Below, piece after piece: positions 1-64,000 of a stretch of DNA of 64,000 nucleotides. Position numbers and translations under genes: made by a program. The stretch spans positions 40,108-104,107 of the forward strand of contig NIVC01003252.1 of the NCBI GenBank assembly GCA_002269645.1, in the 5' to 3' direction. Numbering within the stretch: the first letter of the stretch is position 1; the number at the start of each line of letters is the position of its first letter. The notes beneath the pieces were generated by a model. It was given only the letters and a program-made list of their open reading frames with translations. It had not been told where the DNA came from and did no database searches. The stretch comes from Macrostomum lignano (taxonomy: Eukaryota).

Positions 1-919
1 GAATACCATGTAGGCGGCAACATCAGTATGGAGGCGGCTGGGGAGACGGCGGCGAACCTGGACGAAGACATCGCAAAGAAGGAGAAGGAGATCAGACAGT
101 TGTGTCTTAGACCGGGAAGATAATTACAGTGAACTGCTTGATCGATTGTTGTCACAGAACAGGGCTAATGAACGGATGGAGTGTTCTCACAAAGCAAAGA
201 GCAAGGCTCTTTCGATGTGTGATTTCATTGGCGGCTAGTGGTCGTGGTGGGCGAATCACTTAAAAAGAAGAGAAAACCTAATCCGGATTGCATAACGGTA
301 AATACAGTATATGGTAGGCAGTTGCAGACTAACGATGCAAATGATCAATGACGGTGTCCTGGTGACTAATAAGAATGGAATTGCTGATGCGACTGATCTA
401 ATTAACTACCTACGCTACTTAATTAAGATAGTCGAACTGTTTGATGCTTTGGCAGCAACGCTTTGAAAAACCAATGGACAACAAGATCCTCAGAACCCCA
501 GACGTGGAAGAGCTCTTACCTTTGTTAGGTTAACTTTAAGCAATTTAATCGCAGTACATGTAGTAGATATTTCCGTCCGGCTTCAAATTTCAGCATCTCT
601 TCTGTATCTGTTGAGACCCACCCTGGGATCAATACAACAATTAGCAACTAGTGAATATTGAGGTCGACATGAATTATTACACCAAGAATGAAGTCAACAC
701 TGATATTGAAACACATCCAGACTGCTGATGATGCTATACGTGATGAAAGATTGACCATCCACTTCGAGTATTTCTAGTCTATTTTTTTTAAACACAACGT
801 ATTCCGTAAGCAAACTGGCTTGAAGTTAAAGGTAAACAAAAGCAGCGTAGAGCAGCCGTTACTCTTCTAAAAATCAATCAATCTTTTAACCTCGTTTATC
901 AATCAGTAATGACGCGTCC

Positions 920-1650
920 TCAGGCGTGCACGAAGAGAGTCCAGTTGGGTCCGGTCAGGCTGGCTGGCGGGTAGGCGAACGCCAGCAGGCGGCAGTCGAG
1001 CAGCCGCTTGGAGAAGACGACGGACGGCCTGGCAGTCGGCTCTGGCGCTGCACTTGGCCAGACAGTCCATGACGGATGGGGCATCGGCCGGCCAGGACGA
1101 TGTCTTGCTGTTCTCCAGAGTAAAGTTAGTATTCTCCAGTTTGCAGAAATTTTTTGTCTGAAGAAGATATTGTTTAAAAAACATCAGCAACTTTGAAAGG
1201 CAACTGCATAACCAAAGCAGCAACTTACTCTGGTAGGTCAGAGCGAACACAGAGTTGATGCTCGAGGCTCCGCACATCTGTAGCGGATTTCCCGTGCACT
1301 GCCTGTTGCACTGACTATCGCTGAGCTGTCCGTGGAGTCCATAGGAGGTGCTGCAGAAGCACTGCCGGCTGACCTGCACTCCAAAGTAAGGGAAGCCGCC
1401 CAGAGAACAGACGTTAGCACAGAACTCGTGTGACATGTTGCTGAGACTCTGAACTATGCCGGCTGAAGCGAAAACGGTGTTCGGCCCCAGCTTAGTCATT
1501 CCAAGTAGTCCGGTGTCAGGTCTCTGTTCGAGTTATCACCATCTTTGTAGCAACCGAAGTAGGAGATCTTCACCATCCGGCCAGCTGCACAGAACAAGGG
1601 AGCGCACAGCAATCCCGACTACCAAGAAAATACGCGTTGACAATTTTACA
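920..1650 (-). pseudogene. WSC + PAN/Apple secreted protein, copy A (disabled; closest to copy I)
   Basis: Reads GLLCAPLFCAAGRMVKISYFGCYKDGDNSNRDLT, then after a frameshift ...MSHEFCANVCSLGGFPYFGVQVSRQCFC...CGASSINSVFALTY. GTAAGT donor at 1228, CAG acceptor at 1160-1158, PAN exon DCLAKCSARADCQA...LAFAYPPASL, TGA at 922-920. Relative to copy I there is no ATG, a TAG in place of Gln, and indels at about 1505, 1150 and 1020. Confidence 0.85.
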
Positions 1651-1842
1651 GTATCTAAACTTATGTTTACAGCAAGTTTTTTTTTTAACCATTTCAGACG
1701 TCCGTGAAACTTTTAAAGCTTCTCCGGGTGAGCAGAGATTTTCCGCAGTTTTCTATCCAATCAGATTAGATCTAGAAAACATAGGCAGTCTATAGAAGGA
1801 TACAAATGAACAACTACTCGCTCGGCAAGCTTTTTCACCTTA

Positions 1843-2070
1843 AGGGCCAGATAAAGAATCCAGCTAATGGATGCAGACCAGATAAGAGTGGAAAGGCGAC
1901 GGAATAGAAAATTAGAGACGAGGTAAGCGAGGAGAAGCGAGAGGTGGGATGAGAGAAAAGATGGATGATAAGAGGAAAAAGGGAGAGAAAAGAGATGAAA
2001 GATGGGAGAGGAGAGGGGAGAGAGAGGAGAAGAGGGTAGAGAGGAGAAATGAGATTTGTACTTTTGTACC
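1843..2070 (-). repeat. Fragment of the CT-rich HINE-like family
   Basis: gggccagataaagaatccagc followed by a GA-rich tract resembles the reverse complement of about 4700-4850. Confidence 0.55.
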
Positions 2071-2139
2071 TTTGTACACTCTCATGCATATGAATAATAA
2101 TACGTAAGCATTATTAACAAATGCTGTTTTTATGATCAT

Positions 2140-2325
2140 GATTACACCTGGCCTAATTGGGCAAGATGTGCAACCGACAGCTCAGCAGCATCTGAAGGCT
2201 GCGTAAGGCTCGTCAGTCCAAGGACTGGGGGATCGCCACACACACCCTCAATTACCCCGGCTAATGCTGGCGCGGCACCCATTTTACAGATAGGTGAACT
2301 GAGTCTTGCTGATGTGTTCCTTATT
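2140..2325 (-). mobile_element. SINE 3' half (same family as 60285-60590)
   Basis: Reverse complement cagttcacctatctgtaaaatgggtgccgcgccagcattagccggggtaattgaggg...gctgagctgtcggttgcacatc aligns by eye with 60405-60570. Confidence 0.7.
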
Positions 2326-2984
2326 ACCAGTCCTCAACTGTAACCAAGGAACAATCACTTCTAGCTCGGTAGCTAGGCAACCCAGTAAGTCAACAGAAGG
2401 TATTTAAATACCTTGAGTCCTTATGAGATATCTCTTCAATGTGGATCTCGTGTAGATCTCGTCTGTAGTTCCTTTTGTGAGTATCAGTTGATCTGATAGA
2501 TCAGGCGCCTTGGTTCTTCAGTTGCTCTGGTCTTGGTTCCTCTTGTACTTCCGATGAAGTTGTTCCGGCCGGTATCTGTCGTTCGGACCAATAGGAAGCT
2601 TCCAAATTAACAATGGGTACCCTGCGCCAAACTGCGGTATCGTCTAAGCCTTCTCCTTCTAGCAGTGCCTCTATGCACTCTAGGAATAGGTCCGGAAACC
2701 ACTGATAGTCTTCTAAGATCTATCAGGGGCAGTCCTTCTGGAGACTGCAACCAGTGGAGTCTAACTAGACTCAAGAGTCTCAACAGACTCAAATAAACTC
2801 AAGTCACACTAGACTAGAGCGAGACGTCTCAACCAACGGGCGCAAATGAGTAAGGCTTACCGCAATAACTCGACCGAGCTTCGAGTTTCTTCAGGAAGTC
2901 TGCTGCAGCTTCCTCTTCGGAGCTTTCTCTTCGTAGAACTTGTTGGCTTCGGGTCCGTTCCGGACCACTTGTATTTATAGGCGC

Positions 2985-3966
2985 ACAAGCTGTTGAAACC
3001 CGCGGATTTTGAACCCGGGGAATTCCAATCCCCGGAACTACTTTTGCATGTATTCTGAAATCTAAGGTCATACACAAACAAAAACTTGTTAATAGTTAGT
3101 AGGATAGAGGTAGACATAAAATGGAGCACATTCGTGTAAAATTAGGGTTTGAGACATTGTTGGCTGGGGTACTGTGCAGAATGTCAGGCAATGTCTGTCT
3201 GACTCTAAAACATGTATTGGCAAACCCTGGCCTCTCCCTGACTCCCCCTATGTCCCTTGGATCCTTTAAAATTTCTATAGTCTCTTCTGTTTCCTCTCTT
3301 CTCTCTCGTCCCTCGTCTCTCCTCTCTCTTCTCTCCTCTCTTCTCTCATATCTTCCCTCATCTCTCTTCTCTTTCATCTCTCTTATCTCTTGTCTCTTCT
3401 CTCTACTCTTTCCTCTCTCTCTCCTCTCTACTTTTCGTTTTCTCTCTTCTCTCCTCTCTCCTGTCTCCTCTCTACTTTTCGTTTTCTCTCTCCTCTCCTC
3501 TCTCCTCTCTACTCTTTCCTTTTCTCTCTCCTCTCCTCTCTCCTATCTTCTTTCGTTTCTTCCCTCATCTCTCTTCTCTTTCATATCTCTTATCTCATCT
3601 CTTCCCTTTCGTTTTCTCTCTTCTTCTCTCTCCTCTCTCCCCCTCTTCTCTCGTCTCTTCCTTCTCCTCTCTATTCTTTTCTCTCTTCTCTTAACTCTCT
3701 CCTCTCTCCTCTCTACTCTTTCCTCTCTCTCTCCTTTCTCCCCTCTTCTATCGTCTCTTCTCTCACCTCTTTCCTCTCTCTCTTTCCTCTCATTTCTTTT
3801 CTTGTTTTATCTCTTCTCTCTCCCCTCGTCGCTCGTCTCTTCCCTCACCTCTCTTCTCTCTTGTCTGCGTTTTTATCTCTCCTTTCTCTTCTTTTATCTT
3901 TTCTCTCTTATCTCTTCTCGTTTCTCTCTGCTCTGCGCTCTCTCTATCTCTCTGTCTCTCTTTCTC

Positions 3967-4029
<63 letters not shown>

Positions 4030-6060
4030 TCTCCTCTCCCATCTCTCTTCTCCTCTCTACTCTCTCCCCTCTTCATTCTCCTATTTCCTCTTCTCTCTCC
4101 CTGTCTCTCCTCTCTCCTCTAGTCTCTGTAATCTCTTCTCTCTTATCTCTCCTCTGTTCTCTCTACTCTCCCATCTCTCGTCTGTTCACCCTCATCTCTG
4201 CTCTCTCATCTGTCATCTTTACTCTCTAATACGTTCTCTCACTTATTTCCTCTGTACTCTTCTCTTTCACCTCTTCAGACTCCTCTCTTTCCTTACTCCT
4301 CTCTTCTTTTCTCTTCCCTCTTCTATACTCTCTCTCCTCTATTATCTTCTCTCGTCTCTCTGCACTCTCCTCTCACCTTTTTCATCTCTCATCTCTCCTT
4401 TCATTTGTCTCATCTCTACAATCTCATCTCTCCTTTCTCCCCTCTTCTTACACCCCTCTCTTATCTCTATCTCTTCTCTTCTCACTCCTCTCTCCCCCTC
4501 TTATCTCCTCTCTTCTCTATCCTTTCTACTCTCTCCTCTCCTCTTGACCCTCTGTCATCTTCTTTCTGCTCTCTCATCTCTACTCTCTTCTCACTCTTCT
4601 CTACTCTCCTCTCGTCGATCCTCTGTCTCATCTCTCCCCTCTTCTCACCTTTACTCTTTCCTCTCCCTCCTTTCTCCCCTCCTCTCGCTTCTTCCTCCCT
4701 TCTTCTCTGCTCTCTCCTCATCACTTGTCTCTCCTCTTATCTTCGATTTTTTCTCTTATCCCCCTCTCGCCTCTCCTCTCTTCTAATAGTCTATTCCTTC
4801 TCCTTTCCACTCTCATCTGGCCCGCACATAAGCTGGATTCTTTATCTGGCTTTTGAAGTAAAAGTCTGCCGATCCCTGCTTCGAAAGCCAGTTTGTGGGA
4901 CGTACTACTCTGATAGTTGTTCTCATGCTTTGATCACGTCATCTTTCTTGCCAATTTGCAGCCCTGAAAGGAATTTGTGTATCTTCAGCTCCACTGCAGT
5001 CTGCATCAGTCTAACAACCAAGGAAATACGCATTTCTTAGGCCATTTAAATTTCAAAGTACTTTTAAGAGAAACTTAAAATTTCAATGGTGTGCCTAATT
5101 TAGTAGGGTTGTATTTCATTGCATCGCATCGCCTTTTCATAAATCTTTCGCTTTTACAAACCATGCTGGATTGCCTCGATTTGCCAATTGCCATCCACTG
5201 TTAAACTGCTGCAGAGTTTGCCTATACAGAGGGCAGGGCAGTGGTTAGAATTTCTCACTAAACTGTTATGGCTAAACGTAGCCTCTCCACTCTCGGGGTG
5301 CGAGATTGCGAGAAGGCTATAAATAAATTTATTCCAAAACACTTTACATTTGCTATGTACATTCAGTCCTATCGCCTGACCCTTCGTCTGGCTCTGGGGG
5401 AATGAGTGAGTGAGTGGCACAAACAACAGAAAAAGCAGACAAACTTCTTACAGTCCTTACTGTAAGTTCTTACTTCTTACAGTTTCTTTTTCGGTTGAGT
5501 TACAGAGTTGAAACTTTACATTTAGATAGAGAATGGGTCAATGAAGAATTGTGTCAAGTTTGAAGTCAATCGCTTCACGTGGAGCAAACTTATGGCAGCT
5601 GAAAGTTAGTCAATTTTGAAACCCTTTTACACATCTGGGCCCAGATCGGGAAAGAGAAGCAGGCGGGCGGAGGTTGGGGTGGTTGCTACGCTGAAAAAAA
5701 CAGCCTAAGTTTAAAAGTGCACAGCGCCGTTTAGGATTAACCTTGAGACTCGAAATTTTACACAATTATGTCAAAATAGTTGAAAATTGTCTGTGTCAAA
5801 TTTGAAGAGAATCAGTAGAAGTGGAGCGGCGCTATGGAGGATTAAGTGAAAAAATCGCGCATTTTGAGCTGTTTTTGCACTTTTAGGTGGGAAGACTCAA
5901 ATTTAGGAAATTTTAAGGTAGCCTATGACACTTTCCGTAGTGAATTTAGAGTGGGTGCAAAATTTGGTGTAATTTGGTTGAGCGGTTTGGGAGTCTATAG
6001 CGAAGATTTTTGTACACAGACAGACACACACACAGAGTTTTGATTTTTATAGTTAGAGAT
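2985..6060 (+). mobile_element. Non-autonomous Helentron/HINE-like element with about 1.5 kb internal polypyrimidine tract, copy 1
   Basis: 5' end acaagctgttgaaacccgcgg followed by hairpin ccgggga...tccccgg. 3' end has a (CAGA)/(CA) microsatellite then tttttatagttagagat before a T run, a layout like DINE-1/Lep1 HINEs. A near-identical inverted copy lies at 52759-55790. Confidence 0.65.
3255..4800 (+). repeat. CT-rich low-complexity tract including a perfect (TC)n at about 3975-4025
   Basis: Directly visible; source of the spurious S/L/F-rich ORFs. Confidence 0.95.
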
Positions 6061-6239
6061 TTTCAGTCCAAAATAGCAGCATTACAACTCACGTGTTGCG
6101 CTAAAAGGGGAACATGGCTCATGGCGTATTTTTCTGGTAAAATATTTTTTCTGGTAACATGATTCATTTAAGATTTAGGTGCGCATGCGTGTACTTGCTT
6201 ACTTACAGTAGCATCCTACGATTAACTTCCTTTTCCTTT

Positions 6240-6357
6240 TTACGGGAGGTTGAACACTCTACATTGCTCAATAACACAAATTGTTCCAGTGGGATTGAAA
6301 ATAGAACCCCGGACCTTCGAAGCGCGAGTCGAACGCTCTGACCAATAGGCTACAGAC
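6240..6357 (-). mobile_element. tRNA-derived SINE head
   Basis: Reverse complement gtagcctattggtcagagcgttcgactcgcgcttcgaaggtccggggttc has A/B-box-like motifs and resembles the head of the SINE at 60285. Confidence 0.55.
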
Positions 6358-8841
6358 TTCATTAACAAAGTTGCATTAGTAAACTTACATACTGAGCACA
6401 GCGCAGCTGATTTTCTCATTTATCAGACAGTGTAGACACTGTGAATTGATAAGCAAACCCGATCAGAACCAATGCATAAACCCTCAATTCATGGCCCCAT
6501 GGTTACTAGAATCCTTGGGTCTTTGGAAGGAGAGTCGCTGGTGCTACTCATTTCTTGTATTTGTGCATAGCCAGACAGTAATAAAATGGCACAAGATAGC
6601 TTAAAAACCTTGCTTTAAGCTTGCAGTCCTAAGTATGAATCCAGGAGTTGTCCTAGAAAAATGCAGCTGAAAATTATACTTGAGAATTCAGCAATTCAAC
6701 GATGGTTGAAAACATACCGTTTCTTCTATCTGCTAAGATGCAAAACTTTTGGTCTTACCAGCTCCGGGCAGCAAAGCTGTCTTCATTGTTGCGAAAGTTT
6801 GAAAATTCTCAGCTATTCAAAAACTTAAAAAATGGAGGAAAAGCAGCAGTCTTGAGGATAGAAAAAGTTGAGTATAGGTAATTTTTAAAGGTTCAACAAC
6901 TTTTTTACAGCTCCTGAACTCTCGCCCCTTCTTGTACCATCAATGAGCCAACTTCTTAGCTGAGTTCTCTGCAGCAGTCATTGTTCGATTGTTTCTCGAA
7001 GCTGCTAGCTTTACCTCTCTTCAAAGCATCTCTATCAAGCCGAAAAAGTTTAATCCCACTAGCAATTTTTATTTCTAAAATGCAATTAGCTGTTGGTTTG
7101 CGAGGATACCCTACATTTCAGAACAATGTCTTGTTACACTACCTGCTGTGCGAACTAGGCATGATACTGTTGCGCAGTCTACTCACTCGACAGTTCCTCA
7201 ACCATCGCGGCCTCCACACAATAAAACATCCATATACTAAAAATGGTGCTAATCTTGCTTGAAGACTATTCATTGTTTTTCCTGTTTCAAGCTGAGTGAG
7301 ACATTAAAAAGGTTCTTCTTGTTTTGTTTGCTCTGATTGTAAATTATGGTGAGTTTCTAACATTCTCTAGACTCTTCTCATCAGTAAAGGTGAAGTGACG
7401 TTGTGTGCCACCTTCGGCCAGCATTGTTTCAGTTCTCGGTGCAGCTGGATAATTTCTTTATCGAATATGGCAACTGCATCGAATAGGGCGACATGTGGAT
7501 GGGTGAGGTCAAAATTCTTTCAGCGCTCAAACTCTGTACCCAATACCGTTCAGCAAAGATTTTTTACACATTGAATATAAAATTTATTTCAGATGGCAGC
7601 AGCGTTTAGCGTTCAAGTGACGCCATTCAGTGACTCGACTACTCGACAAGTAGTATTTTCGCAACTGTACTTTTCAGTAAATTCCTAACTTATACCGTAT
7701 TAGTAAAGGAGAGCTAGACAAAAGACAGTCGAATCTGGAATGTTTAAAAAAAGGCTAGAGGATGCCCTATGGGTGAACATTATTCCCTCCTGTAATTGTT
7801 GCAACTAATTAGACAGGAATAAAAAAGTACATACCGGTATATTAGCGAGAAAAATTAAACGTGGGCAAACCTAGCAGCCACAAAAGGTCTAAATGTGCAC
7901 CCCGCCCCCCTCCCGCACACTGAAGGTGGTTAGCACTCGCGGGATCGTGCAAACCGATGCATACTATGTTATGTTCCTGTCGTGTTCAGCTGTTATGCTC
8001 GGTTCTTTACTCTCCTTCGTAGCTGAACTCTTCTAAGGCTCAACTGCAGGGACTCTAGAGCAGTCAGCGTGGATTTCTCCGTTTACGGCTGCTTCTGTCG
8101 CCACCGCTTCCTTCAGGGCCAGGTACCTGAGGAACGATTCATTTTTTGTTGCTCAGACAGTCAGAATACTACTTTTACTTGTAGGATACCATAGTCATTG
8201 GCCTACAAAACTATTTTAACGTCTACTCACCTACAAGTAAATTATATTTATGTGGAATATAATGCTTGGCCACCTGAAGCAGCAGGGTTTAATAGTCGAA
8301 TCGTTGCTTGTTGCGCACGTCATGCTCTGTGTGGTTAAAGGATGAAGCTGGTGAGTTCTTCAGCTAGCTATAGCAATTCTTGGCTTCCCATTGTGTACAG
8401 CTTAACGACACAACCGATGGTAGCATTCTGATGAAAATGTCTTTCTGACTTTCATGAAATGCATCGAAGAAGCCTTACCGTGACATCGCAACAACTAGTG
8501 GAACGGACGCGCCAAAGTGCCTCCACTTGAGGTTGGCTATCAGCACAATGAGCGCTGATAAGCCCATCTCTAAGAACGTGACCAAGCGTGTCTATGGGAA
8601 AAATCATTTTACGCTATGCCTGATATTTTCCCTACGAAGGTATGCATCATGGCTCGTTTATTGGCACGAGAAACTGCTAAGCGACTTGAACCGTTGCTTG
8701 TAAATGTATTCGCTTGACTCCCTTGATTCACTTGTGCATTAAACTGCATCCTAGTTACAGCACTTTTGTGAACTCCTTCTTGTAGCCAAATTACCTGCAA
8801 AAGCATTCATTGTTAAATGATACAAACAAGCTAGGAAGCTT

Positions 8842-10932
8842 GACTTACTTACTTGACTTAGCTGCAGGGGGCTCCGTGCGTCCGGAAACAGCGAGGGGGC
8901 GTTGCCGCCCATTTCGCTAACCCCTGGCAACCACGGGCAGCTAGTGCTGCGGTGTCGCGCAGGGAGTTCCGGTGGCGCCGGCGTCCGCAGCGCGGTCCCC
9001 TTCCGGAGAGTCCAGGAGGGGATTGTCGCTCGCCCGGTAGCCCTTAGGTAGCGGACGAGCTGGCAGAGATTCTCGGGCCTGAAAACGTCGGAGAGGTCCG
9101 GGTTTGGGCCGAGGTAGGTGAGCCTGTCCTGAGTAAAGGCGGGGCATTCACAGATGAAGTGCTCCGCATTCTCGACACCGGAGAGGCAGAAAGGGCATTC
9201 CTCACTGCGGATTTTCTCCTGGAGGTAACGATGCCTGGCAAAGCAGCCATGACCCGAGAGGGCCATGGTAACCGCCCTGATGTCCCTGCGGTTGAGTCCA
9301 AGCAGGGCCCTGCGTAGGGCGGAGGAGGGACAGGGGACAGCCGCGCAGGATTGCTGGCAGTCGGGGGCGTTAGCCTACCTATCCCTGTGCTTAGAAGCCA
9401 CCCACTGGTTGATCCGAGTGGTGACAAGGGCGATGGGGGTGGGGGCCACGGGCAGGGGACCAGTGAAAGAACCGGTCGAGCCAGCCTTGGCCAGGCGATC
9501 GGCCAGCTCGTTGCCGGGGTGGCCCGAATGCCCGGGGATCCACCTTAGGGACACCTTGTTGGAGGCGCCTAAGCGGTTGAGCTGCCCGATGCAGCCGAGG
9601 ACTGTATGCGAGCAGGTGGTGGTGCGCTCAAGGGCGTGAATCGCCGCTTGACTGTCCGAGTGGAGGGTAACTTCCTTCCCCCAGACGCGCTGAATGTACA
9701 GCTCCATGGCGCAGGAGCTGATGGCGAGAACTTCGTTCTGGAAGACGGTGGAGCAGGTGCCGGTGTGTTGGGAGAAGGTCGCCACAGTTCTCCTTCCAGA
9801 CACGATGCAGTAGCCGTATCCAGAGGCGGAGTTGATTTGGGACCCGTCAGTGAAGCAGTGGATTTCATGGGGTTTCCAGTTGTCTCTCGCTTCATGGCGT
9901 GGTGGAATGCTTGTTTTGAATTTGAGCGGGGGCAGAGCGTGGACGGGATTCCGTCCGAGAGGGTCAGCAGGCCTCTCGCTGCTTCCAGGTCTCGCAGGCT
10001 GAGGTCGCCATGCGGCCGGAGGTTCCGCTTTCTGAAGGCAAACTGCTTCTGGATTTGGACACCCGCGTCAAGCAGACGACATGTGGTTTTCATTGCCTCC
10101 CCTCTAACAAAGAGGTCGAGGGGGGAATGTCCAAGAAGGAGTTCATGCCAGCGAAGGGCGTTGAGGGAGCCGCGCTCATGATAGCTCGACAAGCGCGGCC
10201 TTGCACCCTATTTAAAACCTCAAGAACCCCTTTCACCTCTAGGGCACTGTTCCAAATGAAGCCGGCGAAGGAGATGGCCGGTCTAACAATGGCAGTGTAA
10301 ATCCACCAGAGGCGGCGGGGGGTGAGGCCCCAGGTAGCACCGAAAGCTCTGCGAATCTGCGCGAGAGTCGCGAGAGCTTTGCGGGCCTTGGTTTGGACGT
10401 GCGGGTTCCAGCTCAACCTGTGGTCGAGGGTGACGCCCAGACATCTAGTTTTTTTCTCCATGGCAACAGGTTTGCCAAAGAGGGAGAGCGGTTCGATCCT
10501 CCAGTTTCGGCGGCTGGTGAACATGATAGCCACGGTTTTAGACTCAGAGAACCTGAGACCGCAGCTTTGTGCCCAGCGCTCGGCACGGTGGATGAAGGCT
10601 TGAAGGAGGTCCCTGAGGACCGCGGGCGATGGTCCAGTCACAGTGGCGGTAACATCGTCCGCATAGCCGACCTTCTGAACAGGGTCCGGATGCGGGCTGC
10701 AAAGCAGCTCGTCCATGACTAAGTTCCAGAGGATCGGGCTGAGGACTCCACGTTGCGGTCCGCCTTTCTGGACTTCCACGGAGCGTGAGTGTGCCAGGAG
10801 GTGCGAGGTGGCAGTACGATGGGAGACCATGTACATAATCCAGCGGGTGAGGTGCTCGTGCGTGCCCCGGGATTCCAGGGCTCGCTTAAAGGCTTCAAAG
10901 AGCACATTGTTGAAAGCACCAATGTAAGCACC
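8842..10932 (-). mobile_element. 5'-truncated non-LTR retrotransposon (RT + RNase H + C-terminal Cys/His motif; LOA/I/R1-like), inactive
   Basis: RT motifs GAFNNV, GVLSPILWNLVMDELL and YADD. RNase H motifs FTDGS, HSDSQAA and WIPGHSGHPGNELADRLAK. C-terminal CPFC...EHFICECP and a (TAAG)-type 3' tail. 13-bp TSD agctaggaagctt at 8829-8841 and 10933-10945. Several frameshifts and a stop at 9375. Confidence 0.92.
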
Positions 10933-11427
10933 AGCTAGGAAGCTTAGATGGCTTCTAAGAAGTGATTCGAATGCTTATGGCTTTTGGACGAATGGACGAA
11001 ACAACTAGTATCTAGTAAAAAAATTAGAGAACGCTACATGTATCTATAAGATAGCCTGCTTAAAGAAGTTTTCAAATCATCATTGCGGAAGGTAGGGCTT
11101 GAGGAAGTCGCCATAGTGACAAGATAAAAAGAGCTTTGGAGAGACAAAACTTGTCCCAAAAAACACCTTGAATATAAAAATATCCGGATGCCAGGGAAAA
11201 GAAACAATTAAACAAAGGAAAACTCTAAAAGAATATCGGTGCTTCCTTTCACACGCTACTCTTCTGTAGGCGATCACAAATGCCCCATGGAGGTGAAACC
11301 TCAGCCAATCCTTGCACAGCATTGGTAGGCGATTCTTCCATTATTGGCTTCTTCCAACTAATATACTCGCAATAAGAAGAACCTTTTCAGCAACTGTTTG
11401 TTTAGTCACTCTCAGGAATTTTTCCCA

Positions 11428-12254
11428 ATGCTGAAACTCTGCGCTCTGTTGCTCTGCTGGGCATTTGGCTCCGGACGCAGCGCCGCTGCTGCGGTGCCGC
11501 CTCAACCGCTGGAGTTTCGCCACCTCGGCTGCTACGTGGATGGCGCTGATGGCAACCGAGATCTTGCAGGACTGGAGGGTGTCGAAAATTTTGGAGAGTT
11601 TGAGACTCACCCACTCGCCCCAGCATTTGGTTACGATAGCGCCAAGATGACATTGGAAATGTGCAGCCAGATGTGCTCTTACGGCCGATTTCGCTACTTT
11701 GGAGTTCAGCATCATAAGTTCTGCTGCTGCGGCTCGGCCTACGGATCGAACGGCATCGCACCAGCTGGCAACTGCAGCTCAAATTGCAACGGAAACTCGT
11801 CTCTGATTTGCGGTGGAGCTTCAAGAAATTCCATCTACGAATTGACTTACTCACCAAGTAAGCGTTTCGGATTAACGCAGCTCGTAGCGCGCAAACGCAG
11901 GTTATGTGAATTTAGCGAAGGACGACCTAAGAAATGAGTTTTTTAACCAACAATATTCGAATACATTTGACCCATTAGGATAAAAATGTTTTCATCCACA
12001 TTTCCGCAGTCGATCCGGTGATGCCGAAACTGCCAGTGACGTCTCTGCCGAACATCACAACCTCCGCAAGCTCCATCACTCACCGCAGCATTGCAACCAG
12101 CAGTGCAGTTGAATGCGCCACCCTCTGCCACGGCAGCCCGGACTGTCAGGGCTGCGCCTTCGTGCCTTCGAGTCGCATGTGCCGCCTGCTGAGATTCGCC
12201 GCTGTGCCCGCTGAGCTGGCCAGCGACGCTGAGGGGGTCTGGATGAAGCTGTGA
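11428..12254 (+). CDS. Secreted WSC + PAN/Apple protein, copy B (exons 11428-11857, 12010-12254; about 224 aa)
   Basis: Signal peptide MLKLCALLLCWAFG and WSC motifs LGCYVD..., MTLEMCSQMC, YFGVQ..FCCCG, CGG..RNSIY. GTAAGC donor at 11858 and ccgcAG acceptor at 12009 join in phase 1. PAN motif ECATLCHGSPDCQGCAF...CRLLRF. Confidence 0.88.
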
Positions 12255-12370
12255 GGCTGAGTGGGTCTGGATGAAGCTGTGAGACGTAGTGGGTCTGGAT
12301 GAAGCTGTGAGACTGAGTGGGTCTGGATGAAGCTGTGAGGCTGAGTGACCGGTGGGATGAAGCTCCGAGT
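12235..12370 (+). repeat. 28-bp minisatellite (4 full + 1 degenerate unit) built from the last codons and stop of copy B
   Basis: Unit gggtctggatgaagctgtgaggctgagt at 12235, 12263, 12291 and 12319. Confidence 0.95.
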
Positions 12371-13552
12371 CGTCTTAGCTCGTCTGAACGATTTTGACCC
12401 GCTATATATCTTTCGTGGAAAATATACAATCACTAATATCCTCACATTGTAACAATTTTGTGTTAAGACCTCAATGAAAAAGTATTTTTGTTCTTATTGT
12501 TTCTGCTCTAGTTCCTCAACGCTGCGTCCTAGACTAATGTTAGATTGCGCGACAAATGAAGCCGTTTTTAGCAAGGGACGGAGCGACTTTCACTAAAGCG
12601 GATACTGTGTCCGTGGATCGAATGCTCGAATTCTCGGAACTTAAGCTGCTGCAGTGCTGTCAAGCCTGACTCATAACCGAAGTATAATCTGCAACATTGA
12701 ACAGTTGCCACTCTATGCGCCAGTGAGCATTTTTTCTTGGACTATTCTGAGATAAAAGATACGAGAAAACTGATCAGGTAGCTTTAATCCGCCCAACCCT
12801 CGCACACCGCTCCCCGCACTTCATTCATCAACTCAAGTCTGCCTTGGCGTAGCAAAGTTGCGTCACTCGCAAAGATTGAGCCAAGGGGATACTTTACAAG
12901 TACCTGCACTCTCAAAAGTGGCGACCACAGACGGAATCTTCCGTAATGGCGACTGAGTATAGTTTTTTTGTTATTCCGACTATTGTGCAATCAAGACAAC
13001 TGAGTGAAACGTTATGAGAAAACTGTTTTCACTATTTTAAAACAAACAAACATTTATTCCCAATTTTTCAAGGAATTTTCTCAGAAAGATTTTTTGCCGC
13101 AGATTTGTAGAGGTTTAGCAGTCGAAGGCTCTGTTCCTTTGAGTCAATCGAATGATTGCATAGGCTTAAAATAATTATATTTCTTTATTATTGAAGTTTC
13201 CGGAAGGTTCTGCAAAAACGTGTGTCCTTATAACAAAACTTAGTTGTATGTACGTATTGCTTAAATAGTGGCTAAGCGCTACAAGTTCTTGTAAATTAAT
13301 AATTTACTATGCATAAAGGGTGTAGGAACAATATTGTGAACTTGATGAAAATTTCAGGAAAAGCGTAGAATGTTTAATAGTACAATAATGGGGAAATTTC
13401 TACTATTCAGTTTGGGAAGGTCACTACAGATTGTCCAACATAAAAATACATGCGAGTTAAAAAAAGTTTAAACTTCAAGAAGGTAATTTATCGTCAAATT
13501 TCTGCGCAATTTTAAGTCTATGTGAGCGCCGTTTGTTGTGATAACAAGATGG

Positions 13553-14690
13553 GTATTGAATGATGATGATGGAAATGATGGATGATGGATAATTGATAAT
13601 GAAATCAACGTTTTCTTAATTACCAGTATCAACCTGATAAGAAGAACAAAGAACAAAGTGCAGAATGCAAAACTGAAAACTAATTTGCTATTTCTTTTAT
13701 TGGTCATGAATCTATCCGTCTTATGAAGAAATTAAACAAAATATTTCCTAGCAAATTTATAAAAAAATATCAGAATTTCATTTACTGTTGAAAAGGCCTA
13801 GAAGTACATCTGCAACCTAAACAGCCCAGTCCCTAAGCCTTTGTGCTTTTAAAAGTTTACGTGTTCTGATGATTGGCACAACTAAACGACATTTGTACAC
13901 ACGAGGAAAAGAACATAGGCTAAACAACTCACCAATCAATGAATGTCCACTTCATTGCAATGGATGTGCGAACAATTCAATTGACAGTCAGTTTGGAATA
14001 ATCGACAAGTGCCAGACAGAAAGCAAACTTCTCACCCGTTGTAGAGATCTCCGAAATACAGTAAAAAGCAAACTACTAGAAGTAGCTAGTAAGATAAAAA
14101 TGCGAAAAACCTAAAAATATAAATTCCACGCGGTCACACTATTTTGTAATATCACGAAAACAGCGAATGATTATTCTGCAACATTAAATTTTAGAACTCC
14201 AAATATGGTAAATGATACCCGAAACCTATTTTATTCGCAAAAATTCTATTCAATTTTCAAAGAGTCAACTTCCTAAAAAGTGAACCCGTCACCTCATCGA
14301 AATGACCTGATGCTAGCAAAATTTGCCTACAAATACAATCCAAAATCCGAGCTAAAATCTCAGACTCGCAGCAGCCTCAAAACATCTTGAGCTTTGCCAG
14401 AGCAGCAGAGCGAGGCTACATCTCTGAGGGAAATAGATACTGTTCGGTAAGCCATTGTTCAAGTCTTCGTTATTTTTATTATACCTACCGTCACCTACCC
14501 TCGCATTTACCTTTCTTTTCATAATAATTAAGCATTTTCAAAACGTACAACTGGTTACCAAGCTCACTTTCCTCAATTTGCTTATATAAATAATAACCAC
14601 TTGTTCAAAATAAATTTATTTTGACTGACGATGATTGTGGACAATCGAAACTAGTCGCAAGTGATCTGTTTTTCGTTGTTTTTCCTTTTC
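13553..14690. mobile_element. About 1.14-kb insertion flanked by a 10-bp direct repeat (possible retroelement 3' fragment)
   Basis: aacaagatgg at 13543-13552 and 14691-14700. An apparent empty site with both flanks joined is at about 19700-19815. A (GAT)n-like run marks the left end. Confidence 0.5.
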
Positions 14691-15129
14691 AACAAGATGG
14701 AAGTCGCTGTGGTACTTAAAAAAGCCCAAAATTTTTTGAAACGTGTGTGTTTAATATTTACCCAGATAATTACTCGTAATTATGGATTTATCCAGGTTTT
14801 CGCCACTCAAAAACTTCAAATGAAGTACGTCACAATCTTTGTTTGTTCAGCTGTGTTTGAAAATTAACTTGACGCAGATAAGACAGGTGTGAGAATTTAA
14901 ACTATTTGAACATATTTATCGAAATGTGCAAATATGCTAGATGCATATCTGAAATCGATTTTGCGACTGTCAAGTGCAACCGACCGTTAAAACAAAATCG
15001 AAAAGTGTTGACAGCTCCGGATTTTCCGCAAGCAAAAATGGCAAAAAGCTGTAACCCAGATTTTCTCAAGTGCTTAAAATCTATCCTGATGTGCTACCTC
15101 GAGGATTCTGGATCAGGTGATGGGGAATC

Positions 15130-15700
15130 GTTCATATCTGATTGCGTACAGGTTGCCCGTTGATAGGGGCACTGGATACATACTACATCACATGCTTTAT
15201 GCATTCGAGATGCAAATTTCCACGGATGTGATTGCCAAGCCGCTCTGAAAGTGTGCGCTGCCTGTTCAAGAGTATGTTCAAGAATTAAGTCGGGCCTTGC
15301 AGCCAGGCAGAAGCTAATCAGCTACGAGAGACGCCAGCGCTGAAGCAGGATGAAGCTGCGAAGTTTCAAATAAGCTGGATCGGCCCGGTGAAAGTGATCG
15401 AGAGGTGATCGAAGGGGCTTTTCAATGTAGAAAACCTATCAAAACGAAATAAATATCACAGTTTGTGCACTTTAACAACTTCTGTAAGTTCGCCGACGCA
15501 GCTCGACCTGCTACATCAGAGCCACCCGACGGTGTGTCACCATTGAACGAGCATAATGGGGGGGCACGGATTCTGAGAATGAGAGCGGGACTCTCAGTGA
15601 CCGGCGCCACCCGAGAATCAAAGAGATAGCCGACCCCTCGGAAGATCACACTGAGCCCATGTGGACGCCTCACTGTCATGGCCAGCCTGTTTTATTTTCA
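15130..15700 (+). mobile_element. Decayed Ty3/gypsy integrase C-terminal remnant
   Basis: IAYRLPVDRGTGYILHHMLYAFEMQISTDV...VQEYVQELSRAL and KFQISWIGPVKVIER resemble gypsy integrase motifs (AYR...STGYTP..LL.GRE.RLP.D; W.GP.KV); interrupted by stops. Confidence 0.55.
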
Positions 15701-18118
15701 TCGTGGGCACAGTCATCATAAAGCCTGTTAGAGTCTCATCATCTTTTTGCACGGAAATCACATACTAGTACGATCCTCACTGAAGTAGTAATCATTGATG
15801 CATCATTAAGTTACTTTCATCGCATCATCAAGAAGTTTTCAACAGAACTCAAAGTTAATCACTTGATAGTTCTAGCTTTTGTCTTAATCAAAACAATATG
15901 CCGATGGAGGGTATTCGGACTGGCATCGGTTGACGCCTCCAGAAGTAGTGAGGCGGAAACCATGGGAGATCAATGTGCCAGCAGTCATCGTCTCATATTG
16001 CGCGTCGTAAGCAATCTGAAAGAAAGAGAGCCTGTTATTAACGGCAGCTACACGTCAACTGCGCTATCGGTTGATAAAGCATATTTTAGCAGGACAGCCG
16101 GACGGAACTGTGTCAGTGCTCAAAGCAATGAGATGGCTACGCCGCCCAGGCAGGCTGCTCGAGGTCCTCGTATTCTTTCGTGTTGTTACTGGTATTGTTT
16201 TTTTTCCTACGCTAGTGAGGGTCAAGCTTCCTGAGGAAATGGCTCAGCAGCTGCGCGGCGTGCCGGTGCCAATGGCCACCTGCGCATCCTGCCAGCTTTA
16301 GCCGGTATGGCTGGCCGCTTGGCTTTAATCGTGTCCCTCCCCAGCCGTGCGCCCTGCCCCGTGATCTGTGCTGATTGGCTGCGGTCAGGCTGACTGTGGC
16401 GCAGGTGCTGGACACGGCTATGGGCGGGGTTGTGATTGGCTGGCGGCCCTTTGCGCGGTTTTGCGGGCTTAGCCGGTGGTGCTGTCGGCCCCCACCCCTA
16501 GGTCTGGGTCTTTATTTTTATTGTTACTTTGCGCATTTTTTCTCTCACCTCTGGTTAATAAATTCAGCTAATTATCTAGGAGTTTGCAAAGGCCCAAAAG
16601 AAACCCCCAACAGAACGAGTGAAACTCCAATATTAGTAAAAAATAATGCAGTACCGATTGAGTTGCCTGGATCCGCAAGAGCTTACTAGTCTAACACTGT
16701 TATCGTAGCGTCGTGTGCGAGAGTTCTTTACTCAGCTTCTGGTAAGCAGTTTGCTTCAAGTCATTCTTTCCGCTAAGCTGGTGAGACTAAGGGGCCAACA
16801 GTTTCTTTTTTGCCAGGAGAGCGGAGCAGTCAGTTAAGGGTAAACTGGCGGACCACGTACGCATATTCAATACTGTACTATACATGTATTTTTGCGGTAG
16901 TCCGTGAATACGCACAAACAAGTGTCGCAACTCCTCCGGTAGCAACTCGAGTTCTGAGCGTCATCACACCAGAACAAGCTTTTTGCGTTCACAGAGAGTC
17001 ATTTCGCCTGTCTGTATTCCTATCAGTAATATGTAGAGCGTCACTACGCCTGTTTTTACTTATTCATTGCACTTGGGTTGAGCGCCCGAACCGAACCGAC
17101 TCCAGTTACATACTACAATATAGTGTTGAAAGTTACAGATTCCTTCATGCAAATTCTCCAAAAGGCTGTTATGGATATCATCAAGTTGCCTCTTTTCCTG
17201 AGGCTCTTAACATATGTAGGAGGAGGGTACAACTGAACTGAACTGAATATTAAACTTTATTAGAGTTAGCTCGTAATACAATGCGTATATGTAAAAGAGA
17301 TTTTTGAATCGGGAGCTCGTGATATGCAATTTACGAGCGTATTTTTTAGAGCATGGAGACTGCTATGTGAATCAGCATTCAGAAATTATAAATAATTTGT
17401 GACTCGCGCTACCGCAGAAAATATTTCAGTTTTCTTTGAGACAGAATATAAAATACGTTCCGCAACAGTATCCTCAAATCTTGTCGAATTACGGATTCAA
17501 GGAGCTGAGGAAAGCATTTTAGATGACTAAACAAATACCAGTAGTGGGCAGCATAGCAGACCGTCTCGAATTCGAGATGGAGAAGTTGATATTGATCCAC
17601 CAAAGCACGACACTTACTTGCTGTCCATCATTCTTAGTACAATGCAAGGAGTGTTCGATACTCTCACCAAAACGCAGTGAACTCACAAACAAAGGAGTCC
17701 CTCCGGAGCGGCTCGTTCGTCGCTGGTGAGGGGATGTGGCATCACAAGAGTGCATTGCTGATATGGCCATGTGATGAGCAGTCCGTCGATGGGATTTTCC
17801 AATTAAGACAGTTTCATTTCTTGCGCCTCAAAACTAAATAGAAATACACAGACTTGAGCACGACTCTGGGCATCGATGCCAATTTAGTTTTTACGCCATG
17901 GGCCCCAGAGTGTTAAGCCTCCCGGCACGACACAAACCGCCAGCGTCAGGTAGAGCCTCAGACTGCAGGACATCAGAAAAAAAGGCAGCCAAAGCAAGAC
18001 CGCGGCAACACTGCAGATCCTCACAGCCTGTCGGCATCAGTCGACACGCATACCCACTACACTGAACTCTTATTAGTGCACTGGCTCTTATCCAACCAGA
18101 TCGTTTCTAGAAAGCCGG

Positions 18119-18126
18119 TATAAAAG
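18119..18126 (+). promoter_or_regulatory. TATA box of copy C
   Basis: TATAAAAG within the block ccaaccagatcgtttctagaaagccggTATAAAAG, which is conserved upstream of copies C, E, F and G. Confidence 0.6.
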
Positions 18127-18207
18127 CAAACAAAGACAGCTTTAATCATCGCTTCCTACACTCGTATGAGCAGCAGCAGAATTGAAATCCCATCTGCTCA
18201 AGTAACT

Positions 18208-18926
18208 ATGCTGAGGACCATCGCCTGCATTGTGGGTCTCGCCGTCCCGGTGCTTTGTGTTGCCGGTAGAGTAACTCAGATGTCCTACATTGGCTGCTAT
18301 GTGGACAACGAAGGCCGAGACCTGAGAGGACTCTCTTCAGTGAGCAAAATCGGACAGTTGAGCATCGATAAGAGTACTTTCTCACTGAAAAGCGAGAGTA
18401 TGACGCACGAGCTCTGCACCAGCGTCTGCTCTTTGGGCGTCTTCCCGTACTTCGGTATTCAGGTCGGTAAGGAGTGCTTCTGTGGCACCTCCTACGGATC
18501 TCTGGGAGCTGCTAGCGAGACCGACTGCAACCGCGTTTGCACTGGGAACGGAGCTTCTAAATGCGGAGGCCCGTGGCGCAATTCCGTATTTGCTTTGACC
18601 TATCCGAGTAAGTTTTTATTACAACGATTTTATTAGAGTTTTCAAATGTGATTTCGGCACATTTTGTAAAAGTTTGTGTAATTCTTTTAGAGAAACAGTA
18701 CTTTGAGCAGTCGCAGAGGCCCAACCAGACAGTGGAGTCCATACACAGCACCTACTGGACCAGCGCTGCCCGAACCGACATCGAGTGCATGTTGCTGTGC
18801 GAGGCCTCAGCTGACTGCCAGGCTGTGATTTTCTCTGGCCAGCAGCGCCTGTGCCACTTGCTGAGGTTCGCCTACCCGTCTGCAAGCCTGAGCAGCACCG
18901 ATGGAGACTTCTTCGTTCGTGGCTGA
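18208..18926 (+). CDS. Secreted WSC + PAN/Apple protein, copy C (exons 18208-18607, 18691-18926; about 211 aa; in-frame upstream ATG at 18166)
   Basis: Signal peptide MLRTIACIVGLAVPVLCVAG, WSC domain, 83-nt GTAAGT...ttttAG phase-1 intron, PAN motif ECMLLCEASADCQAVIF...CHLLRF, TGA at 18924-18926. Confidence 0.9.
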
Positions 18927-20716
18927 CTGACTTTCGATCCTGTCAGCCTTTTTGATCTGATGTGAAATAGAAAACAAAACCTCTTGCTAATTTTTCAGAT
19001 AAAAGTGAAGCAAATTGCGTTCAGAGATTGGATTTTGAAAGAAATTTATTGTACTATTCTAGAAGCTCTACATAGACTGTTCTGTCCTTCTTCAACGAAT
19101 GTTACGTGTGATCACTAGAGTCTTAAACAGCTTTATTCTAGTGTACTCTAAATTTTACAGCAAACTACCATATAAGTAAGCGTCAGTAATAAAAAAAGGC
19201 CAAAGCGTTTAATTTTCGTTAAATTCAAGTTTTTCTCAACGGCCAAAATAAGGTTGACAAATTGCTTTATAATAAATGTACGCTTCTTGATTGAGGCCAT
19301 GTTTAGTAACAAAAACTCATTTTTAGTATATAGGATGTTCTGATTGTAATTATTTAAGCCTACTACGAGCATATGTTTTTTCGTCATTTAAATTTTTGCC
19401 CTACCATCAGCAGTCTGACGTGACAGATTAATAGAGATTTTACACATACAAGCCTTAGAAAACCATGGAAATTAGAAATCAAAGTGGCTTTAACTGCGAA
19501 CCAATGATTCGTTGGCCTTTACAGCTGGAAGGCATGGCTAAAATAAAGAATGGCGCAGAGAGAACCATGTGCTAAAATCAGCCGGCATGGTAAACAAAGA
19601 TGATCGAGGAATGCATACGTAACTGGTTTGGAGTTTGATGATCGTGAAACATTACAAATTAATAGCAAAATAACTTAATTTCATGGTGTTTTCAGTTCTT
19701 TAGTTCTTTTGCGCAATTTCAAGTTTCTGTGAGCGCTACGTGAAAACAAGATGGAAGTCGCTGTGGTAGAGTAAAGCCTCAAATCTGTAACGCGTGTGCG
19801 TGATATTTACCCAGAGACAAACTGGTACATATTGCACAGTGTCAGTGCATCAGTGAAATTCAATATTTACAATATTTAAGCTATTTCTCTCGGTCTTTAA
19901 CTCGTCAAGTTACTTTGGCTATTCTACAAATATATCGCAAGCATTCACATTCGTTATTAAGCAACAATCAGCTCCTGACTTTCGCGTCACGTCAAGTCCT
20001 ACTTATCATGCCGCTGGCCAGACTACTGAAGTGCTTACTACTTATTTGGCGCCACAGGCACTCATTTCGACCCCAGGAGCAAAATTCTGGATTTCCATTA
20101 AGCTGTATAAGCTTAAGAGTTTTTTCGGTCAATCATGCGTTGGCAGGTCTCCCACAGCTTCTACTGGGGCGGGACATGCCCCCTGTGTCTTCTGGCGATG
20201 GCCCGATCTAAATACTTCAGCACTATTCTACCAATATACTTACTCTTGAAAATTAAGTGACCTTTCATTAGAATTGCTTTTTAGCGAATCGTACCTCTTA
20301 CTACCTCTTACTCACCCGAGAAGTCTGCATGCGAGCTAGAGTGGGATACAAACATCTGGCTTTTAGGCCACTCAAATAAAAATTTGCTGCTGCGAGATAT
20401 TTTAATCAGTCTTCCATTAGCAGATGTGTCTAGATAAGTTGATCAGCAGTATTTGTTTTTCATTGTTTAGCAATTTGACGATCATTATTCACATTTTTAA
20501 TGCAGAACAATATATACCTTTTAACAATCTTTGGACATAATTGTGAAGTTAATTTAGTCATTAGCCAGCTCAGTCCTAGAAAAGTGAGTTTGATTTAGTC
20601 AGCAGTCGGGGTTTACCATAGACTATGGTAAAGAAATGAAATTGATTTAGTCAAGGTTCTCTAAATCCGTCTTTCGTAACTTTTATTAACTCAAAGTGAA
20701 TTTTTTTAGTCGTTAT

Positions 20717-20909
20717 GGGCCGTATGCAGAAAGCTCTGTCTAGGGTAGTCCGGTCTTGAAAAGCTAGTCTGGACTTGGATTTGGTATGCAGAAACACAAA
20801 GTTAGACCAGTCTACTATAGCAGAACTATGCTAGCTGGACCATAGACTATAGACTGAACTACACAAGTCCGGACTAGCTAGTCTGGACTAGGCTTTCTGC
20901 ATACGGCCC
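20717..20909 (+). mobile_element. PIF/Harbinger-type (Tourist-like) MITE, copy 1
   Basis: TIR gggccgtatgcagaaagc / gctttctgcatacggccc with 3-bp TSD TAT. Confidence 0.75.
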
Positions 20910-21763
20910 TATATCTTTGAGAATAACACAAACGAACACAACACAACACAAGACACAACAAATTATTGTTACGACGCTTCACTTTTCAACTCAATCAACG
21001 ATGTCTTCGATGTCTTTCGTGGCAATGCAGCGGGGTATGTACCGAAGGCTCTCACGATGCCAGGCTTCGCAGTGAGGCAGCTGCTATACTGACCTCCAGT
21101 TCACGCTCAAGAAACAGAGAATAAAGTGATAAAGGCTTGAACTCTTGCTCTACCTCCATGGCTGGTGGATTCCAATGGGCACGAGCATTGTCAAACAGAA
21201 GGCAGAACGGCTCATCAACAATGCAGACAGTTCAGCCATGAACTCTGCAACCAAACTATGCAAGCCATGAACGCTGCCACCATGATGACTAAGTAAAATT
21301 CACTTTGACTAAAATCAAGTCATGGAAGGGTTTAACATCTTCAAATCCGATGGTCAGCGTGGCTGACCATGCATCACTTTAGCTAAAATCCAACTCTTTA
21401 TGGCCATAGACTCAACTTTTGTCTTCACTTAACAGCATATCGCGAAAACCCATATGGTCAGCTTGGCTGACCATGGCTGCAAGTAGTCTATATGAAGTAT
21501 AATAACGACAAAACATGCATTCAAGCATGTCAAAAACTCAAAAATATCGTCAAAAATATCAAAAACATGAAAATTTATTTCACAAAAAACATGAATTACT
21601 AAAATGTAGCATTGCTTTGAGTTCTTTTTTAATAAATTTTGCAAAAGATCCAGTAAATGTAGCTTTACTTCTGTTGCTATTACACTACCTAACTTTTATG
21701 CAATGTGAGGCAAGACAATAACAGGTAGTCAGCAGGAGTAAAACGAACAACTCTCCTCTCAGC

Positions 21764-23425
21764 CTACGAGTGCCAGGCTCGAAAGCAGTCAGGGATGCAC
21801 AAGCCGGGCTGACCCGGGCACTGCTGACAGACGAAGACGGTACGTTTGGTGATGCCATTGCGATAGCAGACTCTGCAGCGACGTGCAGGTCGCTGGTTAC
21901 CAGGTGTGGCAGGCAGCTTACTGGGCAAGTGAACAGCATCGGCAACAGGACGCGATGGGTAGACGCACCGTCTTTTTCCAGGCCCTGAGCTGTCTATCAG
22001 GGCAACGATCAGTTGTTCCATGAACTTCAGAAAAGTCAGTGAGCCGCCGGAGTGCCGGAAAAAAATCCAGGCATTGTGCGACAGCTGCAATAGGAAATGA
22101 ATTCCGAGCTTCTGGTGCCAGCGGTACATCTTTCTGCTTGGGTGGTAGGGCTGCAGCGCAGAGTCAAGGCGGTCGACACCACCCATGGACTTTGAGTAGT
22201 CCGTCACAGTCACCGGCTTTCGAACAACCTCCATTTGTCCACCTCGTCTGTACCGTTGTCGCGCAGTGCTCTGGGCCGTACCGAAGGTGTCAAGCAGGTA
22301 GACTGTCTTAATACCGCTTGCTTTTCTGTCTGTCAGCTTCACTGCCAAAACATCACCGCTTCGCATGTAGCAGTGGGATGGAGGCACTGCTGGCATCTGC
22401 CGGAGCTCGACTGGAATGCCGCGGTCACAGCGAACGGTACCTGTTAGTAAGGTACTGTGAGCTAGTAGAAACTCGGCCAGTCGTCGGGAGGAGAAATAAC
22501 TGTCAACAAACACCCTGTAGCCCAGATTTAGCAGGTCCTTCGACAGCTCCACCACTATTCGCTCGCTGATGGACAGATTGTAGTCGACGAATTCGCTGCC
22601 AAACTTGCTGTTTTCCTCAGCTGTCGAATGAACGAGGACGTTCCATAAGTAACCGGTCTTAGAGTCACAAAGACAATAGGTCTTAATTCCATATCTAGCC
22701 CGCTTGCTGGGAATATACTGTTTGAACGCTAGTCGTCCTTTGTGCTGAACAAGCTCCTCGTCAACAGCGATGTCCCTGTCAGGCTGAAAATTCTGCTGAC
22801 AAACTTCCTTTACTGAGTTCAAGAACGGGCGGATTTTGCGAAGCGGATCGTCATTGTCACCAACGCGACAGTCGTAGAACCTCAGAAAAGATAAGATTTG
22901 TTGGAACCGGTTTCGAGACAGGCAGTTTTCACTCAGGAACAACTGGTTGTCATAAAACTTTCCAGTGGCCCAGTAGTTTTTTATCTCTGGCTTGCGCACG
23001 ATTCCCATGTAAAATATTATTGCGATGGTCTTTCTTATCTCATCATCTGCACAGTCTCTCCAATCGGTCAATCTCGGTGGCAGCTGCTGGTCATCCTCTT
23101 CGTTCTCAAAGATTCGCAGCTCCTCCCATGCGCGAGCATTGGTGAATTCTTTCAAATGACTAATAATGTCCTTCGTGAATAAGTTGAAAAAGAGTAACGG
23201 CTCATTTGCTGGTGCTTGAACACCAGGATTCATACCGTGGACTCCGAGAAACTCGGGAAGCTGCCCAGCTCTGTCATCTTCTCCGTCGCTGACAATTGTC
23301 CATTCGTTTTCCTCATCCTCCATCTCCAAGGTTGGCTCCTCAATTACTTCAATAACTGAGTCCTGATCTGACTCAGTCGATGAGCTGTTGGACTCGTCGC
23401 TTGTAAGAAGTTGATGAAGACTCAT
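21764..23425 (-). CDS. piggyBac transposase (553 aa, open frame)
   Basis: Acidic N-terminus. Catalytic Asp contexts VDEELV, VDSYFSS and MGGVDRLD; motifs MSRNRF-like (LSRNRFQQIL) and YIPSKRARYGIK; C-terminal Cys-rich domain CRVC...CQQC...LCIPDCFRAWH. Subterminal palindromes atggtcagc..gctgaccat at about 21351, 21455 and 23689; TTAA at 21429 and 23755. Confidence 0.93.
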   Translation of the reverse strand: MSLHQLLTSDESNSSSTESDQDSVIEVIEEPTLEMEDEENEWTIVSDGEDDRAGQLPEFLGVHGMNPGVQAPANEPLLFFNLFTKDIISHLKEFTNARAWEELRIFENEEDDQQLPPRLTDWRDCADDEIRKTIAIIFYMGIVRKPEIKNYWATGKFYDNQLFLSENCLSRNRFQQILSFLRFYDCRVGDNDDPLRKIRPFLNSVKEVCQQNFQPDRDIAVDEELVQHKGRLAFKQYIPSKRARYGIKTYCLCDSKTGYLWNVLVHSTAEENSKFGSEFVDYNLSISERIVVELSKDLLNLGYRVFVDSYFSSRRLAEFLLAHSTLLTGTVRCDRGIPVELRQMPAVPPSHCYMRSGDVLAVKLTDRKASGIKTVYLLDTFGTAQSTARQRYRRGGQMEVVRKPVTVTDYSKSMGGVDRLDSALQPYHPSRKMYRWHQKLGIHFLLQLSHNAWIFFRHSGGSLTFLKFMEQLIVALIDSSGPGKRRCVYPSRPVADAVHLPSKLPATPGNQRPARRCRVCYRNGITKRTVFVCQQCPGQPGLCIPDCFRAWHS

Positions 23426-24035
23426 TATTACTTATCCGTCGAAATAGCAAATTATATGACAATTCTTCTTAAAATGAAGAGGTAAACAATCTAGATTGAA
23501 TGCAAAGGAGAAAAATCTTACTAGGGATAGTGATACAGTACGAGGAAGGAAGGGCAGAAGCAGTCAACAGTGATAGGTTCTATGGCTGAAACCCCAAAGC
23601 AGGTCACAGAGTGTTCCAAGCACACTCTCTCAAGTAACGGGTTTTGGCGATGTTAAAGCAGCACTATAATTTTACATAGCAGTAGTCTATGGTCAGCCCT
23701 GCTGACCATACGGGTTTTCGCTTAATGTAGAGAAAATGCGCGGTATGGAACTGGTTAAATACGTGGCACTTGACTAAATCGATTTCATTTTTTAACTATA
23801 GTCTATGGTAAACCCCGACTGCTGACTAAATCAAACTCACTTTTCTAGGACTGAGCTGACTAATGACTAAAGTAACTTCACTTATGTCCAAAAAAATTGT
23901 TAAAAGGTATATTAGTACAAACAATGCATTGTTTAGCAATTTGACGATCATTATTCACATTTTTAATGCAGAACAATCCATTACTACAAACAATGCATTG
24001 TCTGTAGGATCGTCAAACAGAAAAACAATGCAAAG

Positions 24036-24128
24036 AATCAGCGGTCGCAGCACGTGACAACGATTTGTCTATGGTTATCACAATCGGTATGACAATCGTT
24101 GTCATGTCACGCACTGGGACCGCTGATT
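24036..24128. repeat. Short imperfect inverted repeat (MITE-like)
   Basis: Ends aatcagcggtc / gaccgctgatt with internal gacaacgatt / aatcgttgtc. Confidence 0.55.
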
Positions 24129-24139
24129 ATTTATCCATT

Positions 24140-24336
24140 CGGCCGTATGCAGAAAGCTTAGTCCAGACTGGTAGCTAGTCCGGACTTGGGTAGTTCAGTC
24201 TATAGTCTATGGTCTAGCTACTTTAGTTCTGTCTATAGCAGATCGGTCTAACTTTGTGTTTCTGCATACCAAATCCAAGTCCAGACTAGCTTTTCAAGAC
24301 CGGACTACCCTAGACAGAGCTTTCTGCATACGGCCC
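24140..24336 (-). mobile_element. PIF/Harbinger-type MITE, copy 2 (inverted relative to copy 1)
   Basis: Same TIRs and internal sequence in reverse orientation; 3-bp TSD ATT. Confidence 0.75.
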
Positions 24337-24398
24337 ATTGTCAAACGATTTCGCTTTTGTCTTCTATGGTAAAAACAAAATCGTTTGCAAATGATGTC

Positions 24399-24544
24399 GA
24401 CGCACTGCTTTCGAGTGCAGCAACGACCTAGGCACGAGTGCGCTCGATGGAGCCAGTAAGTATTCCGGATTCAGGTACTGTTGCGACATCGTGCGCACTC
24501 ATGCCTCGTGCCTAGGTCGTTGCTGCATTCGAAAGCAGTGCGTC
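24399..24544. repeat. 146-bp hairpin with 40-bp near-perfect arms (MITE-like)
   Basis: gacgcactgctttcgagtgcagcaacgacctaggcacgag / ctcgtgcctaggtcgttgctgcattcgaaagcagtgcgtc. Confidence 0.8.
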
Positions 24545-24742
24545 ATCTCTACATTATCGACTTTTCTACCCCCATCTGCTTTTACAAACTCAGCCAGTAG
24601 CTTCGAATTGTTTACCGTGTCCTGCACTTCACTCATTCGGCTGTTGGGAATAAATTCGCTTCACACCCGAGCTGATTTCACAGAAGCTTTTCCAGAGTAG
24701 CGGGACAAAACGCAGCGCTGCTGCTTCTTGTCACTGGACACC

Positions 24743-27393
24743 ATGAAAGCATTGAGAAAGTGGCAACTCTGATTGTTGTGGCGCTGTCCCTGAACCTCTC
24801 GCTTCCGAGCGCTGCTGGGAGACTATCTCGGATGCTACGTGGACTCGAGGAACGATGCCACTGACCTTCACAGACTGCGGGGAGTGCACAGCGTGGCCGA
24901 GTTCTCCATGCTCTCCATTAGCCGCGTCTCCTTGAAGTCCATGACGCTGGAGCTGTGCAGCCGCATCTGCTCTCTGGGCGGCTTCCCGTACTTTGGAATG
25001 CATTAAGGCAAGGAGTGCTACTGCAGGCGGTCGTACGGCTCCCAAGGAGCGGCCAACCAAGCCGAATGCAACATGACCTGTGCCGGTTAACCGGGCGACA
25101 GCTGCAAAGGACGAGATCGAAACTCCGTCTACTCTCAGACGTATTTATGTGAGTCAGTTTTACCTTTTTGCTCATTTGCTTGTTATTTATTTAAGCTTTT
25201 CCGTATTCGTACTCAATTGGCAGAAAAATACTTCTCATCCTCGAAACGAGTGCATCCGAAAATCGTTTATAAAAATATGTTCTCCGGCCGATGTCTTCTC
25301 GCAAGTTTGACGACTTTGACTATAGATGATTGCAACTGGAGACTTGCAAAGAAGCAAAAATTTGGGCTGGGGTTTTCACGCGATTCACAGCCATGAGGGC
25401 CAACCCAAAAAAACGCAGAGTGTACACGACTAACGATTGAAAACTCAGGGCCGGTGTCCTCCTGCAAACTTAATTAATACCATCCATTATTTTTTTGGAT
25501 ATTGTTAATAATAATCATATTAATCTTCTTGTTACAAAACATCCAATGAAATTGCTTTTAAGAAACTCTGTATAGAAAAAATAACGATCGACTCTTACGG
25601 TCTGACAGTATCATATTTTAGAAATTGAGTTCTAACTCAACTTTCAGTGGGTCACGTGGGAAACTGTTGGTGTGTGCATGTGTACTCATTGATTTGCGTT
25701 TTGCTCAGAATGGCAGTAGAATGGCAATTCCGACATTCATCTGACATTTGGCAGCTGATGTTTGAAATCACTAACTTTCTGATTCTCGAGTAAATCAGGT
25801 ACTTGTCTAGGCGGTACATGTAAATTAATTTACATTTACCGAAATCTATATAGGTGTACGAGCCGTACATGTGTATATAGCGCAGAACCCAGACTGCAGG
25901 TTGTACTTTGTTTATTAGCAAGAACTACCAGTGCGCTGCACAAAAGTACTTGTTCTGCCACTTTTCAGCAATGAAAAGTTTCGATGTCACTGTGGATCGC
26001 GCCAGCTTCATTGTCGGAGATTCTTTCAATCGGCCGGCTTACCGCAGCATCAAATCTGAGCAGCTGGTCAGCTGCCTGATTCAGTGCAGATCAACCAGCG
26101 ACTGTCAGGCTGTGGTGTTCTCGCAGCATCAGCGCCTGTGCTACCTGCTGCTGTTTGCTGGTGTGATAGATACAACAAATGTATATAGCATGCACAATAA
26201 GCAATTATTTAGGCCCTAGACAAACCTACTTGGAGTGTTCAGAGATTTTAAAGCTATTGGCCCTAATCGCCTATCGCCGGTCGGCGAGTCCTACCAGTCT
26301 TTCTCCAATAGTCACAGGTACAGTACAAGAAAAGAAAGAACACGAGGGAACACGAACCGAACAGATTTAGAGTGATAATCCTAGTTCAAGAGTGTCTAAG
26401 CTTGATTGACGGTTTAATTAGATTTAATAAAGTTACAAGATTCTTAACGTGATTCGCGGTGCAGATAAATCGAACTGATGATAATAACGATACAACGATT
26501 AATAATAAATTAATAACGCAACTGGCAAGCGGATCTCAGCGGAAGAAGAAGAATAAGAACCGAACACGACCACGGAGAAGACTCCTAACCCCTGGCCTAA
26601 ACCAGAACCTACACTCAACGAGAGCCCTGCCGAATTGACCGTTCAACGGAGCACTGACTAAATTCTATCAGTACTGCCCTTCAGTGTGACACTGAGGCCC
26701 TCAGGATCGAGGCCACGTACTTGGTCAAATCCGACAGTCTCTATCTAACCGCGCTTGATAGCGACGACTTCAGACAGAAATTTGCCGTAGACGTTACGCT
26801 ACAAGACTGAAGCGGTCGGGCGGGGACAAAAATATGGACCGGGGTGACGAACTCAAGCGCCTCAAAGCGCGAACCAAAAACAATCGGGCAAGCGGCCGGG
26901 AAGCTGGACAAAACCAAGAACCGGGGAAAGAAGGCGAGAAAGGGAAAAAGTGAGATCCGATTGTTAAACACACTTTCATATATAGTCAGAGTCAAACCCT
27001 CACAACCCCCCCTCAAGCCGGGTGGTGGTCGTCTGGCCGGCCGCCCGCTAAGCTGATTTTCACTGTGCCCGCGGCGCCGGGTAGACTTGGATTTTGCCGC
27101 GTGCCAGGGTCCAGGCCGGTTCTGATTGGCTGGCCGCGCAAAGCCGGGGTTCGCAGAAAAACTCCACCCTCCGCTGAGTCACAGAATATGCGTCTAACTT
27201 CTCACCTGTTTACGCAAAATAAGCTCTAACAAGAAAAAAGTACATTGAAAACGTGACTAAACTAAAGCAAAATAATAATTCACTAACAATAATGCAAAAG
27301 CTAACTAATAGAATACGCAAAAGATGCTCACACTACACTGGAGTGCCGCCGTCTCTGGCGAACGTGACTGGGGAGTTTTTCCCCCGCTACTGA
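24743..27393 (+). pseudogene. WSC + PAN/Apple copy D (exon 1 about 24743-25148; exon 2 25969-26161 + 27342-27393, split by a solo LTR)
   Basis: DYLGCYVDSRND...SMTLELCSRICSLGGFPYFGMH*GKECYC... with in-frame TAA at 25004 and 25088 and frameshifts in the signal region. GTGAGT donor at 25149, ttttcAG acceptor at 25968, PAN motif SCLIQCRSTSDCQAVVF...CYLLLF. Removing the LTR restores FAGVPPSLANVTGEFFPRY*. Confidence 0.88.
26162..27337. mobile_element. Solo LTR (1176 bp) inserted in the PAN exon of copy D
   Basis: TGT...ACA termini; 4-bp TSD CTGG at 26158-26161 and 27338-27341; the reading frame is restored on removal. Confidence 0.88.
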
Positions 27394-28539
27394 TGGCTTT
27401 ATATTTGAGTTTTGAGTTGGAGTTTTAGAGGTCCACCTTGAAGTCCTAGTTTATGAACTTTGTACAATAGGTCTGCTAAACATAAACAAACTGTTGGATG
27501 AGCACTTACTACTTAGCAGTCACAGTAGTAACTGTTGTTGTCGCTTAGAGCCAATACCATTCCTCTGCTATTAAATGATGCAAATGATCAATAATAAGTT
27601 CAAAACTCACGGTACAACGGTAACTTCTAGTGGTCCTTGATGGCAATACAGTGGTTCACTATCAAACTGAAGTTTACGAGTATGTATTTGAAGCGATTAG
27701 TTTTAATTTATGAGCAGACTTTTTCAGAAGTGAGATTAACAGTGGTTCAAACAAAAACTTAGCCAGAACGGAAAGTGTGATTCTGAAACGTGGATCAAGC
27801 GCCTGACCGCAATAAGCGAACGAATTCCGCTGCTCGCAATGTTCCTTCAGGTTACAAATAGGGAAAAAATCAAGCGATGATGTTTAGAAGAGTTAAGAAA
27901 TGTTACATGCATTCACACCGAGGATGAAGACAAGAAGCTTGTTGAGGGGCTTTACATAGAGTCCTGCCATTTTGGTCTACCAGCCTCTTCACCAGCAGAT
28001 AAAATACTATGATGCAGCCGTCACTCCGATAGCCAGGTGGATAGTTTTGGCCGTACGTGACTAAGAAATTTTCCTATAAGCAGAAAGAACTGCATTCAAC
28101 CGACATCAGAGGTCTGTTTGAATTTATCGGAGTGAAGAGCAGCGCCATGCCTATGGCTGTCCCTGTATTCTCACTGTGTCGCTAGTGGGGAGATTCAAAA
28201 GCACTTGATACCTGGAGAAACTTAGGCCAGGAGACAGTAGAGTACAATACCGACATAGAGATAAATTACCGTGCTGGTAACTCCTTCGTCGTCGCTTATC
28301 TTGAAGACGGCCTGCAACTGCCTGCCCTGCGTCAACTTCCTGTTCTAGCGTGTTCCGTCAGCGTCCAGGTCTGTTCGGTGAAGCAGGAAGCAGGGGAACC
28401 AGACCGAACTCTCATTACTTTCGATCCAACCAGATCGTTTCTAGAAAACCGGTATGAAAGCACACAATGACAATTTTTTTATCTCTTGCTACACTAGTAT
28501 GAACAACAGCAGAACTGAATCTCAACTGCTCAAGCAGCC

Positions 28540-29242
28540 ATGCTCAAAACCATCACCTGCATTGTGGGTCTCGCCGTCCCGGTGCTTTGTGTTGCCGGTA
28601 GAGTAAATCTGATGTCCTACATTGGCTGCTATGTCGAAAGTGAGACTAGAGATATGAAAGGACTCTCTGGAGTAAGCAGAATTGGACAGTTTAGCACGTC
28701 CGGCATCGCTGTGAGCAGTGCCAGCAGTATGACGCACGAGCTCTGCAGCAGCGTCTGCTCTCTGGGCGGCTTCCCGTACTTCGGAATTCAGGTCGGGGAG
28801 CAGTGCGTGTGCAGCACCTCCTACGGATCTCTGGGAGCTGCTAGCGAGACCGACTGCAACCGCGTCTGCACTGGGAACGGAGCTTCTAAATGCGGAGGCC
28901 CGTGGCGCAATTCTGTATTTGCTTTGACCTATCCGAGTGGGTAATTCAGTCTCTTTCTCTTAAAAAAATTCGGCACGTTTTGTAAAGTCTGCGTAATTCT
29001 TTTAGAGAAACAGTACTTTAAGCAGTCACACAGGCCCAACGAGACGGTGGAGTCCATCCACAGCACTTAACTGGACCAGCGCTGCCCGAATCAAAGTCGA
29101 GTGCATGGGGCTGTGCGAGGCCTCAGCTGCCTGCCAGGCTGTGATTTTCTCTGGCCAGCAGCGCCTGTGCCTCCTGCTGAGGTTCGCCTACCCGCATGCC
29201 AGTCTGAGCAGCATCGATGGGGACTACTTCGTTCGTGGCTGA
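28540..29242 (+). pseudogene. WSC + PAN copy E: intact WSC exon, PAN exon frameshifted (TAA at 29068-29070)
   Basis: Exon 1 28540-28936 is open and nearly identical to copy F. Donor is the variant GTGGGT; acceptor at 29005. agcacTTAActgg replaces agcacctactgg (+1 nt). The ancestral stop is at 29240-29242. Confidence 0.8.
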
Positions 29243-31007
29243 CTGACTTTCGATTCCGGCAGCCAATTGATCTGATTTGAAAAATAAACTTTTTAAAACC
29301 TTTACATGGACGTAGACTGTTCTGTCCTTTTTCAGCACTGTACCGTGTGTTAACTGATACTGGAGTCTTAAAAAGCTTTAATTCGAGTTTAATTTAAAGC
29401 TTTAATTCGCTTTAACAAAAACTATATAAATAGCGAAAAACTATATAGCTATATAACTAAATAACAAGGGTCCAATGCGTTGGAGTTTTGTTCAATTTGA
29501 CTTTTTCTCACTGCCACAAAAAACTTAACAAGCTTCTTTTTAATTAAAAAGTACCTTACTTGATTCACGCCTGGTTTGGAAAATAAGCTTTTAACCTTTA
29601 TTAAGGCCTAATAAATTTTTTTGCGTTCGATTTGGTTTCTTCTTTATTTAAATTGGTGCGCGGTCGCCAGCAGTCTGGTGAGGCAGCATGGTAGAGAATT
29701 TTCACAGAATGACCGTAGAAAACAATGGACAACAGAAAACCATTTGGCTTCAACTTTGAACCAAGGACTGCTTGGATTTCACAGTAGAAGGCATGGCTGA
29801 AGTAAAGAATGGCGCAGAGAGGGCAGAACCACAAGTCAGTCTAGTCGACAAAGAGACGACAGTGAATGCATGCGTGACTGTGGAATTGGAGTTTGATGAT
29901 CGTGAAAGAAACCAAATTGATAGCAAATAAACAAAATTCGACCGGCTTAGTGCATTATGAATACGAGCGTATGAACTCTGCTGGGTCTTTGCAGCACATC
30001 AACTTGGACGCAGTCAAAATCAGAGGAAGCAAAATGGTGTATTCTTTAATACTTCCTAAAGACTATTAGCCAATTTTCGAGTAACCGAAATCAGTCAGAC
30101 AGCACAAAAGTACGTGCGTAGTTTTGAACTGGAATTTACGTGACAGTGATGACAAAGAGTACAGAACTCTGCAAAGCTGAGTCACTTTTACTGCAGCTTC
30201 AAATAGTACTGGTCAGCCGAAATGTATTTCCTGGAAGTTTCCAATCATGAATTAAGGTGCACCCTGTTACAGTTTAAATTATCAAACCATTTATTGGCCT
30301 CCGAAAGAATGAGGACTGAGAGACCAAAATCCCTTGCGAGAACAGGACCTGTCCAAAGTGCCGTGTGGAGTGAAAGTGAAGTTCTCTTCCTGTTTAAGTG
30401 CCGTTGGAACTTTTTTAGAGCTCCTTGTAATAAATTTGAACAGGAAATCTCGGATAAGGTTTCAAAGTTATATAATTAGGTTCGTTACCTAAGAAGATAG
30501 GGCCATCAAAGAGAAGAAGAACGAACGCATGCGCAATGAGAGACGTCCTGAGCTCACTTCTTGCTTCTAGCCAGCCCAACCGGAAAGAAAGCATACAAAG
30601 AAGAGTTTCGATAGAAACTGTTTCAACCGCCGCTGATTGCAGCAGAAATTTCATGGAAAATCAAGCCACACAGGTGGAAAATCGTACTTTTTAGGGGTAA
30701 ACCTTAAGAGAAGACAAAAAATCGATTGAACTCGAGAGTTGCTTCTGATAGTCAGCTGAGACATGAATTTAGAGAACGCTCTTTGACATTATGCGGCGAG
30801 AAACCTAAAGAAAAAGCACTAGGAAGCCCTGAAATATAGAAAAATTACCATATCTCTTTTTTAGAAATTGGTCATCGCATAAACACACTATGAAAAGCCG
30901 AACTGTTCCAAAAGTTTTGATCGCAAGGATTTACACTGAAAAGCCGTAATCAGGTAATTAACGATGATGTAAGCAAGTAAGCAGGTTCCCGTTTGTATGG
31001 TCACAGG

Positions 31008-31842
31008 TGTCACGTTATTGGCGTGGTGACTACAACCCTTAAAAGGGCCGTTTTGACGAGAATTGTCGTTAAGTCGATGTAGTCCAAAAGTAATTTCGAA
31101 GTCAATTCTTGCGAAGCGGATTGTGTAGCGGAGCACTTGGCGTATAAAGGCAGGGGACTGCCGTAAGCTAATTTATTGTCGTTATTAATATGATAATTGG
31201 TTAATGTCAATACAAAACTTATAGCGTTCTGGGGCACTGGCGGCTGCAACAATGGTTTTGAATGTAATTGGAGTTATGAAGTCAAGCAGTTGACAAAAGA
31301 TGCAGTGGCGACGCAGCGTGGTAAGTTATGGCAGTAAGCACAGTAATGGCAGTGAGTAGCAAGTAGACAGGCAGACAAGTAGTGGTGAGATTGGGCGTTA
31401 ACCCGTGGCAGTAAACAGTGGAGCAAAAGTGCGTAGACAGTCTGGCCCAGACAGAGGAGGCCGTGGCGAGAGATAAGGAGAGAGAAGGAAATGACGGCAC
31501 GCCAGAACAGAAGCGAAGAAACAAAAGGTGAAAAAACCCAAGCCCGCCGCCAGGCGGGGTTAATAAAGGAGCGCAGGAGGGTTAACATAATATATGCGGA
31601 GAGTTATCATTGGCTGGCGAGGGAAAAACAAGAAACAGAAATTATCGATCGCGCGAGATTCTACAGACGTACGCAAAGCTTACAAAGTACGCAGTGATTT
31701 AGCAATTAATACAAATTCGTTGCGCGCTACTACAAGTAAACGTGAGAATACGAGATTGGAAAATTTGAATGAGAAATTGTAAGGAAAATTGTAGTCCAAC
31801 GGCGGCCCTTTTGCGGGACCACTTTAAACTAGCAACGTCACA
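31008..31842. mobile_element. Solo LTR (835 bp), copy 1
   Basis: tgtcacg...cgtcaca termini, TSD CAGG; reverse-complement copy at 55945-56779. Confidence 0.85.
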
Positions 31843-33200
31843 CAGGTCTCCGGACTCTTGTGATCTCCTTCTCCTGGTAGAGACTGTGAGGCAATCACGT
31901 ACTGGCGTTCTGCACTTTTAGCCGCAGAACGTGAAGGTCAGAAGCTTTCATAAATTTGGCTTTGAAATCTCCGGTGAAATGCAAGTTCCGATGCGCAAAA
32001 TGCTGAATAATTGATTTATGTTAATACGGCACTCACCCTACCATCTTTATTTGCAAAGCGTACGCTCGTACATCATCAGTTTTTTAAAGAAATTGATAGT
32101 CTGAGTTTTTTTATTTAATCAGTGTTCACTTGTTGAATGAGTAAATCGTATAAACAGTTCAATACTATACATGTAATCCACCAGAGGGCTTGTGTCGTTA
32201 TGCAAAATTCCTCATCTGGCTTCTTTATTTCATCAAGGTTTTCATATATGCCCATTGATGAGTATATCGGTGTGTTAGATGATTTGATGTCCAAAGAAAA
32301 TGACCAATTGGAGCATAGAATTAGAGAAAACTCGTACGAATTCCGCTGCTTACAATGTACTTTCAGATTACAAAAAGGGAAAAAATCAAGCAATGATGAG
32401 AAGATTTAATAAATGTTACACGTATTTACACCGAGGATGAAGACAAGAAGCTTCTGGTGGGCCTTCACATGGAGGTCCTGCCATCTCTGTCTACCAGCCT
32501 CTTCACCAGCAGATAAAATACTGTGATGCAGCCGTCACTCCGATAGGCAGGTGGGTAGTTTTGACTGTAAGTGACTAAGAAGCTTTCCTCTAAAAATAAG
32601 GAAGCCAATTCAACCGACATCCCCGAGTCGGCCGAGTTCTGTTTGAAGTTATCGGAGTGAAGAGCATCGCCATGCCTACTAGGACTGAAAGTGGCCGTCG
32701 CTATATTTTCACTGTGTCGCTATGGGAAGATCCAAAAGCACCTGCAATCTCCAGAAGAAGACCCTAAAGGCAGGAGACCGTAAAATGTAATTCCGCAATG
32801 GCGATAAATAACCGTGCTGGTAGTTCTCTCGTCGCTTACCTTGAAGGCGGCCTGCAACTGGCCAGCTTGCGCCACGTCAACTTTCTGTTCTAGCGAGTTC
32901 GGTCAGCGTCCAGGTCTGTGCGGCGAAGCAGGATCGCCTCGACCACCGCCTGGAAGAACGCAACCAACTAGCGATCAGGTAGGGTCTCGGACTGCAGTGC
33001 CACCTCAAATTGAAAGGCAGGCCAGGCAAACCGCGGCCACACTGCAGATCGTCACGGACGTTGGGAACCAGACAGCAGAGGCTGACATCGCGAAAGTTCC
33101 ATCGCCTTTCGGTGTCAGGCAAACTCTCAGTACGCTCAGTACACTGAACTCTTATTAGTGCACTGGCTTTTATCCAACCAGATTGTTTTTAGAAAACCGG

Positions 33201-33208
33201 TATAAAAG
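33201..33208 (+). promoter_or_regulatory. TATA box of copy F
   Basis: ccggTATAAAAG in the conserved upstream block. Confidence 0.6.
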
Positions 33209-33284
33209 AAGAAAAGTCATTTTCATATTTTGCTACACTCATATGAGCAGCAGCAGAACTGAAATCCCATCTGCTAAAGTAACT

Positions 33285-34000
33285 ATGCTGAAGACCATCA
33301 CCTGCATTGTGGGTCTCGCCGTCCCGGTGCTTTGTGTTGCCGGTAGAGTAACTCTGATGTCCTACATTGGCTGCTATATAGACGGTGAGACTAGAGACAT
33401 GAAAGGACTCTCTGGAGTGAGCAGAATTGGACAGTTTAGCACGTCCGGCATCGCTGTGAGCAGTGCAAGCAGTATGACGCACGAGCTCTGCAGCAGCGTC
33501 TGCTCTCTGGGCGGCTTCCCGTACTTCGGTATTCAGATCGGTGAGCAGTGCATGTGCAGCACATCCTACGGATCTCTGGGAGCTGCTAGCGAGACCGACT
33601 GCAACCGCGTTTGCACTGGGAACGGAGCTTCTAAATGCGGAGGCCCGTGGCGCAATTCCGTATTTGCTTTGACCTATCCGAGTAAGTTTTTATTACAACG
33701 TTTTTATTAGAGTTTTCACATGTAATTTCGGCACATTTTGTAAAAGTTTGTGTAATTCTTTTAGAGAAACAGTACTTTGAGCAGTCGCAGAGGCCCACCC
33801 AGACGGTGGAGTCCATCCACAGCACCTACTGGACCAGCGCTGCCCGAACCGACATCGAGTGCATGGGGCTGTGCGAGGCCTCAGCTGCCTGCCAGGCTGT
33901 GATTTTCGCTGGCCAGCAGCGCCTGTGCCACCTACTGAGGTTCGCCTACCCGCCTGCCAGTTTGGGCAGCACCGATGGAGACTTCTTTGCTCGTGGCTGA
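33285..34000 (+). CDS. Secreted WSC + PAN/Apple protein, copy F (exons 33285-33681, 33765-34000; about 210 aa; in-frame upstream ATG at 33243)
   Basis: Signal peptide, WSC domain, 83-nt GTAAGT...ttttAG phase-1 intron, PAN motif ECMGLCEASAACQAVIF...CHLLRF. Confidence 0.9.
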
Positions 34001-35088
34001 CTGACTTTTGATTCTGGCAGCCCATGGATTGGATGTGAAAAAGAAACCAACTAATTGTTCAGTTTAGGGGAAAATAACTGTATCAAAATTGGCTTTGAAA
34101 AAAATAAGCTTCAGATTTAAAAATTGATGTAATATTTTATCAGCTTTACATAGACTGCCCTGTCCATTTTCAAAATATGTACCGTGCTTACTGCTACTAG
34201 AGACATAATTCGAGTGTATTTCATATTTTATAACAAACTACTCTACAAGTAAGATTAAATAATAACTAGGGTTTCTTTGTTTCTAAGTTTCTTTGTTATA
34301 TTCAAGTTATTTTCTCTGGTCACAATAAAGTGTACAAGCTACGATTCAACGAAGTTTTTGAACGCCTATTTAAGACTACTGTTATAAACTTCTGTTTCCG
34401 ATTTGGTTTTTTTCTTTGTTCAAATTGGTGCGTGGCTGTCAGCAGACTGACGTGGCAGCGTGGCATGCACAGGGTTGTAACCGTTTTGCTTGCAAAATGC
34501 AAATGAAAATAATTGGAATGAAAGATTAGTGAGAGATGTGGCAGGGCTCCTCAGCGGCAGCTCATTAGTTCCAAGTTGGTTTGCTATTGTAAAGCAGATA
34601 TTGTAATATATTATATTATACCATTTATATTACATTACTGTCCTAAAGACTTGCGCATTCAGGAAAATAAAATCCCTCCTCCAAAAAATTACGGTGCAAA
34701 GCAGACCAGACCCGTATTAGTAAAATCAAAAAGTTGAATGATCTCCAAATCATCTTTCAATTATTTTCCGCCACGCTGTCGATGGAGAACAGACTCAGCT
34801 GGACTCAGCTAGGTAGTCTGGCAGTTCAGGCATCATAAATAATGAATAGGCTTCTAGGATGGGGGCTGCAGCTGAGCTCAGCATCGCAGTTTAGCCTGTT
34901 CAGAAGTTTTAGTTGATAGATAGACCAGCAACAGTGTTCTTTTTTGCAAAGCTTTTTTCACGGGCTTATGCTTCTAGAAGTCCTAATCTAGGGACCTGAC
35001 CAGTGAATGGCTCTGACGTTCTTTTTTGCGGAAAAATTACCGGCAGATTTAAAATCCAGTTCGCACTTTCGTGAGCATGCTGCTACCT

Positions 35089-35163
35089 CAGGTACTTCTG
35101 TGGGCATTGCTGTTCTCGCAGGTAATTCTGTGGGCATTGCTGTTTTTGCAGGTACTTCTGTGC
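35089..35163 (+). repeat. 30-bp tandem repeat, about 2.5 copies
   Basis: Unit caggtacttctgtgggcattgctgttctcg. Confidence 0.85.
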
Positions 35164-35619
35164 TTCAGGGCTCCTGAGATACAGCAGCTTATTAATCCTT
35201 GGTATTATTATATTTTATGACATTATAATTTTCTGCTAAATCCCTAGACAGCCAGGCAAATAAAATACCTTTACGCTCGTAAATGACAGTCAAAAAAGCA
35301 TGACAAGCGAGACCCAGACCAATAAAAGCAGAAAAAAAATTAATGATGACCAATTCATTTTTCAGTTTATCCCTCTCGGACTGAATAGGTAGCCGGGTAT
35401 TTCATGCAGAGGGAAGCGCCCTTACAACGGTACGCATTCGCGATGTTTTGAGTGGGGAGGCAGCCCCTGATAGGGTGCAGCCCAAAAGCGCTAAACTTGC
35501 TAGTAGCTGGTTGCTAAGGTAATCCGCTCTGCCCTAGCAGGGGTGGCGGAGTTTAGCCCATTCGTTAAGATGGATGCGGCTCTCCCCTTTCCCAAGCCTC
35601 TGTACCTCACAGTACATCG

Positions 35620-35912
35620 TAGTGCCTGGGGTGCTAAAATGAGTGCCTGGGGCGCAAAATAAGTACCTGGGGCGCTAAAATGAGTGCATGCGGCGCTAAA
35701 ATGAGTGCATGCGGCGCTAAAATGAGTGCCTGGGGCGCTAAAATGAGTGCATGCGGCGCTAAAATGAGTGCATGCGGCGCTAAAATGAGTGCATGCGGCG
35801 CTAAAATGAGTGCATGCGGCGCTAAAATGAGTGCATGCGGCGTCAAAATGAGTCCCTGTGGCGCTAAAATGAGTGCCTGCGGCGCTAAAATGAGTGCCTG
35901 CGGCGCTTTACA
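35620..35912 (+). repeat. 21-bp minisatellite, about 14 copies
   Basis: Unit gagtgcatgcggcgctaaaat; source of the spurious GAKMSAC and ALILAPH ORFs. Confidence 0.95.
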
Positions 35913-36054
35913 GAATGAGTGGTGACAAGAGTACATTGAGCTCATTAGTGCACTGGATTTTATTAAACCAGATCGTTTCTAAAAAGCCTATACAAAAACA
36001 CAAAGATAAGTTTTCATCTTTTAGCAGAGCTGAATCCCATCTACCCAAGTAACT

Positions 36055-36255
36055 ATGCTCAAAACCATAGTCTGCATTGTGGGTCTCGCCGTCCCAGTGC
36101 TTTGTGCTGCCCGTAGAATAACTCAGGTGTCCTACATTGGCTGCTATGTAGACGGTGAGGCTTGAAACATGAAAGTACTCACTAGAGTGAGCAGAATCGG
36201 ACGGTTTAGCATCGACGGCCCCGATGTGGGAAGTACGAGTATGACGCTGACGCTT
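36055..36255 (+). pseudogene. WSC + PAN copy G, 3'-truncated
   Basis: MLKTIVCIVGLAVPVLCAARRITQVSYIGCYVDGEA*NMKVLTRVSRIGRFSIDGPDVGSTSMT; TGA at 36163; homology ends before the first WSC CxxxC. Confidence 0.85.
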
Positions 36256-36579
36256 GAGAAGCCACTGATACGTCTAGGGCATACGATCTGTGGTCTAAGG
36301 TAGACTTGAAGACAGTTTCACAATATACATGTGACACTGTACTTGTACTTTGCTAAATTTAATTGTTTTAAATTTATAAAAAGTCACTCAAGATATCCCA
36401 TGAATGCGATCTTCGTACTCAAAAGCCGATGCTTACTTTTTGATTGCCTGATGGAAAACTTTACATCTGTTTATGGAAATAACGATCGAAATTGAATCTT
36501 ATATATTTAATGACTCAACGACAACGACTGTGAACTACACACTTTCTTCAACTTTTTCCAGTTGGAGCATCTTAGACTT

Positions 36580-36662
36580 CCAGCTTCATCAAGACTCAGT
36601 CAGCCTCACAGTTTCATCCAGACCCAGTCAGCCTCCCAGCTTCATCCAGACCCACTCAGCCT
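36580..36662 (-). repeat. 28-bp minisatellite (3 units) at the stop codon of copy H
   Basis: Same unit as 12235-12370, in reverse complement. Confidence 0.85.
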
Positions 36663-37384
36663 CGCTGGCCACCTCAGTGGGCACAGCGGTGAACCTCAGC
36701 AGCTGGCATATGCGGTTCGAAGACACAAAGGCGCAGCCCTGACAGTCCGCTATCTGGTAGCAGGCGGCAGCGCACTCGATCGCACTCATAGCAAAGACGC
36801 TGCGGTGGGTGATGAAGCTTGAGTAAGCCGTGATGGCAGGCATTGCAGCGACCTTTGTCTTCAACATCGAATGGTCAACTGCGGGTAATAGTTTTTTTCG
36901 TGGTTGCCGTTTAAAGTGTCATTTCACAGGGCATTCTGCCATTTCCCAGCTATTCCGGCTTACCAGTCTCGTAAATGGCTTCGTAGATTGAGTTTCGATA
37001 GGTGCCGCCGCACAGCTGCTCAGAATTTCCACCGCATTCGGTCTGACATTCGCTGGCAGGCGCGGCACCCAGAGAGCCGTAGGCGGAGCCGCAGCTGCAG
37101 TAAATTCCGTTCTGAGCTCCGAAGTAGTGAAAGCGGCCATAGGCGCAGATCTTAGCGCACATCTGCAGCGTCATGGCGGTCTCTCTGACCACAGCTGGAT
37201 AGCCAGATACCGTAGCGAACGGACCAACCGTGACAATCCCGACCAAACCGCGCAGGTCCCGGCTGTAGCCGCTGCTGTCAATAAAACAGCCGATGTGATT
37301 TATGGTCACCACATTTTGCTGTACTGCGACACCAACTCTGGTCCAAATCAGAAGGAAAATGAGTTGACCAGCTTTCGACAGCAT
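36628..37384 (-). CDS. Secreted WSC + PAN/Apple protein, copy H (exons 37384-36964, 36878-36628; about 223 aa; closest to copy B)
   Basis: Signal peptide MLSKAGQLIFLLIWTRVGVA, WSC domain, 85-nt GTAAGC...ccgcAG phase-1 intron, PAN motif ECAAACYQIADCQGCAF...CQLLRF; TATAAAAG at 37443-37436. Confidence 0.9.
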
Positions 37385-40300
37385 TTTATCTTTAAAAAGG
37401 AGGGAGCGCTTTGTTTTCAGTTGGATTGTCAATGACTTTTATATTCATCGTTGTGCCTGTAACCATGGAATTAATTTCTAGATGCATAGGTCCACTGGCC
37501 TATTGTCCCACACCATAGGGAGGCTGTTGGCTCAAGACTCTAGCACGATTTTTCTTCATGCCGTTCCTGTTGTGTAGGTCACGATTGCTTCATAATTTCC
37601 AGAAATCAGCTTCTAAACAAAGCTTGAAGCGGATTAAAACAGCAAGAGATTTTCTTCCGGTATTTTTTACTTTCAAAACAAGACCACCAGTTTTTTTCAG
37701 GTGTTTACAGGGCTTCTCCGCGTCAAACGTGAATTTAAACGCTGCAAGATTTTATTTATTTATAGGGACTAAAACTGAAGCTGTTGTACACTGTTTTTGT
37801 GCAGTGGGTAGCACGTAAAATCTACTACTACTGCAAACCCATGCAGGTTAGAAGAAAACCCTAAGCAAAGATTGATGACAAGCCTTGCCGATTCTATACA
37901 AAAATTCTGATCCCAGGGCACTTGCTGTATTGACGTGGTGCAATAAACCATTCACAAGACAATTACATCATAGCCCGGTCGATAAACATACGCAAAATTG
38001 CATTGGAAGCTCGCCTCCCACCGGCTTGTCTTCTCTACCAGCCAATCGTACCAGACAGTACTCATACTCTCAAAGAGCGAGGCTAAATACTAATATATAT
38101 TACTTGAAAATCTTCAAAGAATTCTGGCGCTCTGCTAAGATATAATGTCTTAGAGTAAACTTCACTTAACCATTCTGGCAAATGAATTTTCAGCGCAAAT
38201 TCAATGCTGCTACTCAGTAGTAATATAAGCGCTCTGGAAATTTAAGAAAAGAGAAGCCGAAAATTTGAGAATCAGAAGCGCGATTAACAAGAATAGACGT
38301 AATTCAGAAGTAATTGCTTTTATATAAATATACGCAAAGTTCGGTCAAGATGAGTTGTTAAGTATTTTTAAGTATCATTTGAATGTATGTGCTTTTTATA
38401 ATGTATCCTGCGTTCCTGGAAAGTATCCATTAATTATTTTAGTCAGTGTTTATTCAGTAGTGCGTTTTCTTTTCCGCGATACATACTGTACGTACTTTAT
38501 TGCAATTGTTTTACTGTATGTTAATTCCTATTGTATTTGAAACGCGAATGCGCTGTGTTTGGTGTTAGGGTTCCTAGGCGCCGTGGTAGTTGTAGAGTAG
38601 CGTAGTCATTCCAGAATTCGAGTCCATCCAGTTTAAATAAAATATCATATTTTACTGCACAAATAGATTATAAAAATATATATGAAATAAATTAAGGCGC
38701 ATTTCACCCACCAAGCAAGGACGCATTCCTTCATTCATCTGTCATCACAACGAATATTGTTTAAATTTTTCGACTTTAAGGAAGTTTATTTTACAGAGTT
38801 ACAATTCAAATTTAATTCTTCAAATGAGGTTTAGCTAGTTTATTATCTGCTATGATCGAATTCTTGATACGATATATATTTACCTTTTTTAAGTAGCAAA
38901 ACACTGTTTGATAAACTTTGTACTAGTTTTGTACTGACTTACGTGTATAAAATACACTAATAATCCAAATAAGGCAAATCCTGCAAACTGATAATTCAGA
39001 CACTTATTGGTCCTTGAAGACAGCCATCAGAAATTATGGCGGGATATTGTCAAAGCAATTCCCGGCCCCATAAGCCTGAAAATCTCATCAATTCCTCCCA
39101 TGAGCCACAGCATTTTAATAATTACCCAATGAACCTCGACAATTCATGAATTCCCCATGACATCTTAGCAATTCAACCCATAAGCCTTAACCACTCAGCA
39201 TTTCACTTTCTCTGAAGAAAGCCAAAAAGTTTTATTTTATGGGTGACTGACATGGCACTTTTTAGGCTTGCCATGGCGCAGTTTTAAGAAGTAAAAATGC
39301 AGAAAGCCACTGTTAATGCCGAATTCTGGGCAATTCTGGGCGATTCTCAATTATTCTTATAATTTACAAGAAACTGCAGCAGAAATCAAACGGTTTTAAC
39401 AGAGCCTATCGAGACCTACGAGATCGAAGCGAATGAGCCTAGAAAAGTTGTCGGCGAGAGGAAGTGGCAACAGGAGGAAATGCTGCTTTCCTGGTTCAGC
39501 CACGGCCAACAAGCGAAGAAATGTACGAGTATTTTTAGCTGGGGCAAACAATGTCCGCTCCTTGTCGCACAGATCTGAAAGGAGGGAAGCCTATAGAATC
39601 GGCATCAGCTTCGCAGCTTCCTGAGAAAAAAACCTTCTCTCTCGCGGCTTAATTGTCAGAGAGACAAAGATTCGGAGCGAAGACACAAAACAATTTCCGT
39701 TGATTGTCTTGTAAGAAGCAAGAAGATGGAGCAATAATTTTTAGCTCGCAGCAGTCGGAGTGGCTGAGCTCAGGCTGAACTGCTTTGCTCAGCCCAGTGT
39801 TCAAAGTGAGTCAAAATTCACAGTAGCCAAAACCTGAAATGAAAAATAGAAACAGGACCAAGCAATCAAGCAGTCTTATTTAAACAAAATATGTAGTTCT
39901 TAGCCTACATAATTACTTATACTATGGTAAATAAAAAGCGCGTTCTTTAAGAACTTCACAAGGGCGCTAGAATAATTCAAAGTGACGATGACGATCCTCG
40001 AATGAGCAGGCTGTCGCGATTGGAGCCGCAGTGTGGGATACTTTTTATGGGCCAATCGCTCATGAGCTCGATGATGCTCAGGTGAAAGCAGCGAAGATGA
40101 CCGAGAGGAAGGTAGAGTTTTTAGTATCCAGGAGCATGTTGAGCTGTCTGCAACTGCATAAAGTCAAAATATTAATGAAAATTTCAAGTGCGCTATTTGG
40201 ATTTCGAATACAAAAACTTTTAGAAAATTTTGAGAATCTGAACTATAGAACGGAATTTACTGATAAGTCAATTGTATTCCTGACCTGAAAACGATCGATA

Positions 40301-40577
40301 CAATAAAATTGTTAAAATTTGCATCCATTTGCATATAAAACAAGCAAATTTTGTTTTTTTGGAAGAGCTAGCTCATATCAAAAAGAAAGTATGGTCAAGA
40401 GTTGCTCTCAAAATTTGGGATATTCTTTCTGTTTATTCATAGATGAGCGTACAGAGCATTATTTTATATGTACATACATCATACATAATTAAAGCTTGAA
40501 TGCTGGTAGAGTCGCTCGCTTGGCGAGAAGAATAAATAGAAAGCTTAATATCAACATTTGAGTGTGATTTCAATTTC

Positions 40578-40629
40578 TAACAACTTCAACGCGTTTCGCA
40601 CGCCATGGTGCATCGTCAGGATTTTATTA
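40578..40629 (-). ncRNA. Minimal hammerhead ribozyme motif (left arm)
   Basis: Reverse complement of the motif at 41561-41612. Confidence 0.6.
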
Positions 40630-41560
40630 GAACGATTTGAGAAATTGAGATTGAAAGCGATTGATAAATATTGGTTTTTGCAACGTACACAGGTAAGAAA
40701 GGTAAGATTGAAAACAATTGATTACAACTTGGCTTTAACAACATACATAGGTATAGTAGGTAGGAGAGAGAATTATACTCGTAGATTGAGATTGAAAGTT
40801 AAACCAAATGTACACAATTCTTGTCCAGTGGTCAAAAGGCAGAATCAGGGGCGGTAGCTAGCTTAGGTAATTGAACGTCAAGCTAAGTGTACACAGCGTG
40901 CACGACTGTGTCACTCACTGTTCAGAAAACGCGGAGAACGTGACCTGCACCACTATGTTGTAATTGGGTGTTGAGATTCGGGGTCTGAGCTTTTATGTGC
41001 AGGGCCTCGAGAATTCTAAGTTTGGCGTCAGTATGGCTTTGGTCAATGATTTTAAAGTGTTCTTCTGGTTTGCAGTCTCACCTCACAAACTCACCTCCTT
41101 GAATGCACTAACTGCAATGACTGCAAACCAGAAGAACACTTTAAAATCATTGACCAAAGCCATACTGACGCCAAACTTAGAATTCTCGAGGCCCTGCACA
41201 TAAAAGCTCAGACCCCGAATCTCAACACCCAATTACAACATAGTGGTGCAGGTCACGTTCTCCGCGTTTTCTGAACAGTGAGTGACACAGTCGTGCACGC
41301 TGTGTACACTTAGCTTGACGTTCAATTACCTAAGCTAGCTACCGCCCCTGATTCTGCCTTTTGACCACTGGACAAGAATTGTGTACATTTGGTTTAACTT
41401 TCATTCTCAATCTATAATTCTCTCTCCTACCTACTATACCTATGTATGTTGTTAAAGCCAAGTTGTAATCAATTGTTTTCAATCTTACCCTTCTTACCTG
41501 TGTACGTTGCAAAAACCAATATTTATCAATCGCTTTCAATCTCAATTTCTCAAATCGTTC

Positions 41561-41612
41561 TAATAAAATCCTGACGATGCACCATGGCGTGCGAAACGCG
41601 TTGAAGTTGTTA
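41561..41612 (+). ncRNA. Minimal type I hammerhead ribozyme motif (right arm)
   Basis: CUGACGA, an extra U, stem II GCAC/GUGC with loop CAUGGC, GAAA, palindromic ACGCGU stem III and a GUU cleavage triplet; helix I is weak. Minimal hammerheads are an established feature of Penelope-like pseudo-LTRs. Confidence 0.6.
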
Positions 41613-43336
41613 GAAATTGAAATCACACTCAAATGTTGATATTAAGCTTTCTAATTAAAGCTTGCTTTACATGCGTTTACGAGCGTAGGCTCACACCATT
41701 CAGATAGTGCTTTCAGATGAGTTTAGTCCCAATTATTCTTATCACACCCGTTATTTAAAGACTAATTGATTCCAGGGGAATGACAAATTAATTAATTTTC
41801 CCTCCTAAAATTAAAATGTCAATCAGTCGTGTACATTTTGATGCCTTTTCAGTCTCATTCAACGCTCCTTCTACCGCCCTTGAGTATTCTTGTATTGTCC
41901 CACATTATCCTACTAAGCGATGCAGTGCTTATCTTCCATTTTTATCGGCGATTGGCGGCCCGAAACTACCCGTTGCTCGATTACGACGTTAAGTCGGTAG
42001 GACCGATCGCTTGAACGGCGCCTCGCTGAGGAAGGCTGCACCAGTGCGCCCAGTCGCGTGCTAAGTTTGTGGGTGTGTCCTGGTGCATCAGATTCCGGCA
42101 TTTTTGAGAACTCGCAAACAGCCGAATGCCAGCAAGGACTCCTCATGACTCAATACCGCCGCACTCTGTATGCCCTACCGCACCACTGAGCCCAAAGATT
42201 CAAGAATTCAAAATGGGGCTTTCAATGAAAATAAAGAGCCAATCAAAATAAGATTAAAAACAGAGGGAAGAAGCACGGCTGGGACATTTGAGCATTCAAG
42301 TTTCTCAGTCGGATGACGGACAAGGTGGTCCATGGTTTAAAGGCTCGAAAACTTCGACTTCAACACGACAGCTCCAATCTACCCCAACATTCCTTTAGAT
42401 GCCATACAGTCGATATACAGCTGAAGCCGTCTCTTAGCTCTGTTAAAAATACACGGATAATATTATGATAAAATAAGATATTAGGAACTATAAATGATAA
42501 TAATAAGTGAAACACTGAAAGACCTAGCTGATAAATATCGGCAGGTCTGTATCTAAACATCACCATAACTTATTTAACATCCTAGAGCGACGGACACTCC
42601 TTGCATTGCACCGGACCGTCATCTTTGCTCACACCAAAGAAAAGCTAGTTGAATGAATATACTACAGCTACTCCAAGGCAGATGAAGAAATCTGTAGATC
42701 ATTGCATGATTTATAATGATCAGCAGCAATAAGGAGTCGAATTTTTGTTGCTAGATATCAATTTCTACAACCTAATTCTGAGTCAAGCTTTACATCTTCC
42801 TTTTTTCTGAATCCTGATCCGCAGAAAAGTCTCCGTGCTCTGAAAATAAATTAATGGGCTCGCCTCGAAAAAAATCACTTTTACATTGTGCACTGTACTA
42901 ACTCGAACTCTAAAGTTTATAGTTCAGTTCTTCTTAATCCTGCTGGGTGTTATGAGCAACAGGCTAAGAGGAAATTTTTAATTCACAGCAGATCTTCTAA
43001 TAATCTTAGGATTTTTCTTTGTTCAACTATTTTTCAATTATCCTTTTAAAATTGCAAAGAAGCAAAACAATTAAAATATATTTTTTCAGAGTTTTTTAAA
43101 GCCAGGCTTTCATGATAGTTTACCATTTGTTTTGCAAATTCACCGTAAGGACTTACGTCTTCATGCTTTATTTCGAATAAAAGATGTTATAATAGCAACT
43201 TGAGGCTAGTAACAAGCCGCACTGTATTTGACGCACTCATTTTCAGAGGATATTAAGGTGTGAGTCAGTGTTTATTCATAGTTTTAAAATCGTCCTTGAT
43301 CATTAAGAGTCGTCCAAAAAGTCATCGCGTTGTTTC

Positions 43337-44040
43337 TCAGCCACGCTGGTAAAGATTCGAGTCGGGTCCGGTCAGGCTGGCTGGCGGGTAGGCGAACGCC
43401 AGCAGGTGGCAGGCGAGCAGCCGCTTGGAGAAGACGGCGGCCTGGCAGTCGGCGCTGGCGCTGCACTTGGCCAGGCAGTGCATGACGGATGGGGTAGCGG
43501 CCGGCCAGAACGAGGTCTTGCTTGTCTCCACAGTGAGGGCGGAATTCTTCAACAGATTGTAGAAATTGTTTTCTGAAATGGATTTGTTTAGAAATTTCTT
43601 TGTATTAATATTTGTGGTAAAAATTTTCAATATATTTTAACATTACTCGGGTAGGCCAAAGAGAAAATGGAGCTGGTGCCGAAACCTCCGCAAGTCTGCA
43701 GCGAGTTTCCAGCGCACTGCATGTCGCACTTGCTATCGTCAAGTTTTCCATGTAATCCATAGCTTGTGCCGCAGAAGCACTGCTCGCTGAACTGCACTCC
43801 GAAGTAGGGGAAGCCGCCCAGAGAACAGACGTCGCTGCAGAATTCGAGCGACATGTCACCGTTATTTATTATGCCGATATTAGCATCAATGGTGTACAGC
43901 CCAAGCCTGCTCACTCCTTTCAGCGCGGTCAAGTCTCTGTTAGAGTTGTCACCGTCTTGGTAGCATCCGACGTACGAGATTTGAGCAACCCTGCCTGCAC
44001 CACAGGTCAGTAGAGCGCACAGCAACAGTGACTGAAACAT
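43337..44040 (-). CDS. Secreted WSC + PAN/Apple protein, copy I (exons 44040-43647, 43572-43337; about 209 aa; alternative ATG at 44052)
   Basis: Signal peptide MFQSLLLCALLTCGAG, WSC domain, 74-nt GTAATG...tttcAG phase-1 intron, PAN motif HCLAKCSASADCQAAVF...CHLLAF; TATAAAAG at 44126-44119. Confidence 0.9.
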
Positions 44041-46528
44041 GCATATGCTCATTGAGAAGAGCAACTGGCTTTAATTTTTAAGCAAAGTAGTTTAATGCAT
44101 CTCAAGGCGTGTGTTACTCTTTTATAGTTTAGTGAGTACTGGCAGCAGTAATTAGCTGCTTAATTTTTATCCAATCAGCTTTAAGATCGCAGTTTTTTAC
44201 AACAGATAGAAACTAGACGAAGGTATTTGCCATGTTAAGTACTGATTATGACCTAGTTTGGTATTTGTGGCTATTTTAACAGCTAGAAAGCAGATCAACG
44301 TAAACTATAAACATCTGATCTCAGATCTGACTGCTGTTGTTGCGGTTTTTGTGGTAAAATGAGACTGAGAACTGCTTTTAGATAAAAACAGGCGGCATTG
44401 TAGTGTAAACTCACTATGACTTTTATTTTTTGTCCCAGAGGTCTCCATAGTTTTGATAACTTGAGAATTCTAAGCTCTGGGGTCAATGGTGACGTTATCA
44501 AGCAGCAGCTCTCGTATTTGTGCCGTTTCGGCCCTAGGAAGCATAGACATATTTCTATTGTGTCATACTTCGCGGGCCGCATCATTTCATTTCGGCCCGC
44601 TTCTAGATGCAGGGCTAAGCTAAGTATGCAGTTTTCGATATACCATCTTTACCATAGACTATAATCCCGGGCCGAATCGTTGTTTCTGCCCGCAGCGTGG
44701 CTGAGTTCAAAAACTGGGGTGGGGGCTTCGCCCCTACATTTAAACCATAGATAAAATCAACCAGAGTCTGACAAAAGTTAAGTAGTGGATATCAGAATTC
44801 TTCTCATTCTGAATTTAACTTCGTTTTTTGTCAACCTGCTGAGCTAGAGAAAAATGATCAATTTGTCAAGAATTGCGACTATAGATATCTCCGGACTTGA
44901 CACTCTATGGATGAAATCAAGGCTGTAACAGGTCAGTGTATTGTTTTTGTAGTGTGCTAATTTATAGATTATATAAGCATCACTCTAAAGAAACCGATTT
45001 TTTGTAGGTCATCGCTGCGATGAATCCGTCAATCGATACACCAAGCGCATCTCTGAGAAGAGAAAGATCCAGGTTTCTCGCAGTCTTACGGAGGCATTGC
45101 ACTCAGAGTCGAAGATTTCGAAGGTGGTTTTAATGGAGTACCGCCAGACGGAGTACAATGAGCCTGGTTCGTCGCGCAACCCAATAGCTACTCTGGATAA
45201 GGATGGAGCTAAAATTAGCTTTTTTCTTTTATAGAGGCAAGCGGTGAATGGAAGCAAGATATGAACCTGAAACGGACAATTAATTTTCCTACATTGTCAC
45301 ATTAATTTTCTACATTTAATGGTTATTTGTTACAACTTTTAAGTATACGTTAATTACGAGTACATATGTTATACTCAATCGTTCTGGTAAAAGTTTGGCC
45401 ATTTAATAGCCTCACATATCTTCATTTCGGCCCGCGATATGGCCTGCGAAATCTAGACACAATAAACACCTAATTACATTCACACAGTTTCATCCTTGTA
45501 ATTTCAGTTATTTGCTTGTAAACATTTTAGCTCGATGTATGCAGCTACGAGCAGCAGATCGAAACTACAGAAATTTTTTGCTTCCACACATCGTTAACGT
45601 TAACGTTGTAAGCAACGTTGTCAGCAATTTATTTTGATACTTCCAGCTGCAATGCGTGCATTTTCTACAGCTAATTTTAGGACGATTCTGAATATTAACA
45701 TTACTATTATAAGATGTGTATACTAAACTAGAAATTAACTAATTGTTACAATATGCGTTGAAGATATTCAGAGTTTCAGCAAAAGCTGAAAGCGAACATC
45801 TATAGACTTTGAATAAAGCGAAAAATTCAGGCGGCTAAAATTGTGCATTGAACGAGCTAAAGACATTAGTGGACGTTGGGTTGTGGACGTTTTTAGACGT
45901 CAGTTTCCTACGTCTGACGATTTTAAACGTCAAAAATCGTTAAAACTTTCAACGCAGCTATTTGCGTGGTGCATCTGAAGGCTGCGTACGGCTGTTGTGG
46001 ACCATGCCTAGGTTCCAAGCCTCCCCCCCCTCAGTTTGGTTGGCTTTTTTAGCGCGAAGCGGACGGCCTTGATCACGCCAAATGGCGCAACGATTCGTAA
46101 TTCAATCTGCACTAGTTTTTGCCCTGCTCGGTTATAGTGCGTTATGCACTTGTTTTTTGCCCTCCTACCCATTGTCTCGGGTGGCCTCCCCGGTGACCAG
46201 TTCTGGCTGGTTAGGGATAAGTGCTCTGGCCCTTTGTTTGAGCCGTCCCCCCCCCCCGCGGCCTGATTGGTCGTTCGACTGTTTTAGCTGCGCTGGGCAG
46301 CTCCGATTGGCTAGGCGAGGCTTCCCTCTCTGTCACTTACCTCTTTTTCTCTGTCCAAGCTGGTTTGGCGGTATTTATGCGTCCCATTTTACTTAAAAAA
46401 GGCTCTCGCTCGCCGCTCTCGCCATTTTCCTTGCTGCGATTGTATTCCTGTGTTTGTTAAGCGACAAAACCAAAAATAAACAGACGAAGCGCGGAGAAAG
46501 CTTGACAGAGATTAGAGAATATATTCAG

Positions 46529-47229
46529 ACAAGCTGTTGAAACCCGCGGATTTTGAACCCGGGGAATTCTAATCTCCGGAACTACTTTTGCATGTATTCT
46601 GAAATCTAAGGCCATACACAAACAAATTAATAGTAGGATAGAGGTAGACATAAAATGGAGCACATTCGTGTAAAATTAGGGTTTGAGGCAAACGTTGATA
46701 TTGTTGGCTGGGGTACTGCGCAGAATGTCAGGCAATGTCTGTCTGACTCTAAAACATATATTGCTAAACTCTGGTCTCTCCCTGACTCTCCCTACGTCCC
46801 TTGGATCCTTTAAAATTTCTATCGTCTCTTTGTTTCCTTTCTTCTCTCTCATCCCTCGTCTCTCCTCTCTCTTCTCTTCTCTTGTATCTTCCCTCATCTC
46901 TCTTCTGTTTCATCTCTCTTCCCTATTCTTTTCTCTCTCCTCTCCTCTCTCCTTTCTACTTTTCGTTTTCTCTCTGCTCTTCTCTCTCCTCTCTACTCTT
47001 TCGTTTTCTCCCTCCTCTCCTCTCTCCTCTCTCCCCCTCTTCTCTCGTCTCTTCCCTCACATCTTTCCTCTCTCTCTTTCCACTCATCTCTTTTCTTGTT
47101 TTATATCTTCTCTCTCCCCTCGTCGCCCGTCTCTTCCCTCACCTCTCTTCTCTCTCGTCTGCTCCTTCATCTCTCCTTTCTCTTCTTTTATCTTTTCTCT
47201 CTTATCTCTTCTCGTTTCTATCTGCTCTG

Positions 47230-47260
<31 letters not shown>

Positions 47261-47920
47261 CCCTCTTCATTCTCCTATTTCCTCTTCTCTCTCCCTGTCT
47301 CTCCTCTCTCCTCTAGTCTCTGTAATCTCTTCTCTCCCATCTTTCTTCTCCTCTCTACTCTCTCCCCTCCATTCTCCTCTTTTCTCTCCTCTCGCCTCAC
47401 TCACTTCTCTCTCCCTTTGTCTCTCCTCTCGTCTCTGTAATCTCTTCTCTCTTATCTCTCTTCTGTTCTCTCTATTCTCCCATCTCTCGTCTGTTCATTT
47501 TCGTCTCTGCTCTCAGCTCATCCCCCCTCTTTCATCTGTCATCTTTACTGTCTTATATGTTCTCTCATTTTGTCCTCTGTACTCTTTTCTTTCACCTCTT
47601 TTGTCTCCTTACTTTCCTTTCTCCTTTCTTCTCTTCTCTTCTCTTCCCTCTTCTATATACTCTCTCCATCTCTTGTCTCGTCTCTTCTCTCTCCACTCTC
47701 CTCCTTTATCTCTCATCTCTCATTTCTCATCTCTCCTTACACCTCTCTCATTTGTACAACTTTATCTCTTCTCTCTCTTATCTCTCCTTTCTCCTCTTTA
47801 CTAACTCCTCTCTACTCGCTCCTCTACACTCTCCTCTCCACTCGCTACTCTACTGTCTACTCTCTCCTATCTACTCGCTCCTCTACTCGCTCCTCTACTC
47901 TCTCCTCTCTACTCGTTTGC
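46529..47920 (+). mobile_element. HINE-like CT-rich element, copy 3 (3'-truncated)
   Basis: Same 5' end acaagctgttgaaacccgcgg, unique leader and CT tract; lacks the 3' unique half. Confidence 0.7.
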
Positions 47921-48009
47921 CATGCTCTCTGACCTGCTGCCTCGTTTTTCTCATTCTACAGGCCATCCGCGCCAGACTCCCGACCGTTTCAATAAGCACT
48001 CCTTCTAGA

Positions 48010-50200
48010 TATTAGGGTAAGGGTTTAACATAGGTTTAGTTCAGGGAGATGTTCAACAGCCAATTTGTGGCACCCCAGAACGGCTCGCTGGGGGAGTTGC
48101 GTGATGTGCTTTAGGGAGGTTTTAGCTTCCCCTCCTCTGTTTGCACTGCATTATTTGGGGCTTCTTGTTGCGCCCTGAAGCCTATCGATCAGGACCTTTT
48201 TCCCTTGCTGGCCCGTGTACTCATAACTGTAGTTGCGAAACCCGTGGCGGTCGGCTCTGTTGAAACTTTGCTAACTAGACTAGCTGATTTCATACGGTAA
48301 AGGCTCGATATACTGCATCCTACTCAAAAATTTAAAACAATCAGCCCCAAGGAAATTTGCAGCGGCCCATAATAACAGCAGCTCTTGTCGTCTGTTAACT
48401 GCTTGCGCTATTCTGTCTTAATTCTGTCGGTGATGAAGTGGACAGCAAAAACTTCTAAGTGTTTTGTGGCGCCACTAAGTTTTGTGTATTTATTACACAA
48501 ATGACTATATAAGTTTAATGTACGAGTACTGTACTCATAGCGTGATGGCTTGCGTGTTACAATATAAATTGATATGATTTTCACCGGCATTTTCTGTCGT
48601 AAATCCTCCCTAATCAACTTCTTCTAATTTATAACTACGACACGACATTTTTGCCAACTCAGATTAGACTGCCAATTAATAGAGTGCTTGCTTCTATTCA
48701 ACGCTAACCTGTTCATTCCGACGACTCGCCGATGAAAGCTGTATCAAAAATGCGTCCAGACGCGGGTGAAGTCTGTGTTGGTTGCGTCCTGACGCATCGG
48801 ATTCCAGGACCCGTCTATCGTACTCAGTACTGTACCCTGTATGCCGTACCGCTACGCTTAGGTCAAGAATTCAGGGATGCAACATTTTCTGCGCAATAAA
48901 GCCAAACGATTGTGGGTGCAGTACGAATCTGAAAGACAGCTGAAGCTCTGATGAAAATGGACTTGAGATGAAATTAAGATTCAATCAAAGCGGGATTTTA
49001 AAATAAACAGACAGGGTAGGCGCATGGATGTGCTATTTATGCAAACAAGCTTTCTATTCCGATGATGGACACACGGAAGTGATTTTGAGTCTCAAATGTT
49101 GCCACTACAACCCCAGATTTCCTATCAATACCATACAGTCAGTCGATATCCAGCAGTAGATTTAATATACACCTGCATTGGCATCGGCAGGTCTGCATCT
49201 AAAAGTCACAGTAATTTCGCCAACAGTGATGGAGTGACAGATACTTCTTGCATCACGCCAGGCCCTCTTTGTCTACGCCAAAGTAAACCTCGTTGAAGAT
49301 TCTACAGCTACTCCAAGAAAGCTGAGTATTGCGGACATGATTTGGAATGATAAGCAGCAATAAGCTGTTCTTGAGTGGCTAAATATCAGTTTCTCCATCC
49401 GTACGTCTTCGACGCTCAGTCTGCCATGCTGCCCAATCTTGGAGTGTATTTTAGGAAATAGGAAATACTTTCTGCAGTCCCTTGAATCTGTCATGAGACA
49501 AGATTTTGGGATACTATTGTGAAAGGTGTTTTAACTTCCTCTGGCCCATAAAAAACCGAAAGAAGTTCTGCAGTAGCGCATGTCACAATCGAACTTCACA
49601 TGGTCTTTATTTTTTTAATCGTCATCCTTGCAGCAGTATCTATCTTCTGAAAAGTAATATGCAGTGTGTGTATCATGGGCTAACCTAGTAAAAATCGCTG
49701 TTCCGAACATGCTCTGTACTGACGCCATTGAAGTTTAATAGTTGAGTCCTCCTGTCACCACAAATAATTTCGACTTCACCCAACAATATATTATAAGCCA
49801 CAGTCTAAAAAGCAAATTTATCGTTTTTTCTACCTATATTTTTTGCATGACGAAAATCTTACAGCTCGTAGCTTTCAATAACATATCAAATAATTTTGCT
49901 GCTCTGCCATGTGAGACAACTTTACTAGCCTGCAGACTGCCTGAAAACTCATCTTATAATATTGTGAAATAAACTTCTTACGAGACTTGAGATTTTAGTG
50001 TAGGCTCGAGATTAACGTAAAGATTTCCCGGCATCGGGATTCGCAGCAGAATCCATGACGCTAATTTCTTAGTACTGAACGCGTTACGGGAAGGCAGTAG
50101 GTAAAAAGCGTTCAATGAATTTCTTGCTTTTTACTGCATCCAATGTTTAATATAGAATATAACACACACTTTACAAATATTTTGAGGTTTACTCTACCAA
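48010..50200 (+). repeat. Diverged direct duplication, about 2.2 kb, copy 1
   Basis: Colinear similarity with about 58230-60235, e.g. gttcaacagccaatttgtggcacc, gcgtcctgacgcatc, gccaacagtgatggagtgacagat, gagccacagtctaa; a partial third match at about 42650-42780. Confidence 0.75.
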
Positions 50201-51345
50201 CGTGACTGCCATCGTCTAGGAGACAAAGCCAGTTCTTTGCTGACTCGATCAGCCGGTTGCTTCTCTGGCAGGGCAGGGCGCCGATCGACAGGTGCTCTCC
50301 GAGAGCGCAGAGCAGGCCGCGAAATGGGATCAGCAGTGCTGAGCACGGTTGGTTTCAGCCGGTGCTTTGCCCACCCAATCGCAGCGAGTGCCAAGTCAAA
50401 AAGATTAGTCTTTGCTTCTTTCTCGATCACCTAAAAGACGAACGTGCAGGAGCCGAGAGCGCCGGGCCAAGTAGATGGGGTTGACCTAGGCTGGTCCCTT
50501 TAACCGTGTCATCAAAAAGGCCTTTAACTTCCGGCGAAGCCGCTTGACCAATCCATTTTCTTGCGGGTGTAAAGCCGTTTTCCAATGAAGCTGCATGCCG
50601 ACGCGCTGGGAACAGTTTTGTCCAAAGCACCAAAGCAGCGAAGTGAACTGCAGCGAGACCTTGTCCGAGGTCGTTTTGTGTCGCTTGGTAGGTTAAAACG
50701 GGCGATCCAGTTAATTTAAGACTGATTCATATTCAACTCCTGAAGAGTCGGTCGCTAGGATCGACTCCGGCCACCGAATCAAACGGTCTACAGTTCTAAA
50801 CAGGTGTGAGAAACCATGTAACTGCAGCTGGATGTCCTCCGATATAAAAACTAGGTGTCACTGCTGCATAGAGCCGATTGCATGAAGAAAGTATAAGTGA
50901 CAAGGGAAAATTTGACAAGTTGACAAGTGACAATGATTTCGGTTTCATCCATGAGTTTTCAGCAGCGCCTTCTCAATATGACCATGGCTAATTTGGGAGT
51001 CCGATTACTGGCTTCATATCCCACTCGCCAACCTTGTGACAATTAAAAGTTTTCCTGTGAGGACAGAAATACCTGACAGTTTTGTCCCATCGAAGCACAT
51101 TGAGCTGTGTTATGAATTTCGCATAGCAGCGGCTGAGCTTCCAGTCAATTGGCAATTGAAGCTGTGAGTTGCCGTAGACAGCTGTTTCCTCCGCGTCTCT
51201 GTCGCCATGACAACCAAGTGATAGACATTGTCCATACAGCCAATCAAGGCAGCCGCTGCGGATGAGGGAGAGAGTATTAAGCCGGCTGTACTTCCCTGGG
51301 ATGCCCGAACCCAGGCAAGTGCCACCGCTGCAGTTCCCAGCAAGA

Positions 51346-52104
51346 ATGACTGCCACTCACCTCCTTGCTTACCTGCTTCTGCTAGCCGGCGCGGTGCCGC
51401 AGCCGACGGTGCGGGCTGGACTGGCCGAGCAGTTTCACAGCGTGAACGGCAGCCTCTGCATCGGCAGCCAGTTCACTGAGACCCACAGCACCAGCTCTGA
51501 GCGCGAGTGCGCCATGCTGTGCAGCGGCAGCCAGCGCTGCCAGGCCTTCACCACCGCCGATGGTCCGTGCCAGCTGTTCGTGTTCGACAAATGCAGCAAG
51601 TCGGTGCGGGACTGCGGCTGCTCCCGGAGAGACCGCCTGTTCATGAAGCGGCAGCCGGGACTCGAGCCGGGCGCGCTGTGCCCGCCTAGCTACGGAGACG
51701 AGCTGTGCGGAGTGACGTACCGCACCATCAACACCACCGCGTCCTGGTCGGCCAGCAGGCAGCTCTGTGAGTTGGAGCCGGGCCTGGTGATCATGGCTGA
51801 CATTATGGACTCAAACGAGATGGAGCACGCTGAGAGGCTGTACAAAAAGACCTACTCCGGTGGCTCGATGTGGCTGGGAGGCCACCAGCTGCCGGGCAGT
51901 TCGGAGCCAGTGGCCGGCTGGGTCTGGGAGAGCTGCGATGGCAGCCTCAGCGGCAGCCTGTGGGCTACCGGCGAGCCAAGCAATATTGGAGACATACAGA
52001 ATGTCACAGTGAGGCACAAACTAAGAGCCGGAATCGCGGACTTCAAAGACGAAGCGGGCCTGGCAGTTGGTGTGCTCTGTGAGTGTGTGTCGCCTTTTGA
52101 GTGA
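51346..52104 (+). CDS. Secreted PAN/Apple + C-type lectin domain protein (252 aa, intronless)
   Basis: Signal peptide MTATHLLAYLLLLAGA. 6-Cys PAN motif LCIG...ECAMLCSGSQRCQAF...CQLF...C. CTLD motifs SWSASRQLC, WLGG, WVW, W..GEPSN and VLCE. Confidence 0.88.
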   Translation: MTATHLLAYLLLLAGAVPQPTVRAGLAEQFHSVNGSLCIGSQFTETHSTSSERECAMLCSGSQRCQAFTTADGPCQLFVFDKCSKSVRDCGCSRRDRLFMKRQPGLEPGALCPPSYGDELCGVTYRTINTTASWSASRQLCELEPGLVIMADIMDSNEMEHAERLYKKTYSGGSMWLGGHQLPGSSEPVAGWVWESCDGSLSGSLWATGEPSNIGDIQNVTVRHKLRAGIADFKDEAGLAVGVLCECVSPFE

Positions 52105-52758
52105 CCAATGACTTCAATGTCATTAAATAGCACTTCTGAGACTTTAGTGCCTCGTGAACGTATAGGAACAGTTGGCATGGACAAATGAGGGGGTTGTAAA
52201 CTCGATGATATGACTGCAGTTGCTCTTGTTTTTTAAGGACTCGTAAAAAGTAAAGTCCCTTCCCCTGAAGTCTTGACAAAGTAGGAAAGCAAAAGCTGGC
52301 GCAGGTGATTAGCGCTGATTCTTATGAGGTACCTGGTATCGACCTGTTTTCTGGTTTCCAATGTTTTACTGTACTTTTAAAACCGGCCTTCACTTTTGCG
52401 AGTCGATTGAAGTTTTCAATATGCAAGTATTTGTTTTTTTTCTTTTTTCTGTATTTTTCTGTCGCTTGCAGTGTAAACCTGCACTCACCCTTCAACTTTT
52501 CTACATGTAAATTATAATTGTGTAATCGAATTTTCCTGCGTTTGCTAAAGCATCCAAATTTTTTAAGCCAATTTAAACCAATTAATAACTTGCCTACAGC
52601 ATACCAATAATTTTTTAGCCCTTTAACTTTGCTTAATCTATAATGCAAAGTAAAACCACACTACAAACAATTCTCTAAACTCAAACTGCTCTATCGATTC
52701 TGATACCGATTATGCGAATAAATATACGCGCCTATTACTAAACAACTTAATTTTAATA

Positions 52759-54788
52759 ATCTTCTACCTATAAAAATCAAAACTCTGTGTGTGTGTGTGT
52801 GTGTGTCTGTCTGTGTGTGGACAATTTTGATCGCTATGGACTCCCAAACCGCTCAACCAAATGACACCAAACTTTACACCCACCCTAAACTTACTACGGA
52901 GAATGTCTTAGGCTACCTTTTAATTTCCTAAACTTAAGTCTTCCTACCTAAAAGTGCAAAAAACTGCTCAAAATGCGCAATTTTTTCACTAAATCCTCCA
53001 TAGCGCCGCTCCACTTCTACCGATTCTCTTCAAATTTGACACAGGCAATTTTCAACTATTTTGTCACAATCGTGTAAAATTTCAAATCTCAAAGTTAATC
53101 CTGAAAGCTGCTGTGCACTTTTAAAGTTAGGCTGTTTTTTCAGCGTAGCAACCACCCCAACCTCCGCCCGCCTGCCTCTCTTTCCCGATCTGGGCCCAGA
53201 TGTGTAAAAGGGTTTCAAAATTGACTAACTTTCAGCTGCCATAAGTTTGCTCCACGTAAAGCCTTTGACTTCAAACTTGACACAATTCTTCATTGACTCA
53301 TTCTCTGTCTAAATGTAAAGTTTCAACTCTGTAACTCAACCGAAAAAGAAACTGTAAGCATGTGAAGTTTGTCTGCTTTTTCTGTTGTTTGTGCCACTCA
53401 CTCACTCATTGCCCCAGAGCCAGACGAAGGGTCAGGCGATAGGACTGCATGTACATAGCAAATGTACAGTGTTTTGGAATAACTTTATTTGTAACCTTCT
53501 CTGCACCCCGAGAGTGGAGAGGCTACGTTTAGCCATAACAGTTTAGTGAGAAATTCTAACCACTGCCCTCCCCTCTGTATAGGCAAACTCTGCAGCAGTT
53601 TAACAGTGGATGGCAATTGGCAAATCGAGGCAATCCAGAATGGTTTGTAAAAGCGAAATATTTATGAAAAGGCGATGCAATGCAATGAAATACAACCCTA
53701 CTAAATTAGGCACACCATGGAAATTTTAAGTTTCTCTTAAAAGTACTTTGAAATTTAAATGGCCTAAGAAATGCGTATTTCCTTGGTTGTTAGACTGATG
53801 CAGACTGCAGTGGAGCTGAAGATACACAAATTCCTTTCAGGGCTGCAAATTGGCAAGAAAGATGACGTGATCAAAGCATGAGAATAACGATGAGAGTAGT
53901 ACGTCCCACAAACTGGCTTTCGAAGCAGGGATCGGCAGACTTTTACTTCAAAAGCCAGATAAAGAATCCAGCTTATGTGCGGGCCAGATGAGAGTGAAAA
54001 GGAGAAGGAATAGACTATTAGAAGAGAGGAGAGGCAAGACGGGGATAAGAGAAAACATGGAAGATAAGAGGAGAGACAATTGGTGAGGAGAAAGCAGAGA
54101 AGAAGGGAGGAAGAAGCGAGAGGAGGGGAGAAAGGAGGGAGAGGAAAGAGTAAAGGTGAGAAGAGGGGAGAGATGAGACAGAGGATCGATGAGAGGAGAG
54201 TAAAGAAGAGTGAGAAGAGAGTAGAGATGAGAGAGCAGAAAGAAGATGACAGAGGGTCAAGAGGAGAGGAGAGAGTAGAAAGGATAGAGAAAAGAGGAGA
54301 TAAGAGGGGGAGAGAGGAGTGAGAAGAGAAGAGATAGAGATAAGAGAGGGGTGTAAGAAGAGGGGAGAAAGGAGAGATGAGATTGTAGAGATGAGACAAA
54401 TGAAAGGAGAGATGAGAGAGTAAAGATGAGAGATGAAAAAGGTGAGAGGAGAGTGCAGAGAGACGAGAGAAGATAATAGAGGAGAGAGAGTATAGAAGAG
54501 GGAAGAGAAAAGAAGAGAGGAGTAAGGAAAGAGAGGAGTCAGAAGAGGTGAAAGAGAAGAGTACAGAGGAGATAAGTGAGAGAACGTATTAGAGAGTAAA
54601 GATGACAGATGAGAGAGCAGAGATGAGGGTGAACAGACAAGAGATGGGAGAGTAGAGAGAACAGAGGAGAGATAAGAGAGAAGAGATTACAGAGACTAGA
54701 GGAGAGAGGAGAGACAGGGAGAGAGAAGAGGAAATAGGAGAATGAAGAGGGGAGAGAGTAGAGAGGAGAAGAGAGATGGGAGAGGAGA

Positions 54789-54825
<37 letters not shown>

Positions 54826-55790
54826 CAGAGAGAGAGAGAGAGAGCGCAGAGCAGAGAGAAACGAGAAGAGATAAGAGAGAAAAGATAAAAGAAGAGAAAG
54901 GAGAGATAAAAACGCAGACAAGAGAGAAGAGAGGTGAGGGAAGAGACGAGTGACGAGGGGAGAGAGAAGAGATAAAACAAGAAAAGAGATGAGAGGAAAG
55001 AGAGAGAGGAAAGAGGTGAGAGAAGAGACGAGAGAAGAGGGGAGAGAGGAGAGAGAGAGGAAAGAGGAGAGAGGAGAGAGTTAAGAGAAGAGAGAAAAGA
55101 ATAGAGAGGAGAAGGAAGAGACGAGAGAAGAGGGAGAGAGAGGAGAAGAGAGAAAACGAAAAAGTAGAGAGGAGAGAGGAGAGGAGAGAGAAAAGAAAAG
55201 GGAAGAGATGAGATAAGTGATATGAAAGAGAAGAGAGATGAGGGAAGATACGAAAGAAGATAGGAGAGAGGAGAGGAGAGAGAAAACGAAAGAGTAGAGA
55301 GGAGAGAGGAGAGGAGAGAGAAAACGAAAAGTAGAGAGGAGACAGGAGAGAGGAGAGAAGAGAAAAGAGACAAACGATAAGAGAGATGAAAGAGAAGAGA
55401 GATGAGGGAAGATATGAGAGAAGAGAGGAGAGAAGAGAGAGGAGAGACAAGGGACGAGAGAGAAGAGAGGAAACAGAAGAGACGATAGAAATTTTAAAGG
55501 ATCCAAGGGACATAGGGAGAGTCAGGGAGAGGCCAGAGTTTGCCAATACATGTTTTAGAGTCAGACAGACATTGCCTGACATTCTGTGAAGTACCCCAGC
55601 CAAAAATATCAATGTTTGCTTCAAATCCTAATTTTACACGAATGTGCTCCATTTTATGTCTACCTCTATCCTACTAACTATTAACAAGTTTTTGTTTGTG
55701 TATGACCTTAGATTTCAGAATACATGCAAAAGTAGTTCCGGGGATTGGAATTCCCCGGGTTCAAAATCCGCGGGTTTCAACAGCTTGTTT
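52759..55790 (-). mobile_element. HINE-like CT-rich element, copy 2 (inverted relative to copy 1)
   Basis: End-to-end reverse complement of 2985-6060 with small differences in the CT tract. Confidence 0.7.
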
Positions 55791-55944
55791 CATCTATAAA
55801 AAATTACTACAAAAGAACTTTATTTTTTACCGGTTATATATTCATAATTTAATCTGTGTACAGTACGTGCAGGTTTTTTCTTCTACGGGTATTAGCTCTA
55901 TTAATATCCGATTGGACAAAAACTGTTTGTTGTCTTATCCAAGG

Positions 55945-56779
55945 TGTGACGTTGCTAGTTTAAGGTGGTCCCGTAAAAGGGCCGTTGGACTACAATTTTC
56001 CTTACAATTTCTCATTTAAAAATTTCCAATTGTGTATTCTCACGTTTACTTGTAGTAGCGCAACTAATCTGTATCAATTGCTAAATCACTGCGTACTTTG
56101 TAAGCTTTGCGTACGCCTGTAGGGCCTCACGCGATCGATAATTTCTGTTTATTATTTTTCCCTCGCCAGCCAATGATAACTCTCCGCATATATTATGCTA
56201 ACCCTCCTGCGCTACTTTATTAACTCCGCCTGGCGGCGGGCTGGCGGTTTTTCACTCCCCTCTCTTTCCTTCACTTTTGTTTTGGCGTGCCTTCCTTTCC
56301 TTCTCTCTCCTTATCTCTCGCCACGGCTCCACTCTGTCTGGGCCAGCCTGTCTACGCACTCTTGCTCCACCGTGTACTGCCACGGGCTAACGCCCAATCT
56401 CGCCACTACTTGTCTGCCTGTCTACTTGCTACTCACTGCCATCACTGTGCTCACCGCCATCACTTACCACGTTGCGTCGCCACTGCATCTTTCGTCAACT
56501 ACTTGACTTCATAACTCTAGTTACATTCAAAACCATTGTTGCAGCCGCCAGTGCCGCAGAACGCTATAAGTTTTGTATTGACATTAATCAATTATCATAA
56601 TAATAACGATAATAAATTAACTTACGGCAGTCTCCTGCCTTTATACGCCAAGTGCTCCGCTACACAATCCGCTTCGCAAGAATTGACTTCACAATTACTT
56701 TGGACTACAACGACTTAACGAAAATTCTCGTCAAAACGGCCCTTTTAAGGGTTGTAGTCACCACGCCAATAACGTGACA
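55945..56779. mobile_element. Solo LTR (835 bp), copy 2
   Basis: tgtgacg...cgtgaca termini; 5-bp TSD CAAGG at 55940-55944 and 56780-56784. Confidence 0.85.
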
Positions 56780-56822
56780 CAAGGAGTTCTACTCGTATAA
56801 TTAGTAATCTAGACTGGAAGCG

Positions 56823-56931
56823 AGTTTTACCTCATGAAGCCACGCCAATTGTAAAGATAAGGAGCCAGCACTGAATGTCTATGGCTCTGTCTGACTCTGT
56901 CTATGCTAGTCTGGCCTCATGAGGTAAAACT
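56823..56931. repeat. Short inverted-repeat element (MITE-like)
   Basis: agttttacctcatga...tcatgaggtaaaact. Confidence 0.55.
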
Positions 56932-58229
56932 GAAAAACTCATTTCCACTCCAAGTTGCGAATTATAGAACTCCTTGTCTTATCGTTTCGTTGGGCCGCCT
57001 CTGAGATGCCGATCGGGTGCTTTTGTTGAAGGTCCGACAGTCGCCGCCGATTCTCCAGACGGTGATGAAGGGGACCCTGGTGCCTGGGATGCTGAGAACA
57101 AAAGCCTCTACGACTGATATGCATAGTTTGTTGAGCCGACGTCGTTTCATGATGAGATTTTGTGAGCAGAAAAAATTGCCAATGTTGGTGGTTTTTTTCC
57201 ACCAGACACCCCGAGGAAAATCGTTGAATATCTTGACGATGCCGATTTTTCGTGATTCTTAAAGTTGCTTCATCGAATAGAGCGGAAAATTTTAGCCTGT
57301 GTTATGCATTTTCATGGCAATTGGTTAAAACTTCTTGGAGATCCAGACAAAGGAAAAATGTGTGTATTTGAAATACACCCTATGGTCTTTCTACTGTTAA
57401 TAGAACTTCTCATGAATTGAATAAAAAGCTACTCAATCAAACTACCATGGTAAGAATGAAACATGCACTGCAGAGACTACTGACGAAATTGAGTTCAGTA
57501 GTTGATTTTTGCGCTGTTGCGAGTTGCAATTTTTTTTACATTGGCTTCTATGGCCACATAAGTGGTTAATGAGTGGCCCATCTTGTGTAATATGATCTTT
57601 GATGTAGCTATATGCAGCTGGGTAACTCTGTATATGGCAGTGATGGCCATTCTAAGGTGCAGACCCACCCAAGGGATGCGATGCGCGAAGTCCTAGAGCG
57701 TAAGGAAATTAAGCAATCGAAAAAGAGATGGTCAGAGCTGAGGCTATTGGGCGACCCGCAGTGTCTGCGCTTTTATTTGCCGTTAAAACTCCGCCTTTTC
57801 TTTGTTGGCAAAAGACACAACAGAATTTGAAGAAATATGCGTTATCACGTACAAAGAAGCTATTGTACAGCTATTGGCAATAGTTTGCTGGGGAGCGCCT
57901 GTTTAAATGACAGTTTGGCATGATAAATAAAGGTCGCTGCCAGTAGACTGAATTGCAGCCGCTGTTCCAGACTGCATGTCATGTTGATTGCTGTTAGACT
58001 TAATGTGAGATGGTGTGCTTTTTATGTGCCTGGTGGATACCACGCGTCATGTCTCTCTAGGCTCTAGGCTGCACGGTGCACAAGATGTGCGATTGTTTAT
58101 TCTGAGTCTATGGCACTGTAAACTGCTGTTTCATTGAGATCGTTTGCCGTTATCTGACCTTCTACCTCGTTTTTCTCCTTTTTAAGGCCCTCGCGTCAGA
58201 CTCACGACTGTTTTAACAAAAGCTCGTCC

Positions 58230-60235
58230 TACAATTTAGGGTAGGGTTTATCATAGAATTAAATTAGGGATAGGTTCAACAGCCAATTTGTGGCACCCAG
58301 ACGCTCTCTGGGGTAGTGCGTGATGGGATTCACAGAAGGAGTGTGGCCTTTGCTGCATTATTTTGGCTTTCTCGTTGCGCCAGCTTGGGTTTTTTTCCTT
58401 GCTGGCCCGTTTACTCACAACTGTAGTTGCGAAACCTCTGGCGGGCGGCTCCATTGAAACTTTGCAAACTTGCTTGTTTCATGCGGCAAGGCTTCATCTA
58501 CTGCGTTGCACTCTCCACAATATAAAACAATCGGACCGGCCCAGTCAGAGCAACTCCTCCCGTCTCTTAATTGCTTGCGCTATTCTGTTTTACTTCTGTC
58601 GGTTCCAAAGTGGACAGCTAACGGGTCAGAGTTTTTTCACACTCAGATTAGGTTACCAAGCATGCTGTACTCGCTTTCATTGCACGCAAACCTGTGCGTT
58701 CTGACGTCTCACTGAAGACAGCTGGATCACTGCGTCCCGATGTGGTCGAGTCTGTGCTGGTTGCGTCCTGACGCATCAGATTCCGGAACCCGTTAACCCT
58801 ACTCAATACTGTAGCCTACCTATACTTTGGTCAAGGATTCAGGAATACAACACTTTTCTGTGGATAAAAGCCAAACGATTGTGGGTACAGGATGAAGTTA
58901 AAAGAAAGCTGCACTGGGGCTCTTATAAAAACTCAACTTAAGACAATTTAGGGGGAGGCGCATAGCGGGGGGCATGGGTTATTTGTGGAAAAAAGCTTCC
59001 CATTCCGATTATTGACACATGGCAATGGTTTTGAAGCTCCAATGCTGCCACTACAACCCCAACATTCCCATCAATACCCCACAGTCGATATCCAGGAGTA
59101 GCTTTAATAAAACACCTGCATTGCCATCGTAGGTCTGCATCTAAAAGTCGCAGTGATTTCGCCAACAGTGATGGAGTGACAGATTTGTTGACTTCTTGCA
59201 TCCCGCAAAAAAGCTCGTTGAAGATACTAAAGCTCCTCCGAGGCAGTTGAGCATTGTGGACATGATTTGGAATGATGGGCAGCAATAAGGAGTTGTTCTT
59301 GAGTGGCTAAAAATCAGGTTCTTTACCCCTACCTCTTAGACGCTAAATTTGCTATGCTGCCCACTCTTGGGGTGTGTTTAGCCATATTAAATACTTTCTT
59401 CAGTCTCTTGTCACGAGACAAGATTTAGGGATACTGTTGTGAAAGGTAGTTTATCGTCTTCTGGCTCAAAAAACAGAACGATGTTCTGCGGTAGCGCAAG
59501 TTAAAATCGAGTTTCACACAGTCTTTATATTTCCTGAATCCTCACAATATCGTATGTTGTGTTTATCATGGGGTCACCTGAACAAAAATCTAATTTACGT
59601 ATTTACGCATTTACTGGTACTGGATCTGCTTAAGTTTATTTGTTCAGTTGTCCCGACACTACGAATAATTTCTATATTGCACATCATCCTACAGATATTA
59701 TGAGCCACAGTCTAAGAAGCGACTTTATTGTTATCGATAATAATCTTCACCTATATTTTTGCGTGACAAAAATCTGTAGCTGTCAATACCTTATTGATTT
59801 ATTTTGTTGCTCTGTCATGTGACACAACTTTAAGACCGCCTGATGAATCATCTTATAACTTTATAAAAAACTTCTAACGAGAAATCTTTGTCGTGACTTG
59901 CCTCGAACAGTTAAAACTTAGTGTCAGGGGCTCGAGATTTACGCAGGGATTTCCCGACATCAAGATTTGAAACGGAATCCTGTCCGAGCCCTGCTGCCTA
60001 AATTATGTAAGCGTCTGCCGATTTCAAAATGCTGCACGGGCTACTGACCGACTGCAGGCTAGTCAATAGGGTCATAAGAAGCACCCCAGCCCCATCACGC
60101 TAACGCCTTAGTACTAAACGCCATAAGGAAAGGTAAAATGTAGAAAGCTATCAAATACTCTTGCTTTTATGCTGAGTCTTTAATTATATATAAAACACAG
60201 AAGTTAATTTTTTAGACTTACTCTACCACCGCGTC
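58230..60235 (+). repeat. Diverged direct duplication, copy 2
   Basis: See 48010-50200. Confidence 0.75.
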
Positions 60236-60284
60236 TTACTTACTATTCCGCGTAGCTTCTGCGTACTACTTGCAAGTTTTGCAA

Positions 60285-60590
60285 GTCTAGAGTTGTTACC
60301 TAGTAGTTAGAGCGTCGAAATCACGACTTGAAGGTCAGGGGTTCGATTCTTGATCCACTCGAAACAATTGTGTCCTTGAGCCAGACAACTAACTCTGCAC
60401 TACTACAGTTCACTCAGCTGTAGGTGCCAGCATTAGCTGGGGTAATCGAGGGTGTGTGTATGTGTGCGTGTGTGTCGACCCCCATCCTTGGACTGAACAG
60501 CCGTGCGCAGAAATTCTGCCGCTGAGCTGTCGGTCGCACATCTGGCCTGATTAAGGCAGGTTTAATTAATTAAATTAGTGAGCTATTATG
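60285..60590 (+). mobile_element. tRNA-derived SINE with CORE-like central domain
   Basis: A box tagtagttagagcg and B box ggttcgattc. Central gtgtccttgagc...cagttcactcagctgta resembles the MIR CORE; (TTAA)n-like tail. Confidence 0.65.
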
Positions 60591-60865
60591 ATTATTATTA
60601 ATTTTGCGATTAATAAAGATTGCACCAAAATTGCGAGATCTTGCTGAAAAGTTTCTTGTAAATTGGTTAATTTTTATAAGCGCCAAAATAGATACTCTTA
60701 TTACGCAATACTCTTTCCTTGAAGGTACATTCACTTGAAGGTTCTCCACGCCTAGTTTGTTATGTTTATATCATTTGCAGCAAATATAAGTACCTTTAGA
60801 GCCTGTAGGGCACTTGTTGGAGCCAGTTTTATGATTTATTTAGAGTCCTAATTTATTTGCACCAC

Positions 60866-63800
60866 GGTGCAGATAAATGCCGCTACCTCCTCGTGGTCAG
60901 AGCGGAGAGCCGCGCTTAACTGCTGCGGCGGCCAAATGCGGCAGGACCAAACGAGGGCAGCGGAGCGCGCGTCGGCGAGTCGAACGCCGTCGCGAGCGAA
61001 ACTGGCGAGGTCGGCAACGTGGCGCCGCCCGCCGAGCTGCTGCTGCGCTGGCCCAATTGGATTTTCCGGGTGGCGCCGGGGACCATGAGGCTCACCAGCA
61101 CCAAGCCCCAGCCGTACCAGAGGGCACGCTTCGGGTCGGGACGCTGAACTGCCGCACTCTCAAGGCCACATGGCGGAGAGGGCTGCTGGCGAGGCTAGCG
61201 CTCGACCTCAGCTGTGATGTCATCGCACTACAGGAGGTGTCTATCAGAGCCGACCCCGGACTTCACTGTGAGGACCTGGGCGCCGGTTGGACACTCTGGT
61301 ACACCTCAGCGGATGAGCGAGGCCGTGGAGGAGTTGGAGCGCTGATCGGACCGAGGTTGCAGCAGAGCTGTCGCTGCGTCTCCCTGTCTTCTCGGCTGCT
61401 TCGGGTCGACGTCCGGCTTCGCAGCCGGAACGCCCGCCTGTTCTGCGCGTACGCGCCGCCTGCTACCCGCTCCGATGAGGCTCAGGCCTTCTTCGAGCAA
61501 CTCTCGGTGCAGGTGGAGGAGATGGCGCAACGTGACACAGTGGTCATTCTCGGAGACCTGAATGCAGTTCTGCGTAGGTCCGAGCGATCGCTGTTCGTGA
61601 CAGCGCGCGAGAACGGCAACACCGGAGCGCTAGAGGACTTCCTGGAGAGACAGGACATGGTGTCGGCCAACACCAGATTCCGCAAGTCACCGGGCAGGCT
61701 CGCGACCTTCGTGGGCTGCAAGCGGAGGCGGCGGAACGCGCGCGGCCGGAACGCTACGCGGAGGCTGGCACAACTCGACCACGTGCTTGTGCGCTTTCGT
61801 GAGCGCCGCCGCGTCACCAACTGCCGCACCATTACGCCGCTGGCTCTGCGGTCCGACCATCGGCTGCTCATCTGCGACCTTTGGCTTCGGGACCCGCTCT
61901 ACCGTCCGCCAAAGCGGCCACCGCGGCGCTACTACCGCGCGCTCAGGGACGCCGAGACGCGACGTCGCTTTGCCGGTGCCTTTGTCACTGCGCTGGGCGA
62001 CAAGCGTGGAGGAGCCGAGTACGCGGAGGTGAGCGCTGCAGTTCGAGCCGCTGCGGAGCAAGCAGTCCCGCTGATGCTACCGGCCCAGCGCGGGCAGCCG
62101 GTCTGGCAGGACGACCCCACGATCGACGAAGCGAGGGAAGATCTGGGGAGGCTCCGTCTGAGTGGGCGGCAAACTCGCGAGGCGGAGGAGGCTCTGGCGG
62201 CTGTCTACCTGCAGCGGCAGCAGTCCGCTGTCGATGACGCCATCCAAGCCGTCTCTGCCGCAGGGCCCGATGCCAGAGGGCGCGTGGCCTGGTCCGTCAT
62301 CAACACTCTGACGGGGCGAAAGCGGCGCATCGCGCTCAACCTGGCAGGCGACACTCCGGATGAGCGCAGGAACGAGCTGCGCGAGTTCTTCGCCGCCATT
62401 GTCAACGCGCCGCCCCTCCGCTTCCAGAAAATCTGAGGCTGCCGCCGGAGACGCCGTTGCCGGCGGAGGAGAGCTTCAACGTTGCCCCAGTCAGCACAGC
62501 CGACGTTGTGAAGTTCGCTCGGCAGTCGCCGGGCGGCAAAGCGCTTGGTCCGGACGAGGTGCCCACCGAGGCGCTGCGGATCCACTGCGTGGCCACTGAG
62601 GTCGCCAGAGTGATGAACCGCGTGCTTTCTGGTGAGGTGGCGCCAAACGAATGGACCACGGCGCACATCGTCGCCATTCCAAAGAAGCACCACACCAAGC
62701 TCGAGGAGCATCGAGGCATCTGCCTACAGTCCTGCGCCGCGAAGCTGTTCAACCGCATGCTGCTATCGCGGTTACAGCCTGTGCTGGACCCGTACCTGCG
62801 GCCTGAGCAGAACAGATTCCGGCCCCATCGCGGCACAGTGACGCAGATCCTGACTCTTCGGCGAGTCATCGAGGAGGCGCGCATCCGCCAGTTGACCCTG
62901 ATCCTAATCTTCGTCGATTTCAGGAAGGCCTTCGACTCGGTCGTGAGGGACGCGCTCCCAGAGGTGCTCCGTGCGTACAACGTGCCAGAGCTGCTGATTT
63001 CTGCTGTCATGGCGCTGTACCACGGCACGACGGCTGCTGTCTCAACACCGGACGGCCAATCGGATTTCTTCGAGACATCCTCCGGGGTGCTCCAGGGAGA
63101 TACGCTAGCGCCGTTCCTATTTATTCTGGTGCTTGACTGGGTGCTACGGACTGCTCTGCCTTCCAACGACGACGGCTTCCTGCTTCGGCGACGCGTGGGT
63201 CGACGCCAACCGGAGAGACGGCTCAGCGTGCTTGGCTATGCCCATGACCTCGCCCTGCTGTCCTCGACCGTCGAGGGCGCCCAACGACAGCTGGATAGGC
63301 TGGTTGCCGTTGCGGCGAGCGTCGGCCTGGTGGTCAACACGCAGAAGACCGTCGTGCTATGCGTGCCGGACGACACCGAGGCTGCAATCTTCTGCCGAGG
63401 CGCTGACGGACAGGCGAGTGAGCTTCCAAGATGTCAGCAGTTCGTCTACCTCGGCGGTCTGGTTCCCGACGTCCGCGAGGATCTGCGGCGTCGCCGAGGA
63501 CTTGCCTGGGCTGCCTTTCGTTCTATAAGGTCAGTCCTGCAGTCTGAGGCCCTACCGGACCGCCAGAGGGCGGCGCTGTTCCAGGCGGTGATCGAGACCG
63601 TCCTGTTATACAACGCCGAGACCTGGACGCTGACAGACTCGCTCGAGGCTCAAGTCGACGCGGCGCACGCTGGCCTGCTGCGCGCCGCCTTCAAGATCGG
63701 CAACGAGCGAGTTACCAACACGGCGCTCTATCATCGCGCCGGCCTGGCCCGTCCTAGCGATCTGCTGCGCCGTCGGCGACTCCAGCTGACAGGCCACGTC

Positions 63801-64000
63801 ATCCGCGCCGAGGCCTACTGCCCGGAGCCGTTGCAGGAGGTGCTGCTACTTACGTTGCAGGCACCCTACCGGCGGGGACAGGCGAGGACTCGGCGCTACG
63901 TCGACTGTCTGCTGGCTGACGCCGGCGCCCCGGACTCTGCCGGCGGTGCGGCCTTTGTTCGCGCCAAGCTTCGAAGCGAGCCATCTGACGCTGCTTTTGC
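60866..64000 (+). mobile_element. RTE-like LINE (APE endonuclease + RT), probably inactive, runs off the window
   Basis: APE motifs TLNCRTL, ALQEV, YAP, GDLNA, LDHVL and SDHRL in 60877-62436. After a -1 shift at about 62415 an open frame runs to 64000 with FVDFRKAFDSV, GVLQGDTLAPFLF, YAHD (63237-63248), LLYNAETW and GHVIR. Confidence 0.92.

Follow-up and report, generated by a model that had tools for sequence, protein, structure and literature searches.

Nine loci for proteins combining a WSC and a PAN module lie within a 43-kb stretch of the Macrostomum lignano genome, and with a probability of roughly 60% we regard them as members of a Macrostomum-only tandem family of secreted bivalent lectin-like binders, for which male reproduction is the favoured setting. 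The loci were found by tblastn (E-values from 1e-20 to 1e-98) in a window of 64,000 nucleotides of contig NIVC01003252.1, to which all positions given here refer. A sequence-only reading had proposed that they share one architecture (signal-like N-terminus, WSC exon, phase-1 intron, PAN exon with four cysteines, no transmembrane segment), that five are open and four disabled, and that they fall into the subfamilies A/I, B/H, C/E/F/G, and D. These proposals were borne out, the count by tblastn, splicing, and inspection of frames and stops (B, C, F, H, and I open; A, D, E, and G disabled), and the subfamilies by pairwise identities. Copies B to G all lie in one orientation, and transposons sit between the units of the cluster. 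A simple palindromic origin of the order A-B...H-I was rejected: H runs opposite to B, but I runs in the same direction as A. Scans of the window with Rfam and for tRNAs gave no matches, and a second secreted ORF, PAN plus C-type-lectin-like, was seen 7 kb away.

The spliced coding sequences of the five open copies are uninterrupted, each with two exons and 213–225 codons. Their introns (152, 83, 83, 85, and 74 nt in B, C, F, H, and I, respectively) run from GT to AG, with GTAAGT, GTAAGC, or GTAATG as donors and YAG as acceptors, and are always in phase 1, after ..TYP, TYS, or YET. Gene B (11428–12254, plus strand) has an exon for the signal-like N-terminus and the WSC module at 11428–11857 and a PAN exon at 12010–12254, separated by GTAAGC..CAG; the open spliced model has 224 aa and Pfam scores of 44.6 bits for WSC and 24.4 bits for PAN_1. 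A 28-nt tandem repeat (12228–12347) overlaps its final codons. Gene C (18166–18926, plus strand), likewise modelled by splicing and Pfam, has its WSC exon at 18166–18607 and its PAN exon (PAN_1 22.3 bits) at 18691–18926, with the intron GTAAGT..TAG. The start conserved in the family is its second ATG, at 18208 (MLRT..); MLKT is where the GenBank relatives P0002 and P0003 begin, and no in-frame ATG lies upstream in the P0003 gene. In gene F (33243–34000, plus strand) the WSC exon is at 33243–33681, with the conserved start at 33285, and the PAN exon at 33765–34000. On the minus strand, gene H (36628–37384) has a WSC exon at 36964–37384 (48.9 bits) and a PAN exon at 36628–36878, and gene I (43337–44052) has these exons at 43647–44052 (WSC 62.8 bits) and 43337–43572 (PAN_1 23.8 bits), separated by GTAATG..CAG. 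A TATAAAA box lies 47 nt upstream of the first ATG of gene C (18119–18125), and equivalent boxes are at 33201–33207 for F, 37437–37443 for H, and 44120–44126 for I, each on the strand of its gene.

The disabled copies are damaged to different degrees. Copy A (920–1612, minus strand), a pseudogene of the A/I subfamily with 72–83% DNA identity to I, has a WSC exon at about 1229–1612, a 71-nt intron at 1158–1228, and a PAN exon at about 920–1157; it lacks an ATG and has a stop in the signal region, and its frame is shifted at no fewer than three places, by +2 nt near 1516, by +1 where exon 2 begins, and by +4 near 1027. Copy D (24743–26219, plus strand) has a disabled WSC exon (24743–25148) with four in-frame stops, at 24770, 24791, 25004, and 25088, followed by an 820-nt phase-1 intron GTGAGT..CAG and an open PAN exon (25969–26219). 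Copy E (28540–29242, plus strand; exons 28540–28936 and 29006–29242, 69-nt intron), 88–94% identical to F, is probably a pseudogene; its coding defect, a +1 nt frameshift at 29069, comes down to one 1-nt indel, and the assembly is from long reads. Its TATA box is changed to TATGAAA at 28453, its donor is weakened to GTGGGT, and a conserved His is lost. Copy G (36023–36280, plus strand) retains only the 5' part of a C-type WSC exon, with a TGA at 36163 and homology that stops near 36250.

That the two domains are of the WSC and PAN types was upheld by Pfam, by profile matches in the PDB, and by a fold search. WSC reached 44.6–62.8 bits in the five intact copies, all above the gathering score of 27.8 (PF01822), while PAN_1 (PF00024, gathering score 21.4) reached 18–24 bits, above the cut-off in B, C, and I and below it in F (20.1 bits, just under) and H (18.3 bits). 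Among the family members, WSC was matched in 15 of 15 and PAN_1 in 12 of 15 (E<0.01), and fused multi-unit models gave up to 100–104 bits for PAN_1. Eight conserved cysteines and a CGG motif in loop L5 define the WSC domain (PMC9024836); each intact copy has eight cysteines from GCY to CGG, the latter at residues 121–133. The PAN module has the pattern C-x3-C-x5-C-x11-C in all copies, H included, equal to two core disulfides, with a fifth, unpaired Cys in B and H. A PAN-only profile retrieved from the PDB SML-2, the PAN of a fungal copper oxidase, TgMIC4, and the HGF N domain, all of them PAN/apple proteins; a word-seeded database search with the same profile gave a single match only.

For the fold, AlphaFold (AF2) was run on the relative P0002 (84% identical to C and, by eye, about 95% to F) with a 28-sequence alignment, giving a pLDDT of 78.3, and 85–94 in the PAN module; a model from a 15-sequence alignment, with pLDDT 37, was discarded. 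Foldseek matched the P0002 model to the WSC of Kremen1 (5fwv, E 2.6e-5), to ScWsc1 (7pz2, TM(target) 0.78, rmsd 3.8), and to the PAN modules of SML-2, HGF N, and plasminogen (prob 0.9–1.0). WSC has itself been described as a PAN fold, and two disulfides are common to WSC and PAN (PMC9024836). Thus, the proposed two-domain composition stands in that both modules are present, but they are not unrelated modules. Only these two domains were found in the intact copies by Pfam, the proteins ending about 25 residues beyond the last PAN Cys. Hydrophobic 19-mer windows occur at the N-terminus only, where, judged by simple rules for signal peptides, small residues at -3/-1 precede RV or VQ.

Several known proteins share one of the modules. 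The best match of the WSC module in both sequence and fold is Kremen1/2 (PDB 5fws–5fww), the transmembrane Dickkopf receptors of Kringle-WSC-CUB architecture, which indicate that an animal WSC can bind protein as well as glycan; unlike Kremen, the family has no kringle, CUB, or transmembrane segment (Pfam, hydrophobicity) and consists of secreted two-module proteins. The eight-Cys WSC fold with CGG is also shared with fungal Wsc1-3, the beta-glucan lectin SiWSC3, and the WSC glyoxal oxidases (ScWsc1 7pz2; FgGLOX 9n3u), and a carbohydrate-binding role is described for fungal WSC (PMC9024836). The family differs from these in having no Ser/Thr-rich stalk with a transmembrane segment, no WSC repeats, and no catalytic domain, and from the Wsc-type cell-wall sensors in particular by the missing membrane segment. 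No sulfotransferase domain of the WSCD1/2 type was found in the family proteins (Pfam, E<=1). By profile, fold, and the two core disulfides, the C-terminal module resembles PAN/apple modules (SML-2, MIC4, Eimeria MIC5, the N domains of HGF and plasminogen, and the factor XI apple). It has four conserved cysteines rather than the six of a strict apple (factor XI, prekallikrein), the outer disulfide between N- and C-terminus being absent, and unlike the known PAN/apple lectins it is a single PAN fused to WSC, at a sequence identity below 25%. The oomycete CBEL is a secreted adhesive lectin that combines the small carbohydrate-binding module CBM1 and PAN/apple in two repeats. CBEL is an analogy only, with CBM1 instead of WSC, two repeats, and an unrelated lineage.

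The history of the copies is uneven, with old A/I, B/H, and C-type lineages (dS 0.9–2.2) and a recent C/E/F/G burst (dS about 0.13–0.23). Birth-and-death dynamics, as the sequence-only reading had suggested, are apparent from the range of dS (0.13 to more than 2), the four disabled copies, and the intervening transposons; its claim of rapid turnover holds for the C/E/F/G burst only, and not for the old lineages. Pairwise whole-gene dN/dS was 0.3–0.7, below 1 throughout, and 0.3–0.5 across dS>1, a distance over which all 12 cysteines and the ORFs were retained. These ratios indicate constraint and do not demonstrate positive selection. With four of nine copies dead, it could be argued that the intact ones are also non-functional remnants of a cluster that is merely decaying, and an exact-sequence look-up of P0001 and P0003 returned genome contigs only, with no independent transcript contigs in the Logan assemblies. 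We consider this extremely improbable, as five ORFs, all cysteines, the splice sites, and the TATA boxes have been kept across dS 0.9–2.2 at dN/dS 0.3–0.5, and the only recent dead copy, E, is already without a TATA box and the conserved His.

Gene conversion is a clear additional process, and the C/E/F/G burst is a gene-conversion mosaic. Between about 18485 and 18725, a segment that takes in the intron, C and F do not differ (dS 0), while the N-terminal half of their WSC has dS 0.34; P0003 and P0004 show the opposite mosaic. The highest dN/dS values are in this N-terminal half of WSC (0.44–0.76), one pair, in which 10 changes are non-synonymous and only 1 is synonymous, reaching 2.96. Positive selection was not accepted as demonstrated, since dS varies from 0 to 0.9 among segments, a pattern that points to gene-conversion mosaics.

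The only GenBank gene at the cluster, Mlig003596.g1 (P0001), connects C exon 1 with F exon 2 over a span of 15.8 kb; its WSC carries residues specific to C, and its PAN carries residues specific to F. P0001 to P0004 and P0012, which we take to be transcript-derived models (Mlig_3_7 annotation), share the exon junction of the family. Mlig003596.g1 is mis-annotated, the C/F join being wrong; because the model is chimeric, separate expression of C and F as predicted is not proven by it. A bolder reading takes the cluster for a combinatorial transcription unit that yields combinatorial isoforms by splicing WSC exons to PAN exons further downstream, as in the C/F join. Besides the mixed model itself, the common orientation of B to G and the shared phase 1 of all introns fit this reading, since any cross-unit join would be in frame. 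However, the C and F mRNAs would match over about 160 nt across the junction, enough for a chimera in de novo assembly, every unit comes with a TATA box and a PAN exon of its own, the latter 69–152 nt downstream, and the relatives elsewhere are compact two-exon genes. Cross-unit splicing is, therefore, very unlikely.

In two very large protein searches, the full-length relatives were all M. lignano proteins, in about 29 clusters at 90% identity, and orthogroup OG0000005 (Brand et al. 2020) extends the family to M. spirale and M. hystrix; among the databases searched, it is apparently restricted to the genus Macrostomum. The proposal that the family is undescribed is correct in that our literature search found no name or functional study for it, but not in the strict sense, as its members have entries in UniProt and GenBank (as 'WSC domain-containing' or 'Apple domain-containing' proteins) and are included in OG0000005. 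It is an ordinary type of lineage-specific lectin-like expansion, by tandem duplication, gene conversion, and decay.

We infer that the function is soluble extracellular binding of glycans or proteins. Once the signal peptide is removed, the secreted products would be small, at about 190 aa, with two PAN-fold modules, an N-terminal WSC and a C-terminal minimal PAN. With neither a catalytic domain nor a membrane anchor, they would be soluble extracellular lectin-like binders. Since each chain has two binding modules, glycans or glycoproteins could be bridged or coated, and the paralogues would probably differ most in the N-terminal half of WSC, which is variable. The setting that we favour is male reproduction, for example as a testis- or germline-expressed, sperm-associated or testis-secreted coat, because OG0000005 is labelled for the testis region and the germline and not for the tail (prostate). 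This orthogroup, made up of 92 transcripts from the three species M. lignano, M. spirale, and M. hystrix, has a mean divergence of 0.92; it includes the gene model of the window among its 37 M. lignano members, while P0003 and P0012 are outside it, and the subfamilies A/I and B/H may be so too. Its labels are Non-Specific, Other, Testes, and germline_FACS, with no Tail-labelled member, although the testis and germline labels need just 1 of the 37 M. lignano members, and most are Non-Specific or Other. These orthogroup-level, not gene-specific, labels weakly suggest a male reproductive role and, of the settings that the sequence-only reading had put forward (pattern recognition, mucus or adhesive, or reproductive secretion), weakly favour the last, in the testis rather than as an accessory-gland secretion. 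The gene IDs of the family were not found in the main texts of the literature searched or in the Grudniewska 2018 supplements; the literature search found no M. lignano sperm or seminal-fluid proteomic study, and no M. lignano cell atlas was among the matches listed.

The nearest comparison within the species is with the WSC genes of the prostate, such as Mlig-pro4, 11, 23, 28, 38, 46, 49, and 63 (Weber et al. 2018, PMC5977470; PMC6953679), which are also small, secreted, rapidly diverging, linked to reproduction, and multi-copy in tandem loci. The cluster could belong to the prostate-limited WSC seminal-fluid proteins: about 25 of 76 prostate-limited M. lignano transcripts match WSC-domain proteins (PMC5977470 Table S1), Mlig-pro46 is described as WSCD2-like, with RNAi effects on sperm competitiveness or partner behaviour, and, like the small secreted proteins here, prostate genes occur in tandem clusters (e.g., Mlig021499.g3-g10). 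Prostate transcripts, however, are of the tail region class, which OG0000005 lacks, and the listed Mlig gene IDs do not overlap with the family members. With up to 4 mismatches allowed, the window contains no match to any of the 36 primers for the 18 Mlig-pro genes tested by RNAi, so identity with those 18 seminal-fluid genes was rejected. A prostate origin is, on these grounds, unlikely. A WSC plus PAN combination is not reported for the prostate set, in which RNA815_80.4 has two WSC domains.

A somatic repertoire of pattern-recognition or mucus lectins, from epidermis, gut, or glands and binding microbial or environmental glycans, is possible, if doubtful. Fungal WSC domains bind beta-glucan (cited in PMC9024836), the structures of two of the PAN matches, the lectins SML-2 and MIC4, were determined with galactose ligands, and tandem expansion, pseudogenes, and a variable surface segment are typical of invertebrate immune lectins. 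The prevalence of Non-Specific and Other labels in OG0000005 and the PAN plus C-type-lectin-like ORF nearby would also fit, but the testis and germline labels are not predicted by an immune or mucus role, and whole-gene dN/dS is below 1 in every pairwise comparison.

Within the favoured setting of male reproduction, a more specific version, which we put forward only tentatively, is that the proteins are male-germline-expressed, diversifying bivalent PAN-fold lectins with a role either on sperm, as a coat, or in the reproductive tract of the partner. If true, they would be a substrate of sperm-female or sperm-egg recognition and of sexual conflict in a hermaphrodite, with conversion and duplication shuffling the variable WSC surface. 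As to the annotation, the chimeric GenBank model is corrected here, and the five gene models and four pseudogenes are new to the public record. In M. lignano, which serves as a model in work on sexual selection, regeneration, and bioadhesion, a large genus-restricted family of secreted two-module proteins, with a possible link to the testis, offers candidates for recognition at the sperm surface or in the reproductive tract, where it would complement the prostate secretion, in which WSC proteins are already noted to be in excess.

Copies of the WSC/PAN gene were searched for in the window by tblastn, with WSC and PAN exons taken from three copies as queries. Nine loci were found, with E-values from 1e-20 to 1e-98: A (920–1612, minus strand), B (11428–12254, plus), C (18166–18926, plus), D (24743–26219, plus), E (28540–29242, plus), F (33243–34000, plus), G (36023–36280, plus), H (36628–37384, minus), and I (43337–44052, minus). 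When the DNA was read and spliced, B, C, F, H, and I proved to be uninterrupted two-exon genes, encoding proteins of 224, 225, 224, 223, and 213 aa, with introns of 152, 83, 83, 85, and 74 nt, respectively. Their donors are GTAAGT, GTAAGC, or GTAATG, their acceptors YAG, and the phase-1 intron always lies one base past the codon after ..TY. These nine loci and five spliced genes therefore bear out the coordinates, the architecture, and the subfamilies (A/I, B/H, C/E/F/G, and D) proposed in an earlier, sequence-only reading, which was also right in counting five copies as open and four as disabled; the open ones are B, C, F, H, and I, and the disabled ones A, D, E, and G.

The four disabled copies carry different lesions. 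Copy A has no ATG, a stop within the signal region, and three frameshifts: +2 nt near 1516, +1 nt where exon 2 begins, and +4 nt near 1027. Exon 1 of copy D contains four in-frame stops (24770, 24791, 25004, and 25088); its phase-1 GTGAGT..CAG intron, of 820 nt, is kept, and its PAN exon is open. Copy E is a probable pseudogene, its sole coding lesion being one nucleotide inserted into the PAN exon at 29069, a single-base indel in a long-read assembly; its donor is also weakened to GTGGGT, its TATA box has changed from TATAAAA to TATGAAA, and a conserved His is gone (CHLL to CLLL). Of a C-type exon 1, copy G retains just the first ~230 nt, which include a TGA at 36163.

For the window proteins, the closest database matches were from M. 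lignano in every case. The window corresponds to bases 40108–104107 of contig NIVC01003252.1 (assembly GCA_002269645.1); over the part of that contig that is 100% identical to window positions 8217–44000 (35.8 kb), BOX15_Mlig003596g1 is the sole gene called in GenBank. This model, marked partial, runs from 18166 to 34000 and joins C exon 1 to F exon 2; its protein accordingly has a C-specific WSC sequence and an F-specific PAN sequence, with a gene span of 15.8 kb. C and F are identical from ~18485 to ~18725, intron included, and thus their mRNAs would have ~160 identical bases in common across the junction. The join is most simply explained as a chimeric transcript assembly, and real splicing across units, from C exon 1 to F exon 2, is improbable. 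Whichever reading holds, B, C, F, H, and I have no individual GenBank annotation. The public annotation at this locus is wrong.

The WSC assignment held for all five intact proteins (45–63 bits; Pfam cut-off 27.8). PAN_1 (cut-off 21.4) was reached by B (24.4 bits), C (22.3), and I (23.8), with F (20.1) and H (18.3) below it; among family relatives, WSC was detected in 15/15 and PAN_1 in 12/15 at E<0.01. A profile of the PAN exon only, run against PDB sequences, placed only PAN/apple proteins in the top ranks: the Sarcocystis lectin SML-2 (best match, 0.006), a Colletotrichum copper oxidase with PAN domains (0.03), Toxoplasma MIC4 (0.09), and the HGF N domain (0.14). AlphaFold2 gave a pLDDT of 37 with a 15-sequence alignment and a usable model with 28 family sequences (pLDDT 78.3, pTM 0.64; 85–94 over the PAN module). 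By Foldseek against the PDB, this model matched Kremen1 (E 2.6e-5), yeast Wsc1 (TM 0.78 on the target), and a WSC-bearing glyoxal oxidase, and next SML-2, HGF/NK1, MIC4, plasminogen, and factor XI apple domains.

The yeast Wsc1 structure has placed WSC within the PAN/apple fold, with two helix-to-sheet disulfides in common and two additional ones securing a long CGG-containing loop (PMC9024836). All window copies have the eight WSC cysteines and the CGG, followed by a C-x3-C-x5-C-x11-C module. The best description of the protein is therefore two PAN-fold modules in tandem, a WSC-type one and then a minimal one that falls outside the strict, six-Cys definition of an apple domain. Hydrophobic 19-residue windows occur at the N-terminus only, each followed by small residues at -3/-1, which fits a predicted cleaved signal peptide and no membrane anchor.

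The family extends beyond the window. A second M. lignano locus (contig NIVC01000045.1) holds two further tandem copies, 3.5 kb apart, which share their TATA box, exon structure, and phase-1 intron with the window genes. These copies show that the conserved family start is the MLKT/MLRT methionine, beyond which C and F have an extra upstream in-frame ATG. When 1.84 billion cluster representatives were searched exhaustively with a HMMER profile, there were thousands of WSC matches; among the matches listed, all those covering both modules whose source was looked up are from M. lignano, as are 28 of the 29 strong matches of a word-seeded profile search. Long models of the older annotation, with 4–6 WSC and 5 PAN domains each, look like fused tandem arrays, so the genome has similar clusters elsewhere. 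Two other older models from outside the window, P0167 and P0147, fuse a WSC-PAN unit, one to a mucolipin/polycystin-type channel and the other to a protein-kinase fragment; both fusions probably arose in gene modelling. Mlig003596.g1, Mlig011376.g1, and Mlig012529.g1 are assigned to orthogroup OG0000005, whose 92 transcripts comprise 37 M. lignano genes, the remainder being from M. spirale and M. hystrix and none from M. pusillum (Brand et al. 2020). Other members, e.g., Mlig016881.g1, are outside it, so the family spans several orthogroups.

Between subfamilies, dS is 0.9–2.2 (saturated) and dN/dS 0.3–0.5, marking them as old lineages under constraint. The burst that comprises C, E, F, and G is recent (C–F: dS 0.165, dN/dS 0.66; F–E: dS 0.127), and its duplicated units are short, ~1.1 kb for C/F, with a further 0.6 kb upstream for E/F. 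Identity between C and F is a mosaic: 94–100% in the signal region and again over the 3' part of the WSC exon, the intron, and the PAN exon, and 50–90% over the N-terminal half of WSC. By segment, their dS is 0 over the C-half of WSC and 0.34 over the N-half, and the pair at the second locus has the reverse pattern (0.02 versus 0.63); these opposite mosaics are the signature of gene conversion. dN/dS peaks in the N-half (0.44–0.76), where an inserted variable loop lies, and we make no claim of positive selection on this half. Between the units are a piggyBac-type transposase ORF, LINE fragments, and minisatellites. Subfamily ages, C-type burst, mosaics, and intervening repeats therefore support the birth-and-death evolution proposed earlier, with gene conversion added, the rapid turnover holding for the C-type burst only.

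The transposase ORF (21764–23425, minus strand) is an uninterrupted 553 aa between C and D, with DDE_Tnp_1_7 (230 bits) and a C-terminal zinc finger; the element may be active or domesticated. A LINE-type piece with reverse transcriptase and RNase H ORFs (8750–10905, minus strand) lies between A and B, and another, with an endonuclease-domain ORF (60877–63528), within the GC-rich (0.55–0.65) window end. An inverted pair of ~3.1-kb repeats (2985–6061 and 52758–55788, 91%) brackets the cluster, with a partial third copy at 46529–47913; each carries a ~1.3-kb CT/GA-rich low-complexity array with 7/14-nt periods. A 28-nt tandem repeat (12228–12347, 4.3 copies, 92% matches) starts within the final codons and stop of gene B, with the result that ..GVWMKL-stop recurs in every unit, and a homologous stretch comes after gene H (36581–36835); slippage could alter the C-terminus of the B/H subfamily. 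Directly upstream of fragment G is a 21-nt minisatellite (35621–35907, 13.7 copies), whose unit also occurs between the two tandem genes of the second locus (12440–12690 there); the minisatellite thus seems to move together with the duplication unit. A near-perfect palindrome (40533–41657, arms 96% identical) has mirrored 97–99-aa ORFs, in which no domain was identified.

A weak PAN-like tblastn match at 51487–51585 falls in a single-exon 280-aa ORF (51262–52104, plus strand) that lies 7 kb from the cluster and has a signal-like stretch from M29 on. Its PAN-like module scores 16.5 bits for Pfam PAN_1, below cut-off, and matches the Eimeria MIC5 apple domain in the PDB (E=0.001); the C-terminal half has no Pfam match and gave weak C-type-lectin matches only (codakine, E=0.016; SIGNR1; mosGCTL-1). 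It is a second kind of putatively secreted, PAN-containing lectin-like gene.

The WSC-PAN family is unnamed and functionally unstudied, and consists of known modules with a familiar mode of evolution. What the sequence-only reading had observed was confirmed; its interpretation, a rapidly turning-over secreted recognition repertoire, stood in part. The proteins are neither enzymatic nor membrane-bound, and most economically they would act as soluble binders outside the cell, each with two PAN-fold binding modules, the paralogues differing mainly on one WSC surface. Bearing on a possible role in prostate seminal fluid, the prostate secretions of M. lignano abound in WSC proteins (~25 of 76 prostate-limited transcripts match them), and knock-down of some of these WSC genes alters how well sperm compete or how partners behave. 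The family matched neither the primers nor the gene IDs of the 18 tested genes, however, and OG0000005 has no Tail label, the class in which prostate transcripts fall; we place this role third, behind an immune or mucus lectin. The labels of OG0000005 are positional Non-Specific, Other, and Testes, plus germline_FACS, and one member suffices for a label, which makes them a lead rather than a result. Given the Testes and germline_FACS labels, the missing Tail label, and the prostate gene mismatch, we therefore favour a male-germline or testis-associated role, at about one chance in three.
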